The position numbers and the translations under genes were made by a program. From positions 288,001 to 352,000 of the forward strand of contig CAVRJO010000001.1 in NCBI GenBank assembly GCA_963722255.1: a stretch of DNA of 64,000 nucleotides, given 5' to 3'. The notes under the pieces were generated by a model, which was given only the letters and a program-made list of their open reading frames with translations, did no database searches and was not told where the DNA came from. Positions 1 through 64,000 of the stretch are shown piece by piece; position 1 is the first letter of the stretch; each line of letters opens with the position of its first letter. The stretch comes from Candidatus Babeliales bacterium. Lineage in GTDB: Bacteria > Babelota > Babeliae > Babelales > JANWKD01.

Positions 1-730
1 AATAAAAAAATTAGTTACTCTTTCGGATTCTGAAGTCAAAGCAGATTTAGAGCTTCTCTTGTCCGGTGCTACCGTTACCAAGATAGTTGATGAGGCAATT
101 ATTTTCCCAGGAATAGAAGATAATGCACAGGCTGTATGGAGTCTTTTATTATTTAGCGGATATTTAACCTATACTTCTTGTAAACTTGAAAGAGGAAAAT
201 CATATTGTAATTTAACTATACCTAATGAAGAAGTTAAAATTCTTTACGAGACCTTTATTCAAGAAATCATCGAAAGTATGTTAACAAAAACCAAATTTAA
301 GAGCTTCTTAACTGCAATAATCTCAGGTGACATAGAAACTTTCTCCCTCTTATTGCAGGAGTTCATAGTTAACAGTATGAGTTTTTACGATTTACCAAAT
401 GATGAACCGGAAAAAAGTTACCATTTATTTGTTCTAGGTTTATTGGTGTTACTTGCAGATACCTACCAGATAAAATCTAATCGCGAAAGCGGTTATGGCC
501 GCTATGATATCATGCTAATACCTCATGATAAAAACAAACTGGCCACAATCATAGAATTTAAAAAAGTATCAACCGAATCATTAGAAAAAACTGCGCAAAA
601 TGCATTAGAACAAATTACTGCGAAGCAGTATGCACAAGAATTAAAAGCTTTAGGAATTACGCATATTAAAGCGCTTGGTATTGCTTTTCAAGGGAAAAAA
701 GTTCTGGTTCTTGAGCAGGATTTAGCTTAA
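1..730 (+). CDS. AAA-ATPase-like / PD-(D/E)XK nuclease (PDDEXK_9-type) protein, C-terminal part, 5'-truncated by window
   Basis: Frame open from base 2. Motifs LLLFSGYLT, IPNEEV, EKSYH, SNRESGYGRYDI, IIEFK and ALEQI..KQY are typical of this family. Confidence 0.85.
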   Translation, partial: IKKLVTLSDSEVKADLELLLSGATVTKIVDEAIIFPGIEDNAQAVWSLLLFSGYLTYTSCKLERGKSYCNLTIPNEEVKILYETFIQEIIESMLTKTKFKSFLTAIISGDIETFSLLLQEFIVNSMSFYDLPNDEPEKSYHLFVLGLLVLLADTYQIKSNRESGYGRYDIMLIPHDKNKLATIIEFKKVSTESLEKTAQNALEQITAKQYAQELKALGITHIKALGIAFQGKKVLVLEQDLA

Positions 731-845
731 ATTTTGATAAGACACGAAAATTACCCTCTATCACTACTCGTGTTTTTAATGAGAAAAAAATAGTATTTTT
801 TACCCCACTTTAATCTCTTTGCTTAAAATCAATAATAATTTCTAA

Positions 846-873
846 TTGACATTTATATTATGCCTGATATACT
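846..873 (+). promoter_or_regulatory. sigma70-type promoter for 915..1685
   Basis: TTGACA-16 nt-TATACT with an extended TG; GGAG RBS lies before the ATG at 915. Confidence 0.55.
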
Positions 874-914
874 TATAATAAAAGGTTAATTAAGAAAAAA
901 AATGGAGTTTATGT

Positions 915-1685
915 ATGAAGAAATTATTACAAAGATTTGTTATGATTTTCATAGCAATAATTGCTATAAATCATTCATTACAAGCAATGAATCAAGAAAA
1001 GATCGTCCAAGACGCTCCTTTTAGCATGTATCAAATGCCTAAAAAAATTGCTAAAGGCTATACACAAGCCTACACAACTGCTTTTTCCTTAACATTTATT
1101 CATGAATTAGGTCACTGGATTGCAAATAAAGCAATCTTGGGCAGAAAAGGAATTATTTTTGTAAATCCTTTCCAAATTTTGCCTAGGGAGGGCGGTTTGA
1201 TGACGTATAAGACCCCTCTTAGTAAGTTTTTTGAAGAATATAAAAAATCTAATAACTTTACACAAGCACTCAAACAGTTTGCACAATTGAACGTATTTAA
1301 ACCAGGAATTGGCTATGGTCTTATGTGTTTAGCCGGTCCGTTATTTGGAGTTTTAGGTTCCCTTGGATTTTTAAAAGGCAGCACAATATACACTGAATAT
1401 AAACGTAATGGAAAATTGTTTGGTCCAGCAGTTGACTATGGCATGAAACAACCACTTTTTAACAAAGATCAAAACCTTATTTCACAAATAATACCATCTA
1501 TGGCTATAATACAGAATGTCATGAATTTATCACCTGCATCAACCCTTGATGGCGAAAAAGCTTTACGAGGATTTAATATAAAACTTGGTGAACTTACACG
1601 TGCTAAAATAACCTTAGCGATTGCTTCAACAAATATTGGTCTGGCTGGATTACTAGGCTATTTGATCTATAAAGCAAACAGCTAA
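915..1685 (+). CDS. Secreted/membrane M50 (site-2 protease-like) zinc metallopeptidase
   Basis: Signal peptide, HELGH zinc motif, AGP motif, NLSPASTLDG (NxxPxxxLDG) and hydrophobic segments. Confidence 0.7.
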   Translation: MKKLLQRFVMIFIAIIAINHSLQAMNQEKIVQDAPFSMYQMPKKIAKGYTQAYTTAFSLTFIHELGHWIANKAILGRKGIIFVNPFQILPREGGLMTYKTPLSKFFEEYKKSNNFTQALKQFAQLNVFKPGIGYGLMCLAGPLFGVLGSLGFLKGSTIYTEYKRNGKLFGPAVDYGMKQPLFNKDQNLISQIIPSMAIIQNVMNLSPASTLDGEKALRGFNIKLGELTRAKITLAIASTNIGLAGLLGYLIYKANS

Positions 1686-1745
1686 AAATTTATCATAGTT
1701 TAAATCAAAAAAATGGAGATTATTAAAAAAATAACTGTTTAAACA

Positions 1746-1780
1746 ATAACCCGTGTTCCAATCTCCTTTCACGGGTTATT
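1746..1780. terminator. Stem-loop downstream of the M50 gene
   Basis: aataacccgtg ... cacgggttatt perfect 11-bp inverted repeat. Confidence 0.45.
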
Positions 1781-1881
1781 CCAAATCGGGCAATAACTAT
1801 TGTTTAAAATCTATAATCGAAATAAACAATTAGCTCGCTTTAATCAATAAAAACCTTGCATAAAATATATAGTTTTTCTAT

Positions 1882-1910
1882 TTGACATTATCTTGTTTTA
1901 TAGTTATTCT
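1882..1910 (+). promoter_or_regulatory. sigma70-type promoter for 1952..2428
   Basis: TTGACA-17 nt-TATTCT; GGAGG RBS before 1952. Confidence 0.55.
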
Positions 1911-1951
1911 ATATTTAAAGGAGATTAAGGTAAAAATTTGGAGGTTTATAT

Positions 1952-2428
1952 ATGAAAAAATTATTAGTGTCTATATCAATCTTAACCTTTTGTATTACTC
2001 TTGGCTCAGCAGTTTTTGGAATGTTCCGTCCAAAAAAATCGATACTTTTAAATACTTATGCTATTTCATCTAATTTGAGGACAAATTCAACTATTTCCAA
2101 ACTGCTTACAAGCTCGGTTTATTCAATACGAGTTTCTTCGCCGATTAAAGAATCACCACAAACGCATCGTTCAGCTAAATTGCCGAAACTTGAACCTATT
2201 AAAAAAGATAGAATAACAGCTGCAAAAGAAGATTTGAAGAAGCTTTTAAACACACCAATTGAAAATCTTTACCAACAGCTCGAAATAGTCGTTTCACCTA
2301 CAACCAAGCTGGCCCTTAACTATTTTACGTATCTTACAACAAAAAATGATATTAAGACCTTATATGATCTAGGATTAAAGGTAAGCACTAAATTTAAAGA
2401 ATCGTTAAGAAAATTAAAGATGTTCTAA
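1952..2428 (+). CDS. Hypothetical secreted protein with a presequence-like mature N-terminus
   Basis: Strong RBS and an MKK-hydrophobic signal peptide, followed by MFRPKK... Confidence 0.7.
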   Translation: MKKLLVSISILTFCITLGSAVFGMFRPKKSILLNTYAISSNLRTNSTISKLLTSSVYSIRVSSPIKESPQTHRSAKLPKLEPIKKDRITAAKEDLKKLLNTPIENLYQQLEIVVSPTTKLALNYFTYLTTKNDIKTLYDLGLKVSTKFKESLRKLKMF

Positions 2429-2554
2429 GAATTTCATCTAAAATCAGTAATTATTCGCTTAAAGCCAATATTTTATTGCTATTTTGAATTAATATTTGTT
2501 ACTATTAATATTGGAAATGTATTAGTAAAAAATTATATTATTTCAGGAGACGCT

Positions 2555-2956
2555 ATGAAAAAGTCACTTATCTATTCAGGATTACTGTTTTCACTCTTTG
2601 CTGCATCATTTGAATTGGCAGCAGAAGATCTAAGACCAATCGGAGACCTTGCCTTAGAATTTGTAAAACAAAAAGCATTTCAGGGTATTTTACATGCCAA
2701 AGAAAGAAACAAATATTCAACATTCACAACTGTAAATCAATTTAATCGTGAAAATGAAATTGTACAATCAGCCGCAAAAGACGTTCAATTAGCATCAGCA
2801 TTCATGAAAGATGCAGTTGAAAACCTAAAACATTTTAATGATAGTCAATCAAAAATTGAGTTAAAATATCTTGAACCTATAATAGAAGAAATCGAAAAAT
2901 ATAAAGAAATATTAAATGATCATATATCAAGCAAAAAAATAGGCAAACAAAATTAA
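2555..2956 (+). CDS. Hypothetical secreted helical protein
   Basis: GGAGA RBS; signal peptide MKKSLIYSGLLFSLFAASFELAA. Confidence 0.7.
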   Translation: MKKSLIYSGLLFSLFAASFELAAEDLRPIGDLALEFVKQKAFQGILHAKERNKYSTFTTVNQFNRENEIVQSAAKDVQLASAFMKDAVENLKHFNDSQSKIELKYLEPIIEEIEKYKEILNDHISSKKIGKQN

Positions 2957-2980
2957 AGATTACATAACTAGAATCTTAAA

Positions 2981-3044
2981 ATGGCAGCTCTTATTTCAAG
3001 AGCTGCCACAACTTTAAAAAGTCATCAATATTCATTTGTTGAGC
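2981..3044 (-). repeat. Diverged second copy of the rsmA 3' end plus terminator hairpin
   Basis: 58/61 nt identical to 3991..4051. Minus-strand frame reads AQQMNIDDFLKLWQLLK*. Confidence 0.9.
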
Positions 3045-3076
3045 ATAAAGTATTAATATTTCAAAGGAGACTTACC

Positions 3077-3976
3077 ATGAAAAAATCTTTTAACTATAGT
3101 ATCAAAAAATGCATTAATTTTAGCACATTTGCTCTTCTCATAGCCAGCTCGGCGAACTTTTTTTATTTAGAATCAAAATGCACCCGCTTCCCATGCCAAA
3201 ATGCCCACCGCTTTGACAACCATGAATTCGTTAAAGGAACTTATCTTTTGGACAGACTCATTTTTACAAAAAATTTCCCTAATAATTTAAAACTACAAGT
3301 AAATGATGGTGGTGATTTTAATTTTCCAATAACAAAAAATAAATTAATCGACAATGTTTTCTATTTTAATAAACAGGGGCATGGTGACTTATATTTACAC
3401 GACAATTCAACAGTTGTGATCAGTGATAATCAAGGCAATAAATTGGTTGTAACACGACGACAAGAAGAACACAGAGGAAATAAGCTCAATTTTCCCGATA
3501 CAATAACCATCTACCTTTTTAACAAAAAGAATTATGAGGCTAACAAAAAAAATTATGGAACAAAAATTGTATTTGATGTTAATAAATTTGAAAACCTTCT
3601 CACGCAAACCACCACTTTTGATAATTTACCTGGAAGGGTAAGAACAGTAGAAAGAGTTGGCGGAAAAGATCCAAGACCTGCGATAGGGAGCATGAAACTC
3701 AAACTATCATTTGACCCAAGCTATAATAATATCGACTTAGAAATAGCATTTGAAAACCGTTTTGATAACAAGATTGAAGTAAAAATAGAAAGCCATGAAA
3801 ACCCCCTTATCGAAGCCACGTCAAGCACCTCTTACAAAAATTATGATATCACAACTTGGGATAAAGATTCTCAAAACAAAATATCTTATTACAATGATTT
3901 ATACAAAAATAACATTATTGTAAAAGAAGCAATGACGCAGGATGATTATAATGCAATAAAATACGTCTTAGAATAG
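3077..3976 (+). CDS. Hypothetical secreted protein (beta-rich); start placed at ATG 3077
   Basis: AAGGAGA RBS before 3077 and an N-terminal hydrophobic stretch. The ORF-track start at 2981 lies within the repeat. Confidence 0.7.
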   Translation: MKKSFNYSIKKCINFSTFALLIASSANFFYLESKCTRFPCQNAHRFDNHEFVKGTYLLDRLIFTKNFPNNLKLQVNDGGDFNFPITKNKLIDNVFYFNKQGHGDLYLHDNSTVVISDNQGNKLVVTRRQEEHRGNKLNFPDTITIYLFNKKNYEANKKNYGTKIVFDVNKFENLLTQTTTFDNLPGRVRTVERVGGKDPRPAIGSMKLKLSFDPSYNNIDLEIAFENRFDNKIEVKIESHENPLIEATSSTSYKNYDITTWDKDSQNKISYYNDLYKNNIIVKEAMTQDDYNAIKYVLE

Positions 3977-3988
3977 AAAATGACAATT

Positions 3989-4021
3989 TTATGGCAGCTC
4001 TTATTTCAAGAGTTGCCATAA
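3989..4021. terminator. Hairpin overlapping the rsmA stop, between convergent genes
   Basis: ttatggcagctctt-atttc-aagagttgccataa inverted repeat. Confidence 0.6.
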
Positions 4022-4780
4022 GTTTAAAAAGTCATCAATATTCATTTGTTGTGCTCTCAATGCAAGGGTTTCATCAGAAAGTTTGGAAAGATCATAATGC
4101 GTTGATACCAAATTATTCCGCAAGGTCCTTCGTGGATGCGCAAAGCATAACTTAATAAATTTCCAAAAAGCTTCCTCATTTGGTATCGGTTTAACATCCT
4201 TTTTAGGCTTAAAATAGACCAATCGAGAAAACACCTTAGGGGGAGGAAAAAATGCCCCAGGTGGAATCTTTTTCAAAAGTTTAAGATCAAAGTAATACCC
4301 ATAAAATAAAGCGGGAAATCCATAGCCCTTCCCACCTTTTTTTGTTAATTTTTGAGCAACTTCTTCTTGGGTCATGACAACGCCTTCTTGAATAATTTCT
4401 CTGTGCTTATAAAGCAACTGAAAGATTGGGAACGTTATCTGATAAGGCAAATTGGCTAATAAAACCCATGGTTTATATGGTTCAAATTGAGAAAAATCAA
4501 CATCCAAAATATTTTCTTCTTTAACGTCTAAGCGTTTATCATTAATTGATTCTCGCAAATATGAAACCCATTGTGTATCAATCTCAAAAACCCACAAACG
4601 AGCAATATTCTGTTCTAAAATAGCGCGTGTAAGAAATCCATCTCCACCGCCAATTTCAAAAACGGACGTTTCAGGAGTTAATTTTACCGTTTGAATAGCC
4701 TCATCAACAACCGACCGATCACGCAAAAAATGCTGGCCAAACTGCTTTTTTAAAGGGATACCTTGCGAATATACTGTCAT
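4001..4780 (-). CDS. rsmA: 16S rRNA m6,2A dimethyltransferase RsmA/KsgA
   Basis: KKQFGQHFL, EIGGGDG, ANLPYQI, FFPPPKVFS and RRTLRNNL motifs. Confidence 0.95.
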   Translation of the reverse strand: MTVYSQGIPLKKQFGQHFLRDRSVVDEAIQTVKLTPETSVFEIGGGDGFLTRAILEQNIARLWVFEIDTQWVSYLRESINDKRLDVKEENILDVDFSQFEPYKPWVLLANLPYQITFPIFQLLYKHREIIQEGVVMTQEEVAQKLTKKGGKGYGFPALFYGYYFDLKLLKKIPPGAFFPPPKVFSRLVYFKPKKDVKPIPNEEAFWKFIKLCFAHPRRTLRNNLVSTHYDLSKLSDETLALRAQQMNIDDFLNLWQLLK

Positions 4781-4786
4781 AAATGC

Positions 4787-5836
4787 CTATTTCATTAATG
4801 TTTCTCTAAAGAAATCAAATTCATCAAGAACCATTCCTGCGCCCTTTACAACACAGCGTAATGGATCTTCAGCTAATCTCACCGGCAGCTTTGTTTCCTT
4901 AGAAAGTAAAACGTCAAGCCCTCGTAATAACGAGCCGCCTCCGGCCATTACTATACCGTTATCAACTAAGTCTGAAGAAAGCTCTGGGGGTGTATTTTCT
5001 AAAGCAACACGAACAACCTCAACAATATGCGCAATCGTTTCCAAAAGCGCCTCATTAACCTCAGTGCTTGTTAAGGTTATTGTTTTAGGAATTCCCGTTA
5101 CCAGATCACGGCCCTTTACATTCATTTTTTCAACACTAGAATCTAAAACAACAGTACCAATCGTAATTTTAATCTGTTCTGCTGTACGCTCTCCGATCAA
5201 TAAGTTATATTTCCTTTTAACGTATTGCACAATGGCACGATCCATTTCATCGCCACCAACGCGAACCGAGCGACAGAAAACAATATCCTTTAGTGTAATA
5301 ACCGCAACTTCTGTAGTACCTCCTCCAATATCAACGATCATGCTCCCAACAGGATCTTGTACAGCAAGGCCTGCTCCAATAGCAGCGGCCATTGGCTCCA
5401 TAATCGTATGTACTTCTCGCGCTCCGGCCTGTTTTGCAGAATCCTCAATTGCTCGTCGTTCAACTTGCGTAATACCTGATGGGACACCCACAACCATGCG
5501 TGGCCGAACCATAGTACGGCGATTGTCATTAACAGAACGAATAAAATAACGCAACATGCTTTCAGTAAGCTCAAAATTTGAAATAACACCATCACGCATA
5601 GGCCTGCAGGCAACGATACTTTCAGGAGTTTTTCCGAGCATTCGTTTAGCCGCATTGCCCGCAGCTAAAACTATATTACTATTGGCTTTAACAGCCACGA
5701 CGGTAGGCTCATCAAGCACAATACCTTTATTGCGTACATAAATAAGCGTATTTGCAGTTCCTAAATCAATTGCAATATCATTTGAAAAGAAACTAAACAG
5801 TCTTTTTGCTGGAAAAAATTTAAATAGTTTTTCCAT
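4787..5836 (-). CDS. mreB: Rod shape-determining protein MreB
   Basis: IAIDLGTANT, EPMAAAIGAG, DIGGGTTEVA and AGGGSLLRG motifs. Confidence 0.97.
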   Translation of the reverse strand: MEKLFKFFPAKRLFSFFSNDIAIDLGTANTLIYVRNKGIVLDEPTVVAVKANSNIVLAAGNAAKRMLGKTPESIVACRPMRDGVISNFELTESMLRYFIRSVNDNRRTMVRPRMVVGVPSGITQVERRAIEDSAKQAGAREVHTIMEPMAAAIGAGLAVQDPVGSMIVDIGGGTTEVAVITLKDIVFCRSVRVGGDEMDRAIVQYVKRKYNLLIGERTAEQIKITIGTVVLDSSVEKMNVKGRDLVTGIPKTITLTSTEVNEALLETIAHIVEVVRVALENTPPELSSDLVDNGIVMAGGGSLLRGLDVLLSKETKLPVRLAEDPLRCVVKGAGMVLDEFDFFRETLMK

Positions 5837-5860
5837 AATTTTTTAACCTTAACTTTTTGT

Positions 5861-7171
5861 TTAGAAATTTAACTCAACACCCAACATAATCCGATTTGTT
5901 TTAACAGCTCCTTGCGCTGCAAAGAATTTTACAGGAACATCCCATTTAAATGAAACAATTGGAACAGACCAATGACACGACAAAATTTGAGTACAATCAA
6001 AAAAGGCATCTACCGTAACAAACTCTGCAGTCCATTGGGATTTCTTTCTATTTGCTTCTAAATTTACCGGTGGCATCTTTACTGCTCTTTCATCGGTCCA
6101 ATTATCCTTCATATGATGTGCAACTGTATAACCAATTTGAAGGCCAAAACCTTCACGAATATTTTCTAATCGTGCATAAGGTGAAACAATGAAGGTAAAT
6201 CCAGGATCAATACGTGCAAATCCTTGAACAGCACCATACAGTTGTTGTTCACTGACCACCGGAGAACCTTCTATACAAGGCTGTTGTCCTCCGATCACCG
6301 GCATGCGTTCTAATTTAGTTTTTGCAAAGCGTTTATTTACACGAGCATGCATTCCAACCTTCCAATCTTCTTTCAACTCAAACTCCGTGTCTATAGCTGT
6401 ATAAACTCCCCAATGACCATCTCCACCAAAAGGTATTGATGCGGGATTAGTAATTTTTCGAGTTAGTCCTGTTGGAAACATTACACCAACTTTCAAACCT
6501 GCGTCAATACGTCGAAATTTATAGAGATAGTCCCAAATATTGCCAACGCGTAGATAAAAATCAATATCAGAAAACCCTGTAGTATTAAAAACTGCAGCAT
6601 TCAAACCTAATTGTTTATTCATAACCCGACGCAATTCATCGAGCCGTGCTTGATCATCAGGCGAAATATGTAAAAGCGCAATACTCTCTCTACTTAGTTC
6701 AAAAGCATTACGTGAATAAAGATGCATAAAAAAGAATGAACCACCCATCCACAGGTTTCGCCAAATATGCTGATCCCATTGAAATGCAGCACCTTGCGTC
6801 TGAATTTTTCCTTCCATAATCCATAAAATATTTTGTTTTCTAAAGCGTGCTAAAGTAGGAAAAAGATCAAACGGATCAGGCTGCCCGATCGCAACAAGTG
6901 CATCTGCAACTCTGTTTTCATCATATAAGCCAAAAATGTCAAAAATCCCGATGTCATGTTCCTCATCCTCTTCATTAAATGCTTCATTGCCAACCATCAG
7001 CATTCCATCGAAGAATGCCGCTGAAGGACGATCCCAAGTCCTAGAGTAATTACGAGGATATTCCGGGAAAAATCTATTATCTTCTACCATTGAAAATACT
7101 TCTTGAAATAGCAAAACACTTATGAGTGAAACAACTATCCAAAAGCTACGATGATTTTTTTGCCTAAACAT
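5861..7171 (-). CDS. Putative outer-membrane beta-barrel protein
   Basis: Signal peptide, aromatic-rich alternating strands and C-terminal ...MLGVELNF beta-signal-like terminal Phe. Confidence 0.55.
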   Translation of the reverse strand: MFRQKNHRSFWIVVSLISVLLFQEVFSMVEDNRFFPEYPRNYSRTWDRPSAAFFDGMLMVGNEAFNEEDEEHDIGIFDIFGLYDENRVADALVAIGQPDPFDLFPTLARFRKQNILWIMEGKIQTQGAAFQWDQHIWRNLWMGGSFFFMHLYSRNAFELSRESIALLHISPDDQARLDELRRVMNKQLGLNAAVFNTTGFSDIDFYLRVGNIWDYLYKFRRIDAGLKVGVMFPTGLTRKITNPASIPFGGDGHWGVYTAIDTEFELKEDWKVGMHARVNKRFAKTKLERMPVIGGQQPCIEGSPVVSEQQLYGAVQGFARIDPGFTFIVSPYARLENIREGFGLQIGYTVAHHMKDNWTDERAVKMPPVNLEANRKKSQWTAEFVTVDAFFDCTQILSCHWSVPIVSFKWDVPVKFFAAQGAVKTNRIMLGVELNF

Positions 7172-7270
7172 GTCTTTCCTTTCAAGAAACTAGCTTCATT
7201 TCGTCATCGCTATTTTTTAATTCAATTTTTTAAACCTTTTTCGCTTTACAGAACAATCTTACCCTGAGAA

Positions 7271-7452
7271 CGTCATTCTGTATACGTACTTTTACTTCGC
7301 TCCTTCTAAGCAACGAAGGAGATGCAAAAATCTTCTTCAATTCTAGCATCGATGCTAAGAATGTCATTGCGAGCCTGCGAAGCAACCCAGTTAAAGAGAC
7401 TTTTCATTTTTTTTACTGGGTCACCACGTCACTACGTTCCTCGTGATGACAT
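7271..7452. repeat. Nested palindromic (RPE/REP-like) miniature elements
   Basis: atgtcattgcgag (7361) ... ctcgtgatgacat (7452) terminal IR with an inner acccagt/actgggt stem. Perfect palindrome tagcatcgatgcta at 7344-7357. A fragment recurs at 30663-30689. Confidence 0.65.
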
Positions 7453-7593
7453 GAGTGCTTAAATTGTTAATTTTACTTTGATATTGACTACAATACTATC
7501 AAATCTAAATTAACCCCTATCTAATATTTCAATCATCAAATAATGGCGAAAGCCGGTCATTTCTGAAAGAAAAATTTTTTAAGCTCATTAACT

Positions 7594-7697
7594 GCCCTAC
7601 TACGCCAAGGCTTCGAAGAGCATACTTAGCTTTCCCTAACCAAATTGCCATTCCCTAAAAAACTGGCCTACCATACGAAGCTTTACGCGAAGTATGG
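7594..7697. repeat. Inverted pair of short REP-like units in the tRNA-Ser 3' trailer
   Basis: ctacgccaaggcttcg on the forward strand and cgaagctttacgcgaag (revcomp cttcgcgtaaagcttcg). Confidence 0.45.
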
Positions 7698-7787
7698 AGG
7701 AGAGAGAGGGATTCGAACCCTCGATTCCCTTATACAGGGAATAATCGCTTTCGAGGCGACCGCTTTCGACCACTCAGCCATCTCTCC
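7695..7787 (-). tRNA. tRNA-Ser(CGA)
   Basis: Cloverleaf GGAGAGA...TCTCTCC-T-CCA, long variable arm, anticodon loop CT-CGA-AA. Confidence 0.93.
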
Positions 7788-7929
7788 GTCATAAACTATT
7801 ACAAAAGTCTACATACTTAATAATAAATGATTCTGCTTTTTTGAGAAGTTTTTAGCATATAAAATTGACAAAAACCTAAACTAACGACTAAGCTTTCCTT
7901 AATTGTATGCAATAACCTAAAGGAGATGT

Positions 7930-9366
7930 ATGCTCGAAAATAAAGTACAAGCCATTGTTTTAGCCGCTGGCCGATCAACGCGTTTTAACTCGGGAAGAAC
8001 AAAATTAGCTGAAAGAATCTGCGGACAAGAAATGATTCTTTACGCGACAACTCTCCTACAGAATATCAAAATACCAACAACGGTAGTTACCGGTTATGCT
8101 CGAGAAACTGTTGAGTCAATTATTAGCAAACGTCATGAAACAGCGATTAATTTTGTAGTACAAGAAGAACAAAATGGTACTGGCCATGCACTACTTTGTA
8201 CAAAATCGGTCTGGAATAAAGAAGCAATACTTATAATTAATGGTGATATGCCCTTAATAACTAAAGATGTTATTGAACAGCTTTCTCAAAAACATTTTGA
8301 ATCTAATGCACACATTACCTTTGTTACGGCACACAATTCTGACCCTTCATTAAAAGGATATGGTAGGGTTGTACAAGAAGATCACAAAATACGCATTATT
8401 GAGCCAAAAGAGTTTCATGGCGATACCCATGAACATTGCTGCATTAATGCAGGTATCTATATGTTTAGCAAAAATTTTTTACTACAAAGCATTGAAAAGC
8501 TCAAACGAAGTGCTGTAACTAATGAATTTTATTTAACTGATCTTATTAAAATTGCAAGTGATGAAGATAAAATAATCAAAACGCTCAATGTACCTTTTGA
8601 TACTGTTCGTGGTGTCAATGATTTTAAAGAATTGTGGACTGTTGAACAGATTAAGCGCTCAGAAATAATAAGCCAATGGATGTCTCAAGGCGTACGCTTT
8701 TATTCGGCGCAAAATGTTCATATTGATCTTGATGCAACAATTGGAACAGGCTCACATATTGGCGCAGGTGTACACATCATTAATGGTTCACAGATAGGAT
8801 CAAATTGCCAAATCGAAGCATTCTCAATTATCAACAACAGTAAAATTGGTGATAATGTTATAGTATATGCTAATTCAATTATAACCGATTCTCATATAGA
8901 AGAATCTTGCCAAATTGGTCCTTTTGCTCATATAGAAGCAAATTCTGTAGTAAAGCACCACACCATAATTGGTAATTTTGTTCAGGTCAAAAAAAGTAGT
9001 ATTGGCGACCATACAAAAGCAAAACATCTTTCATTTATTGGCAATGCCCAAATAGGTAATCATGTCAATATTGGTGCAGGAACAATAACCTGCAATTATG
9101 ATGGCGTACATAAACATACTACCACAATAGAAGACAACGCATTTATTGGCAGCAATAATACTCTTATCGCACCTCTTACTATCAATAAGAATAGCTATAC
9201 AGCGGCAGGATCAGTCATTACAAATACTGTTCCTGAAAATGCTCTTGCAATAGCTCGATCTCGACAAATTAATAAAGAAGGATATGCTCAAAAGATAAAA
9301 AATAGTGCACCATCGCCTTATATTGCCGCTATCAAAACAAATTCTAGCCATATTGAAGGAACATGA
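7930..9366 (+). CDS. glmU: Bifunctional UDP-GlcNAc pyrophosphorylase / glucosamine-1-P acetyltransferase
   Basis: LAAGRSTR, QxEQNGTGHA, NAGIY, hexapeptide repeats and NIGAGTITCNYDG. Confidence 0.95.
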   Translation: MLENKVQAIVLAAGRSTRFNSGRTKLAERICGQEMILYATTLLQNIKIPTTVVTGYARETVESIISKRHETAINFVVQEEQNGTGHALLCTKSVWNKEAILIINGDMPLITKDVIEQLSQKHFESNAHITFVTAHNSDPSLKGYGRVVQEDHKIRIIEPKEFHGDTHEHCCINAGIYMFSKNFLLQSIEKLKRSAVTNEFYLTDLIKIASDEDKIIKTLNVPFDTVRGVNDFKELWTVEQIKRSEIISQWMSQGVRFYSAQNVHIDLDATIGTGSHIGAGVHIINGSQIGSNCQIEAFSIINNSKIGDNVIVYANSIITDSHIEESCQIGPFAHIEANSVVKHHTIIGNFVQVKKSSIGDHTKAKHLSFIGNAQIGNHVNIGAGTITCNYDGVHKHTTTIEDNAFIGSNNTLIAPLTINKNSYTAAGSVITNTVPENALAIARSRQINKEGYAQKIKNSAPSPYIAAIKTNSSHIEGT

Positions 9367-10604
9367 TTCGTTTTATCCACACCGCTGATATTCATTTTGG
9401 AATGGAAAATTATGGTAAAATCGATCCAAAAACCGGAATTCATACACGATTATTAGATTTTGAAAAAGCACTTAACTTTTGCATTGATTATGCTATAGAA
9501 AATCAAGTTGATTTTTTTCTATTCTCCGGAGATGCGTATAAAACCATTAATCCGAGTCCCACTCAGCAACGCTTACTAATGCGTTGCTTTTTAAGGCTCT
9601 ATAAAGCTAAAATACCTATCGTAATTATTGTTGGTAATCATGATAACCCTCTAAGTTTTGGTAAAGCTAGTTCGCTTGATATTTTTGGAGAACTACCAGT
9701 AGATGGATTTCATGTTATAGCAAAACCAACTTCCTTTGTTCTGCAAACAAAAAGTGGACCGATACAAATTGTAGGAATCCCTTGGCCTAATAGATCAAAT
9801 ATTACGAGCACGCAACAACATTCTTCAAAATCAACAACGATGCTTACAGAGTATATAGCAGAAGCAATTGGTAACCTTATCCAAGATTTTGCACATAAAC
9901 TTGATCCAACAGTACCTGCGGTACTTGCTGGACATTTAACCGTAAGCTCAGGAATATTTTCAGGGTCTGAAAAACGTGCAATCTATGGCAATGATCCTGT
10001 TCTTATGCCTTCTCAATTAGCAATTGCACCTTTTGATTATGTCGCCCTTGGTCATCTTCATCGCTATCAAAATCTCAATCCCAATGGTTATCCTGCAATT
10101 GTTTATTCAGGCTCTATTGAACGTGTTGATTTTGGTGAACGAAAAGAAGATAAAGGCTTTTGTATGGTTACTTTAGAAAAAAAAGGAACTACTTCTCATG
10201 AATTTATCAAAACACCAATGCGCCCATTCATTCAAATTGAAATTAAACTCAACAGCGCAGCAGATCAAACAGAACAGCTGCTTGATGAACTTAAAAAATA
10301 TACAATCACAGATTCGATAGTAAAAGTTATTTATCATGTTCCAAGCGGCATAAAGGATTCAGTTGATTTGCAAAAAATAGTACACGCATGTTCATCAGCG
10401 CTCTATCTTGTGAGCATTACTCCTGTACGTTCAGTTGAATGCCGTGAAAAACGATCACTTATGAACAACTCTATGGATTTTTTAGCCATATTAGAAACAT
10501 ATTTCAATGCAAAAGACGAACTAAAACATAAAAAAAATGAGCTTATACAAAAAACGATGGAACTACATAATGAAATTTCTGACTTAGAACAAGAAACAAT
10601 CTAA
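9363..10604 (+). CDS. sbcD: Exonuclease SbcD / Mre11-like metallophosphoesterase
   Basis: HTADIHFG, SGD, GNHD, DYVALGHLH and YSGS motifs. Confidence 0.9.
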   Translation: MIRFIHTADIHFGMENYGKIDPKTGIHTRLLDFEKALNFCIDYAIENQVDFFLFSGDAYKTINPSPTQQRLLMRCFLRLYKAKIPIVIIVGNHDNPLSFGKASSLDIFGELPVDGFHVIAKPTSFVLQTKSGPIQIVGIPWPNRSNITSTQQHSSKSTTMLTEYIAEAIGNLIQDFAHKLDPTVPAVLAGHLTVSSGIFSGSEKRAIYGNDPVLMPSQLAIAPFDYVALGHLHRYQNLNPNGYPAIVYSGSIERVDFGERKEDKGFCMVTLEKKGTTSHEFIKTPMRPFIQIEIKLNSAADQTEQLLDELKKYTITDSIVKVIYHVPSGIKDSVDLQKIVHACSSALYLVSITPVRSVECREKRSLMNNSMDFLAILETYFNAKDELKHKKNELIQKTMELHNEISDLEQETI

Positions 10605-10683
10605 CTATTTTTGCCATCACTTTACAAATACCAGCATTGGCTTGCTACTATTTTTGAAGAATCAAAAACAAGAGGACAATCGT

Positions 10684-12057
10684 ATGATTATATATTTTTG
10701 TTTTTTTTGCAGCATATATTTTTCAGTGATCGGATGCATGGAAATAGAAAAAGCCTCCGATTATGATCTATCTTCTGAAAGCTTTAGCATCGAAAACCAT
10801 TATAAAGGAATCTATACTAATCTTGGCGACATTTATAAGGATATACCCTTACTCATTGAAGCAGCACCTACAAATAAAAAAGCCCTTTTATCACTCATTA
10901 GTTATTTTGAAACCATTCGTTTCGTTTTTGATTTTTTTGCCTATCAAACACCGCATACGCAGGCTCTACTCACAAACATTCCCTGGCAACAATTTCCTCT
11001 TAAAGAGTTACAACAACAAACTCCGGAGACTCCCGATGAAAAATATTATTATGGCATTTTATATTATTGTAACCGTTTAAAAAAGTATCGAATAGGTACA
11101 AAAAATAGTAGAAAACGTGGATTATCTTTGCTAGAAGAATCTGCAAACGCCGGTTTTCTCAAAGCGATGCATTATCTTGGAACTATTGCTCGATTAGAAA
11201 AAAATAAAACTAAGGCTCTTTCTTGGAACAGTAAAGCAAGCGAAGAAGATTATATTCCTTCTATTTTTGAATTAGGTTATATGATGCTTAAAAATACCGA
11301 TGATCAACAAAAAATCTCGCAAGCAGTTTCATATATTACAAAAGCAGCTGATAGTAACTATGCAACAGCACACTTTTATTTGGCCCTGCTTTATGATTCT
11401 AAAACGCGTTTTACCTCATTTACCGATACTGCAAAAGCACAATTTCATTATAAACATGCTGCCAGCTTAGGTTGCTTGCAAGCTCAACACAATCTTGGCA
11501 TGATCTGTTTACAAGGAACAGAAAAAAATAATGATATCATAGAAGGATTGCATACTATTAATAAAGCGGCACGTTGTGGATATGCACCATCACAAACCTA
11601 CCTAGGATTGCTCTATTGTTCAGGAATATATCTAAATAGAAATCCTTTGAAAGGAATCGAACTTCTTACTCATGCAGCAGTTCAAGATAATAGTGCTGCA
11701 TGCTTTCATCTTGCTAAGATATATATATTAGGAGATATAACTAATCAAGATATCCCCAAGGGAATTAAATTACTCAATAAATCTGTTAATGCAAATAATA
11801 TACATGCTCAATATCAATTAGGTATTTTTTACCTACATGCTATACATGTAGATAAAAACACCAATAAAGCAGTTCAATTACTTTCAAAATCTGCCTCTAA
11901 AGGATATTGTAATGCACAATATGTATTAGGAAAACTTTACACCGAAGGAACAATTATCAAACAAGATAACGATCTCGGCAAAAAATTATTAAATGCTGCA
12001 GCTGAACAAAATTATCAAGAGGCCATTGAATACCTCAAAAATCATGAAATTACCTAA
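10684..12057 (+). CDS. Secreted Sel1-repeat protein
   Basis: Signal-like N-terminus and about 8 repeats of A(Q)xxLGxxY...G...AA. Confidence 0.85.
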   Translation: MIIYFCFFCSIYFSVIGCMEIEKASDYDLSSESFSIENHYKGIYTNLGDIYKDIPLLIEAAPTNKKALLSLISYFETIRFVFDFFAYQTPHTQALLTNIPWQQFPLKELQQQTPETPDEKYYYGILYYCNRLKKYRIGTKNSRKRGLSLLEESANAGFLKAMHYLGTIARLEKNKTKALSWNSKASEEDYIPSIFELGYMMLKNTDDQQKISQAVSYITKAADSNYATAHFYLALLYDSKTRFTSFTDTAKAQFHYKHAASLGCLQAQHNLGMICLQGTEKNNDIIEGLHTINKAARCGYAPSQTYLGLLYCSGIYLNRNPLKGIELLTHAAVQDNSAACFHLAKIYILGDITNQDIPKGIKLLNKSVNANNIHAQYQLGIFYLHAIHVDKNTNKAVQLLSKSASKGYCNAQYVLGKLYTEGTIIKQDNDLGKKLLNAAAEQNYQEAIEYLKNHEIT

Positions 12058-12965
12058 CGAGCCTTTTCACTAATATGCTTTCGATCATCTACAAAAATAA
12101 GTGATGCAGTTTTATAAAGTTCATCAATATAGGTATCAAAGACTTCTTTAAATTTAGGTTCACGCAAATAATCAACAATTTCCCGATACCGCTCTTCCAA
12201 CGTAAGTAATCTACGTCCTTTTTTATCTTTCAAGCGATAAATTTCATAGCCATTGGAAACCCTTTGTGGTTTTGAAATTGCACCAATTTCCATAAAAGTA
12301 ATAAATTTTTTATCTTCAGCTAAATCGTTTTCATTAACCCATAACGGGACGCCCCACATTACATCAAGCTCATTATGTTCAATCTGATCCATGAGGTAAG
12401 AGCATTGTTCTTCTTGTTTAATAGGATCTCGCGAAAAGAAGGGCACAAACGCGACTTCCACTTGAAAATGAGCTTCTTCATATTTAGGATTTTTAGCATA
12501 TTCGTTTTCAACATCTTGCAATGCAATAATGATACGTGCCTTTACTTTAAGATCAATCATTGTAGCATTGGCGCCCATCTTTTGTAGTTTAAATCTGCCT
12601 TCTTCGGGAGTTAATCCTGCGCCTTCAAAAATATGTTCAACTTCTTTATCGCCAATATTATGATTCTTTTTAATAGAACGAATATAACGATCGGCGTAAT
12701 CATCAATAGGAATTCTATGCTTTAATGCATCTTGGTAAATCAACTCTTCAATAATTAAATCTTCAATAGCCGGCTTGCGCCCATCAATTCCAACACGATC
12801 CAATTCCGATTGACATATAAGATATCTTCGTTCCGGTCCATCAACTATAACCACAACTTTATCAATTGGAATAAGATTTGCCTCTTGAGTCGCATATGTT
12901 CTTGGCAACATAAAAAATAGACTCATATATAAAAATAAGCTAAATACGCTCATGATTTTTTTCAT
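12054..12965 (-). CDS. SurA-like periplasmic chaperone
   Basis: Signal peptide, IDKVVVIV, LIIEELIYQDA and a parvulin-like GAISKP...GYEIYRL. Confidence 0.65.
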   Translation of the reverse strand: MKKIMSVFSLFLYMSLFFMLPRTYATQEANLIPIDKVVVIVDGPERRYLICQSELDRVGIDGRKPAIEDLIIEELIYQDALKHRIPIDDYADRYIRSIKKNHNIGDKEVEHIFEGAGLTPEEGRFKLQKMGANATMIDLKVKARIIIALQDVENEYAKNPKYEEAHFQVEVAFVPFFSRDPIKQEEQCSYLMDQIEHNELDVMWGVPLWVNENDLAEDKKFITFMEIGAISKPQRVSNGYEIYRLKDKKGRRLLTLEERYREIVDYLREPKFKEVFDTYIDELYKTASLIFVDDRKHISEKAR

Positions 12966-12979
12966 AATACCCTCTTATA

Positions 12980-13016
12980 ATCAAAAAGGGAATTTATTAC
13001 AAATTCCCTTTTTGAT
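12980..13016. terminator. Intrinsic terminator
   Basis: Perfect 16-bp stem atcaaaaagggaattt / aaattccctttttgat with a 5-nt loop. Confidence 0.8.
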
Positions 13017-13042
13017 CTAATTTAGTTTGTTACTTAAAACTT

Positions 13043-14104
13043 TTAAGCTGCCTTCATAGGAGCAGGAGCAGGTTTCTTTTCTTCCTGTTCTTTTTGCATT
13101 GCTTCTGCAGCTTTTTGCGCTTTTTCTTCTTGCGCTTTTTTTTCTCGTTCAAAATACTCTTTATTGGTAACCGCTTTGTACTCTTTTTTAAGTTTATCGA
13201 TTTCCTTGGTAAGAACTTCAGCGCCTTTTTGTTGTTTTAAAAGGTTTTCAATACCCGGCTTAACTTGTTCATAAGGAACATAGCTCGGTTCTGTTTTCTT
13301 AACTGCCTTTACAACAGCAAATGAGTTACCATTAACGGTAATAAGCTCAACGGTTGGGAACTTTTTCAATTCAATCAGTTTAGAACGAATTGCGCCGTCA
13401 ACATCATAACTTTGGCTGTTAACTTCACCAAGATCTTTAACGGTGAGATTAGATTCTTTAGCAATTCCATCAAAGTTCGTTTTTGCATCTTTTACTTTAG
13501 CAAAGAAGGCTTCTGCCGCATCTTTATTGTCAAACATTACCGCTTTAGCCTCGACACCACCAGGAGCAGCCATTAATTGTGGAATTGAATTCTTATTTTC
13601 TTCGTAATATGCTTTTATTTCTGCATCCGTTACAACAATTGGATGTTTTTCTTGGAAATGTTTTACATTTAAACTGCGACGAGCATACTTCATAATTTTA
13701 TCTAAATCATCCTTGTATGCAGGACTTTCAGCAATTTTATTTTTTGCTGCCCATTCTTCAAGAACAGCCTCATTAACTAAACTTTCAAAAATTTGTTCAT
13801 TTGCACCAGGCATAAACTCAATTATAGAAGCATAATTTGGTTGAGCTTCAAGAAGTTCATTTTTATAATTTTGAAAATCCTTCGTTGTAAGTCTTGGAAC
13901 TTTTTCATCATAGAGGGTTAATAAGATTTCGCCACCCGCTACTCCTGTTCCAGTAGCCGGTTTAGCAGCACCGGTTAATGCTTCTGCAGAACGCGTGGCC
14001 GTCACCTCTTTTTTTTCTTCTTGTCCTTTAAAAAAATCGCAATTGGGTAACAGAATTAAAGCTCCCACTAAGAATGCGCTACTAAAAACAGTAACTTTAT
14101 TCAT
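13043..14104 (-). CDS. PpiC-type peptidyl-prolyl isomerase (PrsA/SurA-like lipoprotein)
   Basis: Lipobox-like LPNC; VTDAEIKAYYEEN, FDGIAKE, DLG and YEQVKPGIENLL. Confidence 0.75.
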   Translation of the reverse strand: MNKVTVFSSAFLVGALILLPNCDFFKGQEEKKEVTATRSAEALTGAAKPATGTGVAGGEILLTLYDEKVPRLTTKDFQNYKNELLEAQPNYASIIEFMPGANEQIFESLVNEAVLEEWAAKNKIAESPAYKDDLDKIMKYARRSLNVKHFQEKHPIVVTDAEIKAYYEENKNSIPQLMAAPGGVEAKAVMFDNKDAAEAFFAKVKDAKTNFDGIAKESNLTVKDLGEVNSQSYDVDGAIRSKLIELKKFPTVELITVNGNSFAVVKAVKKTEPSYVPYEQVKPGIENLLKQQKGAEVLTKEIDKLKKEYKAVTNKEYFEREKKAQEEKAQKAAEAMQKEQEEKKPAPAPMKAA

Positions 14105-14196
14105 CTGTTTTTCCTTTTCTTTAATATTTTTTGTTTATTTTTTCCTTACTGCAGTCAAGATACCATATATTACTGAGAGTTGCAAAAGTGATCCAT

Positions 14197-14865
14197 CTAA
14201 CATGTTCGCGAAGCAACAACTGCATCAATTGAGGCGGGTTTCAACTGCTGTAATAGCCGTGCAGCTTTTTTAAGCGTTGAACCCGTAGTCATCAAATCAT
14301 CAACTAAAAGAAAACGTTTACCGGCATAAACTAAACCATTATTTGCTACGCATAAACTAAATGCATGGGCTACGTTGTCCTCACGTTCATCAACGGGTAA
14401 TGAAGATTGAAACACAGTTCTCCGATTTCTTTTTAAAAGGCAGGCGACAGGCTTACCACTCTTTCTTGCAAGAATATACGCTATTTCTTCTGCTTGATTA
14501 TATCCTCGATAAGCATACCGCGTCCAATGCAAAGGGATAGGAACAATATAATCAAATTCTAGAGTAGCCAACGGCGTCATTGACCAGATTAATTCACCTA
14601 ACTGCTTGCTTGCTAATCGTTGCGATTGAATTTTTGCTAAAATTAAAGATTTTATGGGTTCTTGATACCCCGAAATAGCAAAAACTCTCATCGAAGTTTT
14701 TGGTGTAATAATCAAGCTTATTGAAACGATTGGCTGAATGGTAGCTAAACAAACAGTACACAATATTGTAGATTCTTGAAGCAGTTTTTTGCACTGAACA
14801 CAAAATGGTGGACACACAAGCCATATACAGAAATTTAAAAATTTTTTAATAATTTTAGAAAACAT
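14197..14865 (-). CDS. comF: ComF family competence / phosphoribosyltransferase-like protein
   Basis: CxxC..CxxC zinc ribbon, VPIPLH, RGYNQA and LLVDDLMTTGST. Confidence 0.88.
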   Translation of the reverse strand: MFSKIIKKFLNFCIWLVCPPFCVQCKKLLQESTILCTVCLATIQPIVSISLIITPKTSMRVFAISGYQEPIKSLILAKIQSQRLASKQLGELIWSMTPLATLEFDYIVPIPLHWTRYAYRGYNQAEEIAYILARKSGKPVACLLKRNRRTVFQSSLPVDEREDNVAHAFSLCVANNGLVYAGKRFLLVDDLMTTGSTLKKAARLLQQLKPASIDAVVASRTC

Positions 14866-15304
14866 AATAAAGCAGCAAACGAAGAAGAATATTACTGAGT
14901 AAACCAGCCACAACATCATCAAGTAGAATACCAGAAGCACCCGGCAATTTTTCCATCCATCCTACTACGCCAAATTTACTAATATCAAAAAATCGAAAGA
15001 GTATACAACCACCTAGTAAGGATATCGGGCAAAGAGGCACAGCACAAAACGTAACAAGAGAACCTAGAACCTCATCGATAACGATTTCAGATGGATCTTC
15101 ATCATGATAGCTGATCAGAATCTTTTGAATACAAATATGTGCAATCACATAGCATAAACCCATGAGTGCTATATAGATATAGTTGGATGATTTTGGTAAC
15201 AAGCTTAACATACCTACTGTAGCAATCGTGGCTACAGTTCCCGATGCTGGAAAATAACCAAGTGGCCCCACTGTAGCATACCAGGAATACAGCTTAGCGT
15301 TCAT
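14855..15304 (-). CDS. pgpA: Phosphatidylglycerophosphatase A
   Basis: GYFPASGT, DPSEIVIDEV, FRFFDISK and GILLDDVVAG. Confidence 0.92.
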   Translation of the reverse strand: MNAKLYSWYATVGPLGYFPASGTVATIATVGMLSLLPKSSNYIYIALMGLCYVIAHICIQKILISYHDEDPSEIVIDEVLGSLVTFCAVPLCPISLLGGCILFRFFDISKFGVVGWMEKLPGASGILLDDVVAGLLSNILLRLLLYYVF

Positions 15305-15776
15305 CAGAAAAAAGCCCTGTCAACATCATACCAAGAATACCGGTAACAATAACGAGATCCGCTATATTAAAAACAGGCCACGAAAATGATTTATAAGAAA
15401 GTAAAATAAAATCAACAACGCCACCATAGAGTAATCGATCTAAAAGATTTGAAAAAGCACCTGCGCATACCATGAGTTCACACATCACACCAAAATTGTT
15501 ATGATACCGGACAAATGAATATAAACAAAACGCCATAATACACACTGCTATAAGACCCGTCAAAATGCTAAAAACAAGTGTACTTTCTGAGTGAAACATT
15601 GACCAGGATATACCTCGATTATACTGCAAGGTAAACATGATATAATCATTCACAACATAAGGCTCTTGTAGAGAGCGCATGATATATTTGGTAATTCTAT
15701 CAACACTAAAGATGGAAAGAACTAAGGCGCTATACCAAAAAAGAATACGATTCGATCGAGAATGTGTAATGTTCAT
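15294..15776 (-). CDS. lspA: Lipoprotein signal peptidase II
   Basis: DRITK, NRGISW, GAFSNLLDR, VVDFI and PVFNIAD. Confidence 0.93.
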   Translation of the reverse strand: MNITHSRSNRILFWYSALVLSIFSVDRITKYIMRSLQEPYVVNDYIMFTLQYNRGISWSMFHSESTLVFSILTGLIAVCIMAFCLYSFVRYHNNFGVMCELMVCAGAFSNLLDRLLYGGVVDFILLSYKSFSWPVFNIADLVIVTGILGMMLTGLFSDER

Positions 15777-18127
15777 CTGATTTCAACTCCCAGCAGTTCT
15801 AATGCATGCACCACATAGCCATATAACGTCTCTATATCTTCAGAGCTCAATGTTTTGTGAGGATCACGTGCAAAAAAACGTATTGTAATAGACCGTTTAT
15901 CAACCCACTCCTCTTTTTGAAAGAAGTCTAGAAGCTCCACATTAAAAATTGAGGAACTTGCTTGTTTTATCCTATCAATAAGTGCCTGAACCGTAATTGA
16001 TAACGGTACAAACATACTAATATCGCGCCAAGTATCCTGATATTTAGCAAGCGGTGTAAAGATACATTCTTTAGGCGTTAACCCAAGAAGGACATCTCCA
16101 TTAAACTCAAAAATAAACGCATCTCCTGGTAAAAATGGCGCAATAAATCCAGGATTGACAGAACCGGCAACGCCAATAACTTTTTCTTTATATACTAAAA
16201 ATGCTGTTTTATAAGGATGGTACCAAGGAGCATAATCCTCCGTTGCTTTTATCCATTCAATCTCAAGATTGAGTACCTTGAAAAGACGAACCAGAAGATC
16301 TTTTTTTTCATAAAAATCTACCGAATGTTTTTCATCAAAAAATATTCCTGCACAACTTGCAACCTCTACTTCTTGGCCATACACTTTTGTTAGAAAATCA
16401 TCTTGAGGCCAAATCTTGTTCCATTCAAAAAAGTTACACTGATTTTCATATGCTTTATTTACATGAACAACTTTAAATAAGTTAGGAACCAAACTGGTTA
16501 CCAAGCGAACCATTTGCTCAGAAATTGGATTTTTAAGTGATAACCCTTTTTTGGGTTGCCAATTAATCATTCTTAGAAATTCTTCATCATATAAAGCATA
16601 ATTACGCACTTCATGAGCTTGGGCGGTGTAGGCTAAAAACTTTTTAATAGTATCTATTTTCTCAAGAACTTCCGAATTTGTTGGCCTCAATGGTAAACAG
16701 GGCAGCTGATGAGGAATGTTGTCATACCCAAAAAATCTACCAACTTCTTCAATAATATCTTCAGCAAGAGTAACATCCTTTGCCCTAAAAGAGGGAACCG
16801 TAATGGTATATGCTTCTTTTTTTGCATCGTACTGTACACCAAAGCCGAGCGCATTGAGTATTCTTACTACAAATTCGTATTCAATGAAAGTGCCTAACTT
16901 TTTTTCAATCATTTCGTGTGTAAGCGTTATATGAACTATTTTTCGATCATAGCCGCTAGATACTATAGGTCCCTGAGCGGTATACGGAATGGAGTTTTTA
17001 TCCAGAATATGTAAAAACCTCTGCAATGCAGGTATTATTTGAAGCGGATCTAATGTTTTTTCAAACCGAGTTGATGATTCCGTACGCAACTTATACTGCG
17101 CTGCAGTCGTTCGTAATGATGCTGCATTATAATGAGCCGCTTCAATAATTAATGAACTTGTATTTTGGTTCACCGCACTTCCTGCGCCGCCCATTATTCC
17201 CGCTAGTGATAATGGTTTTAAGCCATTGGTTATTACCAAAGCATGTGAAGTAAGTTCAATAGTCTGTCCATCAAGGAGCATAAGCTCCTGGCCACTATGA
17301 GCATGTGCGACAACGAGCTTTTTATCATCAAAAAAAGCACCATCAAATGCATGCATAGGCTGGCCAAGGTCAAACATAACATAGTTTGTTGCATCAACAA
17401 GCGCATTAATCGGTTTACTATCTACACGCACTAAACGGTGCGCTAACGATAAAATCGAAGGACGAAACTCTATTTTTGGTATATATAATGCCGATAGATG
17501 GCTACATTCCTTTGCTTCTAACGCTATGCTCAAGGGTACGGTTTTGTTGTTCTTCTCTGCATCAACAGTATAAATAGGATAATCGGTCAGAAAATGTTTC
17601 TCATCAATTAATGCACATCCCAACAAGGCTGCAATTTCGCGGGCAAATCCTCGATGTGACCATAAGTCTGGACGATGCGTAATTGAAGTATTTCCTATAG
17701 CAATAACATAATCATCTTTTTCAAATAGTTCTTTCCATCCGCCGGCTAATTCAGTTTCAGTAACATATAAAGCAGGTAATGCTCCCTCTTTTGCACCACC
17801 AAAATCACTAGGGATCGCTAAACGCCATCCCTTTGTTTCTTGTTTAAGGAGATAAAAACTGCTGTTTAGCAGTTGATTCGAGCTATGCAGAACTATCTCT
17901 TGCTTAAGCTCTTTGCTGTATGCAGTATACTGTTCCGCTGTTTGTGCCGTTATTTGTACTAAGGTCAAGTGCGAAAGATCGGTTGAATAGTACTCATACC
18001 CTTCAACTTCAGCGGTTGTTGCATGCAACTTTTGTATCAAATGCGGTATATCATGTTCGCGCCAGGAGGAGGCTATGTGGTCAAAAATCCAGGACAAAGA
18101 GAGCTTCATAGGTTTATTTACTTTCAA
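15773..18127 (-). CDS. pheT: Phenylalanine-tRNA ligase beta subunit
   Basis: HRPDLWSHRGFAREIAA, DATNYVMFDLGQPMHAFD, DIIEEVGRFFGYDNI and a C-terminal FDX-ACB domain. Confidence 0.92.
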   Translation of the reverse strand: MKVNKPMKLSLSWIFDHIASSWREHDIPHLIQKLHATTAEVEGYEYYSTDLSHLTLVQITAQTAEQYTAYSKELKQEIVLHSSNQLLNSSFYLLKQETKGWRLAIPSDFGGAKEGALPALYVTETELAGGWKELFEKDDYVIAIGNTSITHRPDLWSHRGFAREIAALLGCALIDEKHFLTDYPIYTVDAEKNNKTVPLSIALEAKECSHLSALYIPKIEFRPSILSLAHRLVRVDSKPINALVDATNYVMFDLGQPMHAFDGAFFDDKKLVVAHAHSGQELMLLDGQTIELTSHALVITNGLKPLSLAGIMGGAGSAVNQNTSSLIIEAAHYNAASLRTTAAQYKLRTESSTRFEKTLDPLQIIPALQRFLHILDKNSIPYTAQGPIVSSGYDRKIVHITLTHEMIEKKLGTFIEYEFVVRILNALGFGVQYDAKKEAYTITVPSFRAKDVTLAEDIIEEVGRFFGYDNIPHQLPCLPLRPTNSEVLEKIDTIKKFLAYTAQAHEVRNYALYDEEFLRMINWQPKKGLSLKNPISEQMVRLVTSLVPNLFKVVHVNKAYENQCNFFEWNKIWPQDDFLTKVYGQEVEVASCAGIFFDEKHSVDFYEKKDLLVRLFKVLNLEIEWIKATEDYAPWYHPYKTAFLVYKEKVIGVAGSVNPGFIAPFLPGDAFIFEFNGDVLLGLTPKECIFTPLAKYQDTWRDISMFVPLSITVQALIDRIKQASSSIFNVELLDFFQKEEWVDKRSITIRFFARDPHKTLSSEDIETLYGYVVHALELLGVEIR

Positions 18128-18266
18128 GGAGAATAGAACGTTGTAAACTTCTTAGATAGTTCTATTCTACGCTAAAAAGTAAGAAGCTTCAATTGCGGCG
18201 TTTAAGCCAGATAGGGTTGCACAATTTCTTGTACAACCCATGCTAATGCAATGTTAAACATCAAGA

Positions 18267-20768
18267 TTATTTACTCGTTGGCAAACCTGGAACAGTATCT
18301 TTGCCAAGGACTGCATTATATGCTTGATCAATAAAAAAGGGTCGTGTTGCTCGAGCCTCACTAAAATCATCCTTCCTCTTTTTCAAAAAAGCTTCTTGTG
18401 CTTTTTTCCCTTCATTTCTTAATTCAGGCAATGGAATATCAGGATTTTTGCTAAGCGCACTTCCTGTAGCCCAACTCCCCCAGGTCCCCCAATCAACACG
18501 ACTTCGTGTTCCTTTCGCACTATAGACTGCATTGAGAGAATACCAGTGGTTAAGACCCGGCAAAACTACAAGATCTTTCATTTTCATTTCATCAGGTGGG
18601 ATAGTATAAACTGGAACCGTTAAATCATTGAGAAATCTCTCTTGTTGCATATCAAGTCGTTCCATTATAGTTGAAAGAGAATTATAATAATCTAACAACA
18701 GCTTTAAAGACTCATCGCCCATAAATTCTTGATTATTATTAGTAATTTTTGCGACAATTTGCGATGAAAGCTTATCAGTCAATGCTATAAACATATCTCT
18801 AAACGAATCAATAAACTCTAATGCTTTATAATATTCACTAGGTTCAGGATCCCATTTTTCCAAGAAATTCTTTTTTGATGAGAACCTATCATTCATCACT
18901 TCTTTGACAGAATCCATTGCATTATTTAGTTCATCCTTACTTTTTATTGCATCAAAATTTTTAACAATTTCTTTAAGTTGATCTCGCTGCTTCATTAACC
19001 ATTTTACATCATTATCCATGTTAGTATAAACCTTAGGAGTATCAATCAAATCAAAGAGATTATTGCCCTTCATATTATATCCATTAATCATTTGATATTT
19101 AACCCTAAGATCATCTGGTAGGCCCGCACCAGTGCGAACGGCCTCTCTATTAGGTGACTTTTCAACTTCAGTTTGGATTGCCTTTGCCCCTCTTGCTGAA
19201 CCTTGTTTTTTAAAGACTTGATCAGCCTTGATAAGGCTTTCTCTAAAATTTGGGATTCTATTTAAATAATCAATTGTTGCAAATGTTTTTTTAAACAAAA
19301 GATTCCTTTTCTTCTTCATTGCAATACTTTTTTGCAATAATGCCACTTTAGTCGCCTCATCTAACTGCGAAAATTGAGGGGAAGTCAAAACATCTTGATA
19401 TGCTTTATCTAATCTTGTAACCAGATCTTTTAATTTTAATACGAATTTAATCTTGGTGAATTGATCAAATCGTATTTCTCCTGCTTCATCTTTGGTAAGT
19501 TGCTCAAGATCAATGCCATCAAGCATCTCAACTGTTTTAATTAAATTTTTATATGCTTCAGTTTTAATTGCTTTAGCATAATCTTTTTGTAATCTACCAG
19601 GTTTACCATTTCTTCCAAGCATATCATCAAAATCTAACGTTGAGCTTGCATCAAGATATTCTCGAATAACCTCTTTCTGTTTTTTATGAACTTCTGCACG
19701 ATCAGCTTCACTTGTTGCAGGCCAAGGCTCTGCTGCGCCTTCAGATTTTTTTCCTGTTGATTCTATAATCAATTTTTTAGCTTCTTCTATTAAACCTTTT
19801 GTTTCTGCATCCAATTTTAAACCTTCGACACCATTGAGTTGATCCACATCTGTTAGTTCATCCAAATCTGTTATAGTCGTTGCCAATAAATCAACCGCTT
19901 CTTTTCTCTGATATTTTAGTTTATCGGTTTCTTTTTCCATTAACACGCCTTAAAGCTCCTGTACTCGTATCTTTTTTAAGTTCATCAAGTTGAGCATCTA
20001 TACTCTTTAAATTTCTTAAATACAAATCAATATTTTGTTTATTATCATTTGTTTTTCCAGCAAAATCATTCAACAGACTAATTTCATACGCATTCTTCGC
20101 TTGTTTTCTTAGATCACCAAGACGTCCATAAATTGTACCAAGTTTTTCACGTAAATTTATCAATTTATTAGGATCATTTAAGATCGATTCACCAACATTA
20201 ACCGAAACTTCTAAAACAAATTTTTGTAAACGATCATACCAACGTTTAGGTAATGAAATCTTTGTATTTACCGCTTCCAAAACTTTCTTTGTATTTTTTT
20301 CTTGCACCTCAATAGGTACAACAGGAGCAACAGGCGTTTCAACAGGATTAAGTGTTCCGGCAATTTTTTGATTCAAAGCATCAACTATCTGCTTGGTTAA
20401 TTTTTCTTGTGCATTTATCTGTTTTTCAAGCTCTGCTTTTTGGTTTTCAAAATCAGCCGGTTTTTGTGGTTCTCGTATAAGATTTTCTAATCTAACATCC
20501 AAATTGTATGCTTCAACCACAGATCGATCAGCATTTATCTTCATTTCTTCTTCATCTGCGGCTTCTTTAGTTATTTCATTTTTTTTTATTTTTCTTCCAG
20601 CTCATTCTTACGCTTATCTATATCTTTTTGCACTTTTTCGGCTTTTTCTTTTCGTAATGCCTCAGAAGTACCTTCAATCGTTGCAAGGGTCCACTTACCC
20701 ATTTCGCCTGAATAAATCTGTGGCATAAAAAGCAATAATAGAAATATATATCGCATCATATTTTGCAT
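18267..20768 (-). CDS. Large secreted coiled-coil protein (about 830 aa), split into three ORFs by two frameshifts
   Basis: ORFs 20586..20768, 19921..20544 and 18267..19946 appear to join, one junction being at a long A-run (T-run on + strand, about 20580-20595). Signal peptide MRYIFLLLLFMPQIYS. Confidence 0.6.
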
Positions 20769-20886
20769 TACATCACCCTTTTTTTAATAGTAGTTATTCA
20801 TACCCTAGTTTTTTAGGGTTAAGCCTACTAATAACCATCGATCATTTGCAATAAAAATAAAGATACATGAATAGTGGGATAAATAA

Positions 20887-21965
<1,079 letters not shown>

Positions 21966-22080
21966 ATTATTATCATTATTTTGCAAAAAAGAAATTTTCA
22001 TCCATATCTTTGATTTCTTGCATTAATTTTTGGTAACGTAATAAAAATTACTAGTGACAATTCAAGAAAGAGAGTGATGC

Positions 22081-22647
22081 ATGATGGCTATTTCAATAAA
22101 ACAATCATCTTTACAAATAATGGTAAGTATACTTTTATGTATGCTTTTTATGATCTCGTGCATAACATTCTGGTATCAATCAACCATAGTAACTGATCAA
22201 CATATTGTTAATGATATTGCCATTCTTGGATCAATTTTTAAGAAGATTAACGAAGCATGCGAAATTGTTGATTTTAAGTTTCAGCAAAACAATGCTATCG
22301 ACTATTTGCAAGTCATTGCCTTTGAAGGATCTGAACTTGGAAGCATGGCGCTTAAACATCCAAAAAAATGGAAAGGGCCTTATCTGCGTGATAACCTTAC
22401 TGCCCAAGGAAAGTTTTATCAAATTGTTAAAACAAATGATGGCTATTTTATTGTACCTGGCGATGGCGTTATTTTGCACAATGGCAAAACAGTTGGCAAA
22501 GATATTAAATTTGATCTAAATGCAAACATCCCTGCACTGATAAAAGACCCAGAAATGCTTCAGTTTCAAGGTAAGCCATTGGCTGCAAAACTGGAAATCG
22601 GCTTGCAAAAGCCTACCATACCGGTTGACGAAGTTATAGAAGAATAG
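22081..22647 (+). CDS. GspG/pseudopilin-like protein
   Basis: Single N-terminal TM helix, 'IVNDIAILGSIFKK' helix and HPKKWKGPYL (GspG WxGPYL motif). The classical GFTLIE prepilin site is not seen. Confidence 0.55.
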   Translation: MMAISIKQSSLQIMVSILLCMLFMISCITFWYQSTIVTDQHIVNDIAILGSIFKKINEACEIVDFKFQQNNAIDYLQVIAFEGSELGSMALKHPKKWKGPYLRDNLTAQGKFYQIVKTNDGYFIVPGDGVILHNGKTVGKDIKFDLNANIPALIKDPEMLQFQGKPLAAKLEIGLQKPTIPVDEVIEE

Positions 22648-22716
22648 TTTATGATTTTTCAAAATATGCAAATAAAAAATAATAAAATTTTATATCTCTT
22701 GATTTAAAGGAATAGT

Positions 22717-24636
22717 ATGAAGATTATTACAATATTCTACTTATTTATTGCATGTATAAACAATATGACTATTTATAGCTCAGAAGCCATTAAGGCAATT
22801 GATTGGAGCAAAGAAAGACCCGAAGTTCCTAAGGGCACTGATTCACAAAAAGAACGCCAAGAAAAAGCTTTAATAGCAAAACGAGATGAACTTAAAAGAA
22901 ATATCGAAGAAGAAAAGACAGGAAGCCTGCCAGATGATCCAAAAATAAAACTTCAGCAAGATATTCTCGATTATTATGAGGCAACATTGGAACAGTTTAA
23001 TGCTGAAAAACGATTGGAAGAAAATCCACAAGATAAAGAAGCGCAAGAATCAAAAGCAATTAAAGAAAAAGAACGAAATGATTTAAATACTAAAATTACT
23101 CAACAAATTGCATCAACATTTAGCCCAGCATCCAATAATGGCCAAGGAGAAAAACAGCCTGCAGGAGCACAAAGAATTATTGAAAAAATAAAATCGGCGA
23201 TTAAGAATCTCATTTCAAAAATAGTTGATATAAAGTTTTCCAATAAAGCTACGATTGAAAAAGTAGCTACCTCACTTAAAAAATCCATAGCTGATCCAAA
23301 AATTGCGAATCTACCTGCTGACTTTCAAACAAAACCTATGATGGAAAAAATAGAACTCTCATTACAGGCATATGACAATCCCGAAAATAGTAACATTCAA
23401 AGTTTCTATAAACAACAAATAGAAGAATATGTTAACGCATTACAAAATTCTGATATTGAATTTTCAGTACAAAATAAAGATCCCTATGCCATAGCAAAAC
23501 ATCATAGTGAGATTATTAAAAAATTATATGATATCGGCATTAATCAAGACCAGTTAGATAAATTGACACTTGTTAAAGACAATGCCATTAACACAATAAA
23601 AGAAACTTTTAAAACCCCTAATGCGCAAGAAAATGTAAAAAAGTTCTTTACCGAAACTAAAGCTGATAGTTTTAATCGCAGTTCTTTTGAATCAAAATTT
23701 GATCAACTAGTTCCAAGAAAATTTCTTGGTGAGGAATTAAACACCTTTAAAAAAAATTTCGATGAACTAAAAACCGAGTTATCTCAATTAGAGAATTATG
23801 CTCACTACAGCTTAGATATAGTTAACACAGAATATAGATCTCCATTACTCGAATTTTTACAAAAAAAATACTCTGAGTTAGCAACCATAATGCAGCGAGT
23901 CTTAAACTATAATCGGAAAACAGAGGGTATTGACCAACTAGTAACGGATGCAATGATACAAGATTTACAAGCAAAAGCTAAACAAGCGGAAACATGGCTT
24001 ATTGAAAATGCTGCATCAGCAGAAAAAAGAAAACCCTCAACAGAAGCTATTAAAAAAATCGAAAACGAAAATATAAATGCAAAACCTCTAGACTCGCAAG
24101 CACTAATAATTGCCAACACAAAAGCTCCTCATTACATCGATGAGTTTAAAGCACAACTTTCAAAAACTAATGATCCTCTTGAAATAACATTGCAAGAAAA
24201 ATTTACAAAAATCTCTGAAATTCTTGCTGATTTTATTACTTTTTCAAAAGATGCAGATCCTTCAAAAGCGGGTGTTGACACCGCACAATTGATTCTTGAA
24301 AACATACAAAATCTAAAGAACTGGATCGATCTTTACGCAACCACCTTTAACTTATCTGAAGAACAACTCAAGAAACTTGCATCATATTATTCTTCTTTAA
24401 ACGAACTTTTTGCAAAGATATCTCAACAAAGAAATAATGATATACAAAATATTTTTAGGCGTTTAGATGATGGATCTCTTATATTAGTTGATAAAAGCCG
24501 CCGCAAAGTAAGCGGAGAAGTTTATGTTCCCATTATATTTAGCATTGAAAAAATCCAATCACTCGATGAGATCATCACACAATTTAAAGCTGAACGTAAG
24601 GCAATGACTACAATCAAAGAATCCGGTGGCCTATAA
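22717..24636 (+). CDS. Secreted helical protein, paralog A
   Basis: AAGGA RBS and signal peptide. Shares blocks with 24881..26830 (AYDNPEN/AYNRPEN, DIEF/DIEY, ADPSK, RLDDG/RLQDG, FKAER/FKAGR). Confidence 0.8.
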   Translation: MKIITIFYLFIACINNMTIYSSEAIKAIDWSKERPEVPKGTDSQKERQEKALIAKRDELKRNIEEEKTGSLPDDPKIKLQQDILDYYEATLEQFNAEKRLEENPQDKEAQESKAIKEKERNDLNTKITQQIASTFSPASNNGQGEKQPAGAQRIIEKIKSAIKNLISKIVDIKFSNKATIEKVATSLKKSIADPKIANLPADFQTKPMMEKIELSLQAYDNPENSNIQSFYKQQIEEYVNALQNSDIEFSVQNKDPYAIAKHHSEIIKKLYDIGINQDQLDKLTLVKDNAINTIKETFKTPNAQENVKKFFTETKADSFNRSSFESKFDQLVPRKFLGEELNTFKKNFDELKTELSQLENYAHYSLDIVNTEYRSPLLEFLQKKYSELATIMQRVLNYNRKTEGIDQLVTDAMIQDLQAKAKQAETWLIENAASAEKRKPSTEAIKKIENENINAKPLDSQALIIANTKAPHYIDEFKAQLSKTNDPLEITLQEKFTKISEILADFITFSKDADPSKAGVDTAQLILENIQNLKNWIDLYATTFNLSEEQLKKLASYYSSLNELFAKISQQRNNDIQNIFRRLDDGSLILVDKSRRKVSGEVYVPIIFSIEKIQSLDEIITQFKAERKAMTTIKESGGL

Positions 24637-24668
24637 AAGCTTATTCTGGTCAATTTTATAAGAGATTG

Positions 24669-24737
24669 TTGGCTGCAAAACTGGAAATCTGCTTGCAAAA
24701 ACCTACCATATCGGTTGATGAAGTTATGGAAGATTAA
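24669..24737 (+). repeat. Diverged second copy of the GspG-like gene 3' end
   Basis: 62/69 nt identical to 22579..22647; reads LAAKLEICLQKPTISVDEVMED*. Confidence 0.9.
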
Positions 24738-24880
24738 AAGTCCTGAATTGTCTCGTATCCCTACCCTTCCCTATTAATAAATTATTTCAATTTGAATATT
24801 TTATTGAAAAATCACTTTGTTTTTTGCTATCCTTATACTAAATAGAAATTACTATGAAAAAAGAGTATAAAGGGGCGGCT

Positions 24881-26830
24881 ATGAACTTTTTAAAAAAAAT
24901 ATCAGTTTTTATTGTTTTTTTGAGCTTTATAAATATTTGTTTGGCTGGTGAAGCACCACGCGGAATAATAGAAAGGCCCCAAGAACCTACTACTCCTTCG
25001 GCAAGAGATACTCTTGAACTTGAAGGTAAGCGTAATCTTGAAATTGATAAACAAGAAAAAGAAAAACAATTAACAAATGAAAAAGATCCAGCAAAACAGC
25101 AGAACTTTCAGATGAACTCAGGATAATTGATAATCAACAAAAATATATCAAAAGTTTAATAGAAACTTTCGATGCCAAAGAGCGGCTAAAAATAAATTCT
25201 AATGACCCCGCAGCCAAAAAAACAATCAGAGATAATAAAGAAGCAAGAAAATTCTTGGATGAACAACTTCAAATCCTATCAGAAGCAATTCAAAAAGGAT
25301 ACATACCTGCTGATGGAGAAACAACAAATCAACCTTCATTGGTATCTAAACTAGTTGAAGCAATATTTTCTCCAATACAAAATTTCATAAAAAAATTTAA
25401 TGTAAAACGAGAATTGCAACCAGAACAAGCAAAAAAAACACTAGATAAAACTATAAAACAATCAACTACCATAGGGGGAGGCCCAATTGAAAGTCCAGAG
25501 AAAATACAATTTAGCTTAAAACAAAAATCGGTTGCAGATCAACTTGATTTATGGATAACTGCATATAATAGACCGGAGAACGTCGGTGTACAAAAATTGT
25601 ATAAAGATTTTATAACAGATTACATAACTAAACTTGAAAATGCCGATATTGAGTATACTTTACAAAATAAAAAGGATCCAGAAGCAATACAAAGGCATCA
25701 TGAAGAAATTGTTAATGCCTTACGTGCAATAGGAATTGATCAGGCTCAAATAGATGCATTGAATAAATACAAAGATGACGCGGTTAATAAAATCAAAACA
25801 ACCTTTAGCACACAAGATAAAATTAATAGAGTTAATAAGTTTTTTGATGCAACTTCAGCGGATAATTTTAGCTTAGAGCAATATAACAAATTAGCAGATG
25901 CTACCAATAAACTCGATACTAACTCTCCAGAACAGTTGAAAACTATGATTGCAAATGTCGAAACATTAAATGCTATAGTAGATGAGTTGAATGATTATGC
26001 AACATATTCCTTAGATTCGTTACCACAAGACATAAGAACCAAGATGCTAGAGTTTGTGACAAACGAGCAAAATTTTTTAATAAATTGTTATGAAGATATC
26101 ATTCAAGCTAAACTATTAGGAACTTTAGTTACAGAAGAAAAGGTGAAAGACCTGCTTAGAAAACTTAAACGTAACCAAGCATATTTAAGAAAAAACGGAA
26201 CAATTATTGCAAGACGTTGGTGAAAAAAATTTAATTGCAAACCAAAAACGCCTTGAAGTACAAGAATTAATAAAAAAAAATATGGATGCAAAACCATTGA
26301 ACGATCCATTTTTAAAATTAGCAAATGAAACAATTCCTTCTGGAATTAGCGAATTTAGCAAACTCTTACGAGAAAATCCACTTGCAACTGATACCAAAGA
26401 TAAATTTGCAGTTATTACAAGAGCGATAGATAGTTTCGTAAAAAATGCTGGCGAAGCCGATCCTTCAAAAAAGGCAGTAGAAGCTTCAGAAGCTATTCTT
26501 ACTGAAATAGATAATTTACAGGATTATATACAGCTTTATAATGATGAAACTGAATTGACACCAGAGCAACAAAAACAACTTGTGCAATACTATAAAACTC
26601 TCGATGATCTGTATACAAAAATTGCTGGACAGGCAGTTAATGATATGAATAATCTTTTAAAACGTTTGCAAGATGGAACAGTTATTTACTTGGAAAAAAG
26701 CAAGAGAAATACTCCTAAAGATCAATTTTTAATTCAACAAGGTTTAACAAAACAGGAGACTGCTGATTTTATAGAATCTAAATTTAAAGCAGGTCGCATT
26801 AATATGATTACATCCCAGGAAATTTCTTAA
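24881..26830 (+). CDS. Secreted helical protein, paralog B (two frameshifts near 25100 and 26210)
   Basis: The joined ORFs align collinearly with 22717..24636. Signal peptide MNFLKKISVFIVFLSFINICLA. Confidence 0.7.
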
Positions 26831-26865
26831 TAAATTATCCATTTAAACAAAAAAAAGGATCAATA

Positions 26866-29703
26866 ATGCAGTTAAAATTATTATATTATGCATTCATTGC
26901 GTGTTCGCTCGCAATAAACATCGATCTGCATGCAATGAAGCGTAAACATGAAGAAGAGAAAGAAAAGGAAAAAGGATCTGAAGAACAAATTCTTGGAAAA
27001 GAGAAAAAACGAAAGTTAGAGCAAGAGCAACAACTTGTGCAAGGAATATTGCAAGAAAAAAGCTTAGAAGAACGTGCTCAAAATTACCTTACTACCCTTA
27101 TGCAAATAAAAGATGAACAAGCTCTTAACATAATGCTTGAACAGCATTTCTATGAACCATTAGAACTAAAAGATTATCTTACAAACCTAATAAACACACC
27201 AAATATAGTGGGTGAAACCCCTTTGCATGATGCCAAAAATAAATACCAAGTGCATGCTCTTTTTGCAATGGGTGCAAATCCAAATATTCGATCACATATT
27301 CTTCACTTCCCATTTGATACAATGCTCTTTAAAGGAAATATTGAAGCAGCAGAAGCAGTTCTTGAAATTTTGAAGGTAGAACCTCTTTTAGCTTTGAATT
27401 TGACAATTTTTACTACACTTCATTATGCAATTATGAATAATGCACCATCACTTGTACGAAGAATCCTTGCTAATCCCCAAAATCAAGATAATGTTGCAGA
27501 TGTTCTAGAAGAAAGAAACATTGAACCTGAGGCAATAGCTCTTATTGCAGCCGCTCTTTATTGCCCAGATTGCATTAAAGATCTTATTGCACATGGTGGT
27601 AATATAAACCTAATGGACTTAAATGGAATACCATTAATAGTTCACGCAGCTAGAACACAACCTCCTGCAATCATAGAAATGCTCATACAAAATGGAGCTG
27701 ATCCAGCTGCCGTTGATACGGATGACCTAAATATCCTTGCTTACGCAGTAGATAGCAATAACTATGATCTTATCACCTATTTAGTAGATACTAAAAAATT
27801 TAACGTTAATGTAGATCCTCAATCACCGGATTATGAAGGTGAATTCCATGAATTTCTAGCTCCCTTAGGCATAGCAGTAGAAAATTACCTTGTTGAAGAA
27901 AATCCATCACAGCTTACTAAGATAGAAGAGATTATACATTTTTTAGTTCAACGAGGTGCAAGAGTTAACACTACCCGATCTCTCTATCAAACACCACTTT
28001 TTATTAAATTAGTAAAAAAAGCTACTGAAAACACAAGAAGTTTTAATTTAGTTCGTTATTTTGTAGAACATGCTCATGCAGATGTCAATATCATTTCATT
28101 TGAAGAAAGTGAAATCAATCTTAGCAATCCTAAAGAAGAGTACCCATTAGCTGCAGCAATTTTTACTGATTATGATCACACTAAAGAAATCAATCAAATT
28201 AATGAAAATCTTAATTATGAACTTATAAACTATCTTATAGCCCATGGAGCAAAAATCAGACAACGTGATTTGGATATCATAGGTCAATTTGGCAATCAAA
28301 CGTTACGAGAAGCTCTAGCTAAAGCAGCTATTTTTGATGAACAAGAGTTTAATAAAAACATTGCAGGGCAAGAAAAAAAACTTGAAACTCCAATGGAGAT
28401 TGAAGAGACCCCGGAAGAATTAAAATCACCCAAAGAGGAATTTGAAGAAGTTTCACGCATCTATCAACCGCTTAGTTTAAAGTATCAAATAACTAAACAA
28501 TTTATTACAAATTTTTTACAAGCAGATCAAGAAGAAACTATCGCAATGCAAGAAGCTTATCAGAAATTGATTCCTGAGATGAAAGAGTATATACGCTTAT
28601 TAGTAAATGAAAAAAACAGTATGAATCTCACCTTATTGCATAATGCAACAACTGCTCAGGACGTTGAAAAACTCTTACTTCTTGGAGCTGATCCTGCTAT
28701 TGTGTCAAAAACCGGTCAAAATGCATTCTCAAGCATGCTGATACATGGTAATAATGCAGCAGCTGAAAAATTATTAGAACTTAACCCTGATGAATCTCTT
28801 ATCTTTTTTGATAAAGGCGGTTTATCGACTCTTCATTATGCTCTCATTGCTCATGCTGTATCTATAGCAAGAAGGATTTTGGATAATCCTGCAAACAAGG
28901 AAATAATTAAAACAACAATAAATGAATTAGTTGGGAGAGATCCCGGCGTAACTCCATTGATATTAGCAACACTTTATTGCCCTGAACTCATTGAACTGCT
29001 TATTCAAAACGGTGCTGAACCCAATTTGCATAATATAGATGGAGTATCTCCTCTTTTATTTGCTGCAAATAAACAACCCGTAGAATTTATTAAACTCTTA
29101 ATCAAATATGGAGCAAATTTAGAAGCTACTAATCATATTGGCGATGATGCCCTTTATTATGCAGTAGCTGGAAAGAATATTCCTCTTATTAGCTATTTAG
29201 TGCAAGAGCTAAAATTTGATCCCAATATACCTAATGATGATGAAGAGCCTACAACTGCATTTGAATATGCTATTCAAAATATTACAGATCCTGAATATCA
29301 TAAAACTATTGAAGAGTTATTAAAATATGGCGGTGATACGAATACAAAAAAAACTAACTTAACCATTATTATTCCAAAAGCATATGCGTATACCACTCTT
29401 ATAAAAGAGTTCATTCATCATGGTGCAGATGTAAATTACACTGATGGAATACGCTATCCGCTAGCTGAGGCGCTATTTCTCTATGATGAAAATGTCAATG
29501 ATTATGTCGAATTACGAAATCAATTTAATTATGATCTTATTGCTTACCTTATTGAAAAAGGAGCACTTATTGAACAAAAACATAAAGACATCATTATGAA
29601 GAGCCAAAATAAAGAGCTTATTAATCTCATTAAGCCCGCTAAAATTTATTATGAACACCTCAAAGAGGCAAAAAGAATTGAACACCAAGAAAAAAATGAC
29701 TAA
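26866..29703 (+). CDS. Secreted ankyrin-repeat protein with internal duplication
   Basis: GETPLHDA, TTLHYAI, LIQNGADP and GVSPLLFAA repeats in two homologous halves. Confidence 0.9.
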   Translation: MQLKLLYYAFIACSLAINIDLHAMKRKHEEEKEKEKGSEEQILGKEKKRKLEQEQQLVQGILQEKSLEERAQNYLTTLMQIKDEQALNIMLEQHFYEPLELKDYLTNLINTPNIVGETPLHDAKNKYQVHALFAMGANPNIRSHILHFPFDTMLFKGNIEAAEAVLEILKVEPLLALNLTIFTTLHYAIMNNAPSLVRRILANPQNQDNVADVLEERNIEPEAIALIAAALYCPDCIKDLIAHGGNINLMDLNGIPLIVHAARTQPPAIIEMLIQNGADPAAVDTDDLNILAYAVDSNNYDLITYLVDTKKFNVNVDPQSPDYEGEFHEFLAPLGIAVENYLVEENPSQLTKIEEIIHFLVQRGARVNTTRSLYQTPLFIKLVKKATENTRSFNLVRYFVEHAHADVNIISFEESEINLSNPKEEYPLAAAIFTDYDHTKEINQINENLNYELINYLIAHGAKIRQRDLDIIGQFGNQTLREALAKAAIFDEQEFNKNIAGQEKKLETPMEIEETPEELKSPKEEFEEVSRIYQPLSLKYQITKQFITNFLQADQEETIAMQEAYQKLIPEMKEYIRLLVNEKNSMNLTLLHNATTAQDVEKLLLLGADPAIVSKTGQNAFSSMLIHGNNAAAEKLLELNPDESLIFFDKGGLSTLHYALIAHAVSIARRILDNPANKEIIKTTINELVGRDPGVTPLILATLYCPELIELLIQNGAEPNLHNIDGVSPLLFAANKQPVEFIKLLIKYGANLEATNHIGDDALYYAVAGKNIPLISYLVQELKFDPNIPNDDEEPTTAFEYAIQNITDPEYHKTIEELLKYGGDTNTKKTNLTIIIPKAYAYTTLIKEFIHHGADVNYTDGIRYPLAEALFLYDENVNDYVELRNQFNYDLIAYLIEKGALIEQKHKDIIMKSQNKELINLIKPAKIYYEHLKEAKRIEHQEKND

Positions 29704-29706
29704 TCG

Positions 29707-30627
29707 TTAGTGAAGCATAAACTGTAAATAGAAATGTTCAAAATGTGCAGGAAGACCATTCTTTATATTCCAATCAATTGAATAAAGATGATCATGTGCT
29801 TGTTTAAGTTTATCGACTGTTACCAGCTTCCAATCTTTTTGCATAAAAGAAAAAGGGAGTCTATACGCAACCCGTTTTGCCTTGGTAAAGTTTTTATCAT
29901 GCATCAATAAACAAAATAACGTGGCTTTAAAAAGCTGCTCAGACCAAAACGTAGTCCAAAATGGATCTGAATAATCATCACAAATCATAGTCCATAGCTG
30001 AAAAAATTGCTGTTCTTTTTTTGCAAACAATAAGCTACTCAAGGTAAATAAAGATTTTTCAGGATTAAGTAATGTCGGCAACCACTCATGCAAAAATGCA
30101 TCAGACTTATTACCAACAAGAATACAATAGTGCATCAGCACAAATACTGAATCTATATTCAGAACAGTACTGATTCTAAAAAGCTGCTTTACAATCTGGG
30201 TACATTTTGCCGATTGCGCAGGATAAAGAAAAGAAAAAAGTCGCGTAAATTCCTCATACGTTACTTCCTCAGGCACTTCAATTATGATTTCCTGAGTCCC
30301 TTCTTGAGCAGGAACTATTTTACTTACGTATCCAATAATATTTGGACCAGAATATGCATGTAATAATGAAGAAACTGTACTATTTTCAGATAAGAGATTC
30401 TCACTGAGCCAGAAGACCGAAATTTCCCCTAAAAAGCCCATCATTAACTGTGCTTTTAATGCAGCCTGAGAATCTAATGAATCGATAATCGAAATTTGAT
30501 TAGAAACAGATTCAAATTTTTTTTTAAAAATCTTAGTAATAAGTGATGAATTTTGTTTTGTAATAAAACAAAAAGTAGACCCTAACTTTGCCGGAGAATC
30601 ATGAGAAATAAAAGTTACTAAATCCAT
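29707..30627 (-). CDS. holA: DNA polymerase III delta subunit-like
   Basis: Size, an MGFLG motif and C-terminal 'LYSIDWNIKNG' resembling HolA DxxxKxG; divergent. Confidence 0.55.
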   Translation of the reverse strand: MDLVTFISHDSPAKLGSTFCFITKQNSSLITKIFKKKFESVSNQISIIDSLDSQAALKAQLMMGFLGEISVFWLSENLLSENSTVSSLLHAYSGPNIIGYVSKIVPAQEGTQEIIIEVPEEVTYEEFTRLFSFLYPAQSAKCTQIVKQLFRISTVLNIDSVFVLMHYCILVGNKSDAFLHEWLPTLLNPEKSLFTLSSLLFAKKEQQFFQLWTMICDDYSDPFWTTFWSEQLFKATLFCLLMHDKNFTKAKRVAYRLPFSFMQKDWKLVTVDKLKQAHDHLYSIDWNIKNGLPAHFEHFYLQFMLH

Positions 30628-30662
30628 GGATAATTCACATTCTAAGGAAGCGGTTTTTTATA

Positions 30663-30689
30663 ACTGGGTCACCACGTTTTCGAAGCAAC
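30663..30689. repeat. Remnant of the 7361..7452 palindromic element
   Basis: actgggtcaccacgt is identical to 7415-7429 and cgaagcaac is identical to 7378-7386. Confidence 0.5.
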
Positions 30690-30721
30690 TCCGTTGAATC
30701 ACTCTATCCGTATATCATTGT

Positions 30722-31489
30722 TCAAGGATTGAAGCGAATCGCATTAAAAGGAGTCACTGGTTTTTCTTGTTTAGGTTCAGAAAATGTTGCATATACTTCG
30801 GAAAAAATCGAATTCGTTCCTTTAAGAGCTAATTCATGCATTGTAGCTACAGTAGACCATGCAATAGGACTCTTTTCTGCTGATCCCTGAATTTCTACAA
30901 TCTTTCCTGAACGGGTAATTACAAAATTAAAATCAGCCTCAAGAGTACTATCTTCATTGAAGTCCAAATCAACCATAACAATATCATGAAAAGCTCCAAC
31001 AGAAATACCTGCAATTTCTTCGCGCAGAATCAATGAACCAATTTTTCCAGCACGTAACCATCGATCAACTGCAAGTTTTAAAGCAAGAGATGCTGCTGTA
31101 ATACATGCAGTTCGAGTGCTTCCATCAGCTTGCAAAACATCACAATCAACAACAATAGTTCGTTCGCCCAAAAGATCTAGATCAACAACTGATCGCAAAA
31201 CCCTGCCAATTAATCGTGAAATTTCCATAGATCTTCCATTAGGACGGCTCAGGCTCTCACGCTCTTTACGAACATGAGTAGCCGTTGGCAACATTGCATA
31301 TTCTGCTGTTAACCATCCCGATTTTTTACCTTTTAAAAAAGGAGGTACGGAGTTTTGCAAAGAGATCGCACACAAAACCTTCGTTTTCCCTTGTTCAAAA
31401 AGTACAGATGCAGAAGCATATTCAATAACATCATAAAGAATTGATATAGGACGCACTTGATCAAAGGCTCGCCCATTCGTTCGTTTCAT
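30722..31489 (-). CDS. rph: Ribonuclease PH
   Basis: GWLTAEYAMLP, EISRLIGR and DCDVLQADGSTRTA. Confidence 0.95.
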   Translation of the reverse strand: MKRTNGRAFDQVRPISILYDVIEYASASVLFEQGKTKVLCAISLQNSVPPFLKGKKSGWLTAEYAMLPTATHVRKERESLSRPNGRSMEISRLIGRVLRSVVDLDLLGERTIVVDCDVLQADGSTRTACITAASLALKLAVDRWLRAGKIGSLILREEIAGISVGAFHDIVMVDLDFNEDSTLEADFNFVITRSGKIVEIQGSAEKSPIAWSTVATMHELALKGTNSIFSEVYATFSEPKQEKPVTPFNAIRFNP

Positions 31490-31508
31490 ATATCAGTTCC
31501 AATACAGA

Positions 31509-33599
31509 TTATTGATTATCGACGATTTTAAGACGAACTCTACCTGAATCTGGATCATAATCAAGAACTTCAACTTTAAGCGGATCGTCTATCTTATATT
31601 CCTTGTTCAAGTTCGCTTGTTTCTGTTTTGGAATCATCGAAATATGGACAAGCCCATCAAAATCAGGAACTAGTTCTACAAAAAGACCAAAGTCAGCAAT
31701 ACGCTTAATTTTTCCATTAAAGACTTGACCCTTATCAATTTGACCAGCTAAGACTTTTACCCAACCTATAGCTTCATCCATTTTAGGACCAGGATGGCCA
31801 AAGATTTTAACAAGTCCATCACTTTCAATATCGATCATAGTGCCCGTTTTTTCAGTAATGCTTCGTATAGTTTTTCCGCCTGTACCAATGATTGCACCAA
31901 TCTTATCTTGCTTTATTTTAAGCGTAACAATATGTGGTACTAACTCAGAAAGTTGCTCATTCGGTTTGGTCATAACTTTTTGCATTTCCATCAAAATATG
32001 ATGACGGCCTCGTTTTGCTTGATGCAATGCTTTTTGAAATACTTCTCTAGGTAAACCACCTTTATATTTAATATCCATCTGGATAGCGGTAATACCTTCA
32101 GAAGTACCTGCAACTTTAAAATCCATAAGACCAAATGCATCTTCAATGCCAGTAATATCACTTATAGGTTGGAAATCACCTTCAGAACTTTGTAATAAGC
32201 CCATAGCAATACCACTACCATTTTTTTAATCGGTACTCCACCATTCATTAATGCCATAGTAGATCCACATACTGTTGCCATAGACGTTGAACCATCAGAT
32301 TCAAGCATATCGGCAACAATGCGAATGGTATAAGGAAAATCTTCTTTATTTGGCAATATTGGTTCAAGCGCTGAAGCAGCCAAATGCCCATGTCCAATTT
32401 CACGTCTTCCAGGTCCACGCATTGGTCGAACTTCACCAACAGAAAATGGAGGGAAATTATAATGTAACATAAATGATTTTTCAACGGTATCACCCATCAA
32501 ATCTTCTACTTTTTGCTCATCTTGACCACCACCAAGCGTTACTGAAACAATGCTTGAGTTCTACCACGAGTAAAAACGGCAGAACCATGAGTAAATGGCA
32601 ATAAACCAACTTCAGTAGAAATCATTCGTACTTGTTCAAATGATCTACCATCAACACGTTGACCAAGTTTAAAAATAAGTTCAGTAATTTTTTTCTTGAG
32701 AACGTCATCAAAAATATACTCAAAAATCTTAGAGGGGATAGCGAGTTCTTCAATCTGCGCTTTATGTTCCTCTTTAAACTCCTCAAGAAGATCGTCAAGC
32801 GCTTTACCACGTTTAACCTTATCAGAAACAAATGTAAGCTTTACACGTTCTTCAGTTAAAAATGAATTAAACTTTTCAGTCCATTCTGTCCAATTAATTG
32901 GATCAACAATCGGTTCTTTAGGTATGCCAACCTGAGCCTGTATCTCTTCTTGCCAAGCAATTTGTTCTTTAATCTGTGCATGTGCTTTAAAAAATACCTC
33001 AACCAAATCATCTTCTGAAATTTCACTGGTGCATCCTTCTACCATATTAATACCTTCTTTTGTTCCTGCAACAGTGATGCGAACATCGGATTCAAGCGTT
33101 TGAGAATAAAGAGGGTTTAAAATCCATTCCCCATCAACACGAGCAACTTCAACTGCACTTACAGGGCCTAAAAAAGGTATCTTGGAAATAGCTAACGCCA
33201 ATGAAGAGGCACCTAATGCAATAACTGCCGGTTGATGCTCTTTATCAACTGAATAGACCGTAACAATATTTGAACTTGATTGAAATAGTTTTCAGGAAAC
33301 AATGGTCGAATAGCACGATCAATAAAACGTCCGGTTAAAACTTCTTTATCGGTAGCTTTACCTTCACGCTTATAATAACCACCGGGAATTTTTCCTGCGG
33401 CAGCAAACTGTTCGCGATAATCGATTGTCAAAGGTAAAAAACCAGGAAAATCTGTTGATGGAGCTGAAACGACAGTTGCTAAAACAACGGTACCTCCTTG
33501 TTTAAACCAGACAGCACCATCGGCTTGTGTCGCAAATTTACCTATTTCAACTTCATAACCAAATTTTTTTAAACTGAATGATTTTACCGTTTTTACCAT
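31509..33599 (-). CDS. pnp: Polyribonucleotide nucleotidyltransferase (about 3 frameshifts, probable sequencing errors)
   Basis: [35 protein letters not shown] (IIGTGGK) and S1 domains spread across 4 ORFs. Confidence 0.93.
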
Positions 33600-33630
33600 T
33601 ACAAACCTATACTAATCAAATTTATATATA

Positions 33631-33892
33631 TTATTTTCGTATCCCTAAACGATCAATTAAACTCTTATATTTATCTATATCTTTTTTTCTAGATATTGTA
33701 AATATTTTTTCTTCGGCTTACCATTTTAAAAAGACCTCTTTTTGAACCAAAATCTTTTTTATTATTATTAAAATGGACAGTTAAGTCTTGAATGCGATTT
33801 GTTAAAAACGCAACTTGGACTTCAATAGAACCTGTATCATTTTCACTTTGAGCAAACTCACTCATTAACTTTTTTTTCATCTCTTTATTCAT
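33631..33892 (-). CDS. rpsO: 30S ribosomal protein S15 (frameshift near 33700)
   Basis: DTGSIEVQVAFLT, KRGLFKMV; ends LGIRK* in the shifted frame. Confidence 0.92.
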
Positions 33893-33924
33893 TTATATCC
33901 TTAACACGATTATTAATCAACTAA

Positions 33925-33999
33925 TGGTAGGCGCGAGCGGAATTGAACCGCTGACCCTTGCTACGTCAAAGCAATGCTCTACCACTGAGCTACGCGCCT
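33925..33999 (-). tRNA. tRNA-Val(GAC)
   Basis: Cloverleaf, anticodon loop TT-GAC-GT, encoded CCA. Confidence 0.93.
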
Positions 34000-34015
34000 T
34001 CCTAACCATTTCTAT

Positions 34016-38142
<4,127 letters not shown>

Positions 38143-38146
38143 CTGA

Positions 38147-42478
<4,332 letters not shown>

Positions 42479-42562
42479 TAAACTGTTCCTCCTTATACCA
42501 AAATATTGCTTTTCACACCCATCGATCAACTCGACTAAATTACTCTTTCCTTAGATTATCAA

Positions 42563-42946
42563 TTAGCTTAATTCAACTTTTGCACCAGCAGCTTCAAGCG
42601 CTTCTTTCATTTTTTTCGCATCATCTTTTGAAGCTGATTCAGCAATAACAGTTGGAGCTTCTTCAACAGCTTTTTTAGCTTCTGTAAGACCCAATGTTGT
42701 CACAGTTCTTAGTGCTTTAATGGTTTTAATTTTTTCTGGTCCACCATCTTTAAGTGTTACTTTATATTCTGATTTTTCTTCAGCCTTTGGAGCTTCAGCA
42801 GCAGCTCCTGCCGCCGGCGCTGCTGAAACAGGCATAGACGCAGAAACACCAAACTTATCTTCTAGACCTTTAACTAATTCAGCCAATTCAAGAACTGTAA
42901 GGCTACCAATTTGATCAATTATTTGTTCATATGACTTTGTTGCCAT
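42563..42946 (-). CDS. rplL: 50S ribosomal protein L7/L12
   Basis: LTVLELAELVK, LGLTEAKKAVE and LEAAGAKVEL. Confidence 0.97.
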   Translation of the reverse strand: MATKSYEQIIDQIGSLTVLELAELVKGLEDKFGVSASMPVSAAPAAGAAAEAPKAEEKSEYKVTLKDGGPEKIKTIKALRTVTTLGLTEAKKAVEEAPTVIAESASKDDAKKMKEALEAAGAKVELS

Positions 42947-43023
42947 AGGATCTCCAACATACGTTAATATATAAAAAACAACTATTATCTAACTACTTCA
43001 CAATAAACTCTCGCGCACCAATA

Positions 43024-43548
43024 TCAGCTTGATGCCTTTTTTTCTTCGATTTTCTTAAGCACGAAGAGTAACCTTAAAATCAACATATTGAGAACAATAA
43101 TGATTCCCGAAATAGGAGATTTTAATGCGCCACATACTTGAGCAAGAAGAACTTCTTTTGAAGGCAATGTTGCAAGAACTTTTACTGAATCTTTACTCAA
43201 TACAACAGAATCCATACAACCAGCCATAATGGTAAGTTGCTGATTTTCTTTAGCAAACTCATACAATATTTTTGCTATCGCAGGTGATTCATGTTGAGCA
43301 AAAACAAGAGCAACCTGATCCTTAAAATAAGGCATTAACTTCTCAATTGAAGGAACATCTGATGCAACACGTCTCATTAATGTTACTTTTGCAACTTTGA
43401 AAGAACCACCTTGTTGACGTAACTGTTTTCGCAACTTCAAAACTTGAGCTACATTCAGCCCTTTATACCCTACTAAAAAAGACGCCTGACTGCTTTCAAA
43501 ATCATGTTTTAGCGTCTCAACAACATCTTCTTTTTGTTGACGGTTCAT
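43024..43548 (-). CDS. rplJ: 50S ribosomal protein L10
   Basis: YKGLNV, LRKQLR, LATLPSKEVL; synteny. Confidence 0.93.
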   Translation of the reverse strand: MNRQQKEDVVETLKHDFESSQASFLVGYKGLNVAQVLKLRKQLRQQGGSFKVAKVTLMRRVASDVPSIEKLMPYFKDQVALVFAQHESPAIAKILYEFAKENQQLTIMAGCMDSVVLSKDSVKVLATLPSKEVLLAQVCGALKSPISGIIIVLNMLILRLLFVLKKIEEKKASS

Positions 43549-43567
43549 TGTTTTACCTTTATAAAAA

Positions 43568-44263
43568 TCAAAGTTTAATCTCGTCTAAATTAACAGGAAT
43601 ACTTGGCCCCATTGTCGCAGTAATGGTAACCTTTTTAATGAATCTTCCTTTTGATGTTGGTGGCTTTGAGGATGCTAACGCCTTGAGAAAGGCGCTAATA
43701 TTCTCTTGAAGCTGTTTGACATCAAAAGATTTTTTTCCAAAGGTAAAATGAACGATCGCATTTTTATCATTTTTAAAGAAAACGCGACCCTTTTTAAGAT
43801 CTTGTACGATATCAGCTACATCAAAAGTAACAGTCCCAACTTTTTTATTTGGCAAAAGTCCTTTTGGTCCTAATATTTTAGCAAGTTTTCCAACCATACC
43901 CATTATATCTGGTGTTGCAACAGCATAATCAAAATCAAGCCATCCATTCGAAATTTTTTCAACAAGGTCATCTGCACCAACAAAATCAGCACCAGCTTTT
44001 TTTGCCTTCTCTGCATAATCACCTTTTGCAAAAACAACCACTCTAACTTTTTTGCCGGTACCATTTGGCAACAAAACCGAACCGCGAACAGTTTGTTCAC
44101 CTTTTGACGGATCGATACCTATATTTATATGCGCATCAAGAGACTCATCGAATTTTGCATGAGCCAACTCTTTTATTTTTGAAATACCTTCAGCCAAAGC
44201 ATACTTTTTATCTGCAACGATCTTTGCTTCAGCTTCTTTATATTTTTTACCATGCTTTGCCAT
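43568..44263 (-). CDS. rplA: 50S ribosomal protein L1
   Basis: AKFDES, LPNGTGK, LGPKGLLPN and TMGP. Confidence 0.97.
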   Translation of the reverse strand: MAKHGKKYKEAEAKIVADKKYALAEGISKIKELAHAKFDESLDAHINIGIDPSKGEQTVRGSVLLPNGTGKKVRVVVFAKGDYAEKAKKAGADFVGADDLVEKISNGWLDFDYAVATPDIMGMVGKLAKILGPKGLLPNKKVGTVTFDVADIVQDLKKGRVFFKNDKNAIVHFTFGKKSFDVKQLQENISAFLKALASSKPPTSKGRFIKKVTITATMGPSIPVNLDEIKL

Positions 44264-44283
44264 TTAAAAATCCTAACCTAAGG

Positions 44284-44706
44284 TCAAAATACATCAATTC
44301 CCATACTTCGCGCAGTACCAGCAACTATTTTTTTAGCTTCTTCTAATGTTGAAGCATTAAGATCAGGCATCTTGATCTTTGCTATTTCCTCAATGCCCGC
44401 CCAAGAAATCTTACCGACTTTATTGGTATTTGGCTTTGAAGAACCTTTAGCTAGATTAATTTGTTTTTTTAACAACTCAGAAGTAGGAGGTGTCTTACAA
44501 AAAAAATCAAATGTCTTATCTTTATAAACAGTAATGATTACCGGAACAGTTTCACCTTTTCGATTTGCAGTTTTAGCATTAAATTGCTTACAAAACTCCA
44601 TAATATTAACGCCATGAGGCCCAAGAGCAGAACCTACGGGAGGTGCGGGATTTGCTGATCCACCTTTTATCAGAACTTTTATATTTGCTTTAATCTCTTT
44701 TGCCAT
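44284..44706 (-). CDS. rplK: 50S ribosomal protein L11
   Basis: [19 protein letters not shown] and GTARSMG. Confidence 0.97.
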
Positions 44707-44716
44707 TTTTTAACCT

Positions 44717-45250
44717 TTAACGTTTTATTTGATCAAACCCTAATTCTACAGGAGTCATCCTACCAAAAATACTTACCATAACGGTCATCTTCTCACTCTC
44801 TTCATCTATTTTATCGATAATGCCCATGAATCCAGCGAAAGGACCCTCTTTAATTTCAATTTCACTCCCAATAGAAAATTCACTTTTTTTGGAAGCAATT
44901 ACAACTTCACCTTTGATTTGAGCAATTATACGATTAATCTCTTGTTGTGAAATTGGCGTTGGTTGAGCACCTCCTAAAAATCGCACAATACGAGGAATCG
45001 ACAAAACAAGTCGTACTGCTTCGGGAACTGCATCCATCTGAACAAGCAAATATCCAGGGAAAAGCTGCTGATCAGTCTTTGCCTTTTTATCAAGAGGAGC
45101 AACATCAAACATTTGCTTTGATTTCGCAGAAGGAATAAGCACCTCTCCAAAATATTCTTCGAGACCCGACTCTGCTATATGTCGCAAAAGATCCGCTTTT
45201 ATCGCTTCTTCATACCCTGCATATACTTGAGCAACATACCAACGTTTCAT
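44717..45250 (-). CDS. nusG: Transcription termination/antitermination factor NusG
   Basis: WYVAQ, LFPGYLLVQM and KOW GPFAGF...IFGRMTPVEL. Confidence 0.97.
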   Translation of the reverse strand: MKRWYVAQVYAGYEEAIKADLLRHIAESGLEEYFGEVLIPSAKSKQMFDVAPLDKKAKTDQQLFPGYLLVQMDAVPEAVRLVLSIPRIVRFLGGAQPTPISQQEINRIIAQIKGEVVIASKKSEFSIGSEIEIKEGPFAGFMGIIDKIDEESEKMTVMVSIFGRMTPVELGFDQIKR

Positions 45251-45295
45251 TATAGTATCCGTTCTGTAGCCATTTTTAACTAATTTTCTCTTTTA

Positions 45296-45475
45296 TCAAA
45301 AAATTTGTTGGGCAAGTCTATAAAACACAAAATCAACAACCCCCAAATACAGTGAAAATGCAGCAACTAAGATTAAAACAACAATTATCGACCCTACGAG
45401 CTCATCGGTGCTCGGCCAGACAATTTTTGAAAGTTCAATACTTACTTCATTAAAAAACTGCGTTACATTTTTCAT
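45296..45475 (-). CDS. secE: Preprotein translocase SecE
   Basis: FFNEVSIELSKIVWP plus one TM helix; synteny. Confidence 0.92.
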   Translation of the reverse strand: MKNVTQFFNEVSIELSKIVWPSTDELVGSIIVVLILVAAFSLYLGVVDFVFYRLAQQIF

Positions 45476-45523
45476 TACATCACCAGGCATTTATTCGTAT
45501 TTAACACTATCTATACCATTGTT

Positions 45524-45600
45524 TGGCAGGCCAGGAGGGATTCGAACCCCCAACCCGCAGATTTGGAGTCTGCCGCTCTACCAATTCGAGCTACTGGCCT
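45524..45600 (-). tRNA. tRNA-Trp(CCA)
   Basis: Anticodon loop CT-CCA-AA; sits upstream of secE. Confidence 0.95.
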
Positions 45601-45610
45601 CCGAAATATA

Positions 45611-45766
45611 TTATTTGGCTTCTTTATGAGGATTATGCTTACGACAGCGGAAGCAGAATTTTTTCAATTTTAAAGAGCCCACTGTTCTTTTTCCAACAAC
45701 TTGCGTATAATTACGCTCTTTGCATTCCTCACACGATAGATGAGTTGTCACTCTATTTTTTGCCAT
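45611..45766 (-). CDS. rpmG: 50S ribosomal protein L33 (Zn-binding type), below the ORF-track cutoff
   Basis: Manual translation MAKNRVTTHLSCEECKERNYTQVVGKRTVGSLKLKKFCFRCRKHNPHKEAK*. Confidence 0.93.
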   Translation of the reverse strand: MAKNRVTTHLSCEECKERNYTQVVGKRTVGSLKLKKFCFRCRKHNPHKEAK

Positions 45767-45804
45767 AAATCACCAAATTAATAAACTTTCTTTGTAGGTT
45801 TTCC

Positions 45805-45879
<75 letters not shown>

Positions 45880-45972
45880 TAAAATGCCTGTACACATGAG
45901 TATGTTATAGAATAAATAAAAAAAAAGCAAAACACAACTCATTTTTACCTATAAGCTATTATTTTTTTTATA

Positions 45973-46047
45973 TGGAGCTGGCGATTGGATTTGAACCAAC
46001 GACCTACTGATTACAAATCAGTTGCTCTACCACTGAGCTACGCCAGC
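45973..46047 (-). tRNA. tRNA-Thr(TGT)
   Basis: Anticodon loop TT-TGT-AA, encoded CCA. Confidence 0.95.
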
Positions 46048-46082
46048 AAAAAAATCAGTACTTATTACAAGTAATAAATACT

Positions 46083-46158
46083 TGGAGCGGGAAACGGGGC
46101 TCGAACCCGCAACCTACAGCTTGGAAGGCTGTCGCTCTACCAATTGAGCTATTCCCGC
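46083..46158 (-). tRNA. tRNA-Gly(TCC)
   Basis: Anticodon loop CT-TCC-AA, encoded CCA. Confidence 0.95.
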
Positions 46159-46299
46159 ATGCTATTTCAACAAGTCTATGAAGTTTTTTGCAATACATCT
46201 TACTTCTTTTTGAGTAGATAGTCCATCTTCGCTTTCGGCTATCTTGGACCACCCCTTCACTCATGGCAAAGACTGACGAAATTGCTAAGCAACGAAGAC

Positions 46300-46385
46300 T
46301 GGTGGCGAGAGAAGGATTCGAACCTTCGAAGACATAAGCCAACGGATTTACAGTCCGTCCCCTTTGACCGCTCGGGAATCTCGCC
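46300..46385 (-). tRNA. tRNA-Tyr(GTA)
   Basis: Anticodon loop CT-GTA-AA, long variable arm, encoded CCA. Confidence 0.95.
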
Positions 46386-46684
46386 AAAAATTTCAATTTT
46401 TTTAACTATAAAATAGTAGCAATTTTTTTTAAGTTAAGTTTATAATATTGTTTTTCCGCAAGGATTTCAACTTTTTTTTAGTTTTCACCACAACTATATT
46501 CCAATAAATCCTACTATTTAAAACAATAGTAACAATAATTTTTAAATTTAGTAGTAAATTTCTTGCTAACAAATGCAGTTGTATACAGCAAAAAGAAGCA
46601 CAAGTAGGCATTTAATGGATTTTTTTATAAATAATGGTATAGTAGATAATTGCAACTCAACAATTATCAATAAGAGGAAAAAAT

Positions 46685-47128
46685 ATGAAAAAAACATTAA
46701 ATTTTTTATGTGCAGCGGCTTTACTTACTTTTGTTCAACTACAATCAATGGAGCACAATGAAACATTAGAGAATTATAAAACTAAGGGAAAATTCGCAAC
46801 ACTACAAGAAATAATAGCTAGTTATGAAGGTCGCGAGAATAAACATGCTATGTGGTGGGAGATGTACAAGCATGTACCTTGCATTGAAAATGCAGAAATA
46901 CCACAAACCTATTTATTACATGAAGCAATCTCACATAATGATTATGATGAAGTAGAAACTCTAATTAACACGCATGGTGATACTATTATTGTCGCAACTT
47001 TTCAGAGAAGTACCTACATACATGGTTTTCAAGGCGCTACGTATAACCTCGCTGCAACATCAACCAAAGAAATAAAAGCATTAATCACATTGCATGCATT
47101 CAATAAAAATAAAGATAAATTAAATTAA
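46685..47128 (+). CDS. Small secreted protein with one ankyrin-like repeat
   Basis: Signal peptide ...LQS|ME; LLHEAISHNDYDEVETLI. Confidence 0.65.
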   Translation: MKKTLNFLCAAALLTFVQLQSMEHNETLENYKTKGKFATLQEIIASYEGRENKHAMWWEMYKHVPCIENAEIPQTYLLHEAISHNDYDEVETLINTHGDTIIVATFQRSTYIHGFQGATYNLAATSTKEIKALITLHAFNKNKDKLN

Positions 47129-47152
47129 AATCCATATTCTTTGAGAGTTTTA

Positions 47153-47464
47153 ATGAATACAATAAAAATAATCTATATAACAACGCCTTCGCGCGAAGAA
47201 GCTGAAAAAATTGCATGCAATCTTCTTGAAAAAAAGCTGATTGCATGCGCTAATTTTCATCCCATTAATAGCATCTATTGGTGGCAGGGGTCACTAACAA
47301 AAGATAATGAGTTTGTCCTTATTGCCAAAACAAGCGAAGAGCAGTATCCCCTTGTTAAACAAGAGGTAGAAAAAATCCACTCCTACGCTGTACCTTGTGT
47401 GATTGGAATTTCAAGCCATGTAAATGAAAAATATTATACTTTTATAAAAAATACCGTTTCATAA
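47153..47464 (+). CDS. cutA: Divalent-cation tolerance protein CutA
   Basis: LLEKKLIACAN, SIYWWQG and HSYAVPC. Confidence 0.92.
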   Translation: MNTIKIIYITTPSREEAEKIACNLLEKKLIACANFHPINSIYWWQGSLTKDNEFVLIAKTSEEQYPLVKQEVEKIHSYAVPCVIGISSHVNEKYYTFIKNTVS

Positions 47465-47465
47465 A

Positions 47466-47921
47466 TTATATCATGAGAGAATAATGCATCTGCCTCTCAT
47501 CTTGTGACTGGCCATATGCTAAAGTAACATGGCAAGCCTTATTGGTAATTAATGGCAAAATAAGCTCAGGCCATTCAATCATCGCCCAACTATTTTCAAG
47601 AAATAAGAGCTCATTAAATCCTGCTTCCATAAATTCATGAATATCTTTAAGCCGATAGAGATCAAAATGATAAAGAAGCTCTCCCTTGCTATTTTCATAA
47701 ACATTAACGTAACTAAATGTAGGGCTTGTAACAGGAACATGTATATCGAAATTTTGCAATAAACCTTTTACACACGTTGTTTTTCCTGTTCCGAGAGGAC
47801 CCGAAAAGGTATATATTTTACATTCATCTTTCAAAGAATAAAGTCTATTTATGATATGGTCGATACGATCAAGTGAATAGAGTAATTTTTCTTCGTGCAG
47901 TTTAGTTTCCATTTTTATCAT
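47466..47921 (-). CDS. tsaE: t6A biosynthesis ATPase TsaE
   Basis: GPLGTGKTT, VTSPTF, HFDLYRL and IEW. Confidence 0.95.
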   Translation of the reverse strand: MIKMETKLHEEKLLYSLDRIDHIINRLYSLKDECKIYTFSGPLGTGKTTCVKGLLQNFDIHVPVTSPTFSYVNVYENSKGELLYHFDLYRLKDIHEFMEAGFNELLFLENSWAMIEWPELILPLITNKACHVTLAYGQSQDERQMHYSLMI

Positions 47922-47935
47922 CTCAAATAAATAAC

Positions 47936-48757
47936 TTATTCAATAACGTATTTAATCGAACACTTTGATTTTCTTGCTTGATGTATAGTGTTGTATATAT
48001 TTCTTAAAGAATCAACCTTCATCGATTTAACAAGCTTTTTAGAATCATTTTTAAGCTTTCGAGCTTTATCAAGCATAGTACGATAATCTTTTAGTAATTT
48101 CTCTTTGCTTTTACGAGCTTCATTAAGCATTAAAGTTTTATCGCCTTTCATCTGCATTATTCTTGATTTTTCATGAGTCAATTTTTTTATGGCATTGGCA
48201 ATACGCCGTTGTCCATTTTTTATGAGTGCATTATCAGAAAAAATCAACTTATCTTTTAATCTCTGTATTTTATTTTCTGCTTTTTGAGCCACTTCTACAA
48301 GTTCTTTTACTTCTCTTTGTTTAGCATATTTACCCAGAGAGATATCTAAATATATTAGATTTGCATCCTGTAATTTTTGGATTAGCTTATTTTGTAATCT
48401 GACTCTTTCAGGGCCTACTTGCAGGCCCAGTTTTTCCTTATTCAATTCAGAAATTTTTTCATCAAATGATTCAATTAAATGCATTGAGTTAATAATCGCT
48501 TCTTGTTCTTTAAGTAGTGCTTCTTTATCATTCAAAGCATGCTCTAAACGGGCAATTTCCTTTTCCAGTTGAGGAATTGCTTGATCGATCTGTTTTTTAC
48601 CTATATATGCAAGATCTTTAAAAGAATAATGCAAAAACTTTCTATTTATTTTTAACTGATCATTAAACTTTTTACAGGAATCTTCTTTTATTGCAGAATT
48701 GGTGATTAGATTCATGAAAAAAAACAGAACCGATATTCTCAATGCATTACTGTTCAT
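47936..48757 (-). CDS. Hypothetical secreted coiled-coil protein
   Basis: AGGAG RBS, hydrophobic N-terminus and K/E-rich heptads. Confidence 0.65.
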   Translation of the reverse strand: MNSNALRISVLFFFMNLITNSAIKEDSCKKFNDQLKINRKFLHYSFKDLAYIGKKQIDQAIPQLEKEIARLEHALNDKEALLKEQEAIINSMHLIESFDEKISELNKEKLGLQVGPERVRLQNKLIQKLQDANLIYLDISLGKYAKQREVKELVEVAQKAENKIQRLKDKLIFSDNALIKNGQRRIANAIKKLTHEKSRIMQMKGDKTLMLNEARKSKEKLLKDYRTMLDKARKLKNDSKKLVKSMKVDSLRNIYNTIHQARKSKCSIKYVIE

Positions 48758-48837
48758 ACAACTCCTTTAGCCTATACAACCGCTTTTTTATACAGTACCA
48801 AAGAGATAAAAATTTTTGCAATCTATTCAAAATATAG

Positions 48838-49413
48838 TTATAACTTTTTTATTTTTTTCAAGATTATGCGCTCACTTTTAGAAATCTGTTGTTTCTTTTT
48901 ATTCCTTTCTAAATCACCTTCCGGCTCTTTTTTCTTTGGAACAGCTAACTGCTCCATAAGAAGATCAAGTTCCTTATGCGCCGAAGCAACCATTTTATGG
49001 GCTTTTTGATTTTGTACGCTTTTGAGCGTCGTAGGACTTTCATTTGAATTAATGAATTCAGAAAACTCGTATGAATCCATTGAAGGAATGGCATGCAGCC
49101 TTGCATGCGTAACAAGCTCGCGATCACTGGTTATGAGTAAAATATCGAAACTTTTATGCGTTTCTATATACTGTTTAATATAATCATCAGCTGATTCTCG
49201 AACACCAGAATAAACAACCTCAAGCACTGTACTTACTTTTTCACGCATTGGCCAATTAAAAGGCCCTCCATCAAAAACAAGTACAATTGATAGTTTTTTT
49301 TGGTGACCATAGTGATTAAGCTTTTTAATAAAGTTCTCACGTTCTTTATCGGATATATGCGCCGAATGCTTAATCTTTTTTAGAAGATTATACCCATCAA
49401 TCAGTAGTTGCAT
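48838..49413 (-). CDS. NYN-domain (YacP/Rae1-like) ribonuclease
   Basis: LLIDGYNL, LVFDG, SADDYI and ITSDREL. Confidence 0.85.
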   Translation of the reverse strand: MQLLIDGYNLLKKIKHSAHISDKERENFIKKLNHYGHQKKLSIVLVFDGGPFNWPMREKVSTVLEVVYSGVRESADDYIKQYIETHKSFDILLITSDRELVTHARLHAIPSMDSYEFSEFINSNESPTTLKSVQNQKAHKMVASAHKELDLLMEQLAVPKKKEPEGDLERNKKKQQISKSERIILKKIKKL

Positions 49414-49644
49414 ACCTCTATTTCTTTTCTTTTATGTTGTATACTTATTGCCAAATTTAAAGCCAAATTTAAAGATAGTAACAATACAAGTGTAACGTAG
49501 AACCGCTATAAGGGTCGAGAACTAAATAAAAAATAGCTAGCCCTCCCTGTGACGCAACTACTTTGTAAAGCAAAAAATTGCAAAATGTCGTTATCATCAG
49601 TAGATTAAATAAGAATATCTTTTTTGAACGATAAGGCACCTTCT

Positions 49645-50502
49645 ATGTCACAATTAATTCGCATGCGTCAACGCATAAAAGCAATAAAAACAATTAAAAA
49701 AATAACTCATGCACTGCGTTTAATTTCAATGTCAACACATCTACGCCTTCGTTCAAGAAAAAGTGCTGTAGAATACTACAAAGGAACCTTGACTCATATT
49801 CTTTATCAAGTACAAAAGAGCATGCCTGAATGGTGCCATTTTTTAACCCAAAAAAGTGAGGATACTCAAAAGCCTCCTCTTGCAATTCTTATCGGATCAC
49901 AAAAAGGCTTATGTGGCAACTTTAATTCAGAACTCTTTGCTTTTTATGAACGAGAAACTTCTTCTGAGATCAAACAAATAACCACCTTTATAACGGTGGG
50001 AAAAAAAGCCCAAGATTTTGTAAAACTAACGGGACATCCCCTTGTTCTTTCTTTCGATGACTTCTCATTTGCAACACTGGAAAAAATAAGCCTTGCCCTT
50101 ACTCATTATCTCTTGAAAAACCATGAACTATATTCTAGTGCAACAATCTATAGCAGTTATTCAAAATCATTTTTTTCACAACGCCCACATAGAACAGCTC
50201 TTATTCCCTTTACATTGCAACCTTCGATTGAAGAAAAAGAAAGTCCTTACCAAGAGGAGTATATCTGGGAACAAAAACCGGAAGAGATCATAAACTTTTT
50301 AGTTGAGAAGCTTTTTTACATGACAATCTATGAAGCACTCTTTCAATCACTCATTTCAGAACAAGCGGCTCGCTTTATTGCTATGGATAATTCAACGCGC
50401 AGTGCCAGCAAACTTCTTGAATCAATGCAACTTACGTATAATAAAATGCGACAAAGTAAGATTACGGGCGAATTAACTGACTTAATCGGCGGATTTTTTT
50501 AA
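49645..50502 (+). CDS. atpG: F1 ATP synthase gamma subunit (stand-alone)
   Basis: IKKITHAL, KGLCGNFNS, SEQAARFIAMDNST and YNKMRQSKITGEL. Confidence 0.9.
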   Translation: MSQLIRMRQRIKAIKTIKKITHALRLISMSTHLRLRSRKSAVEYYKGTLTHILYQVQKSMPEWCHFLTQKSEDTQKPPLAILIGSQKGLCGNFNSELFAFYERETSSEIKQITTFITVGKKAQDFVKLTGHPLVLSFDDFSFATLEKISLALTHYLLKNHELYSSATIYSSYSKSFFSQRPHRTALIPFTLQPSIEEKESPYQEEYIWEQKPEEIINFLVEKLFYMTIYEALFQSLISEQAARFIAMDNSTRSASKLLESMQLTYNKMRQSKITGELTDLIGGFF

Positions 50503-50506
50503 ATAA

Positions 50507-51274
50507 TTATTCAGAATAATGTTTATAGCAAGTAGCTAATAATTTAATATATACTAGAAACAGAGAAGAATTCCATCCCCAAAAATTTAGGCCATGCAAA
50601 ATTCGATACGCACTCGTATTAACAGGTTCTCCCAAATTATCATATTCAATAAAATTTAAGAGTTGTGCGATTCTATCGCCATCTGAATCAGAACGTCCAG
50701 GAACAAGCTGAAAAATATTCCCTATATAATTTTTATAATTATAGCTTATACATAATTCTTGCGTTAACCGAGGTAAAAAATTTTGTTTCTTTAAAATATA
50801 ATGAAAAGCACCTGCTGCAATAAAACCTAACATCGGCCCAGCTAATAAACACACGACACTTGTTGAAGGAACTAAGTCATTGCCATTTTGAATTATTTTA
50901 GTAACGCCAGCCTGTGCATTTAACCCAATCAAATGAATGCCAGGCACAGGATTTTCTATAGGATTTGTTGAACCCAAATAAATCGATAGTGGCATATCAT
51001 GACAACACTTTAATACGAGAGCATGTCCTAATTCGTGAAAAAACATATTAATAAATGTACCCGCATAAGAAATTGCTGCAGCTAAAGCAACTTGCCCAGC
51101 AAATTTACCAAATCGTTTTACTTGCTCATTCTTTGACTGAGGTGCAGAGCCAGTTAAATTGCAATATAAAGACTCACCAATTTTTGGAATAAGACAAAAA
51201 TCCTGGATAACAGAATCCATCCCAATAAGAGAAATATTTTGAAACAATAAGAGCAGCAATAGATATTTTTTCAT
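50507..51274 (-). CDS. Secreted/membrane M50-family metallopeptidase
   Basis: Signal peptide, HELGH, LLAGP and QLVPGRSDSDG. Confidence 0.7.
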   Translation of the reverse strand: MKKYLLLLLLFQNISLIGMDSVIQDFCLIPKIGESLYCNLTGSAPQSKNEQVKRFGKFAGQVALAAAISYAGTFINMFFHELGHALVLKCCHDMPLSIYLGSTNPIENPVPGIHLIGLNAQAGVTKIIQNGNDLVPSTSVVCLLAGPMLGFIAAGAFHYILKKQNFLPRLTQELCISYNYKNYIGNIFQLVPGRSDSDGDRIAQLLNFIEYDNLGEPVNTSAYRILHGLNFWGWNSSLFLVYIKLLATCYKHYSE

Positions 51275-51395
51275 TGAAATCCAATAATTTTAAAGAAACT
51301 CTTCTTTTTTTCATATTATCAAATTGAAATAAATTGTCAACAAAAAAAACAAAATTCCCTCTATAAAACAGCTAAATCGCCTTTAAGCCATAGGG

Positions 51396-51425
51396 TTGAC
51401 CACAAATACACATTTGTGGTACAAT
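51396..51425 (+). promoter_or_regulatory. TA-operon promoter with a palindromic operator
   Basis: TTGACC-18 nt-TACAAT with TGn, overlapped by accacaaat-acac-atttgtggt. Confidence 0.7.
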
Positions 51426-51474
51426 GTAATAAGCGGCGAGGAAATACTAAAGTTAAAAATAAATAAGGAATAAA

Positions 51475-51726
51475 ATGGCTGCAAAGGAAAATAAGGCTCG
51501 CATTTCTATAGATGTCACAAAAGAACAACACAAGCTCCTAAAAGCGCGAGCTGCTTTGAGCGGAAAAACATTACAACAACTTATCTTAGATTCGGTTGGT
51601 GAAATTCCAGAGCAAGAATTATGGCTCTATGATCCTGCTAATAAGGAACTCGTAGAACGACTTAAAAATAGTTTTACAAAAGAAGCAACAGTAGAGTGGG
51701 ATTCAATAAAACATAAGTTTGAATAA
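51475..51726 (+). CDS. Ribbon-helix-helix antitoxin
   Basis: RISIDVTKEQHKLLKARAALSGKTL RHH pattern; directly upstream of the toxin. Confidence 0.75.
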   Translation: MAAKENKARISIDVTKEQHKLLKARAALSGKTLQQLILDSVGEIPEQELWLYDPANKELVERLKNSFTKEATVEWDSIKHKFE

Positions 51727-51728
51727 TA

Positions 51729-52022
51729 ATGTCAAAACTAAAGCTTACTGATAACGCTCTTAAAGATCTTGAACTTTTAAAAAAAGATCAGTCAAAAATT
51801 AGAATCTTAAAAGACGTTACTAAAGCGCTCAACCTCATGCAAGAAAACTTGCGTCATCCATCGTTAAATACCCATGAGTATAAAGGAATTAAAGGTCCTA
51901 ATGGAGAAAAGATTTTTGAAGCTTATGCTCAACAAAAAACATCTGGAGCTTATAGAATTTTTTGGCATTATGGTCCTGAAAAAATTACTGTAACAGTCAT
52001 TGCTATTGTGCCTCATCCTTAA
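51729..52022 (+). CDS. RelE/ParE-superfamily toxin
   Basis: LTDNALKDL, RHPSLNTHEY and AYRIFWHYG..IVPHP; 2-nt gap after the antitoxin. Confidence 0.7.
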   Translation: MSKLKLTDNALKDLELLKKDQSKIRILKDVTKALNLMQENLRHPSLNTHEYKGIKGPNGEKIFEAYAQQKTSGAYRIFWHYGPEKITVTVIAIVPHP

Positions 52023-52057
52023 CAACTGATGGCGTTTACGTTAACACTAATAATTCT

Positions 52058-53392
52058 TTACCCATTCTTTTGTACACTAATGTGCGCACCCAATGCTGCC
52101 AACTTGTTTTCAAAATGATCATACGCTCTTTTCCAATGGTGCATTCCTGTCATTACTGTAGTTCCTTGTGCAGCCAAACCGGCAATTACTAACGCACATG
52201 AACCTCGAATATCGGCGGCAATTACTGATGTACCATACAACGTTTCAACTCCAGTGATTGTTGCTCGATCACCTTTAACAGTAATTTGCGCACCCATTTT
52301 TTGTAGTTCACGTACATGCAAAAATCTATTTTCAAATACCGTCTCATGAACTTCACTTGTTCCCGAAGCCAAACATTGCAATGCCATCATAGGCGCCTGA
52401 AGATCAGTCGGGAATCCAGGGTATGGTGAAGTTACAAACGATACAGCACGAGGCGTTTTGGTTGCAACTAAACGAATACCTTTGCCGTTGCTCCCAATCT
52501 CAATACAATGTCCCATTTCTTCAAGTTTTAATAAAAAGACATCAAGATTATGCGCTAATGCTTGAGGTAAATAAATTGATCCTCCCGTAATAGCAGTAGC
52601 CGCTAATAGTGCCCCAGCTTCTAAGCGATCAAACATGATCTGATGCTGTAGAGGCAATAACGTTGAAACTCCTTCGATTTCAATAGTTGCAGGTGGATAT
52701 ACCGTAATTTTTGCTCCCATCTTAGTAAGCACTGCAATGAGATCGATAACTTCTGGTTCAAGCGATGCATTAATAATATGCGTTATTCCCGGAGTAAGAA
52801 CCGCAGCCATCATTATATTTTCAGTGGCACCAACACTTGGATATTCTAAAACCAAATTACCCGATTTCAATTGCGGCGTTGAACCAATTATAGTTTCACC
52901 ATCAACTACAAAATGAACGCCCATCTTTTCAAAATTTTTAAGATGAAAATTTATAGGCCGAGTCCCAATTGAACATCCGCCCGGCAGAGCAATTTCTGCT
53001 CGCGCAAATCGAGCAAGCAACGGCCCCATAACTAATACAGAAGCTCTCATTTTTTTCATAAGGGCCGATGATACTTTACAACGCGAAATCATACTCGTAT
53101 CGACTTCCAATTTTTTTGAATCTGTATCAAAGATGATGTGAGCACCCAATTCTTGCATTAAAGCGATCATTTGAAGAACATCATTAGAATGTGGGACATT
53201 TGTTAAAATAGATTTGCCTTCCGTTAACAATAAGGATGCAATAATAACAAGCACCGCATTTTTTGCTCCCGAAAGTTCTACTTCACCGGAAAGATTATGT
53301 GATTGTTTAACAATAATTCTTCCATCTACACAATCCTGATCCAATAAAAACTGTCTAACGATACTTTCAGTTGTTTGAGAACTACTATTCAT
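52058..53392 (-). CDS. murA: UDP-N-acetylglucosamine 1-carboxyvinyltransferase
   Basis: SGAKNA, LPGGCSIGTRP, SVGATEN, PYPGFPTDLQ and ETVFENRF. Confidence 0.97.
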   Translation of the reverse strand: MNSSSQTTESIVRQFLLDQDCVDGRIIVKQSHNLSGEVELSGAKNAVLVIIASLLLTEGKSILTNVPHSNDVLQMIALMQELGAHIIFDTDSKKLEVDTSMISRCKVSSALMKKMRASVLVMGPLLARFARAEIALPGGCSIGTRPINFHLKNFEKMGVHFVVDGETIIGSTPQLKSGNLVLEYPSVGATENIMMAAVLTPGITHIINASLEPEVIDLIAVLTKMGAKITVYPPATIEIEGVSTLLPLQHQIMFDRLEAGALLAATAITGGSIYLPQALAHNLDVFLLKLEEMGHCIEIGSNGKGIRLVATKTPRAVSFVTSPYPGFPTDLQAPMMALQCLASGTSEVHETVFENRFLHVRELQKMGAQITVKGDRATITGVETLYGTSVIAADIRGSCALVIAGLAAQGTTVMTGMHHWKRAYDHFENKLAALGAHISVQKNG

Positions 53393-53599
53393 TCGGGGTC
53401 CCTAAAAAATTTATACTCATATTAATCTGCATTAGTTGTAGAGTGCACTATGCAGCTTATACTAATAAAAAAACAAAAAAAAATACATTATTACGTACGT
53501 TCAAAAATCTATCCATATTATTTTCAAAAAAAACAATCCTGGTATTCTAATACATTGCGTATTCTTTACTCGTTTGACACTTTAACATAAATGCGACCT

Positions 53600-54190
53600 A
53601 TGAAAAAAACAATACATACAAAAGGAAGTTTGGAAGTAATCTGTGGATCAATGTTCTCCGGAAAAAGCGAAGAACTGATTCGTCGTCTTAATCGTGCAAC
53701 CTTTGCCCGCTTATCGGTTCAGACCTTTAAGCATAGCCTCGATAAAAGAACAGCTATAGAAAATGTTGCTTCTCACAATGGGAATACTTTTACGGCAATC
53801 CCCCTAGAAAATCCCGATGAACTGCTTTCATTAATCAAAGATGAAACAAATGTGGTTGGTATTGACGAAATACAATGGTTTTCTCTTGATATCATACCAG
53901 TTGTTTGCAAGCTTATAGAATTAAATAAACGAGTTATTGTGGCAGGTCTTGATTTGGATTTCAAAGGAGTACCCTTTGGTTGCATGCCTCTTTTAATGTC
54001 AATTGCCGATGATATAACAAAACTTAAAGCAATTTGTATAGTTTGTGGCAACGATGCACATTTTACTCAACGCCTTGTTAATGGGAAACCTGCAAAATTT
54101 GATGACCCCATCATTTTAGTTGGCTCACAAGAATGTTATCAAGCACGCTGCAGATCATGCCACAGTATTGATAAACAACCAACCTTTTAA
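53600..54190 (+). CDS. tdk: Thymidine kinase
   Basis: GSMFSGKSEEL, IDEIQ, AGLDLDF and YQARCRSC. Confidence 0.96.
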   Translation: MKKTIHTKGSLEVICGSMFSGKSEELIRRLNRATFARLSVQTFKHSLDKRTAIENVASHNGNTFTAIPLENPDELLSLIKDETNVVGIDEIQWFSLDIIPVVCKLIELNKRVIVAGLDLDFKGVPFGCMPLLMSIADDITKLKAICIVCGNDAHFTQRLVNGKPAKFDDPIILVGSQECYQARCRSCHSIDKQPTF

Positions 54191-54229
54191 AGCACAAAAA
54201 ATAATTCTATAACATTTTGTAAAGCTTTC

Positions 54230-54277
54230 AAAAAAATTGCCACTCAGAGTAGATTCTACTTGGTGGCAATTTTTTTT
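54230..54277. terminator. Intrinsic terminator after tdk
   Basis: aaaaaaattgccac ... gtggcaatttttttt hairpin with a T-tail. Confidence 0.75.
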
Positions 54278-54355
54278 GCCTGTACGGTTATTAGTCTTGC
54301 TCGTATATGTATATACTATTTAAAATATTTATAATGCATTACAAAGAGGCTTTCG

Positions 54356-55129
54356 ATGAAATATTACAAAAGTGCAATTTATAGCATCGTATTTTCAATC
54401 ACTTCATTCACTTTTTCGATGGAAAATATCGTTTCCTTATATGATTGCTTGGCATTATCTCCACAGCTACAATAAACAATGTTGAAAAAGCTTTTAATAA
54501 TTTTTGTCAAAATCAAAGCAGTAAAACAATAAAACAGATCTTAAAAGAAGAATCTACATCAACAATCATAGAGTCTTACATCATCTTAAGTTCGCCTATT
54601 TGGAAAGAGATATATGACAAAACTTATAATCTTGATTGTTTTTATCATGAAGCCTCATCTGCTTATTCTGAAGAACAACTTGATCTTTATCGTACGCTTC
54701 AAGCTCCAAAAAATGCCAGCAAATCTGAACTATTAAAATGTTATATACTACAAACCAAACACAAATAGTCCTTATAAATTTCCAGAAAATTCTCAAGAGG
54801 CTAAAGAAGCAGAAGAAAGATACGAAGAGATTATATACAGCTATGTACTACTAAGTAATAAGGCTTTACGCGCCATATATGATAAAGACAATAATAAATT
54901 TCGGTTTCTAGTTGCGCTCAAAAAACATGATGCTTTTAAAAGAATAAAAAAATGTGCTAAAGTTAAAGACCAACGAAGAGGAAATTATCGATCACTTTCG
55001 TTAAATTTGACAGATCTAAAAGAAACTCTAATTCTCGATTTGGTTAAATCTAACCGGTTTAACCAAATAAAAAAGCTTATTGATGAACTCGACAATAAAG
55101 AACTCAACCAGAATGAAAAAAAAGACTGA
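54356..55129 (+). CDS. Secreted tandem J-domain-like protein (two frameshifts: error or pseudogene)
   Basis: Manual join: MKYYKSAIYSIVFSITSFTFS|MENIVSLYD-LLGIISTAT ... DLYRTLQAPKNASKSEL ... SPYKFP ... EERYEEIIYSYVLLSNKALRAIYD. Confidence 0.6.
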
Positions 55130-55365
55130 ATTCTATTGTACTATGCAAAGACTACTGTCCCTTTTTTTATAAAGGTATCCGTTATCTTTTATTAATTTAC
55201 AGCTTAGTATTTGTACCAAATAATTAACGATCCCAATCTGTACCTAGCACATAATTAATTTCAAATAAGATTTTTTTATTATTTTCTCACATTGCTTATT
55301 GCTTATCTTTATAGTACAATATAAACACAGTGAAAATAATTTTATACTTAAAATTAAAGGATATT

Positions 55366-56112
55366 ATGAAAAATAATTTCAAAAAATATTTAATTTTACT
55401 CCTAGCTTCGTGCGGAATATTAAATGCCATGGAATATAAAGAAGATTATTACGCCCTTCTCAATCTTTCTCAAAATGCCTCGCCAATAGAAATAACAGAA
55501 TCTTTAAATAATCTTTATAAAGCTGCATACCCGAAGATAGTAATCAAAGAATCAAGAGAATCAGCGCAAAATGAGTTTTTCAGGAAAAGCGTAATAGCAT
55601 ACATGGTGTTAAGCAATCCTGAACTTAAAGAAGCTTATGACCAAAATTCAGCATGCTTTAATGAAGAACCATTCCAGTATTATTCTCTTTTAAATGTCCC
55701 CTTAGAGATCCCTCAAAATAAAACAAATAACAATAAAACACCCCCGGCAGCTCTTGATGAAAAAAATGTATATGATCTTTTTACCTCAATTCAACCAAAA
55801 ACTATTTCTGAAGCATTACATAATTGCGGCAATGATGCCGAATTATATGCTTATGATCTGTTAAGCGATAATGCCTTACGTTCGTTATATCATCAGAATC
55901 CAACGCCCTCAAAATTTGCTAAAAGTTTAGACGAATATCGTAAAACATTAGTTCCAAATAGCTCTTATATATCCCAAGAAGAAAAAGAATCACCATTATC
56001 TAAAAAAAAATCAAAAAAGAAGATAAAATTATCGCATAGGTTGACTTTATCTGGAATAGTTTCAAAACTAAAACGAACTCCAAGTTATCGTTCAAACACA
56101 GGAAAAATATAA
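55366..56112 (+). CDS. Secreted J-domain-like protein
   Basis: Signal peptide; DYYALLNLSQNAS...AYMVLSNPELKEAYDQ; second degenerate unit AYDLLSDNALRSLY. Confidence 0.7.
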   Translation: MKNNFKKYLILLLASCGILNAMEYKEDYYALLNLSQNASPIEITESLNNLYKAAYPKIVIKESRESAQNEFFRKSVIAYMVLSNPELKEAYDQNSACFNEEPFQYYSLLNVPLEIPQNKTNNNKTPPAALDEKNVYDLFTSIQPKTISEALHNCGNDAELYAYDLLSDNALRSLYHQNPTPSKFAKSLDEYRKTLVPNSSYISQEEKESPLSKKKSKKKIKLSHRLTLSGIVSKLKRTPSYRSNTGKI

Positions 56113-56120
56113 TAGAGCCT

Positions 56121-57470
56121 ATGAAACATAAAGCTGAATTTTTTTGTTCAGAATGCGATTATCATCCCGCTAAATGGCTTGGATGTTGCCCTCATTGCCA
56201 AACATGGGGAACAATTTCTGAAAAGGTAGCGCCTACTGCCAATGCCACCGCTTCTATCTTGCGCCCCGGTAGCAGCCTTACCTTAACCTCGCTTTCGGAT
56301 GTTTTAACCGCCCCAAAAGAACGTATGCTTACTAACATCTCAGAATGGGATAGAGTTCTCGGGGGTGGCATAATGCAAGGATCTTTTATTATTGTCACTG
56401 GAGACCCAGGTATTGGAAAATCAACCTTATTACTGCAAATTGCAGATCGCTTGTCACAGAACCATACCATTTTTTATTTTTCTTCAGAAGAATCCCTTGA
56501 GCAAATTACTGCACGCGCTCGAAGACTCAATTGCTCTAACAACAATCTTCTTTTTTCGGATGAAGGGAATCTTGAATCAATCATAAAAACAGCACAAGAA
56601 CAAAAACCTGCAATCATTATCGTCGATTCAATTCAAAACTGTTATTCATCCACAGCCCAAGCAATTCCCGGAACGGTAGGTCAATTACGTGAATCCGCCT
56701 TTCATCTTATGCGGCTAGCAAAGGAATATGACATCGCCATTATTGTTACCGGCCACATTACTAAGGATGGAACGATAGCAGGACCAAAAATGTTAGAACA
56801 TATGGTTGATGCAGTTTTTTATTTACAAGGCGAAGATCGCTGGCAAACGCGTGTATTGCGTTCAGTTAAAAATAGATTTGGTGCAATTAACGAAATAGGC
56901 TTTTTTGAAATGCAAGAAAACGGACTTCAAGAAGTTGCTAATATCAACCAGCAACTACTTAATGAAGCATCGTATGCACCAGGCTCAACGCTTATAAGCT
57001 ATTGCGAAGGGTCGCGACCTTTACTTTTAGAACTTCAAGCACTCGTTGTCCCTTCAAAGTTTGGTATTCCTCAACGTGTTATCTCAGGTCTTGATCAAAA
57101 ACAGGTTGTCATCATTGCAGCTATACTTGAGAAATATCTACAAATCCCTTTTAGCTCACATGACATCTTTTTCAAAATTAGCGGAGGCTTTAAAATAAAA
57201 GAAAGCACCGCTGATCTGGGCATAGCATTAGCCCTTCTCTCCAGCTACTTCAAAAAACCAGTTCCTAAAAAATCACTTATACTTGGAGAAATTAATTTAA
57301 CCGGCCAAATAAAACCAATTAATCACATAACTATCCACATCACTGAAGCACAAAAGTTCGGTATTGAACAACTGATTCTTGCAAAGAATCAAAAAATTGA
57401 AAAAAGCTTATCAACTTCTTTACACAAATTTCAATCCGTATATGAACTCGTATCATTATTTGATGAATAA
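56121..57470 (+). CDS. radA: DNA repair protein RadA/Sms
   Basis: C4 zinc finger, GDPGIGKST, GPKMLEHMVD and KNRFG. Confidence 0.97.
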   Translation: MKHKAEFFCSECDYHPAKWLGCCPHCQTWGTISEKVAPTANATASILRPGSSLTLTSLSDVLTAPKERMLTNISEWDRVLGGGIMQGSFIIVTGDPGIGKSTLLLQIADRLSQNHTIFYFSSEESLEQITARARRLNCSNNNLLFSDEGNLESIIKTAQEQKPAIIIVDSIQNCYSSTAQAIPGTVGQLRESAFHLMRLAKEYDIAIIVTGHITKDGTIAGPKMLEHMVDAVFYLQGEDRWQTRVLRSVKNRFGAINEIGFFEMQENGLQEVANINQQLLNEASYAPGSTLISYCEGSRPLLLELQALVVPSKFGIPQRVISGLDQKQVVIIAAILEKYLQIPFSSHDIFFKISGGFKIKESTADLGIALALLSSYFKKPVPKKSLILGEINLTGQIKPINHITIHITEAQKFGIEQLILAKNQKIEKSLSTSLHKFQSVYELVSLFDE

Positions 57471-57625
57471 ATTCAATACTTTCACAATTGTAAAAATAAA
57501 TTTAAGATAATTGCCATTTTGTACTATACATAGTATTCTTACTAAAGAGCATATAACTTTAGAATAGTGTACTGAGTTTTTATTATTTCAAAAACTAAGT
57601 ACCTTAAGCCAAAAGAGCTTATGAT

Positions 57626-58552
57626 ATGAACTACACTTCCTTACTTTTTTTATTTCCATTATTATTTGTATGCTCGGGTTGTGTCCATTCTCCCTCACAG
57701 CACTATTATTCACACATAATTACTTGTACTACACCCGAAAAGCCGCTTATTTTTACAGAAAAGCCTCCTCTTCATTCCAATGAGAGAACCATCACTATAT
57801 GGATACATGGAACAAAAGCGTTTTTTTCTAAATTTCTTTACACAAATTTTTTTTATACACGAAAGGGAGTTCATAGTGCCTTGAGCTTTGAACCTCACTA
57901 CCATCTTCGAGAAATCGCAGAACTTTTATACGCGCAAAACCCACAAAAGTTCCCCATCGATGACTTTTATTTTTATGGTTGGTCAGGGAAATTAAGCTTC
58001 AAAGCACGATATAAAGCTGCTAAAAAACTGTATATTCAAATACAGGCACTGGTAAAACAGTATGAAGATGCGTATGGAATAAAACCTTCAATTCGTATCA
58101 TAACGCATAGCCATGGCGGTAATGTCGCGCTTAATTTAGCGTGCTTCAATAATGATATGCAGCTTTTTATTGATGAACTCATTCTTATGGCATGTCCAGT
58201 GCAAGAACGAACCTGTAATCTAACGGCGCATTCTATGTTCAAAAAAATTTATTCACTTTATTCGCGGTTTGATTCGATTCAAGTTCTAGATCCTCAATGG
58301 CTTTATTATTTGCTTAAAAAAGACTTTACAGAAGCTCCGGTAAAACCGAATAGTTTCTTTTCTAAAAGGGATTTTCCACCCTTAGAAAAAATGGTGCAAG
58401 TCCAACTAAAACTTAACAATCGCGGTATCATGCATATTGAGTTCATTACTAACAAGTTTGTAGGTCTGCTACCAATTATTCTGCATGAAATCAATCAGCT
58501 GAAATCTATTACCCCTTTTTCAACTAATGTTATTACTCTTAAGCTGCTTTAA
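57626..58552 (+). CDS. Alpha/beta-hydrolase-like lipoprotein
   Basis: Lipobox CSGC, WIHGT oxyanion motif and THSHGG nucleophile elbow. Confidence 0.65.
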   Translation: MNYTSLLFLFPLLFVCSGCVHSPSQHYYSHIITCTTPEKPLIFTEKPPLHSNERTITIWIHGTKAFFSKFLYTNFFYTRKGVHSALSFEPHYHLREIAELLYAQNPQKFPIDDFYFYGWSGKLSFKARYKAAKKLYIQIQALVKQYEDAYGIKPSIRIITHSHGGNVALNLACFNNDMQLFIDELILMACPVQERTCNLTAHSMFKKIYSLYSRFDSIQVLDPQWLYYLLKKDFTEAPVKPNSFFSKRDFPPLEKMVQVQLKLNNRGIMHIEFITNKFVGLLPIILHEINQLKSITPFSTNVITLKLL

Positions 58553-61500
58553 GAGCTCGCTCTTGTATTTCACAATTTTGTGCTCTAACTCTTCAATCAT
58601 TTTTTCTTGTTCCTCAGTAAACACGATGCTTATATCAGTTCCAGCATCACTCAGATAATAACGCAAGCTAATTAATTGTCTCTTTTTAAGAGCATCGAGA
58701 GCATCTTTTACAATTTTCAACGGTTGTTTGAGTCCCATACAGTTATAAAATGGTTCTCCTTTGGTCTGCTTTAAAAGTTGATCAGAAGCATTAAGAATTT
58801 GATCAATTAATAAATTAGGCAGTTGATTAATTACAACAAAATCGCCCTCAGAGCCTTTTGGATTTGAACATAAAGCATAAAAACCATCTCTGAATGCTTT
58901 GCTAAATTCAATTTGTTTAATTAAATCTTTTAACTGCTCCGATTCTTTCTTTTTTAATTTTCGAAAACCACGCTTTTTATGCATTAATTTTTTAAACTTC
59001 CTGTCGTTGTAGTCTTGATCTCCTAATGAATCCATAACTTCGTAATATATTTTTCCATCTTTACTTATTTGTTTTATAGCGATCCAATGTGTAAAGGTTC
59101 GATAATATTCGGATTCTTCGCTATACCTCCCATTTTGATCCCAACTAGTATCTTCGTCAGCTAAGCTTACTAGATAGGCCCTTTCAAAATCTTTACCCTT
59201 ATCAATATCATCATGGATACGAGCAATTTGATTAATAACAGTTACATCTAAACCATACTTTCCTGCACAATATCTGCCAACATCAGGTATAAATATGACA
59301 GAATCCTCAGAAGAATATTCTTTATGTAATTGAGCAATTTCTTCTTCATTCAACCATTGAACGTCACCATCATCGCGCTTTTTCTTAATCTTCTTTTTAC
59401 AGTTCTTAAGAAATGATTCCAAATTAATTGTTATTTTATTTACTGAGTTCAATGCATTATATAATGCATGATACCCACATTCAGCATTATTTTGCCTTTT
59501 TACTTCTACATGATTAAAGGTAATAGCATCTTGCATTTTTTTTCCAGAATTTCTCGTTGTAACAGGAACAGAAATATTTGATTCTGATATATATGGCACA
59601 GCTCTTTCATTATCCTGAAGTAAAAGTTTAATCAAGTTGTACCAAACACGCTGCTCTTTTTTTTGATCCTGCAAATTTTTATTCATAGCGGTTGGTGCAA
59701 TAAATTTAAAGGGGCCTTCGCTTTGCAATAAAGCATTATCCTTAACACATTCGGCATACAAACTATTTTGGGACTTAACCATTAGTTGCTGCTGATCACA
59801 ATAAATCGGAAATCTTCTCTTATAAAAAAAATAACACCATGCAGCTATTTTCGTTTTAAAGTCATATGAAGACCATACTTCATTAATATTTTTTTCCTTA
59901 TATTCTTCAAGGTCATGTTGACTTTTTATTGTTGCAGCCTCTACTTGCTGAATAACTTTACTATTCTCTTCTAATTTCCTTCTATAAGGAGCATGCTCGC
60001 GCTCAAGCATATAAATAAACCAAGCATTAAAGATATTTTGAATTTTTTGAGCATCTAATTCATCGTTTTTTTTATAAAACTTTTTAACAATTTTGAAAAA
60101 TTCCTTATGGTTTATTTGGAGCAATTCTTGATAATAACTATAAATCTCATCTGACAAAGGTGTATCTTTAAATAAAATTTCTAAATAATTACCACCATAA
60201 AAATCACGTAATATATTTAATTTCTCTTTTTTTAATAACTTCTTTTGAATTGCATCTTCATATTTTTTTATTTTTTGTTTACACATGTCATAAGATTCAT
60301 CAATGCTGCTTATCTCTTTACGGCAAAGCTTCTGCTGCTGTTCAAATTCTTTTTGCTCATCCTCTATTAAATCTGCCTTATCATTCTTTGAAAATAAGGA
60401 AAGATATCCCCTAGCTTTTACAATCTCATCTTGCACATGTTTATTAACTCGAATTCTTTCAGTACACGCAGCTAATTTCTCTTGCCATACTTCAAACTTC
60501 TCGCGCACTTCAATCTTTTTTTCTCTTAATATCCTTTGCTCTTCAAAAAGACTATTTAATGATTGCGATTCTAAGCTACCATCAGCTAATTTCTTTTTGC
60601 TCTTCAAAATAGAATTGGCTATATCCTCTTTTTCTTAAAATACCATTAAGAGCTTCCAATTTTTTTTCTATAGAAAGACTATTATCTTCTAGCTTCTTAA
60701 TCTCAAGTTGTACCTTATTTTCTGACTCATAATGTGCTGCTATAGCCTGAGAAATACGTTTGGCATCTTCCTGATTTATTTCGATATCAAGAACCATTTT
60801 TTTACTTTTTTCAAAACTCTCTTTTGCTTCTTTTTTTTCTTTTTTAATAAGAACTTTTTGCCTTTTAGGCACGCCATTCTTACGAGCATTAGCCAATTCC
60901 ATTCGATATTTTTCTAGATGCTCTTGAGCAGCCTTCATTTCATTTCTTAACCTTAACAAGTTAGGCTGCGATTCGTTACAAAGATCACGAAGCTTACCAA
61001 GCATAACCTTTTTACTCTCTACATCCATTTTCATTGAACTATTTTTAAACTCATTACAAAGCAGATCAATTTGCTTTTTTGTGTCCTCACATTTTTTTTC
61101 AAGTTTATTCTTCTTTCTTATTAAGAAAGAATCATCTTCAACTCCGGCACATTTTTCTTCAAAAGTATTAGGATTTTTATGAATACCAGCTTTAAGTACT
61201 ACTTGCGTCTTTTCATAAAATAATGAACCTATCTTAGATAAATAGGAATAAAGTTGATCTTCTAATTTCGGTATTTGACGATGATTAACTGCATCTTGTG
61301 CAGCTGAATCGGCCGCAGCCGTTAAATTCCGTATCAGAAATAAACTTTGGTTAACAGACCACAGTAAAGGATTTATACTCGTCTTACCATGATTTTTTAA
61401 AAGGGACACTACTACCGACTTCAATTGAGAAGGAACCTTTTCTTGAGCAATTCGTGATATCTTTGTAGGAGCCATATCCTGCTCTATTGCCTTTTCAATA

Positions 61501-62443
61501 TCAGCACCAATTCCTCCTAAAAGCTTTCGAATCCATCCATATTTTTCAATAAGTGGAAGAGCATTTCTTACAACAAAAGAAGGGTTCAAAAACATATACG
61601 CTAAACCAGAGATATCCGGCTTGCTAGCTATTTCTTCAAATATTTTTGTTCCAGCAGCTACAGGAGTAAACGCTTTTTTTATCCGCTCAGCACGTTCATC
61701 AGCTCTTTTATTTTGTTCTAAGATTTCTCGGTCAGTTTTTACAGTGGGTGGAACAAATTCATACATAATATCTTCAACAATGGAAGAAAACTTTTTATCT
61801 TTACACGAAGTAACAGTACGAAAACGATTTACCGTATCCTTACCATTAAAAACAGAAAAAAGAAGCTGCGTATTATATGATAATTTTTCCATAGCATGAA
61901 CTGCATTCTGAGCATCATTACGTTTTAGGGCGTCATTAAGTTCCCTATAATTACAAGATTCTAAATAATCAAATGCTCTTGCAATTTTTTTACCAACAGA
62001 AAGTGTTTGAGGCATCAAAGCATTGATCGCTCTATAAGGGGTTGACGAATTCTTTTCATGCGAGTCCAGCAAAGCCGTTAAAACTTTATTAGTTTTTAAA
62101 GAAATTGATTCACTTTGAGTAGAGCTAAGCGCTGTAATTTGAGCGACAACTTTTGAGAAAATATTTCTTGTTGTCTCAAGTTGTTCAAGCCCAACTTCTT
62201 TTTTTTTAGAAAATTATGATCTCTATAATCAGCCAAATATCTTGAAAGCCCACACATATTATCAATAAGGCTTTGAACATCAGATTTAGCTTCATTAGAA
62301 ATTGTATCGAGCCAAGCCAAATGTTTTTGTACTGGTGTTTGCTCCACAGCATGTTCCATTGAATACAGATCAAAAACAAATGCAAAACAAATGATAACTA
62401 CAGTACCAAATATTTTTTTTGATAGGTTTTTACTATTTTTCAT
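58520..62443 (-). CDS. Large (about 1300 aa) secreted coiled-coil protein with a C-terminal Josephin-like cysteine protease; split by two frameshifts
   Basis: ORFs 62096..62443, 60582..62072 and 58520..60607 join at A-runs (about 62200 and 60630). Signal peptide ...DLYS|ME; Q-x5-C / HW / D motifs. Confidence 0.6.
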
Positions 62444-62582
62444 AAAAATTCCTTATTTTTATTTCAAAATACAAAAAAGATACACTACGGTAACTTCTTG
62501 CATTGAGCAAGTATATCCAAAATTAATAAAAATTTGAATTTATATGCTTTCGAATAGTAAAAAATTTTATTTCATCACTCTA

Positions 62583-64000
62583 TCACTGCATGAGCTGTTT
62601 AATTTTAGTCTCAAGTGCTTTGGCATTTATCTCCTCATATGCAAGCAGTTCATCAGGAGATCCGGATTTTGGTAATTTAGTCACTGCCATTATATGCACT
62701 TCAACACCTGTATTTTTCAATGCAGTAACAACAGATTCACCAATGCCTCCTTGACTATAATGATCTTCAATGGTAATAATTCGGTTTTGCGAAGTGCGGG
62801 CAACTCTTAATAGTGTAGAAGCATCAAGTGGCTTTATTGAGTACAAATCAATGAGCGCAAATGTTATAGAATCTTTTGCCAAATGTTTATAGGCCTTAAG
62901 CGCTTCAAAGACTGTGATGCCAGCAGCAACAACACAGACCACATCATGCGAACTTTGTTTTAAAATCGAACAACCTCCAATAACAAATTTTTTATCAACA
63001 TCATATATAACAGATGTTTCAGCACGTGTTGTACGCAAGTAACTAATGCTTGAATGATGATTTGCCATAAGCTCAACGAGCTTCCAGCAACTTACAGCAT
63101 CGCATGGATATAAAATTACCGATTCAGGAATAGCACGCATCATTGCAATATCTTCCAAAGCCATTTGCGAAGGACCATCTTGACCAATGGATACTCCACA
63201 ATGTGAACCCACCAAACGTAGTGCAGCTCTTCCTATTGCTGCCATTCGAATCTGATCAAATGCTCGCGTAAAAAAAGAACCAAAAGTAGATACAAACGGA
63301 ATTTTTCCTCGCGCATAAAGTCCAACAGCCATACTCACCATATTTTGTTCTGCAACAAAACATTGTATAAAACGTTCTGGAAAGGCTTTTTCAAAAATTT
63401 CTGCATAGGTAGAATTTTTAACTTCTGCATCAAGTGAAACTATATCCGTAGATTGCTTGCCAACTGCTGCTAATGCTTGACCATATGCTTTTCTTGTAGC
63501 GATCATTTCATCATGTGCATATTCTGGATTTTCAATTTGTAGATGATCAGTTGCTAAAATTTTTTTCGATGCTGCTGTAGGAACTGTTGGCTTCCATACA
63601 AAATCAGGCTTCTCAACATACTGAGCAAATCTTTTTTTTAAATTTCCTAGAATTCCCGGCAACTCTTCAGGCTTAAAAACTTTTCCGTGAAAACCGTTCT
63701 TATCTTCAGCCTGCTCAACACCATATCCTTTATATGTTTTTGCTATAATGATAACCGGCTGATTAGTAATTTTTTTTGCCTGATCAAAAGCTTCCAATAT
63801 TTCTTTCATGCAGTGGCCATCAACCACTAAAGCATACCAGCCAAAAGCAGTGAATTTCATAGCAAAATCAACGGCATGATGCCCTTCAATTGTTTCTGTC
63901 GTTTGACCCAATCTATTGCAATCTAAAATAGCTACAAGATTATTAAGTTTATAATATGAAGCGATCTCTGCCGCTTCCCAAACGGATCCTTCGGCACACT
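62583..64000 (-). CDS. tkt: Transketolase, 5'-truncated by window
   Basis: EGSVWEA..NRLG thiamine-binding region, AEQNMV, SHCGVSIGQDGPSQMALED and EDHY. Confidence 0.93.
   Translation of the reverse strand, partial: CAEGSVWEAAEIASYYKLNNLVAILDCNRLGQTTETIEGHHAVDFAMKFTAFGWYALVVDGHCMKEILEAFDQAKKITNQPVIIIAKTYKGYGVEQAEDKNGFHGKVFKPEELPGILGNLKKRFAQYVEKPDFVWKPTVPTAASKKILATDHLQIENPEYAHDEMIATRKAYGQALAAVGKQSTDIVSLDAEVKNSTYAEIFEKAFPERFIQCFVAEQNMVSMAVGLYARGKIPFVSTFGSFFTRAFDQIRMAAIGRAALRLVGSHCGVSIGQDGPSQMALEDIAMMRAIPESVILYPCDAVSCWKLVELMANHHSSISYLRTTRAETSVIYDVDKKFVIGGCSILKQSSHDVVCVVAAGITVFEALKAYKHLAKDSITFALIDLYSIKPLDASTLLRVARTSQNRIITIEDHYSQGGIGESVVTALKNTGVEVHIMAVTKLPKSGSPDELLAYEEINAKALETKIKQLMQ

Follow-up and report, generated by a model that had tools for sequence, protein, structure and literature searches.

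In a Babeliales genome (phylum Dependentiae), the residue that follows the candidate cleavage site of a Sec-type signal peptide is Met far more often than at neighbouring positions, and chance is excluded as the source of this pattern. We give a probability of roughly one half to the reading that this Dependentiae bias is an 'M-rule': a preference at the protein level, among the substrates of signal peptidase I, that is linked to host-directed proteins. Ordinary Sec-type signal peptides would then be cut by signal peptidase I (LepB), and the first residue of the mature protein would very often be Met, followed usually by Glu or by Asn, Gln or Asp, in Dependentiae of the order Babeliales. The bias acts at the amino-acid level, recurs in about 170 unrelated protein families, is kept in one order-wide family, and is concentrated in two groups, secreted repeat proteins of eukaryote-like type (ankyrin, WD40, LRR) and lineage-specific orphans. 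Dependentiae (TM6) are a widespread phylum of protist parasites with hardly any cultured members. The literature searched gave no description of a +1 Met rule in this phylum, in agreement with an earlier note on this DNA, which knew of no mechanistic account.

The earlier note had listed ten N-termini with a small residue followed by Met in the window, that is, the whole 64,000-nucleotide stretch of DNA analysed, and all ten were found as described. The coordinates used there are gene starts; the Met codons lie elsewhere, at the positions given here.

915..989, + strand: signal peptide of 24 aa (...SLQA) and Met codon 987-989 of a 256-aa protein; mature start MNQ
1952..2023, + strand: signal peptide of 23 aa (...AVFG) and Met codon 2021-2023 of a 158-aa orphan; mature start MFR
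7088..7171, - strand: signal peptide of 27 aa (...EVFS) and Met 7090-7088 of a 436-aa protein of a Dependentiae-wide family; mature start MVEDNRFF
10684..10740, + strand: signal peptide of 18 aa (...VIGC) and Met 10738-10740 of a Sel1-repeat protein; mature start MEI
26866..26937, + strand: signal peptide of 23 aa (...DLHA) and Met 26935-26937 of a 945-aa ankyrin-repeat protein; mature start MKRKHEEE
46685..46750, + strand: signal peptide of 21 aa (...QLQS) and Met 46748-46750 of a 147-aa orphan; mature start MEH
51218..51274, - strand: signal peptide of 18 aa (...SLIG) and Met 51220-51218 of a 255-aa protein; mature start MDS
54356..54421, + strand: signal peptide of 21 aa (...FTFS) and Met 54419-54421; mature start MEN
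55366..55431, + strand: signal peptide of 21 aa (...ILNA) and Met 55429-55431 of a 248-aa J-domain protein; mature start MEYKEDYY
62357..62443, - strand: signal peptide of 28 aa (...DLYS) and Met 62359-62357 of a 115-aa orphan; mature start MEH

All ten sites combine a signal peptide of n-h-c structure with a small residue at -1 and then Met, and a basic n-region and a hydrophobic h-region of about 8-15 residues lie at the extreme N-terminus in 10 of 10 proteins. The count of seven sites with Met followed by Glu, Asp or Asn was also correct. The protein at 915 (256 aa) matched no Pfam family, and GGAG lies upstream of the first ATG of its gene; a homologue search with the orphan at 46685 matched only the orphan itself. 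The frame at 54356 is open for 39 codons only, with a different frame carrying on downstream, and this gene is probably frameshifted or a pseudogene. The window also holds exported proteins that do not carry the Met, together with a gene for signal peptidase II.

12054..12965, - strand: exported protein without Met (...RTYA/TQE), the contrast case of the earlier note
13043..14104, - strand: exported housekeeping protein without +1 Met, with a lipoprotein-type N-terminus (...LLPNC) and a PPIC-type PPIase domain
15294..15776, - strand: signal peptidase II gene (LspA; Peptidase_A8, E=2e-29)

The contrast protein at 12054-12965 does lack the Met (TYA/TQE), but its description as SurA-like is without Pfam support: a Pfam search with it gave no family, and the PPIC-type PPIase domain sits in the adjoining gene, 13043-14104.

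To ask how far the window is representative, we turned to the 1.62 Mb Babeliales genome (G000), in which 663 of 1846 ORFs pass a signal-peptide heuristic. Cleavage positions here are candidates from our own implementation of the von Heijne (-3,-1) rule, which asks for small uncharged residues at both positions and bars Pro from +1. Met stands at such a candidate site in 217 of the 663 signal-peptide-like N-termini of the whole genome. Counted by position, the candidate +1 residue is Met in 230 of 1622 cases (14.2%) compared with 123 of 5008 neighbouring positions (2.5%; odds ratio 6.6, p=2e-62). The background Met frequency is 1.7%, and the +1 frequency, which the earlier note had singled out for comparison with background, is thus not equal to it. 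Gln at the candidate +1 is not enriched (4.5% versus a background of 4.4%). Along signal-peptide-like proteins Met frequency is highest at residues 19-24, with no such peak in other proteins. The same signal emerges when no cleavage rule is presupposed: 133 of the 663 proteins have Met directly in front of the first charge beyond the hydrophobic core, an 11.6-fold enrichment. Directly before this pre-charge residue, A, G, S, C or T is found in 127 of 133 cases when it is Met and in 222 of 530 when it is not, and -3 is A, V, S, T, I, L, G or C in 117 of the 133 Met cases. Cleavage would be expected directly before the Met. An unsupervised cleavage-site weight matrix trained on non-Met proteins collapsed onto the h-region, and its meaningless sites were discarded as evidence.

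The bias extends to the residues that follow. In G000 the residue after the +1 Met is E, N, Q or D in 156 of 230 cases (68%), and the Met followed by a NatB-type residue that had been proposed from the window is indeed the prevailing pattern. The first charged residue is Glu in 101 of 133 proteins after Met, versus 125 of 530 after other residues, whereas the native second residue of non-exported proteins is Glu in only 56 of 808. Mature N-termini past the +1 Met are more acidic and more hydrophilic; basic NLS-like clusters are weakly enriched there (12/112 versus 16/342, p=0.04). The genome carries two signal peptidase I (LepB, Peptidase_S26) genes (E=1e-34 and 1e-32).

Several other sources of such a signal were considered and rejected. 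Paralogy is not the cause: grouping the 217 proteins by similarity gave 174 clusters, of which 154 hold a single protein. Nor is a shared signal-peptide cassette: compared across unrelated genes, the signal-peptide regions showed just 34 weak DNA matches, almost all of them close to the E-value threshold, and within families there were 15. A Kozak-like or other nucleotide signal was not seen: the upstream bases are T-rich, and Ser codons at -1 (40 TCN to 21 AGY) equal genome usage; the signal is therefore one of protein, not of DNA, sequence. In a type IV prepilin the leader is short and basic, the cut follows a Gly, and both the hydrophobic segment and a Glu at +5 come after it; the Met sites do not fit, as their hydrophobic segment comes before the cut. 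A true prepilin-like N-terminus (...HG/FSLIEF...) is present elsewhere in the genome. The lipoprotein lipobox of signal peptidase II resembles the Met sites in having a signal peptide followed by a fixed +1 residue, there an invariant Cys, and LspA is encoded in the window; however, Cys precedes Met in 23 of 217 proteins and just 2 of these 23 fit a relaxed form of the lipobox [LVI][ASTVI][GAS]C, among them window gene 10684, whose N-terminus VIGC/M may alternatively be read as a lipobox with Cys as +1. At the remaining sites the Cys serves as the small -1 residue.

The earlier note had also offered the Met as an alternative start. The internal ATG would then give secreted and non-secreted isoforms, or would reflect starts mis-called in AT-rich DNA, and we regard either as highly improbable. 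An in-frame ATG does lie about 20 codons past the first ATG in every case, and a few public gene calls (4/117 in the family of window gene 5861-7171) begin at the internal Met. The organism, however, uses Shine-Dalgarno initiation, with AGGA/GGAG enriched 5.8-5.9-fold before starts and a 16S rRNA ending in CCUCC, and 65% of first ATGs have a Shine-Dalgarno-like motif in front of them. At +1 Met codons, where such a site would be expected 5-12 nt upstream, the share drops to 2.3%, lower than the 10.8% of random internal ATGs. Inspection of the window by eye gave 9 of 10 first ATGs and 0 of 10 +1 Met codons. Residues encoded by GTG or TTG are not enriched at the position, and the segments upstream are complete signal peptides in n-h-c structure, -1 and -3 being small residues.

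The pattern is lineage-wide, as had been suggested: three Babeliales families show it strongly, two others less so. Odds ratios were 5.4, 6.3, 6.1 and 4.2 in four relatives drawn from three families (G001, G003, G020 and G014), and 3.0 and 2.2 in two further families (G024 and G051). Met was followed by E, N, Q or D at 24-30 of 35-51 sites in the four relatives and at 5/17 and 5/20 in G024 and G051. The same pipeline applied to 450 kb of E. coli K-12 gave 2/169, an odds ratio of 0.5 and no enrichment. In the LepB neighbourhoods of 29 other Dependentiae, Met preceded the first charge in only 9 of 200 proteins; these neighbourhoods look to consist mostly of housekeeping genes. A protein database search with the product of window gene 5861-7171 returned 146 homologues, of which 87 of 117 public gene calls keep the Met, with A, S or G before the site in 107 of 113; a related-locus search with this gene confirmed no relative. 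Elsewhere, many individual Met sites turn over, since the +1 Met is identical in only 30% of 128 gap-free homologue pairs, no higher than its neighbours (27-41%). Same-genus orthologue pairs with signal peptides in both members comprised 8 with Met in both and 5 and 6 with Met in one member or the other.

The bias also depends on protein class. We compared by hmmscan 150 Met-type with 150 random non-Met exported proteins from the four relatives. Ankyrin, WD40 and LRR proteins numbered 33 among the Met-type and 9 among the non-Met set (p=9e-5), other Pfam families 18 and 50 (p=1.5e-5), and proteins without a family 99 and 91. By our own arithmetic, the share with +1 Met is about 60% in secreted ankyrin/WD40/LRR proteins, 31% in orphans and about 13% in other Pfam families; Met is thus much commoner in likely host-directed than in enzyme or housekeeping exported proteins, as the earlier contrast had implied. 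Some exported proteins with Pfam domains do carry the Met, namely thioredoxins, Amidase_3, a GH18 chitinase and the conserved 5861-7171 family, while exported GNAT acetyltransferases, macro domain proteins, histidine phosphatases and SOD are without it. As the latter have cytosolic-type domains and are plausibly host-directed, a universal export tag is disfavoured. Host-cell delivery of eukaryote-like repeat proteins and lineage-specific orphans has been proposed in published work on Dependentiae genomes, and signal peptides are reported on 44% of CDS and 78% of ankyrin proteins in Chromulinavorax (PMC6561590).

The enrichment in normally cytosolic domains (ankyrin, WD40, Sel1, DnaJ, AAA) would also be expected if cytosolic-type or horizontally acquired proteins had gained signal peptides by upstream extension, leaving the old initiator Met as a functionless relic. 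Window gene 55366 illustrates this: positions 1-63 of the DnaJ profile match residues 27-92, and its J domain begins 5 residues past the Met, much like a native DnaJ-type N-terminus. Further points in favour are that positional conservation of the Met does not exceed that of its neighbours, that four public gene calls of the 5861-7171 family begin at it, and that 3 of 202 homologue pairs have a partner whose own start is the aligned Met. In 179 of these 202 pairs, however, the partner itself has a signal peptide; signal peptides therefore predate the divergence, and a neutral Met should have decayed. Neither the tight coupling of Met to Glu (101/133, versus 56/808 for native second residues) nor the finding that in 127 of 133 cases it is precisely the +1 residue of a small-x-small site suits a relic, a former ribosome-binding site leaves no trace (2.3%), the order-wide family keeps the Met in 87 of 117 members, and exported GNAT, macro and histidine-phosphatase proteins are without it. 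We therefore consider a relic origin doubtful. A general preference of LepB, by which Met at P1' and Glu at P2' form the best-cleaved junction in Babeliales whatever the destination, would account for the Met in thioredoxins, Amidase_3, the GH18 chitinase and the 5861-7171 family, and LepB is duplicated in many Babeliales. The bias is moreover lineage-specific, like the Q-rule of Bacteroidetes (PMC5837995, PMC10653852). Signal-peptide junctions evolve fast, and housekeeping proteins should therefore also have reached such an optimum, yet class dependence is strong (roughly 60% of repeat proteins versus 13% of other Pfam families); nor does LepB copy number follow the strength of the rule, with one copy in G014 and G051 and two in G000 and G024. 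A destination-blind preference of this kind thus appears quite unlikely.

Returning to the M-rule, we read a bias held at the amino-acid level, recurring in about 170 families and centred on a probably host-directed class as a selected property of the mature N-terminus that would act after Sec export. Met followed by a non-hydrophobic residue is no Arg/N-degron. We tentatively prefer the possibility that cleavage yields a Met-acidic or Met-amide N-terminus that is non-destabilising in the eukaryotic cytosol, where typical bacterial mature N-termini (D, E, Q, N, K, L, F) would be N-degrons; the Met-proteins would have to reach the host cytosol and the Met-Glu end to play its part there. Avoidance of N-degrons alone does not explain Met, because A, S, G and T also avoid the classical Arg/N-degron. 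Reading of A/M-E by a post-Sec sorting or secretion step seems a second, less likely route to the same bias.

The closest analogue is the Q-rule, in which Gln stands at +1 of signal peptidase I substrates and glutaminyl cyclase converts it to pyroglutamate (PMC5837995, PMC10653852). Both are phylum-specific, genome-wide biases for one residue after a Sec/signal peptidase I site, seen in proteome statistics across many unrelated substrates, with a proposed effect on the fate of the mature N-terminus and not on export itself. Here, however, the residue is Met, mostly Met-Glu, in about a third of candidates and not in most; the bias depends on class and varies between families of the order. A dedicated modifying enzyme is not known and was not found when searched for: this 93%-complete genome gave one MetAP match plus degenerate fragments, and no Acetyltransf_3 (RimJ-type GNAT) match. 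At 156 of 230 +1 Met sites, Met and the residue after it form precisely the dipeptides of the NatB classes. NatB substrates have Met-Glu, Met-Asp, Met-Asn or Met-Gln N-termini and are modified co-translationally, whereas the Dependentiae N-termini would come from proteolysis in the bacterium and not at the host ribosome; the 'acetylation consensus' is thus a resemblance and not an established mechanism. In Plasmodium, PEXEL (RxLxE/Q/D) is cut after its Leu in the ER and the new N-terminus, acetylated, is needed for export to the host cell. By analogy, cleavage in a secretory pathway may likewise expose a defined N-terminus with E, Q or D second on host-destined proteins, but PEXEL is cut by an aspartic protease of a eukaryotic parasite at a motif downstream of the signal peptide, with no homology.

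To conclude, a third or more of Dependentiae genes encode signal-peptide proteins, and a countable N-terminal mark would let the host-directed subset be enriched from sequence (about 60% of repeat proteins versus about 13% of other Pfam families). The M-rule would be only the second phylum-specific rule for the first residue after signal-peptide cleavage, after the Q-rule of Bacteroidetes. It would make testable, in the few cultured strains, the idea that an N-terminus made by the bacterium's own signal peptidase controls the export of an effector or its survival in the eukaryotic cytosol, and the differences in rule strength between families form a natural comparative experiment. Effectors beginning with Met-Glu, Met-Asp, Met-Asn or Met-Gln might possibly look freshly host-made in the cytosol of the protist host and evade N-degron surveillance there, or carry a ticket across the outer membrane into the host. 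If true, the effectors of an entire candidate phylum would be recognisable by a tag of two residues.

The genome that holds the window (G000) spans 1.62 Mb in two contigs with 34% G+C, and the window covers bases 288001-352000 of its contig 1. The 20 nearest genomes belong to the same order and are all small (0.8-1.5 Mb); the genome belongs to TM6/Dependentiae, a lineage of protist parasites. An earlier note had claimed that ten proteins encoded here combine a signal peptide with Met directly after a small-residue cleavage motif (+1). Indeed, translation yields all ten junctions exactly, with the coordinates first given being gene starts and the Met codons lying 54-84 bases inside the genes. 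The ten N-termini have a basic start (mostly MKK or MKN), then a hydrophobic stretch, then the junction.

Signal-peptide junctions in the window (gene start, junction at the arrow, Pfam match)
915, LQA↓MNQ, no significant match
1952, VFG↓MFR, no significant match
7171, VFS↓MVE, no significant match
10684, IGC↓MEI, Sel1 repeats
26866, LHA↓MKR, ankyrin repeats
46685, LQS↓MEH, no significant match
51274, LIG↓MDS, no significant match
54356, TFS↓MEN, no significant match
55366, LNA↓MEY, J domain
62443, LYS↓MEH, no significant match

The junction at 10684 (VIGC) also allows a lipobox fit. The frame at 54356 has only 39 open codons and continues in another frame, and is probably part of a single gene (54356-54768) split by a frameshift. 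Some ORFs in the window are truncated because many housekeeping genes are broken in the assembly, which distorts C-termini rather more than it does the N-terminal pattern; the chopped essential genes suggest either frequent assembly frameshifts or real decay. The exported protein offered earlier as a SurA-like contrast (TYA↓TQE) has no Pfam match; the PPIC-type PPIase domain belongs to its neighbour.

Other features of the window
12054-12965, exported protein (TYA↓TQE), adjoining the PPIC PPIase
13043-14104 (-), lipoprotein-type PPIC PPIase
15294-15776 (-), signal peptidase II gene, two genes upstream of the PPIC PPIase
31509-33599 (-), polynucleotide-phosphorylase-like pieces, short ORFs recognised by eye
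34016-39775 (-), RNA polymerase beta/beta' pieces recognised by eye, e.g. a fragment with NADFDGD
45524-46385 (-), tRNA cluster of five genes (Trp, Thr, Thr, Gly, Tyr) beside secE-nusG-like and ribosomal-protein genes
54356-54768, 39-codon signal-peptide frame, then a different frame of ~107 codons ending in a J-domain-like stretch (…DLYRTLQAPKNASKSELLKCY…)

Whole-genome ORF calling in G000 kept 1846 ORFs after overlap removal, of which 663 N-termini were taken as signal-peptide-like on charge and hydrophobicity alone. Met makes up 5-7% of residues 19-24 in these proteins; the remaining 955 proteins show about 2% there, and the background is 1.7%. When the sequences were anchored on the first charge beyond the hydrophobic core, the residue preceding it was Met in 133/663, an 11.6-fold enrichment. 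A, G, S, C or T stood immediately before this Met in 127/133, compared with 222/530 before a non-Met residue, and position -3 was A, V, S, T, I, L, G or C in 117/133. Candidate sites were then listed with the classical (-3,-1) rule, so that cleavage is predicted. Met occupied 230/1622 candidate +1 positions versus 123/5008 neighbouring ones (odds ratio 6.6, p=2e-62), which places +1 Met well above background, and 217 of the 663 proteins had at least one such site (hereafter Met-type). Identical scripts found no enrichment in 450 kb taken from E. coli K-12 (2/169 candidate, 11/471 neighbouring positions).

In the strict set, most signal peptides are 18-23 residues long, with A (41%), S (22%), G (17%), C (13%) or T (7%) at -1, frequently F, Y or N at -2, and L, S, I, A or V at -3. 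The residue after the +1 Met (n=217) is E in 92, N in 25, Q in 19, K in 14 and D in 11, and E, N, Q or D adjoins the Met at 156/230 sites. Glu goes together with Met: where Met stands just before the first charge, that charged residue is E in 101/133 cases, versus 125/530 otherwise. The 30 residues past the Met are richer in D+E than in other exported proteins (17.5% vs 12.1%) and also more hydrophilic. Cys directly precedes the Met at 23/217 sites, of which only 2 match a lipobox, so that in G000 the small residue at -1 of signal peptidase I sites seems to be Cys unusually often. Short basic NLS-like clusters (MKRKHEEE…, MEERPPKRK…, MEEEKSKRPRAK…) follow the Met in many Met-type proteins of G000 and its relatives, with weak enrichment (12/112 vs 16/342).

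The earlier suggestion that the Met might be an alternative start does not hold. Shine-Dalgarno motifs are in use in G000 (AGGA and GGAG 5.8-5.9-fold enriched before starts, 16S rRNA ending in CCUCC), and across the 217 genes such a motif precedes 65% of first ATGs and 2.3% of +1 Met codons, below the 10.8% of random internal ATGs; in the window it is seen by eye before 9/10 first ATGs and 0/10 Met codons. Paralogy was likewise rejected, since BLAST groups the 217 mature sequences into 174 clusters, 154 of them singletons, as was a mobile signal-peptide cassette, with only 34 weak similarities shared among the signal-peptide regions of unrelated genes. Nor does a nucleotide signal explain the pattern: codons at -1 and for the +2 Glu follow genome usage, and the bases upstream are T-rich.

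The earlier note had supposed that the pattern may be lineage-wide. Among Babeliales relatives we sampled 400 kb each from four (G001, G003, G020, G014) and 200 kb each from two (G024, G051), and Met was enriched at candidate +1 positions in all six.

Met at candidate +1 positions in relatives, with odds ratios against neighbouring positions (per-genome p-values overstate, kin not being independent)
G001, same genus: 44/386, odds ratio 5.4
G003, same family: 44/342, odds ratio 6.3
G020, another family: 51/409, odds ratio 6.1
G014, another family: 35/384, odds ratio 4.2
G024, family f18: 17/204, odds ratio 3.0 (p=0.002)
G051, family f6: 20/233, odds ratio 2.2 (p=0.01)

The share of Met followed by E, N, Q or D is 59-69% in the first four and 25-29% in G024 and G051, and five of the Met matches in G051 are paralogues of a single S↓MYA family. 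Odds ratios and shares together make the rule strong in three of the five sampled families (f1, f11, f17) and weak in two (f18, f6). The 40 genomes of higher quality that were taken from the phylum all fall in one order (Babeliales); in 29 neighbourhoods of the signal peptidase I gene (LepB) from other Dependentiae, Met preceded the first charge in only 9/200 signal-peptide-like proteins. G000 itself has two LepB genes (C2:137881-138756, - strand; C2:701907-702773, + strand). Duplicate signal peptidase I genes, often in tandem, occur in many Babeliales (G003, G004, G005, G018, G037, G049, G050), and the number of copies showed no relation to how strong the Met rule is among the Babeliales genomes compared.

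To see which proteins carry the Met, we pooled the four 400-kb samples. Among their signal-peptide-like proteins with a candidate site, 169 were Met-type and 421 were not. We scanned the longest 150 of the 165 Met-type proteins no longer than 900 residues, and 150 drawn at random from 408 others, against Pfam (E<=1e-5), counting the classes by hand.

Pfam classes (Met-type, others)
Ankyrin, WD40 (some with a Skp1-POZ domain) or LRR: 33/150, 9/150, p=9e-5
Any other Pfam family: 18/150, 50/150, p=1.5e-5
No Pfam family: 99/150, 91/150, not significant

Weighted by sampling fractions, the Met-type share is ~60% for exported repeat proteins, ~31% for exported orphans and ~13% for exported proteins with other domains. 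Several of the 18 Met-type proteins from other families are membrane proteins (H+-pyrophosphatase, PBPs, EamA) whose Met is probably coincidental. The non-Met set includes periplasmic housekeeping proteins (DegP-like, Tsp-like, FKBP, SecD, AmiC-like), and also exported GNAT acetyltransferases, a macro-domain protein, histidine phosphatases and superoxide dismutases. Met-type proteins are also rarer among reciprocal-best-hit orthologues, a more conserved subset (5/35, 6/34, 5/18 and 13/70 in four comparisons), than among all signal-peptide-like proteins (217/663). Met-type exported WD40 beta-propeller proteins form tandem arrays in G001 (locus L049:617-7679) and G020 (L083:7573-10902), and some carry a Skp1-POZ domain, a eukaryote-like ubiquitin-ligase-adaptor architecture behind signal peptides. 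Three further G020 loci (L090:8363-9634, L088:3164-4936, L079:8709-9737) encode signal-peptide proteins bearing pretoxin-HINT and Ntox37 domains, as well as a DXD glycosyltransferase that weakly matches the TcdA/TcdB-type catalytic domain; these exported proteins are polymorphic-toxin-like and glycosylating-toxin-like.

Evidence for conservation of the +1 Met is mixed. We compared 202 homologue pairs with alignments extending to the mature N-terminus. Of the partners, 93 carry a signal peptide plus a Met no more than two residues away, 86 a signal peptide but no Met, and 19 a different N-terminus; the other 4 begin at the Met or past it. Across 128 gap-free pairs the Met matches in 30%, which is no better than neighbouring residues, and therefore many individual sites turn over. 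The family of window gene 5861-7171 (- strand, VFS↓MVE) lacks a Pfam domain and has 146 homologues, the named members being Dependentiae or Babeliales bar one labelled otherwise. Here the Met stands three residues ahead of a conserved D-N-R-F in 87 of the 117 motif-bearing proteins listed, with A, S or G before the Met position in 107/113; public gene calls, independent of our own ORF calling, include the signal peptide in 113/117.

The signal peptides in question are of the standard Sec/SPI type, and the bias towards Met (usually Met-Glu) at the start of the predicted mature protein is protein-level, lineage-specific and class-dependent. The closest described phenomenon is the Q-rule of Bacteroidetes (PMC5837995, PMC10653852), and PMC5837995 mentions neither methionine nor TM6. 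Both isolate genome papers report an abundance of signal peptides (PMC4378268, PMC6561590); the words 'methionine' and 'cleavage' are absent from PMC4378268, which has nothing on the residue after the signal peptide, and the signal-peptide and secretion passages of PMC6561590 do not mention that residue. Full-text searches on Dependentiae/TM6 signal peptides and methionine returned nothing relevant; as far as these searches reach, the Met rule of Dependentiae is undescribed.

The preferred reading, given last, has two main rivals. The Met may be a relic, an ancestral start codon left behind as signal peptides grew upstream, as the J-domain protein at 55366 might suggest; yet the partner starts at the Met in only 3/202 pairs, no residual ribosome-binding site is seen, and the coupling of Met to Glu is left unexplained. 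A general P1' preference of Babeliales LepB would be hard to reconcile with the class dependence. Since the Met is coupled to repeat proteins and orphans, which fits published proposals that ankyrin proteins bearing signal peptides are released into the host (PMC4378268, PMC6561590), we infer a role after Sec export. One reading is that A↓M-E would be recognised by a later sorting or secretion step, but other, probably secreted enzymes lack the Met. We prefer the reading that the Met would protect proteins in the host. Normal host N-termini of the NatB class have Met followed by E, D, N or Q, and such a start is not known to act as an Arg/N-degron. Against this, small residues would stabilise too, and NatB acts on ribosomes. 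On this preferred reading, the bacterium's own signal peptidase would create an N-terminus that the eukaryotic cytosol ignores as a degradation signal.

Follow-up and report, generated by a model that had tools for sequence, protein, structure and literature searches.

A small, basic secreted protein of a Candidatus Babeliales bacterium and its acid-free N-terminal segment, with candidate presequence-like leaders elsewhere in Babelota

The window, a stretch of 64,000 nucleotides (G000:C1:288001-352000), comes from the genome of a Candidatus Babeliales bacterium, a protist parasite of the Babelota/Dependentiae (G000; 1.62 Mb, 34% GC). An earlier note on this DNA had taken its source to be a member of the Dependentiae, and the MreB protein of the genome bears this out: its labelled close relatives, up to 86% identical, are mostly filed under Babeliales, Dependentiae, or TM6, with some under other labels. 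The genome encodes ADP/ATP translocases, two signal peptidases I, two secretins, and two GspF genes. The gene studied here is a short ORF whose product we call P0001 (Table 1). Orphan genes for secreted proteins surround it in the interval that separates a PD-(D/E)XK nuclease gene from the 3' end of a KsgA-like gene (a name given from its sequence), and in a genome of the same genus (G130) the site is occupied by other genes. The single DNA run that we examined gave no cover on the ORF. Because sigma-70-like promoter sites number 27 in the region against 17.5 in shuffled sequences, the promoter in Table 1 is to be read as a consensus match only.

Table 1. Features of the P0001 locus, in window coordinates
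Feature	Position	Strand	Basis
Sigma-70-like promoter match, TTGACA-17-TATTCT	1882..1910	+	Consensus match only
Shine-Dalgarno GGAGG, with the ATG 7 nt further on	1940..1944	+	Sequence
ORF of 158 aa, basic secreted protein (P0001) of a three-member family	1952..2428	+	ORF list and homology
Sec-type signal peptide, residues 1-23, predicted cut AVFG↓M	1952..2020	+	Own heuristic; equivalent junction in P0003
Acid-free, basic, Ser/Thr-rich N-terminal segment; invariant M24, R26, K28	2021..2149	+	Translation and alignment
Conserved hydrophobic/Ser element, residues 48-62; invariant L52, S54, S55, S62	2093..2137	+	Alignment
Variable basic linker, residues 67-99	2150..2248	+	Identity of 7/33 to P0002 and 7/33 to P0003
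Conserved helical C-terminal domain, final helix basic and amphipathic; invariant K154, L155, K156, F158	2249..2425	+	Identity and model helices

Other features were observed close by. A 64-nt direct repeat (2981-3044 and 3991-4054 of the window, 94% identical), which takes in a hairpin as well as the 3' end of the KsgA-like gene, flanks an orphan ORF at 3077-3976, and the arrangement looks like an insertion scar. The ORFs starting at 915 and 1952 have in common a TTGACA block (839-853 and 1875-1889) and a 23-nt block around the ribosome-binding site and start (907-929 and 1944-1966, 91%), which suggests that a promoter and signal-peptide cassette may have been reused. The first of these ORFs (915-1685) encodes a secreted protein with Met at +1, a HELGH motif, and a weak Peptidase_M50 match (E 0.36), and is a possible zinc metalloprotease.

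Gene calls and signal peptides were made with our own heuristic, which favors Met at +1 by a bonus and lets some false positives through. By this heuristic, P0001 has the basic n-region, hydrophobic h-region, and small residues at -3 and -1 of a Sec/signal peptidase I substrate (V/G at -3/-1 in P0001, A/G in the homolog P0003). The signal peptide proposed by the earlier note therefore stands by this heuristic, and the junction of a small residue and Met recurs in P0003. Translation also confirmed the composition described for the first 43 mature residues, namely, three Arg, four Lys, ten Ser, four Thr, and neither Asp nor Glu; the first acidic residue is at mature position 44. The mature protein carries a net charge of +15 in 135 residues, which ranks 9th among 1276 secreted proteins, and its C-terminal hydrophobic moment is in the top 6% of the same set. 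The AlphaFold model is of low confidence (pTM 0.34), with pLDDT below 50 as far as residue 79 and helices of about 65 to 77 in the C-terminal part. Fold searches with this model gave a best Z of 4.5 and no E under 0.001, and are uninformative either way.

A HMMER search of 1.84 billion representative proteins returned a family of three: P0001 itself; P0002, which is 55% identical and has 134 aa as called from the +1 Met; and P0003, which is 35% identical, has 153 aa, and carries a signal peptide. The pI is about 10 in all three. P0002 is also an example of gene callers starting at the +1 Met. No further member appeared in an alignment search of proteins of 73 to 277 residues, longer and shorter forms being covered by the unfiltered search alone, and a single-sequence word search returned P0001 only. 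In 260 other genomes of the phylum, the family was not found except for one marginal match in a 1659-aa frame; none of 360 candidate stretches from JGI metagenomes was confirmed as a member; and a single-protein genome search gave three marginal matches (E about 0.005), two of them containing stops. Pfam, NCBIfam, and PDB sequence searches returned nothing usable for the family, and ESM Atlas features gave no usable match for mature P0001 or for a strong comparison leader.

The N-terminal segment (here, the leader) is identical to P0002 and P0003 at 27/43 and 12/43 positions, and the C-domain at 38/59 and 23/59. Within the leader, residues 45 to 66 are identical at 15/22 and 9/22, and over residues 24 to 44 P0003 is identical at just 3/21. 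The C-terminal K-L-K-x-F is among the positions invariant in all three proteins, together with those in Table 1. The leader thus appears as conserved as the helical C-domain (27/43 against 38/59, to P0002), an argument that draws on three sequences and is driven by one close pair. A C-terminal KxKxx occurs in all three members, and it is not enriched (13/466 versus 10/740 in G000; 8/810 versus 24/1282 in the other genomes). The C-domain was also considered as an RNA polymerase alpha C-terminal domain and rejected: PF03118 finds RpoA alone in G000, and hhalign gave a probability of 0.2% against three Babelota alpha C-terminal domains. The RpoA C-terminal domain itself lies in a 73-aa open frame (G000:C2:228104-228274), while its relatives have 260 to 380 aa, which suggests an assembly indel.

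The earlier note had read the leader as a mitochondrial presequence. The composition part of that reading stood, since the leaders of all three members are basic and poor in acids (0, 0, and 1 D/E in the first 43 mature residues), and like matrix presequences they are N-terminal, within 20 to 60 residues, low in D/E, and net positive. Arg numbers 3, 3, and 2 against Lys 4, 3, and 6 in P0001, P0002, and P0003. No R-3 or R-10 motif is present in any of the three leaders, and the best 18-residue hydrophobic moments (8.3, 6.9, and 5.2) do not exceed those of shuffled sequences (p 0.23, 0.51, and 0.83), in a test that discriminates poorly; several better-looking leaders elsewhere score no higher in it. 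As for the IRV↓SS site proposed as an R-2 processing site, the string is there, but the two R-x-x-S matches in the P0001 leader are at chance level (P = 0.20; P = 0.06 for a pattern tailored to the site), and its arginine, R60, is kept in P0002 and replaced by His in P0003. A conserved MPP site (R-2, R-3, or R-10) was not found in the family. A Tom20-type motif occurs in all three members, as expected by chance (P 0.70 to 0.90). P0003 fails a motif-blind composition rule for presequences (in 30 residues, at most one D/E, net charge of at least +3, at least two R, and at least four S/T). About 20% of mouse presequence sites fit no motif (PMC7723863), so that the lack of a conserved motif makes import of P0001 less likely, not impossible. 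Judged from these tests, the presequence reading of P0001 is weak.

A 43-residue mature start free of D/E is uncommon, not extraordinary. It was found in 7/466 secreted proteins of G000 against 31/2621 interior windows (1.5% versus 1.2%), and in 19/810 mature starts against 37/4672 interior windows of five other genomes. The acid-free start is longer than the composition of the protein itself predicts in P0001 (P 0.019) and P0002 (0.040), with 0.25 for P0003. AT drift is unlikely as the origin of the leader composition, because GC is 0.32 in the leader and 0.31 in the C-domain and the sequence is conserved. Among the 34 proteins that pass the composition rule, P0001 alone keeps a basic body, with +0.13 charge per residue beyond mature position 90, where the values of the other 33 lie between -0.12 and +0.04. 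Taken with the presequence tests, these charges indicate that the acid-free stretch is real and conserved, but that it is one end of an all-basic protein. A separate, disposable leader, as the earlier note implied, was not borne out: the body shares the basic character of the leader, which is conserved to the same degree as the C-domain.

The Met at the start of the mature chain belongs to a wider pattern. Met directly follows the predicted cut in 193/466 secreted proteins of G000 and in 280/810 from samples of 0.4 to 0.8 Mb each of five other genomes (G177, G130, G001, G005, and G138), or about 35 to 41% of secreted proteins; a first pass without the Met bonus gave 124/489 in G000. In a curated set from Gram-negatives, Met accounts for 0.00% of the P1' residues (PMC2638155, supplementary file 2). 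Behind the +1 Met, the +2 residue is D/E/N/Q in 151/193 chains of G000 and 204/280 of the other five genomes (73 to 78%), against 85/273 and 173/530 behind other +1 residues. This bias is partly ordinary, because Gram-negatives have about 45% D/E/N/Q at P2' (PMC2638155, supplementary file 2); section 9 of that paper did not confirm Kajava 2000 beyond P5'. The +1 Met is not a second start, since a Shine-Dalgarno sequence precedes 2/230 +1-Met codons of G000 against 121/230 true starts; that of P0001 has none. Met-D/E/N/Q is the NatB pattern (PMC9692967), and as NatB is ribosome-tethered, we can only infer N-terminal mimicry. In the P0001 family M24 is invariant and the +2 residue is F, F, and G, outside the major Met-D/E/N/Q type. 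It is possible, and in our view rather doubtful, that signal peptidase makes a host-mimicking Met N-terminus with a second address, mostly Met-D/E/N/Q, with a presequence in about 1% including P0001.

The screen of other +1-Met proteins that the earlier note had proposed was productive: roughly 1% of secreted proteins, from several families, have leaders that are rich in Arg and Ser and contain R-3-type motifs. The composition rule selected 17/502 mature starts in G000 against 48/3626 interior windows (p 0.002) and 17/839 against 61/6261 in held-out genomes (p 0.012). Composition alone shows little, because cytoplasmic N-termini of G000 follow the rule at a similar rate (14/602). With R-x-[FYL]-[SAT] added, the counts were 7/502 in G000 (OR 4.7), three or four of them paralogs, and 7/839 in the held-out genomes (OR 2.8, p 0.03), where the shifted control R-x-x-[FYL]-[SAT] with the rule gave 9/839 (OR 4.9). 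Over all mature N-termini, R-3 motifs are not enriched (1.49 versus 1.43 to 1.46 per 1000 residues). Among chains in which Met is followed by a residue other than D/E/N/Q, R-x-[FYL]-[SAT] was found in 14/77 in the held-out genomes against 6.1 in shuffles, and the stricter R-x-[FYLM]-S-[ST] in 3/77 against 0.3, with 0/762 in the rest. The three proteins with the stricter motif (RPFSS, RSFSS, and RSLST) belong to three different families, and no acidic residue precedes the motif in any of them. The same group in G000 gave no significant motif excess (6 versus 3.9; 0 versus 0.3), and in the pooled set the shifted control was also raised (17 versus 9.6); the grouping was post hoc, it was one of several comparisons made, and related sequences do not count as independent. 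Chains of this group are more often basic and acid-poor (22/118 versus 23/355, p 2.4e-4). Several candidates have a neutral body with a short hydrophobic segment behind the leader, which presumably resembles inner-membrane stop-transfer precursors. A presequence-like leader class among Babelota secreted proteins is likely on these sequence grounds, and a few of its members look like much better candidates for mitochondrial import than P0001.

The mitochondrial carrier family (PF00153) was found in 31/201 genomes of the phylum and in 0/14 controls; no match was found in G000 or in the three members of its family searched. Of ten carrier genes fetched (L261-L270), seven pass the signal-peptide rule and five show a junction of a small residue and Met by eye. 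Carriers of Babela have already been published (PMC4378268). Carriers with a signal peptide would fit export to host mitochondria, as for LncP, and equally insertion in the bacterium's own membrane as importers. A cleaved signal would leave the carrier N-terminus outside, which is the orientation of carriers in mitochondria.

We tentatively favor the reading that P0001 is a small secreted basic protein whose N-terminus is retained and working and which would bind anionic surfaces. After Sec export, signal peptidase I would cut at the predicted junction, where sequence and homology place the end of the signal peptide, and leave a Met-started chain. This chain may cross the outer membrane through the type II system, whose genes are present. 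On the host side it would bind an anionic surface, most likely a membrane that encloses the bacterium or a host organelle, as its charge and conservation suggest, and contact could be made through the N-terminal M-x-R-x-K cluster, residues 48 to 62, and the basic amphipathic C-terminal helix. Cleaved presequences usually drift in sequence, and the leader is held to its sequence like the folded part, which argues for its retention. Against this reading, acidic residues keep away from the N-terminus beyond composition in P0001 and P0002, and mitochondrial targeting is also open to a leader that is conserved and never cut off.

More doubtful is the proposal that signal peptidase unmasks a Met-started presequence and that the protein is released to the host cytosol and imported via TOM/TIM23, perhaps with MPP processing. 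The missing R-3 and R-10 motifs, the chance-level R-2 site with its Arg lost in P0003, the lack of amphipathic excess, a body as basic as the leader, and the failure of P0003 in the composition rule all speak against it, as do three results from G000, namely, acid-free starts no commoner than interior windows, the lack of a significant R-3 excess in its Met group, and no carrier detected. Type II secretion moves folded proteins, whereas TOM/TIM23 needs unfolded ones. On the other side, basic, acid-poor leaders occur in all three family members, and P0001 is in the Met group that is more often of this kind and that shows the motif excess in held-out genomes. Presequences match the P0001 leader in length, absence of acids, and R/K/S content (PMC7723863), lysine-based presequences are functional in Dictyostelium (PMC3578813), Chromulinavorax remodels the host mitochondrion (PMC6561590), and carriers with signal peptides exist in the phylum. 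We lean toward the existence, somewhere in the phylum, of a Met-started presequence class routed to host mitochondria, and think it rather unlikely that P0001 belongs to it.

Less likely again, P0001 remains in the bacterial periplasm or on the surface, binds envelope polyanions, and never reaches the host cytosol. A Sec signal peptide alone delivers to the periplasm only, and Phe at P2' hinders E. coli LepB (PMC10269814), so that cleavage of P0001 may be slow and the protein membrane-tethered; 14/473 Met-started chains have F/W/Y at P2'. P0003, though, has Gly at this position, and the P0001 gene is unlike that of a core envelope protein: its neighbors are lineage-specific orphans for secreted proteins, its site is variable, and it is near-absent from 260 other genomes of the phylum. 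A nucleus- or nucleic-acid-directed effector, whose basic clusters would form a nuclear localization signal or a histone-like surface, is improbable: the charge is high throughout and R26 and K28 are invariant, but the three members share neither a classical K-[KR]-x-[KR] pattern nor a bipartite one, and the resemblance to the alpha C-terminal domain failed.

Bacterial effectors with mitochondrial signals are already known. P0001 shares with matrix presequences (MPP, R-2; Icp55, R-3; Oct1, R-10; PMC7723863) an N-terminal Met, a length of 20 to 60 residues, few acids, and basic plus hydroxylated residues, and differs in that a bacterial signal peptide precedes the leader, Arg does not outnumber Lys, the hydrophobic moment shows no excess, no cleavage motif is conserved, and the passenger is basic. 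Anaplasma Ats-1 (PMC2824752) and EPEC EspF (PMC10269737) are bacterial proteins whose N-terminal signal uses host mitochondrial import; Ats-1, a type IV substrate, is cleaved in mitochondria (PMC2824752). The Ats-1 signal is at its own N-terminus, whereas any presequence of P0001 would lie behind a Sec signal peptide until signal peptidase uncovered it, and the sole known exit is type II. Mycobacterial Rv1813c, like P0001 small and with a cleavable export signal, reaches mitochondria in Dictyostelium by its folded domain, and its unfolded N-terminal region is dispensable (PMC10269737); a leader behind a signal peptide therefore need not be an address. Legionella LncP (PMC3252375) and the Babela carriers (PMC4378268) come from bacteria that parasitize protists and are related to the carriers of the mitochondrial inner membrane, and LncP is imported into host mitochondria (PMC3252375); carriers use no presequence, and P0001 is unrelated to them. 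Closest in setting are the signal-peptide ORFans and ankyrin proteins of Babelota (PMC6561590, PMC4378268), like P0001 lineage-specific, with Sec signal peptides, and presumed host-directed. P0001 stands apart from them by its unusually basic character and its lack of a repeat domain, and the accessible parts of these two papers mention neither a +1 Met nor a second address. In the accessible parts of the mainly open-access literature, which for Babelota comprised PMC6561590, PMC4776705, PMC12172432, PMC4378268, PMC5911502, and bioRxiv 2026.03.27.714854, we found no description in Babelota of a presequence behind a Sec signal peptide or of the +1 Met.

Such effectors bear on the question of the wrapping and exploitation of host mitochondria by Babelota, for which the sole named candidate that we met in the accessible text is a distant mitofilin-like gene (PMC6561590); neither a mitofilin-like gene nor a PF00153 carrier was found in G000. 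Standard predictors given the full-length protein do not register a presequence that follows a signal peptide, and effectors of this type would therefore have escaped notice. If the proposal is true, type II-type export would feed host mitochondrial import, while Ats-1 and LncP, the best documented of the cases surveyed, use type IV injection. The importance of P0001 itself is modest because its case for import is weak. The screen yields a short list of candidates for import. Stronger presequence-like leaders than that of P0001 were seen in other Babelota at L164:44-679(-), L096:2684-3325(+), L098:2694-4901(-), L062:14006-14425(-), L061:17385-19793(+), L150:1735-2943(-), and L137:707-3310(-); the five of these seven proteins scanned gave no Pfam match. 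G000 has Arg-rich leaders with repeated words like R-S-L-T or R-x-F-A-T at C2:478553-479509, C2:479602-480384, C2:508161-509234, and C2:639539-640624, which are four paralogs found in G000 only among 201 genomes. Further Arg-rich-leader secreted proteins lie at C2:684876-685700(+), C2:15489-16385, and C2:478015, and an E-x-E-L-K-like tail is found at the C-terminus of several Arg-rich-leader proteins of G000. The protein at C2:684876-685700(+) and another of G000, at C1:746509-748944(+), are likewise counted as stronger candidates than P0001. Two ankyrin and two GNAT proteins of G000 (C1:276574-277527, C1:277540-278475, C1:753085-753780, and C1:753809-754504) have mature chains with a short basic start followed by a mildly hydrophobic segment, which is signal-anchor-like.

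Follow-up and report, generated by a model that had tools for sequence, protein, structure and literature searches.

The locus described here raises the question of why the 3′ end of a housekeeping gene occurs twice with a single predicted secreted gene in between, and whether the extra copy is a decaying duplicate or the end of another strain's allele. The locus lies in a window of 64,000 nucleotides (the whole stretch of DNA that was analysed; G000:C1:288001-352000) from the 1.62-Mb, two-contig genome of a Candidatus Babeliales bacterium (G000). The gene in question, rsmA (ksgA; positions 4001-4780 of the window, minus strand), is intact, encodes a 259-aa protein that scores 206 bits against TIGR00755 (cut-off 171), and is the last in a conserved run that consists of a gene for a 436-aa protein, mreB and rsmA. 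Direct repeats of 64 nt (2981-3044 and 3991-4054) that are 94% identical and spaced by 1010 nt flank 946 bp of DNA; in the complete genome, the repeat has a sole strong second match (E = 2e-22), the next one being unrelated (E = 0.17). Read in the rsmA frame, the repeat comprises 17 codons, the TAA stop and 10 additional nucleotides. The working 3′ end (3991-4054, minus strand) reads AQQMNIDDFLNLWQLLK, with TAA at 4003-4001 and a hairpin at 3988-4022. The orphan stub (2981-3044, minus strand) holds the last 17 codons of a putative rsmA allele, AQQMNIDDFLKLWQLLK; its stop (TAA) lies at 2993-2991 and is followed by 10 nt from the downstream arm of the hairpin. All four differences (GCA/GCT, AAC/AAG, TTA/TTG and CAA/CAG) fall at third codon positions, three are synonymous, and the stop is kept. 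Alignment and frame reading confirm the repeat and its four third-position differences as given in the initial annotation, and the repeat behind rsmA is a real feature. Identity drops sharply at 3044/3045. This edge, 32 nt ahead of the start codon of the enclosed gene (hereinafter, cargo), is the likely illegitimate joint, and the two rsmA units have nothing in common outside the 64 bp. A tblastn extension of the stub to position 3071 (26 aa) was rejected because the weak similarity overlaps the ribosome-binding leader of the cargo gene.

Over its last codons, each copy of the rsmA end forms a strong hairpin (-16 to -21 kcal/mol, z about -6), which in the orphan copy is a perfect 11-bp hairpin (2982-3008, not assigned to either strand; -18.6 and -20.7 kcal/mol, z -5.9 and -5.7) without a canonical U-tract; two of the four repeat differences fall within the stem or at its end. 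The 'terminator' that had been annotated here is this strong hairpin, but a consensus terminator scan did not call it, and the structure overlaps the last codons. In the orphan copy, the hairpin is likely to act as a terminator between converging genes.

The cargo gene (3077-3976, plus strand) converges on rsmA and encodes a 299-aa protein with a predicted Sec signal peptide. Its leader (3045-3076, plus strand) carries AAGGAG at 3064-3069 and is similar to that of the preceding gene 2555-2956. Because a promoter scan detected no strong sigma-70 promoter between the joint and the ATG, that is, within the 32-nt leader, expression of the cargo may be weak or depend on read-through; near-consensus sigma-70 promoters are present at 846-873 and 1882-1910, ahead of the orphan genes 915-1685 and 1952-2428. 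The cargo matched no Pfam or NCBIfam family, had no match in Atlas and, when used as the query, was not found in 150 other genomes of the order; a word-based search retrieved only the query itself, and profile searches with the cargo family yielded no further members. This family is small, consisting of three remote homologs (P0002-P0004) and a paralog in G000 (C2:451452-452123), 27-30% identical, with the motifs P(F/Y)QxPHRF and GxKLIFDVDKFE in common. Thus, what had been described as a single orphan secreted gene is indeed a lone gene between the repeat copies but, given the weak paralog and the three remote homologs, not an orphan in the strict sense. The signal peptide is borderline by a crude hydrophobicity rule; in two homologs and the paralog, however, a signal-like N-terminus is followed by P(F/Y)QxPHRF, and because these N-termini and the motif align to the cargo, export and the start at 3077 are both supported. 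An alternative in-frame ATG at 2981, giving a 331-aa ORF, was discarded because the homologs align to the 3077 start instead. The structure model (pLDDT 52, from 5 sequences) is of low confidence and beta-rich, and the fold searches were uninformative (Foldseek best E 0.25; VIA best Z 4.2, rmsd 3.9 over 98 aligned residues). To call the cargo an effector is a guess that takes the predicted signal peptide as its sole basis and is borrowed from the lifestyle; in a cultured member of the Babeliales, 44% of the proteins are described as having signal peptides, with enrichment of orphans (PMC6561590).

The gene on the other side of the stub (2555-2956, plus strand) encodes a 133-aa orphan protein, predicted to be secreted, and faces the orphan stub in the same convergent arrangement as 3077-3976 faces the working rsmA. 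Comparison of the two proteins revealed no similarity (E = 0.09), and 2555-2956 is likely to be the occupant of the slot behind rsmA in the other strain. The rest of the variable interval (2-2428, plus strand) holds the end of a PD-(D/E)XK gene (2-730) and the orphans 915-1685 and 1952-2428. Between rsmA and the gene for a 470-aa protein that precedes glmS, there are five genes in G000 and one unrelated gene in the genome of a relative, G001; with the same core genes on both flanks, the slot behind rsmA is therefore variable. The window contains a second scar of this kind (22081-24736, plus strand) in which a conserved gene for a 188-aa protein (22081-22647) is followed by a gene for a 639-aa predicted secreted cargo protein (22717-24636) and a 68-nt stub (24669-24736) whose stop, at the same position, differs from that of the gene (TAG versus TAA). 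Beyond the 43 ORFs of the window that were scanned with Pfam, most ORFs resemble core genes or core-gene fragments by translation. In addition, a ParD-type antitoxin gene followed by a gene for a 97-aa protein (51475-52022) is likely a toxin-antitoxin pair.

We modelled the decay of a duplicate as a duplication followed by neutral drift of the dead copy and purifying selection on the living one (kappa 2-8, omega 0.05-0.2). Under this null model, four third-position differences at the rsmA locus have a P of 0.025-0.037, and three synonymous differences out of four a P of 0.08-0.23. In favour of a second allele, at the N/K site, K, the residue of the orphan copy, is the second commonest among the relatives (12 of 68) and N occurs in 5 of 68; the nearest relative (L045) is orphan-like at two of the four sites and like the working gene at the other two. 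That two of the four differences touch the hairpin counts against this reading. Taken alone, the rsmA repeat weakly favours a second allele over decay and is suggestive rather than decisive. The second allele or an empty site was sought in 350 loci, of which 344 lacked the pattern, the six matches being those of G000 itself, and a stub at rsmA was absent from all of the 53 rsmA loci (a partly redundant set) whose downstream sequence reached 3 kb or more. The search for genomes of the same species found none, the nearest relative (85% aa identity) offers only 93 nt of flank, and two read runs with small word shares gave no cover of 2000-4143.

The rsmA scar is one of many. Core genes were defined as reciprocal best hits, and free copies of their ends were sought 0.1-20 kb away in G000, in the main contig only of G001 and in the first 980 of the 1337 kb of the genome of a second relative, G003. 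Free copies of 3′ ends lie downstream rather than upstream of their genes: 13 versus 1 among 750 core genes in G000, 5 versus 1 among 759 in G001, and 5 versus 0 among 567 in G003, and none were found in three equal far windows per genome. Copies of 5′ ends upstream are rarer (3, 2 and 4, respectively). The host genes include ruvC, sbcC, rplQ, mgtE, an M3 peptidase, a metallo-beta-lactamase-fold gene, a pilin and recJ. In 20-kb loci around rsmA, the pattern appeared in 4 of 503 Babeliales genes and in 0 of 975 non-Babeliales genes (Fisher P 0.013), where the four are not all independent because two share one locus that overlaps L037, and the two locus sets differ in GC and gene content. Three scar-bearing loci lie outside the whole-contig scans. 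Scars at sbcD/sbcC recur in several genomes (L278:4584-5816; L300:4493-5737; G001 C1 639719-642427; sbcC of G000), with the sbcD 3′ end affected twice and sbcC at both its 3′ and 5′ ends, which makes this pair a possible hot spot.

From the scans we curated a set of 27 hand-picked scars, 15 from G000 and 12 from G001 and G003. Dropped were G000 C1:502420, which overlaps paralog ends, a serine-recombinase match in G003, 5′ matches of repeat-protein and MITE-like types, and one of two identical stubs in G001; manual additions were mgtE, recJ (5′ type) and an ABC-F gene. The stubs comprise 25-210 coding nucleotides (median 69), and in 15 of the 21 3′ scars, the outer homology edge lies between -12 and +13 nt of the stop codon. 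No internal stop was present in 27 of 28 scar rows. Neither a motif nor a frame bias nor a conserved position was detected around 21 joints. By the crude rule, 16 of 18 cargo genes are predicted to encode secreted proteins, compared with 248 of 707 among core genes and 422 of 761 among the non-core ones. The stubs span a range of ages, with 79-98% identity, indels and, in one case, an IS inside the cargo. The two identical stubs in G001 (C1 1079700-1083537) lie 1.6 and 3.2 kb behind one gene, and so the unit of cargo plus stub was itself duplicated there. In another region of G000 (C2:509550-516527, L139), three tandem CdiI-like genes (one of them Pfam-scanned), with a helicase/methyltransferase-like gene amid them, are interspersed with copies of the 3′ end of a TPR gene.

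Across the 27 curated scars, 87 of the 143 coding differences are synonymous, compared with 49-64 expected under duplication and decay (P at most 8e-5). The excess persists in the scars of G000 alone (51 of 87; P 1e-5 to 8e-3) and upon removal of the strongest G003 stub (65 of 118; P 5e-6 to 0.015). That stub (G003 C1 116924-122092, joined L225-L226), a 217-nt end of a gene for an 895-aa protein, presumably secA-like as judged by eye, shows 22 synonymous differences out of 25 and is the clearest single case. For the pooled set, an origin of both repeats from a single target sequence is rejected, and the scars likely combine two alleles rather than a gene and its decayed duplicate. The claim that the orphan copy behind rsmA is the 3′ end of another allele accordingly draws its support from the genome-wide scars and does not carry at the rsmA locus alone. 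The pooled synonymous share, 0.61, is lower than the allele model predicts at omega 0.05; at omega 0.2, the 87 synonymous differences are at or just under the expected 89-98. Some of the stubs have therefore probably undergone decay as well or represent genuine duplicates. Replacement-rich stubs exist, such as those of the metallo-beta-lactamase-fold gene (MBL; 4 synonymous and 9 nonsynonymous differences) and of PAP2 (5 and 8, with a stop). Stop-to-stop swaps (four of the six changed stops) were set aside as evidence because, by a hand estimate, decay gives a stop-to-stop share of about 0.6.

The same data bear on a true long target duplication, in which the cargo would have come in by itself, its insertion would have copied 64 bp from the end of the resident rsmA, and the copies would have drifted apart, the working one synonymously and the dead one randomly. 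The rsmA locus matches the definition of such insertions (PMC2853133), decay is tolerable there by some statistics (P 0.03-0.23, depending on the statistic), and some stubs have indels and many replacements. The pooled synonymous excess and the termination of homology near the stop in 15 of 21 scars point the other way, as do the double scars described next, in which near-identical stubs accompany cargo that is only 32% identical. On balance, we regard a long target duplication as unlikely, although it is the least unlikely of the rivals considered here.

Two scars in G000 are double and have the structure A-X-b/a-Y-B, where the slash marks the joint: one at sbcC/rplQ (at C2:224842; C2:220345-227992, L135) and one at PAP2/pilin (at C2:470390; C2:467638-472181, L137). 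In both, the stubs of two different core genes stand back to back and overlap by 1 nt where they meet. Nucleotide identity of the stubs at sbcC/rplQ is 97% and 95%, the sole related cargo pair is 32% identical at the amino acid level, and the units of 2.6-2.8 kb show no alignment beyond the stubs and this pair. Similar disparities are seen between the stub and the facing cargo at mgtE (93% versus 35%) and at a HAD gene (92% versus 47%). Unless the cargo evolved extremely fast, dead stub DNA could not remain so much closer than co-duplicated coding DNA, a contrast for which versions from two strains in tandem directly account. The PAP2/pilin units, by contrast, are about 78-80% identical along their whole length and could be an old tandem duplication. 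A local tandem duplication might also have come first elsewhere, followed by homologous or homeologous exchange of the cargo and the rsmA end of one unit. Such a sequence of events has been proposed for partial rRNA duplications (PMC3457768), the leaders of 2555-2956 and 3077-3976 are alike, and several scars have a diverged cargo homolog as the next gene. Yet this scenario requires that a pair of rare events be repeated at many loci, with the second crossover limited to a short stub or leader, and the rsmA units lack any likeness beyond the 64 bp, so that we consider it improbable, more so than a target duplication.

An integrase could have produced a similar outcome. The initial annotation had offered an attL/attR-like replacement of the 3′ end as one option, and in this case an integrase-bearing element would have replaced the rsmA end, as e14 and phage 21 do at icd, and later shrunk to a single gene. 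Elements that carry a duplicate of the displaced part of a gene exist (PMC12540744), and G000 encodes, elsewhere in the genome, two large serine recombinases, along with a short remnant match. However, no integrase or transposase was detected by Pfam among the 43 scanned ORFs of the window (including 22081-26223), in agreement with the initial annotation, and no integrase among the scanned cargo genes. The only two tyrosine recombinases of G000 have XerC/XerD-type models as their best matches. The serine recombinase that was inspected (C1:63787-65274; site C1:63454-65274, L129) abuts an apparent tRNA end repeat, recognised by eye, which we take to be an ordinary integrase site. Given that no integrase fits, that the targets number more than a dozen and are unrelated, that their joints have no motif in common and that inserts are mostly of 1-3 kb, we abandoned this option as highly improbable. 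Three reverse-transcriptase matches (C1:85847, C1:189896 and C2:248930) with identical scores and frame length, and a broken fourth, are probably group II introns. An RNA intermediate, with the joint as the transcription start, was considered as well; in most convergent cases, about 70-240 nt separate the joint from the predicted cargo start downstream of it, two joints fall inside a second core gene, and this route is not favoured.

The scars could, in principle, be products of the assembler, with two co-occurring strains stitched in tandem. The assembly is of metagenome type and indel-prone, with 73 split genes in G000 compared with 16 in G001; the genes at 31500-42500 of the window, which we take for pnp, rpoB and rpoC by resemblance, are heavily frameshifted and therefore point to sequencing indels. 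The junctions have no independent read cover. But the joints offer the assembler an overlap of only 0-1 nt and contain no Ns, a like anatomy is present in G001, G003 and the loci L078, L278 and L284, and the stubs are of varied age. We thus judge a chimera to be very unlikely, if slightly less so than a shrunken integrative element.

The best-fitting explanation, which we consider probable, is that, without an integrase, one homologous crossover and one illegitimate joint linked the versions of a variable interval from two different strains. The slot behind rsmA would differ between strains; donor DNA would enter the cell, probably by competence (ComEC, DprA), and a long anchor on one side would be paired by RecA. 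On the opposite side, there would be only a stub of 25-210 nt, whose shortness and divergence would keep it from pairing efficiently; the ends there would be sealed almost blunt, plausibly through Ku and the NHEJ ligase. Short mismatched repeats would escape collapse and persist, leaving both rsmA ends and the predicted secreted genes of both strains in tandem. The stubs would be short because longer ones would allow an ordinary swap to be completed or would later collapse. A variant in which the fragment is circularised before a single crossover within the stub would give the same product; in E. coli, recircularised degraded DNA is described as integrating with duplications of 109-950 bp (PMC3240628). 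The polarity could be either: the donor may have supplied the rsmA end together with 3077-3976, the stub being resident, or else the left block that ends in the stub, a frayed donor end, with rsmA and 3077-3976 being resident. The earlier proposal of capture by recombination inside rsmA with an illegitimate junction therefore survives as the best model in its one-sidedness, with the direction of capture going either way.

The gene inventory of G000 is compatible with such a route, with RecA, ComEC, DprA, Ku (C2:25512-26324) and, above cut-off, a stand-alone NHEJ ligase domain (C2:700758-701774), as well as a second ATP-dependent ligase (C1:218478-220421), all in a reduced genome. Searches of two overlapping genome sets detected Ku in 9 of 31 and in 15 of 29 genomes, predominantly large ones, with mean sizes of 1.3-1.5 Mb for Ku-positive genomes and about 1.0-1.1 Mb for the others (for one Ku-negative list, 1.02 Mb with all 22 genomes and 1.01 Mb with one omitted). 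Among the three scar loci outside the whole-contig scans, one is in a genome of uncertain completeness without a Ku match and one in a genome, likewise of uncertain completeness, with a Ku fragment, for which reason the role of Ku is put forward as a hypothesis.

How do these scars compare with known systems? Insertion with long target duplication was reportedly recognised by Nobusato and colleagues in 2000. As characterised in a later survey, it involves repeats longer than 30 bp, inserts shorter than 20 kb and no mobile-element gene, with repeats that often span a start or stop codon and occurrence mostly in naturally competent species (Furuta, Abe and Kobayashi 2010, PMC2853133). The rsmA scar fits this outline, with a 64-bp repeat around 946 bp that spans the stop and no mobile gene. 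Unlike the restriction-modification cargo of that survey, predicted secreted genes are found here, the rsmA cargo having no Pfam or NCBIfam match, 13 of the 750 core genes of one genome are affected, and the pooled repeats behave as two alleles. One homologous side and one illegitimate joint are also features of homology-facilitated illegitimate recombination (HFIR) and of the single-crossover duplications described beside it (PMC3240628). In that account, the products of E. coli conjugation have either duplications of 109-950 bp (the single-crossover class) or 0-1 nt of homology at the joint (the HFIR class). In its classical form, HFIR usually entails a deletion of about 1 kb and microhomology of 3-10 bp, whereas here 1 nt is shared at the two joints, the rsmA joint not among them, where both parents can be read, and both alleles are kept.

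The displacement arrays of the V. cholerae T6SS and of Rhs/CDI loci are similar in that a homology-anchored module shifts the old 3′ end downstream, the alleles are non-sister, and no integrase is known, as far as the account of these arrays goes (Kirchberger et al. 2017, PMC5361080). In contrast to these arrays, the anchors here are housekeeping genes genome-wide rather than the constant part of a toxin, and there is no immunity logic. The minimal mobile elements of Neisseria similarly have variable content between conserved flanks that moves by flank recombination, but they are described as the outcome of a two-crossover swap that leaves no stub, while the scars described here have their contents stacked, akin to a half-finished swap (PMC3787668). 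Integrase-mediated replacement of 3′ ends, as in e14 and phage 21 at icd, shares with the scars a duplicate end that keeps the target gene intact (PMC12540744) but the scars have no integrase, no common core and many unrelated targets. Merodiploids made by transformation are described as requiring pre-existing repeats and being far larger than the scars (PMC3784515). What sets the scars apart from these known systems is their density, the predicted secreted cargo, the allele evidence and the 1-nt joints. We found no report of such scars in Babeliales, with supplements and subscription papers outside the scope of the search, and in the Babeliales genome papers searched by term, competence, ComEC and horizontal were all absent.

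Taken singly, the rsmA scar is a modest finding. Obligate intracellular bacteria are usually thought of as gene-losing, with little exchange of DNA. The scars suggest that, in this Babeliales lineage, splices of DNA from kin likely occur at the ends of housekeeping genes, frequently and in datable form, and nearly always add predicted secreted proteins. The stubs provide a simple computable marker of integrase-free gene gain that distinguishes captured alleles from true paralogs, and they make the part of bacterial end joining in gene capture amenable to testing. A much more tentative idea, which we hold to be possible but on balance doubtful, is that the stacking of alleles is a main driver by which the secretome of these intracellular parasites of protists grows, with uptake of DNA from kin and completion of one-sided recombination by Ku/LigD end joining placing alternative alleles of hypervariable slots next to each other. 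If so, many apparent tandem paralogs of secreted proteins would in fact derive from allele capture, and the larger genomes among the Babeliales would be attributable to Ku.

Follow-up and report, generated by a model that had tools for sequence, protein, structure and literature searches.

It is textbook behaviour of integrative elements to insert at the 3' ends of genes and to supply a replacement end, and CIMEs are integrase-less remnants of such elements. CIMEs and integron cassettes have in common a short repeat-flanked cargo at a gene end as well as arrays of promoter-proximal newcomers. Campbell-type insertion-duplication by a single crossover is a laboratory method, and the C-terminal displacement at rhs loci is reportedly similar to the T6SS case of Vibrio cholerae. 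For the latter, work on effector-immunity displacement (PMC5361080) describes a conserved upstream homology anchor and a far end that integrates illegitimately; the old 3' end is shifted back together with its partner gene, arrays build up and no integrase is known. Transformation-driven merodiploids (PMC3784515) arise when recombination of taken-up DNA adds instead of replacing and duplicates the homologous stretch; the pneumococcal duplications measure 100-900 kb and lie between pre-existing repeats. As a positive control we used icd and icdC of E. coli K-12 (prophage e14), which share 165 nt at 92.7% identity with mismatches of 1/0/11 on codon positions 1/2/3 and a sharp left edge.

The scars described here may be regarded, by analogy, as a variant of such displacement events (e14/icd, T6SS, Rhs) that differs in its anchors and in the lack of a recombinase. 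As with e14 at icd, the incoming DNA would bring a replacement 3' end and the old end would become an orphan behind the insert. However, e14 is 15.2 kb long and encodes both an integrase and an excisionase (intE, xisE), whereas here a cargo of one orphan gene without a recombinase is found at 14 unrelated gene ends. The upstream anchor and the displaced 3' end downstream of a new module recall the T6SS and rhs displacements, but there polymorphic toxin genes swap their own variable ends, while here the anchors are unchanged unrelated housekeeping genes, entire foreign genes make up the cargo and the scars occur throughout the genome. Compared with the pneumococcal merodiploids, the duplicated stretch is only 45-211 nt long and its copies enclose heterologous cargo. 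CIMEs and integron cassettes need a defined att or attC site and the cognate recombinase; neither a shared site nor an enzyme was found at the present loci. No paper on homology-facilitated illegitimate recombination (HFIR) making a duplication of this kind was found in our literature search, outside of which the two primary HFIR papers of 2002 fell, and in literature on Dependentiae, gene duplication, ankyrin and horizontal gene transfer we did not find the pattern described.

The window (the whole stretch of DNA analysed, 64,000 nucleotides) harbors the following features around the anchor gene, here called gene X:

22081..22647, + strand: anchor gene X, an ORF of 188 aa, conserved and membrane-anchored, that combines a small beta domain with a long helix at the N-terminus
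22579..22647, + strand: repeat copy 1, the functional end of gene X (23 codons with the stop)
22717..24636, + strand: cargo gene A, an ORF of 639 aa of an orphan family, its hydrophobic N-terminus resembling an export signal
24637..24668, no strand: tail of 32 nt separating the remnant from the stop of A; the putative illegitimate junction is at its right end
24669..24737, + strand: repeat copy 2, orphan remnant of the gene X 3' end, its stop kept as TAA
24881..26830, + strand: A', old paralog of A, collinear with it over the whole length, in three ORFs via two frame changes at A-runs
26866..29703, + strand: ankyrin-repeat protein of 945 aa (Pfam Ank_2, 3.8e-37), the last gene of the variable interval

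The 69-nt recurrence reported by the initial annotation was reproduced in full. The copies are identical at 62 of 69 positions in a gap-free direct alignment (68 nt at 91% in the repeat search of the window; E = 1e-17 in a self-BLAST of the genome), they are in frame and both end in register at the stop codon. The seven mismatches fall 2/0/5 on codon positions 1/2/3, and one of the third-position changes converts the stop TAG to TAA. Both edges of the repeat are sharp, with only chance identity in the 200 nt to the left and right of the copies. The remnant lies 32 nt past the stop of ORF A, in a different frame and within no long ORF. The 32-nt tail has no other match within positions 20000-34000 of the window and no homology to the right flank.

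Gene X is present in 26 of 30 relatives searched, its best identity being 51% in the genus-mate G001 (the closest genome compared); a metagenome scan gave 7 loci, the best at 50-53% identity and no close strain among them. Sequence searches do not support its designation as GspG-like. They gave no match in Pfam, NCBIfam or PDB, a Pfam search with 13 members of its alignment gave nothing better than E = 0.014 and nothing relevant, and a PDB profile search returned de novo TIM barrels only. PF07963 and TIGR02532 (the prepilin N-terminal cleavage/methylation motif) do not match gene X, whereas the true pilin of the genome (L025:5660-6181) matches both. The AF2 model of gene X (pLDDT 77.6, helix 6-60 plus strands) gave no Foldseek match at E <= 0.001, and it bears a weak resemblance to the pilin/pseudopilin fold: the top 9 rows from VIA-align all belong to pilins or pseudopilins (Z 4.4-3.4), PilA1, PulG and EpsG ranking first at only Z 4.4-4.1.

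Gene A has only a sub-threshold Pfam match and was not found at E <= 1e-5 among 200 other genomes of the order; its sole relative in the genome is A'. The description of A' as a distantly similar paralog holds (31-35% amino-acid identity, collinear), but as assembled it is three ORFs and not one gene. The frame breaks may be sequencing errors, given the many such changes in essential genes. The assembly of this genome (G000) is error-prone, with many frame changes in rpoB, rpoC, pnp and trpS.

The 69-nt pair is, in our opinion with a probability of roughly 55%, the scar of an additive, homology-anchored capture of DNA from a diverged relative, by which the old gene end was displaced. The incoming DNA would have consisted of the end of gene X followed by gene A, and it would have paired with the resident gene X via general (RecA-type) homology. 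An illegitimate joint would then have connected its non-homologous far end to the interior of the resident gene X, at a point 69 nt ahead of the stop, leaving gene X intact and shifting the resident gene X end, A' and the ankyrin gene downstream. The left edge of the repeat would be the illegitimate joint; the repeat is proposed to stop at the stop codon because the homology of donor and recipient ends there. The distal joint itself has little or no homology, as judged from a 1-nt overlap at the sbcC/rplQ locus (see below) and the unique tail sequence at gene X. The donor, the route of entry (transformation or a Campbell-integrated circular intermediate), the identity of the incoming copy and the order of the steps are inferred.

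The main competitor of this reading is duplication in place. The arrangement does amount to two units in tandem, and neither A nor A' has any relative besides the other. At the DNA level, however, A and A' have no meaningful similarity (best 67% over 126 nt), 54-57% of their third positions differ, and a different synonymous codon is used at 88 of the 181 conserved residues (45-51%) as compared with 2 of 18 in the repeat. By this measure the A/A' paralogs are far older than the gene X repeat. Simple tandem duplication, which the initial annotation had already considered a poor fit, fails at the gene X locus. A more elaborate version, in which the gene X end and A were duplicated together in place with the left breakpoint in gene X, the cargo then diverged or turned over fast and the remnant was kept similar by gene conversion, is rather unlikely. 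Conversion would have to maintain tracts of 45-211 nt (the range over all loci) while A and A' saturate, and the intergenic DNA just past the stop is without any similarity. It should be mentioned that the product would be the same as with capture from a diverged relative if a tandem duplication had occurred and one unit had then undergone allelic replacement.

A second case is found in the window at rsmA. Among the matches listed, the gene X and rsmA pairs are the only repeats of at least 60 nt at 90% identity or more in the window. The features of the second case are:

2981..3044, - strand: remnant, an orphan copy of the 3' end of rsmA that lies 1010 nt downstream from the one in the gene
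2981..3976, + strand: cargo ORF of the rsmA case, on the strand opposite to rsmA
3991..4054, - strand: in-gene repeat copy of rsmA (last 17 codons, stop and 10 nt beyond)
4001..4780, - strand: rsmA, the anchor (Pfam RrnaAD, 1.3e-44)

The two 64-nt copies are 94% identical with mismatches of 0/0/4. The cargo ORF belongs to no Pfam family and has no homolog in G001 or in the family-mate G003. The Met near 3077, at the head of a signal-like N-terminus, is probably its true start. The in-gene copy of rsmA can form a hairpin spanning the stop (z -3.2) and the remnant a 13-bp hairpin (z -3.9), and this strong hairpin across the stop in both copies would suit a remnant that selection maintains because it serves the following gene, be it as promoter, terminator, leader or small peptide. 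The retention of the stop at the aligned place in 23 of 25 remnants (see below) would agree with such a role as well. Nevertheless, a conserved RNA fold is lacking in the gene X remnant (z +0.7; copy 1 z -2.0), whose substitutions disrupt the small hairpin seen in copy 1. The remnant contains nothing that resembles a promoter or terminator, and the counts of such sites in the region are at the shuffle level. The open stretches run only 0-47 codons past the repeats and are not fused to the cargo genes, and the repeats of different loci have nothing in common. A functional remnant is thus a very improbable explanation.

The pattern is not confined to the two cases in the window. The last 90 nt of 1576 crude genes were compared with the genome, and orphan same-strand copies reaching the stop codon were counted. 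In this genome (1.6 Mb) at least 14 anchor genes have an orphan 3'-end copy downstream as compared with 1 upstream; rsmA, ruvC, cysS, sbcC, rplQ, a bamA-like gene and the pilin are among them. The same scan gave 10 downstream against 2 upstream in the family-mate G003 and 11 against 2 in the genus-mate G001, where only about 5 of the 11 look clean. The pattern noted in two cases by the initial annotation therefore recurs, contrary to its own condition for refutation. The 14 repeat pairs are 85-98% identical, none being identical throughout. In 9 of the 14 cases the edge of the repeat is no more than 10 nt away from the stop (-4 to +10), and at three anchors (pilin, TPR, rplQ) the repeat overruns the stop by 13-53 nt. 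The exact edge depends on the tool at sbcC (0 to +3 relative to the stop) and at cysS, where it is placed between the stop (0) and a few nt before it, at an indel.

Stacking of cassettes into arrays, proposed earlier, was seen at a few loci only. Two remnant copies are stacked behind the TPR gene, an arrangement that tandem duplication would give as well. At the double junction of sbcC and rplQ, the middle junction consists of a copy of the rplQ end with a spacer and next, overlapping by 1 nt, a copy of the sbcC end, between two unrelated cargos; at this one locus the junction lies between the interiors of the two flanking genes.

The recurrence also allows duplication in place to be weighed at other anchors. 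Two loci, pilin and M3-peptidase, have cargo pairs whose divergence roughly equals that of the repeats: the pilin cargo pair differs in 10% of synonymous codons, and the M3-peptidase pair in 27% as compared with 4 of 13 in its repeat. These pairs are no older than the repeats, and therefore plain tandem duplication is enough there. By contrast, the genes immediately past the remnant include no relative of the cargo in 8 of the 14 cases.

The distribution of mismatches over codon positions, whose tabulation had been suggested together with that of the cargo, is 14/9/46 for the 14 anchors of G000 (46 of 69 on third positions) and 14/8/43 for the 10 anchors of G003 (43 of 65). An in-place duplicate with a freely decaying remnant is expected to give at most 50% third-position differences, whereas 66-67% are observed, which speaks against duplication in place. 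Tested against 0.5, the excess gives p = 0.004 (G000), 0.006 (G003) and 9e-5 (pooled), and third positions make up more than 50% of differences at 12 of the 17 loci having at least 3 mismatches. The excess in G003 depends on its secA-like locus and without it the counts are 13/7/22 (p = 0.44). The secA-like repeat (211 nt, 89% identical) was polarised with G004, the genus-mate of G003, which assigned changes of 1/1/6 to the remnant lineage and 0/0/11 to the anchor lineage. The former figure means that the secA-like remnant itself evolved under coding constraint, again in disagreement with duplication in place. In G000, polarisation with distant outgroups left 46 of 62 differences unassignable to a lineage, and comparison of C-terminal peptides with G001 and G003 gave no signal on which copy is ancestral. 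The MBL-fold locus (7/4/6) and two loci of G003 resemble free decay, and the gene X locus by itself carries a weak codon signal with its 7 mismatches only. Because the differences lie mainly on third codon positions, the repeat copies are taken to have diverged as working alleles in separate genomes. The idea of an arriving replacement 3' end fits both this signature and the icd/icdC control.

The likeness to icd/icdC in anatomy and codon signature brings up decayed site-specific integrative elements (of the e14-at-icd or CIME type), whose repeats would be attL and attR and whose integrase would be lost. Here, too, direct repeats duplicating the 3' end of the target gene flank the insert. However, none of the 27 cargo ORFs contains an integrase or resolvase domain. 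Six-frame searches with PF00589 gave only 2 matches each in G000, G001 and G003, none at a cassette (C2:19411 and C2:130669 in G000), and PF00239 gave 2 matches above the cut-off and one fragment in G000 (C1:64810, C1:449622, C2:569514), likewise none inside a cassette. The heads, tails and edges of the 14 loci share no motif, site or hairpin except for overlaps within a locus, that is, 14 different anchors are used without a common core sequence. The cargos are 1-6 kb long and mostly consist of a single orphan gene. Decayed elements of this kind are consequently improbable, and the recurrence points to a possible general way of gene addition without a dedicated insertion enzyme.

The repeats could in principle originate from the assembly, if alleles of two co-occurring strains had been placed one after another. 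Strain alleles would likewise yield synonymous differences and non-identical repeats. The many frame changes of the assembly cluster in its best-conserved genes, as a mixture of related reads might produce, and proteins on the small contig C4 of G001 are 100% identical to proteins of G000, which hints at shared samples. On the other hand, unique sequence is joined to a gene interior with an overlap of 0-1 nt, a product of no overlap-based assembler, and the gene X tail lacks the right-flank homology expected of a bubble arm. The repeats differ through substitutions and not through indels, and the same scars occur in two other assemblies, including that of G001 with its intact rpoB and rpoC. 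Moreover, the genome comprises only 2 contigs with a contamination of 2.55%. Such an artefact is hardly to be expected.

Single scars of this type are nothing unusual and have been described before. Remarkable here are their density (at least 14 in 1.6 Mb and about 10 in the family-mate, with this genome and two relatives scanned), the use of unrelated housekeeping gene ends, the absence of a recombinase and the allele-like divergence of the copies. The host of the scars is an obligate intracellular-type bacterium with few mobile elements, and the scars together with the allele-like divergence offer a readable and datable record of the gain of orphan secreted proteins from relatives. If general recombination and an illegitimate joint are responsible, the scars are a simple genome-wide marker to count and date gene gains, and the prediction is testable by transformation of a model species. 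More speculatively, and with considerable doubt, Babeliales-type parasites might run an integrase-free cassette economy, in which any gene behind a conserved gene end could be acquired from a co-infecting relative, inserted beside the core-gene end by means of RecA and an illegitimate joint, and later looped out between the imperfect repeats. Were this true, core-gene ends would serve as generic attachment sites, and the process would be the main route by which the repertoire of secreted proteins grows and is shared.

Entry by transformation, with which the initial annotation found comF and radA consistent, is no more than permitted by the gene content. ComEC-, DprA-, RecA-, RadA- and ComF-like genes are present, but the ComEC, DprA and RecA families (searched genome-wide) also match in 10-14 of 14 control genomes.

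Comparison with relatives, also suggested at the outset, is informative at one locus and less so at gene X. Behind gene X the relatives carry content different from that of G000, as seen in the synteny comparison; in G001 the gene X ortholog directly adjoins the ortholog of 29707-30627. Only the bamA-like locus clearly shows the order with the newcomer next to the anchor. Its anchor gene in G001 directly precedes the ortholog of the gene that lies behind the remnant in G000, and therefore the G000 bamA-like cargo is the newcomer, adjoining its anchor.

The final 69 nt of gene X recur behind the gene that follows it, in the form reported in the initial annotation. The features of the locus are:

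22081-22647, + strand: gene X, a 188-aa ORF
22579-22647, + strand: repeat copy 1, the final 23 codons of gene X, stop codon TAG
22717-24636, + strand: gene A, a 639-aa ORF lying between the copies
24669-24737, + strand: repeat copy 2 (the remnant), ending at a stop codon TAA

Ungapped pairwise comparison of the two copies gives 62 identical bases out of 69, and BLAST of the genome against itself returns the pair with E = 1e-17. The seven mismatches are distributed over codon positions 1, 2 and 3 as 2/0/5. Beyond both edges of each copy the identity is at chance level. Copy 2 is located 32 nt 3' of the gene A stop, in another frame, and belongs to no long ORF.

The label "GspG-like" proposed for gene X did not survive at the level of sequence: searches of Pfam, NCBIfam and PDB sequences gave no match. 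A Foldseek search with the predicted model returned nothing at E <= 0.001. The gene is conserved in 26 of the 30 relatives searched (top identity 51%). Its model (pLDDT 77.6, built from a 13-sequence alignment) comprises a helix of residues 6-60 and, after it, a beta domain of small size. In the VIA-align comparison with known structures, type IV pilins or pseudopilins fill the top nine rows, with Z of only 4.4-3.4. Judged from this model, the likeness to GspG is a weak fold resemblance and not family membership.

Gene A and its neighbour paralog A' (24881-26830) are collinear end to end with 31-35% amino-acid identity and negligible DNA similarity, in agreement with the distant protein-level relationship noted earlier. 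A' is the sole relative of gene A within the genome, and a search of 200 further genomes from the same order did not find gene A at E <= 1e-5. A' is split into three ORFs by a pair of frame changes, both at A-runs, but it is not callable as a pseudogene because the assembly is prone to indel errors. Between gene X and a 306-aa gene (29707-30627) the genome carries A, A' and an ankyrin gene; the interval from gene X up to the ortholog of the 306-aa gene is empty in the genus-mate G001 and contains three ORFs in the family-mate G003. This interval is a variable spot, but both genomes are too distant for dating the events.

The whole genome under study (G000; 1.618 Mb, 2 contigs, C1 and C2, the window being C1:288001-352000) was compared against itself, and 90-nt pieces from the end, start and middle of each of 1576 crude ORF calls served as further queries against it. 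Orphan same-strand copies of 3' ends reaching the stop codon were found downstream of 14 genes (hereafter anchors) and upstream of one. The two cases in the window, gene X and rsmA, are thus not alone, and the recurrence of cassettes with a displaced gene end, suspected from these two, is borne out. The anchors (Pfam) are:

rsmA, gene X, M3 peptidase, ruvC, sbcC, rplQ (L17), cysS
Omp85/BamA-like gene end, true type IV pilin, HAD-like, TPR and MBL-fold genes
two genes without family

The rsmA case is real as well, with one 331-aa orphan ORF between the repeat copies:

4001-4780, - strand: rsmA, ORF, Pfam RrnaAD
3991-4054, - strand: in-gene repeat copy, covering the rsmA end
2981-3044, - strand: rsmA remnant, 64 nt, 94% identical

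The rsmA repeat also contains a hairpin spanning the stop codon, which in the remnant has 13 bp and then a U-run, while the version in the working copy has one A-C mismatch; convergent genes may share it as a terminator.

The repeats of the 14 anchors are 29-206 nt long and 85-98% identical, no pair being identical, with a start-to-start spacing of 1.0-5.8 kb. The repeat edge is no more than 10 nt away from the stop (-4 to +10) at 9 of the 14 anchors, while for the pilin, TPR and rplQ genes the repeat extends 13-53 nt beyond it. Depending on the tool, the edge is found at 0 to +3 from the stop for sbcC and at 0 to a few nt ahead of it, at an indel, for cysS. The cargo between the copies comprises 1-5 ORFs per scar, mostly orphans with a hydrophobic N-terminus, and includes two IS elements present in multiple copies as well as two genes for DUF4143 ATPases. 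At six anchors (five distinct loci, as sbcC and rplQ share one) the best or only relative of the cargo is the gene directly behind the remnant. G001 and G003, both reassembled from fetched pieces, were scanned likewise and gave 11 downstream versus 2 upstream copies (only about five of them clean) and 10 versus 2, respectively.

Tandem duplication fits some of the loci and not others. A and A' use a different synonymous codon at 88 of 181 conserved residues (45-51%), and 54-57% of their third positions differ. The corresponding values are 2 of 18 for the gene X repeat and 36 of 255 (14%) for ten G000 repeats pooled; the spacer directly 3' of the gene X repeat stop has zero similarity between the copies. 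On account of these comparisons the gene X remnant is far younger than the A/A' split. One in-place tandem duplication of the gene X end together with A does not explain this locus, as the initial annotation had argued. The two cargo genes of the pilin locus differ at 10% of synonymous codons, with similarity extending beyond the stop; at the M3-peptidase locus the cargo pair has 27% synonymous-codon differences versus 4/13 in the repeat. For both of these a plain tandem duplication with a breakpoint within the anchor gene suffices.

An in-place duplicate whose extra copy decays freely can have no more than half of its differences at third positions. The mismatches of the 14 G000 anchors, one remnant each, are 14/9/46 (66.7% third, p = 0.004 versus 0.5), those of the ten G003 anchors 14/8/43 (p = 0.006), and pooling both genomes gives p = 9e-5. 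The third-position share exceeds one half at 12 of the 17 loci having at least three mismatches. The remnant of the MBL-fold locus (7/4/6) looks old and freely decayed. The G003 excess leans on one locus, without which the counts are 13/7/22 and not significant:

G003:C1:116924-122100 (sub-stretches L038, L039): secA-like locus, 895-aa gene with a 211-nt orphan end copy 2.5 kb downstream

This is the cleanest scar found, 21 of its 23 differences being third-position (1/1/21). Polarisation with G004, a genus-mate of G003, assigns 1/1/6 to the remnant lineage and 0/0/11 to the in-gene lineage, with four sites unassigned. The changes in the remnant are mostly synonymous and no faster than those in the working copy; the remnant was therefore part of a working gene end for most of the divergence time. 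With distant outgroups, 16 of 62 G000 differences could be assigned (remnant 0/3/7, anchor 1/0/5).

The pair icd/icdC at prophage e14 of E. coli K-12, the textbook replacement 3' end, served as a control (165 nt, 92.7% identity, mismatches 1/0/11). The scars have the same outcome and the same codon signature. They differ from e14, which has an integrase and 15 kb of phage DNA: none of the 27 cargo ORFs of G000 scars has an integrase or resolvase domain. In G000 a six-frame search turned up only two tyrosine recombinase genes, besides two large serine recombinase genes and one fragment, and all of these lie outside the cassettes; G001 and G003 have two tyrosine recombinase genes each. Comparison of heads, tails and edges revealed no motif common to the 14 loci. 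No phage-type integrases were seen other than the two large serine recombinases (C1:64810-65268 and C1:449622-450074; open frames of ~500 and 492 aa).

The assembly itself calls for caution. Compared with the G001 proteins, rpoC has at least 10 and rpoB at least four frame changes; pnp is split into four ORFs, trpS into two:

window 31500-42600 and 20914-21965: genes with frame changes (rpoC, rpoB, pnp, trpS)

Moreover, 89 pairs of neighbouring ORFs match the same G001 protein; they are concentrated around the most conserved operons, with clusters in the 300-350 kb part of C1 and the 200-250 kb part of C2. In rpoB/rpoC there are three frame changes in G003 and none in G001. So many frame changes in essential genes mean that the G000 assembly is prone to indel errors. 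They are likely indel errors of long-read assembly, perhaps from a mixed sample and perhaps worst where related organisms share sequence. That the scars are themselves assembly artefacts is very improbable: at the junctions unique sequence abuts the inside of a gene and the overlap is just 0-1 nt, the copies differ via substitutions and not indels, the gene X locus is devoid of the right-flank homology of a strain "bubble", and scars recur in two other assemblies. Separately, the proteins of three G000 ORFs (C1:466908-468136, C2:521630-522667) have 100% identical counterparts on the 19-kb side contig C4 of G001, against only 50-90% for G001 core proteins; the two genomes could share a mobile element or come from one sample, or this could be binning carry-over.

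A double junction is present where sbcC (+) and rplQ (-) converge on contig C2:

G000:C2:222221-227661 (L021:2721-8161): sbcC/rplQ junction region

Its middle junction consists of an rplQ copy (last 26 nt plus a 57 nt spacer, 94% identical) followed directly by an sbcC copy (last 188 nt plus stop, 98% identical), and where the two meet they overlap by a single A (1 nt). The cargos on its two sides, 2.35 and 2.55 kb long, are unrelated. A joint that links the inside of one flanking gene to the inside of the other is expected if a fragment (sbcC end - cargo - rplQ end) became circular and was then integrated by homology. It is also expected as the junction of a tandem duplication whose units later held different alleles. 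Double-crossover replacement does not give such a joint. One of the cargos contains an IS copy, and at least five other G000 copies are 100% identical to it.

With a probability of about 0.55, the gene-end scars arise from additive, homology-anchored capture of relatives' DNA. Donor DNA of a diverged relative would carry a conserved gene's end together with any DNA that followed, and would be added rather than exchanged. It would be anchored by general homology within the gene end, its far end would be joined illegitimately within the resident gene end, and the resident end would be displaced downstream as a dead copy. We infer these steps from their product, which would be the same for a Campbell-integrated circle, for an illegitimate event facilitated by homology, and for a tandem duplication with later allelic replacement of one unit. 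Under capture, the repeat ends at the stop codon because donor-recipient homology ends there. Capture also explains the arbitrary left edge and the allele-like differences of the copies, the lack of identical pairs and of any need for a recombinase or site, and the frequent finding that no gene is closer to the cargo than the displaced one. The BamA-like gene of G001 directly adjoins the ortholog of the gene behind the G000 remnant, so the 223-aa cargo next to this anchor is the newcomer.

Thus, of the earlier proposal, the recurrent cassettes stand and the entry route is unproven. G000 has ComEC-like, DprA and RecA genes, with RadA above and ComF-like below the cut-off; of the 14 control genomes, 10-14 likewise have ComEC, DprA and RecA. 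This gene content only permits natural uptake as the route.

This kind of scar is already known, and the G000 set is a variant. For T6SS effector-immunity module displacement in Vibrio cholerae, the authors of one study invoke homology-facilitated illegitimate recombination and liken the displacement to rhs C-terminal displacement (PMC5361080). Touzain et al. 2010 argue for homology-assisted illegitimate recombination as a source of small variable segments (PMC2884548), and merodiploids made by transformation (PMC3784515) are a comparison case. A literature search found no description of a genome-wide pattern of gene-end scars. The interest is moderate and lies in the scar density, the housekeeping anchors and the independence from any recombinase.

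Several minor observations concern individual loci. The AAA_14 + DUF4143 ATPase genes, cargo at two scars (L022:2476-3720, L028:1930-3077), have at least nine paralogs in G000, and the family seems to move around. A 74-nt repeat (93%; G000:C2:565024-565097 and 566009-566082) flanks a 285-aa gene just upstream of the start of another gene and may be a 5'-side counterpart of the scars; the N-terminal region of the 285-aa protein looks F-box-like by eye. At the TPR locus (G000:C2:509550-516527, L027) three tandem CdiI_N-like (immunity-type) genes follow the TPR gene, two of them each with a copy of the TPR gene end ahead. The same locus has an antidote-like gene and one for a helicase-methyltransferase of 1151 aa, in which DUF4379 zinc-finger stretches occur four times; it looks like a small conflict-system island.
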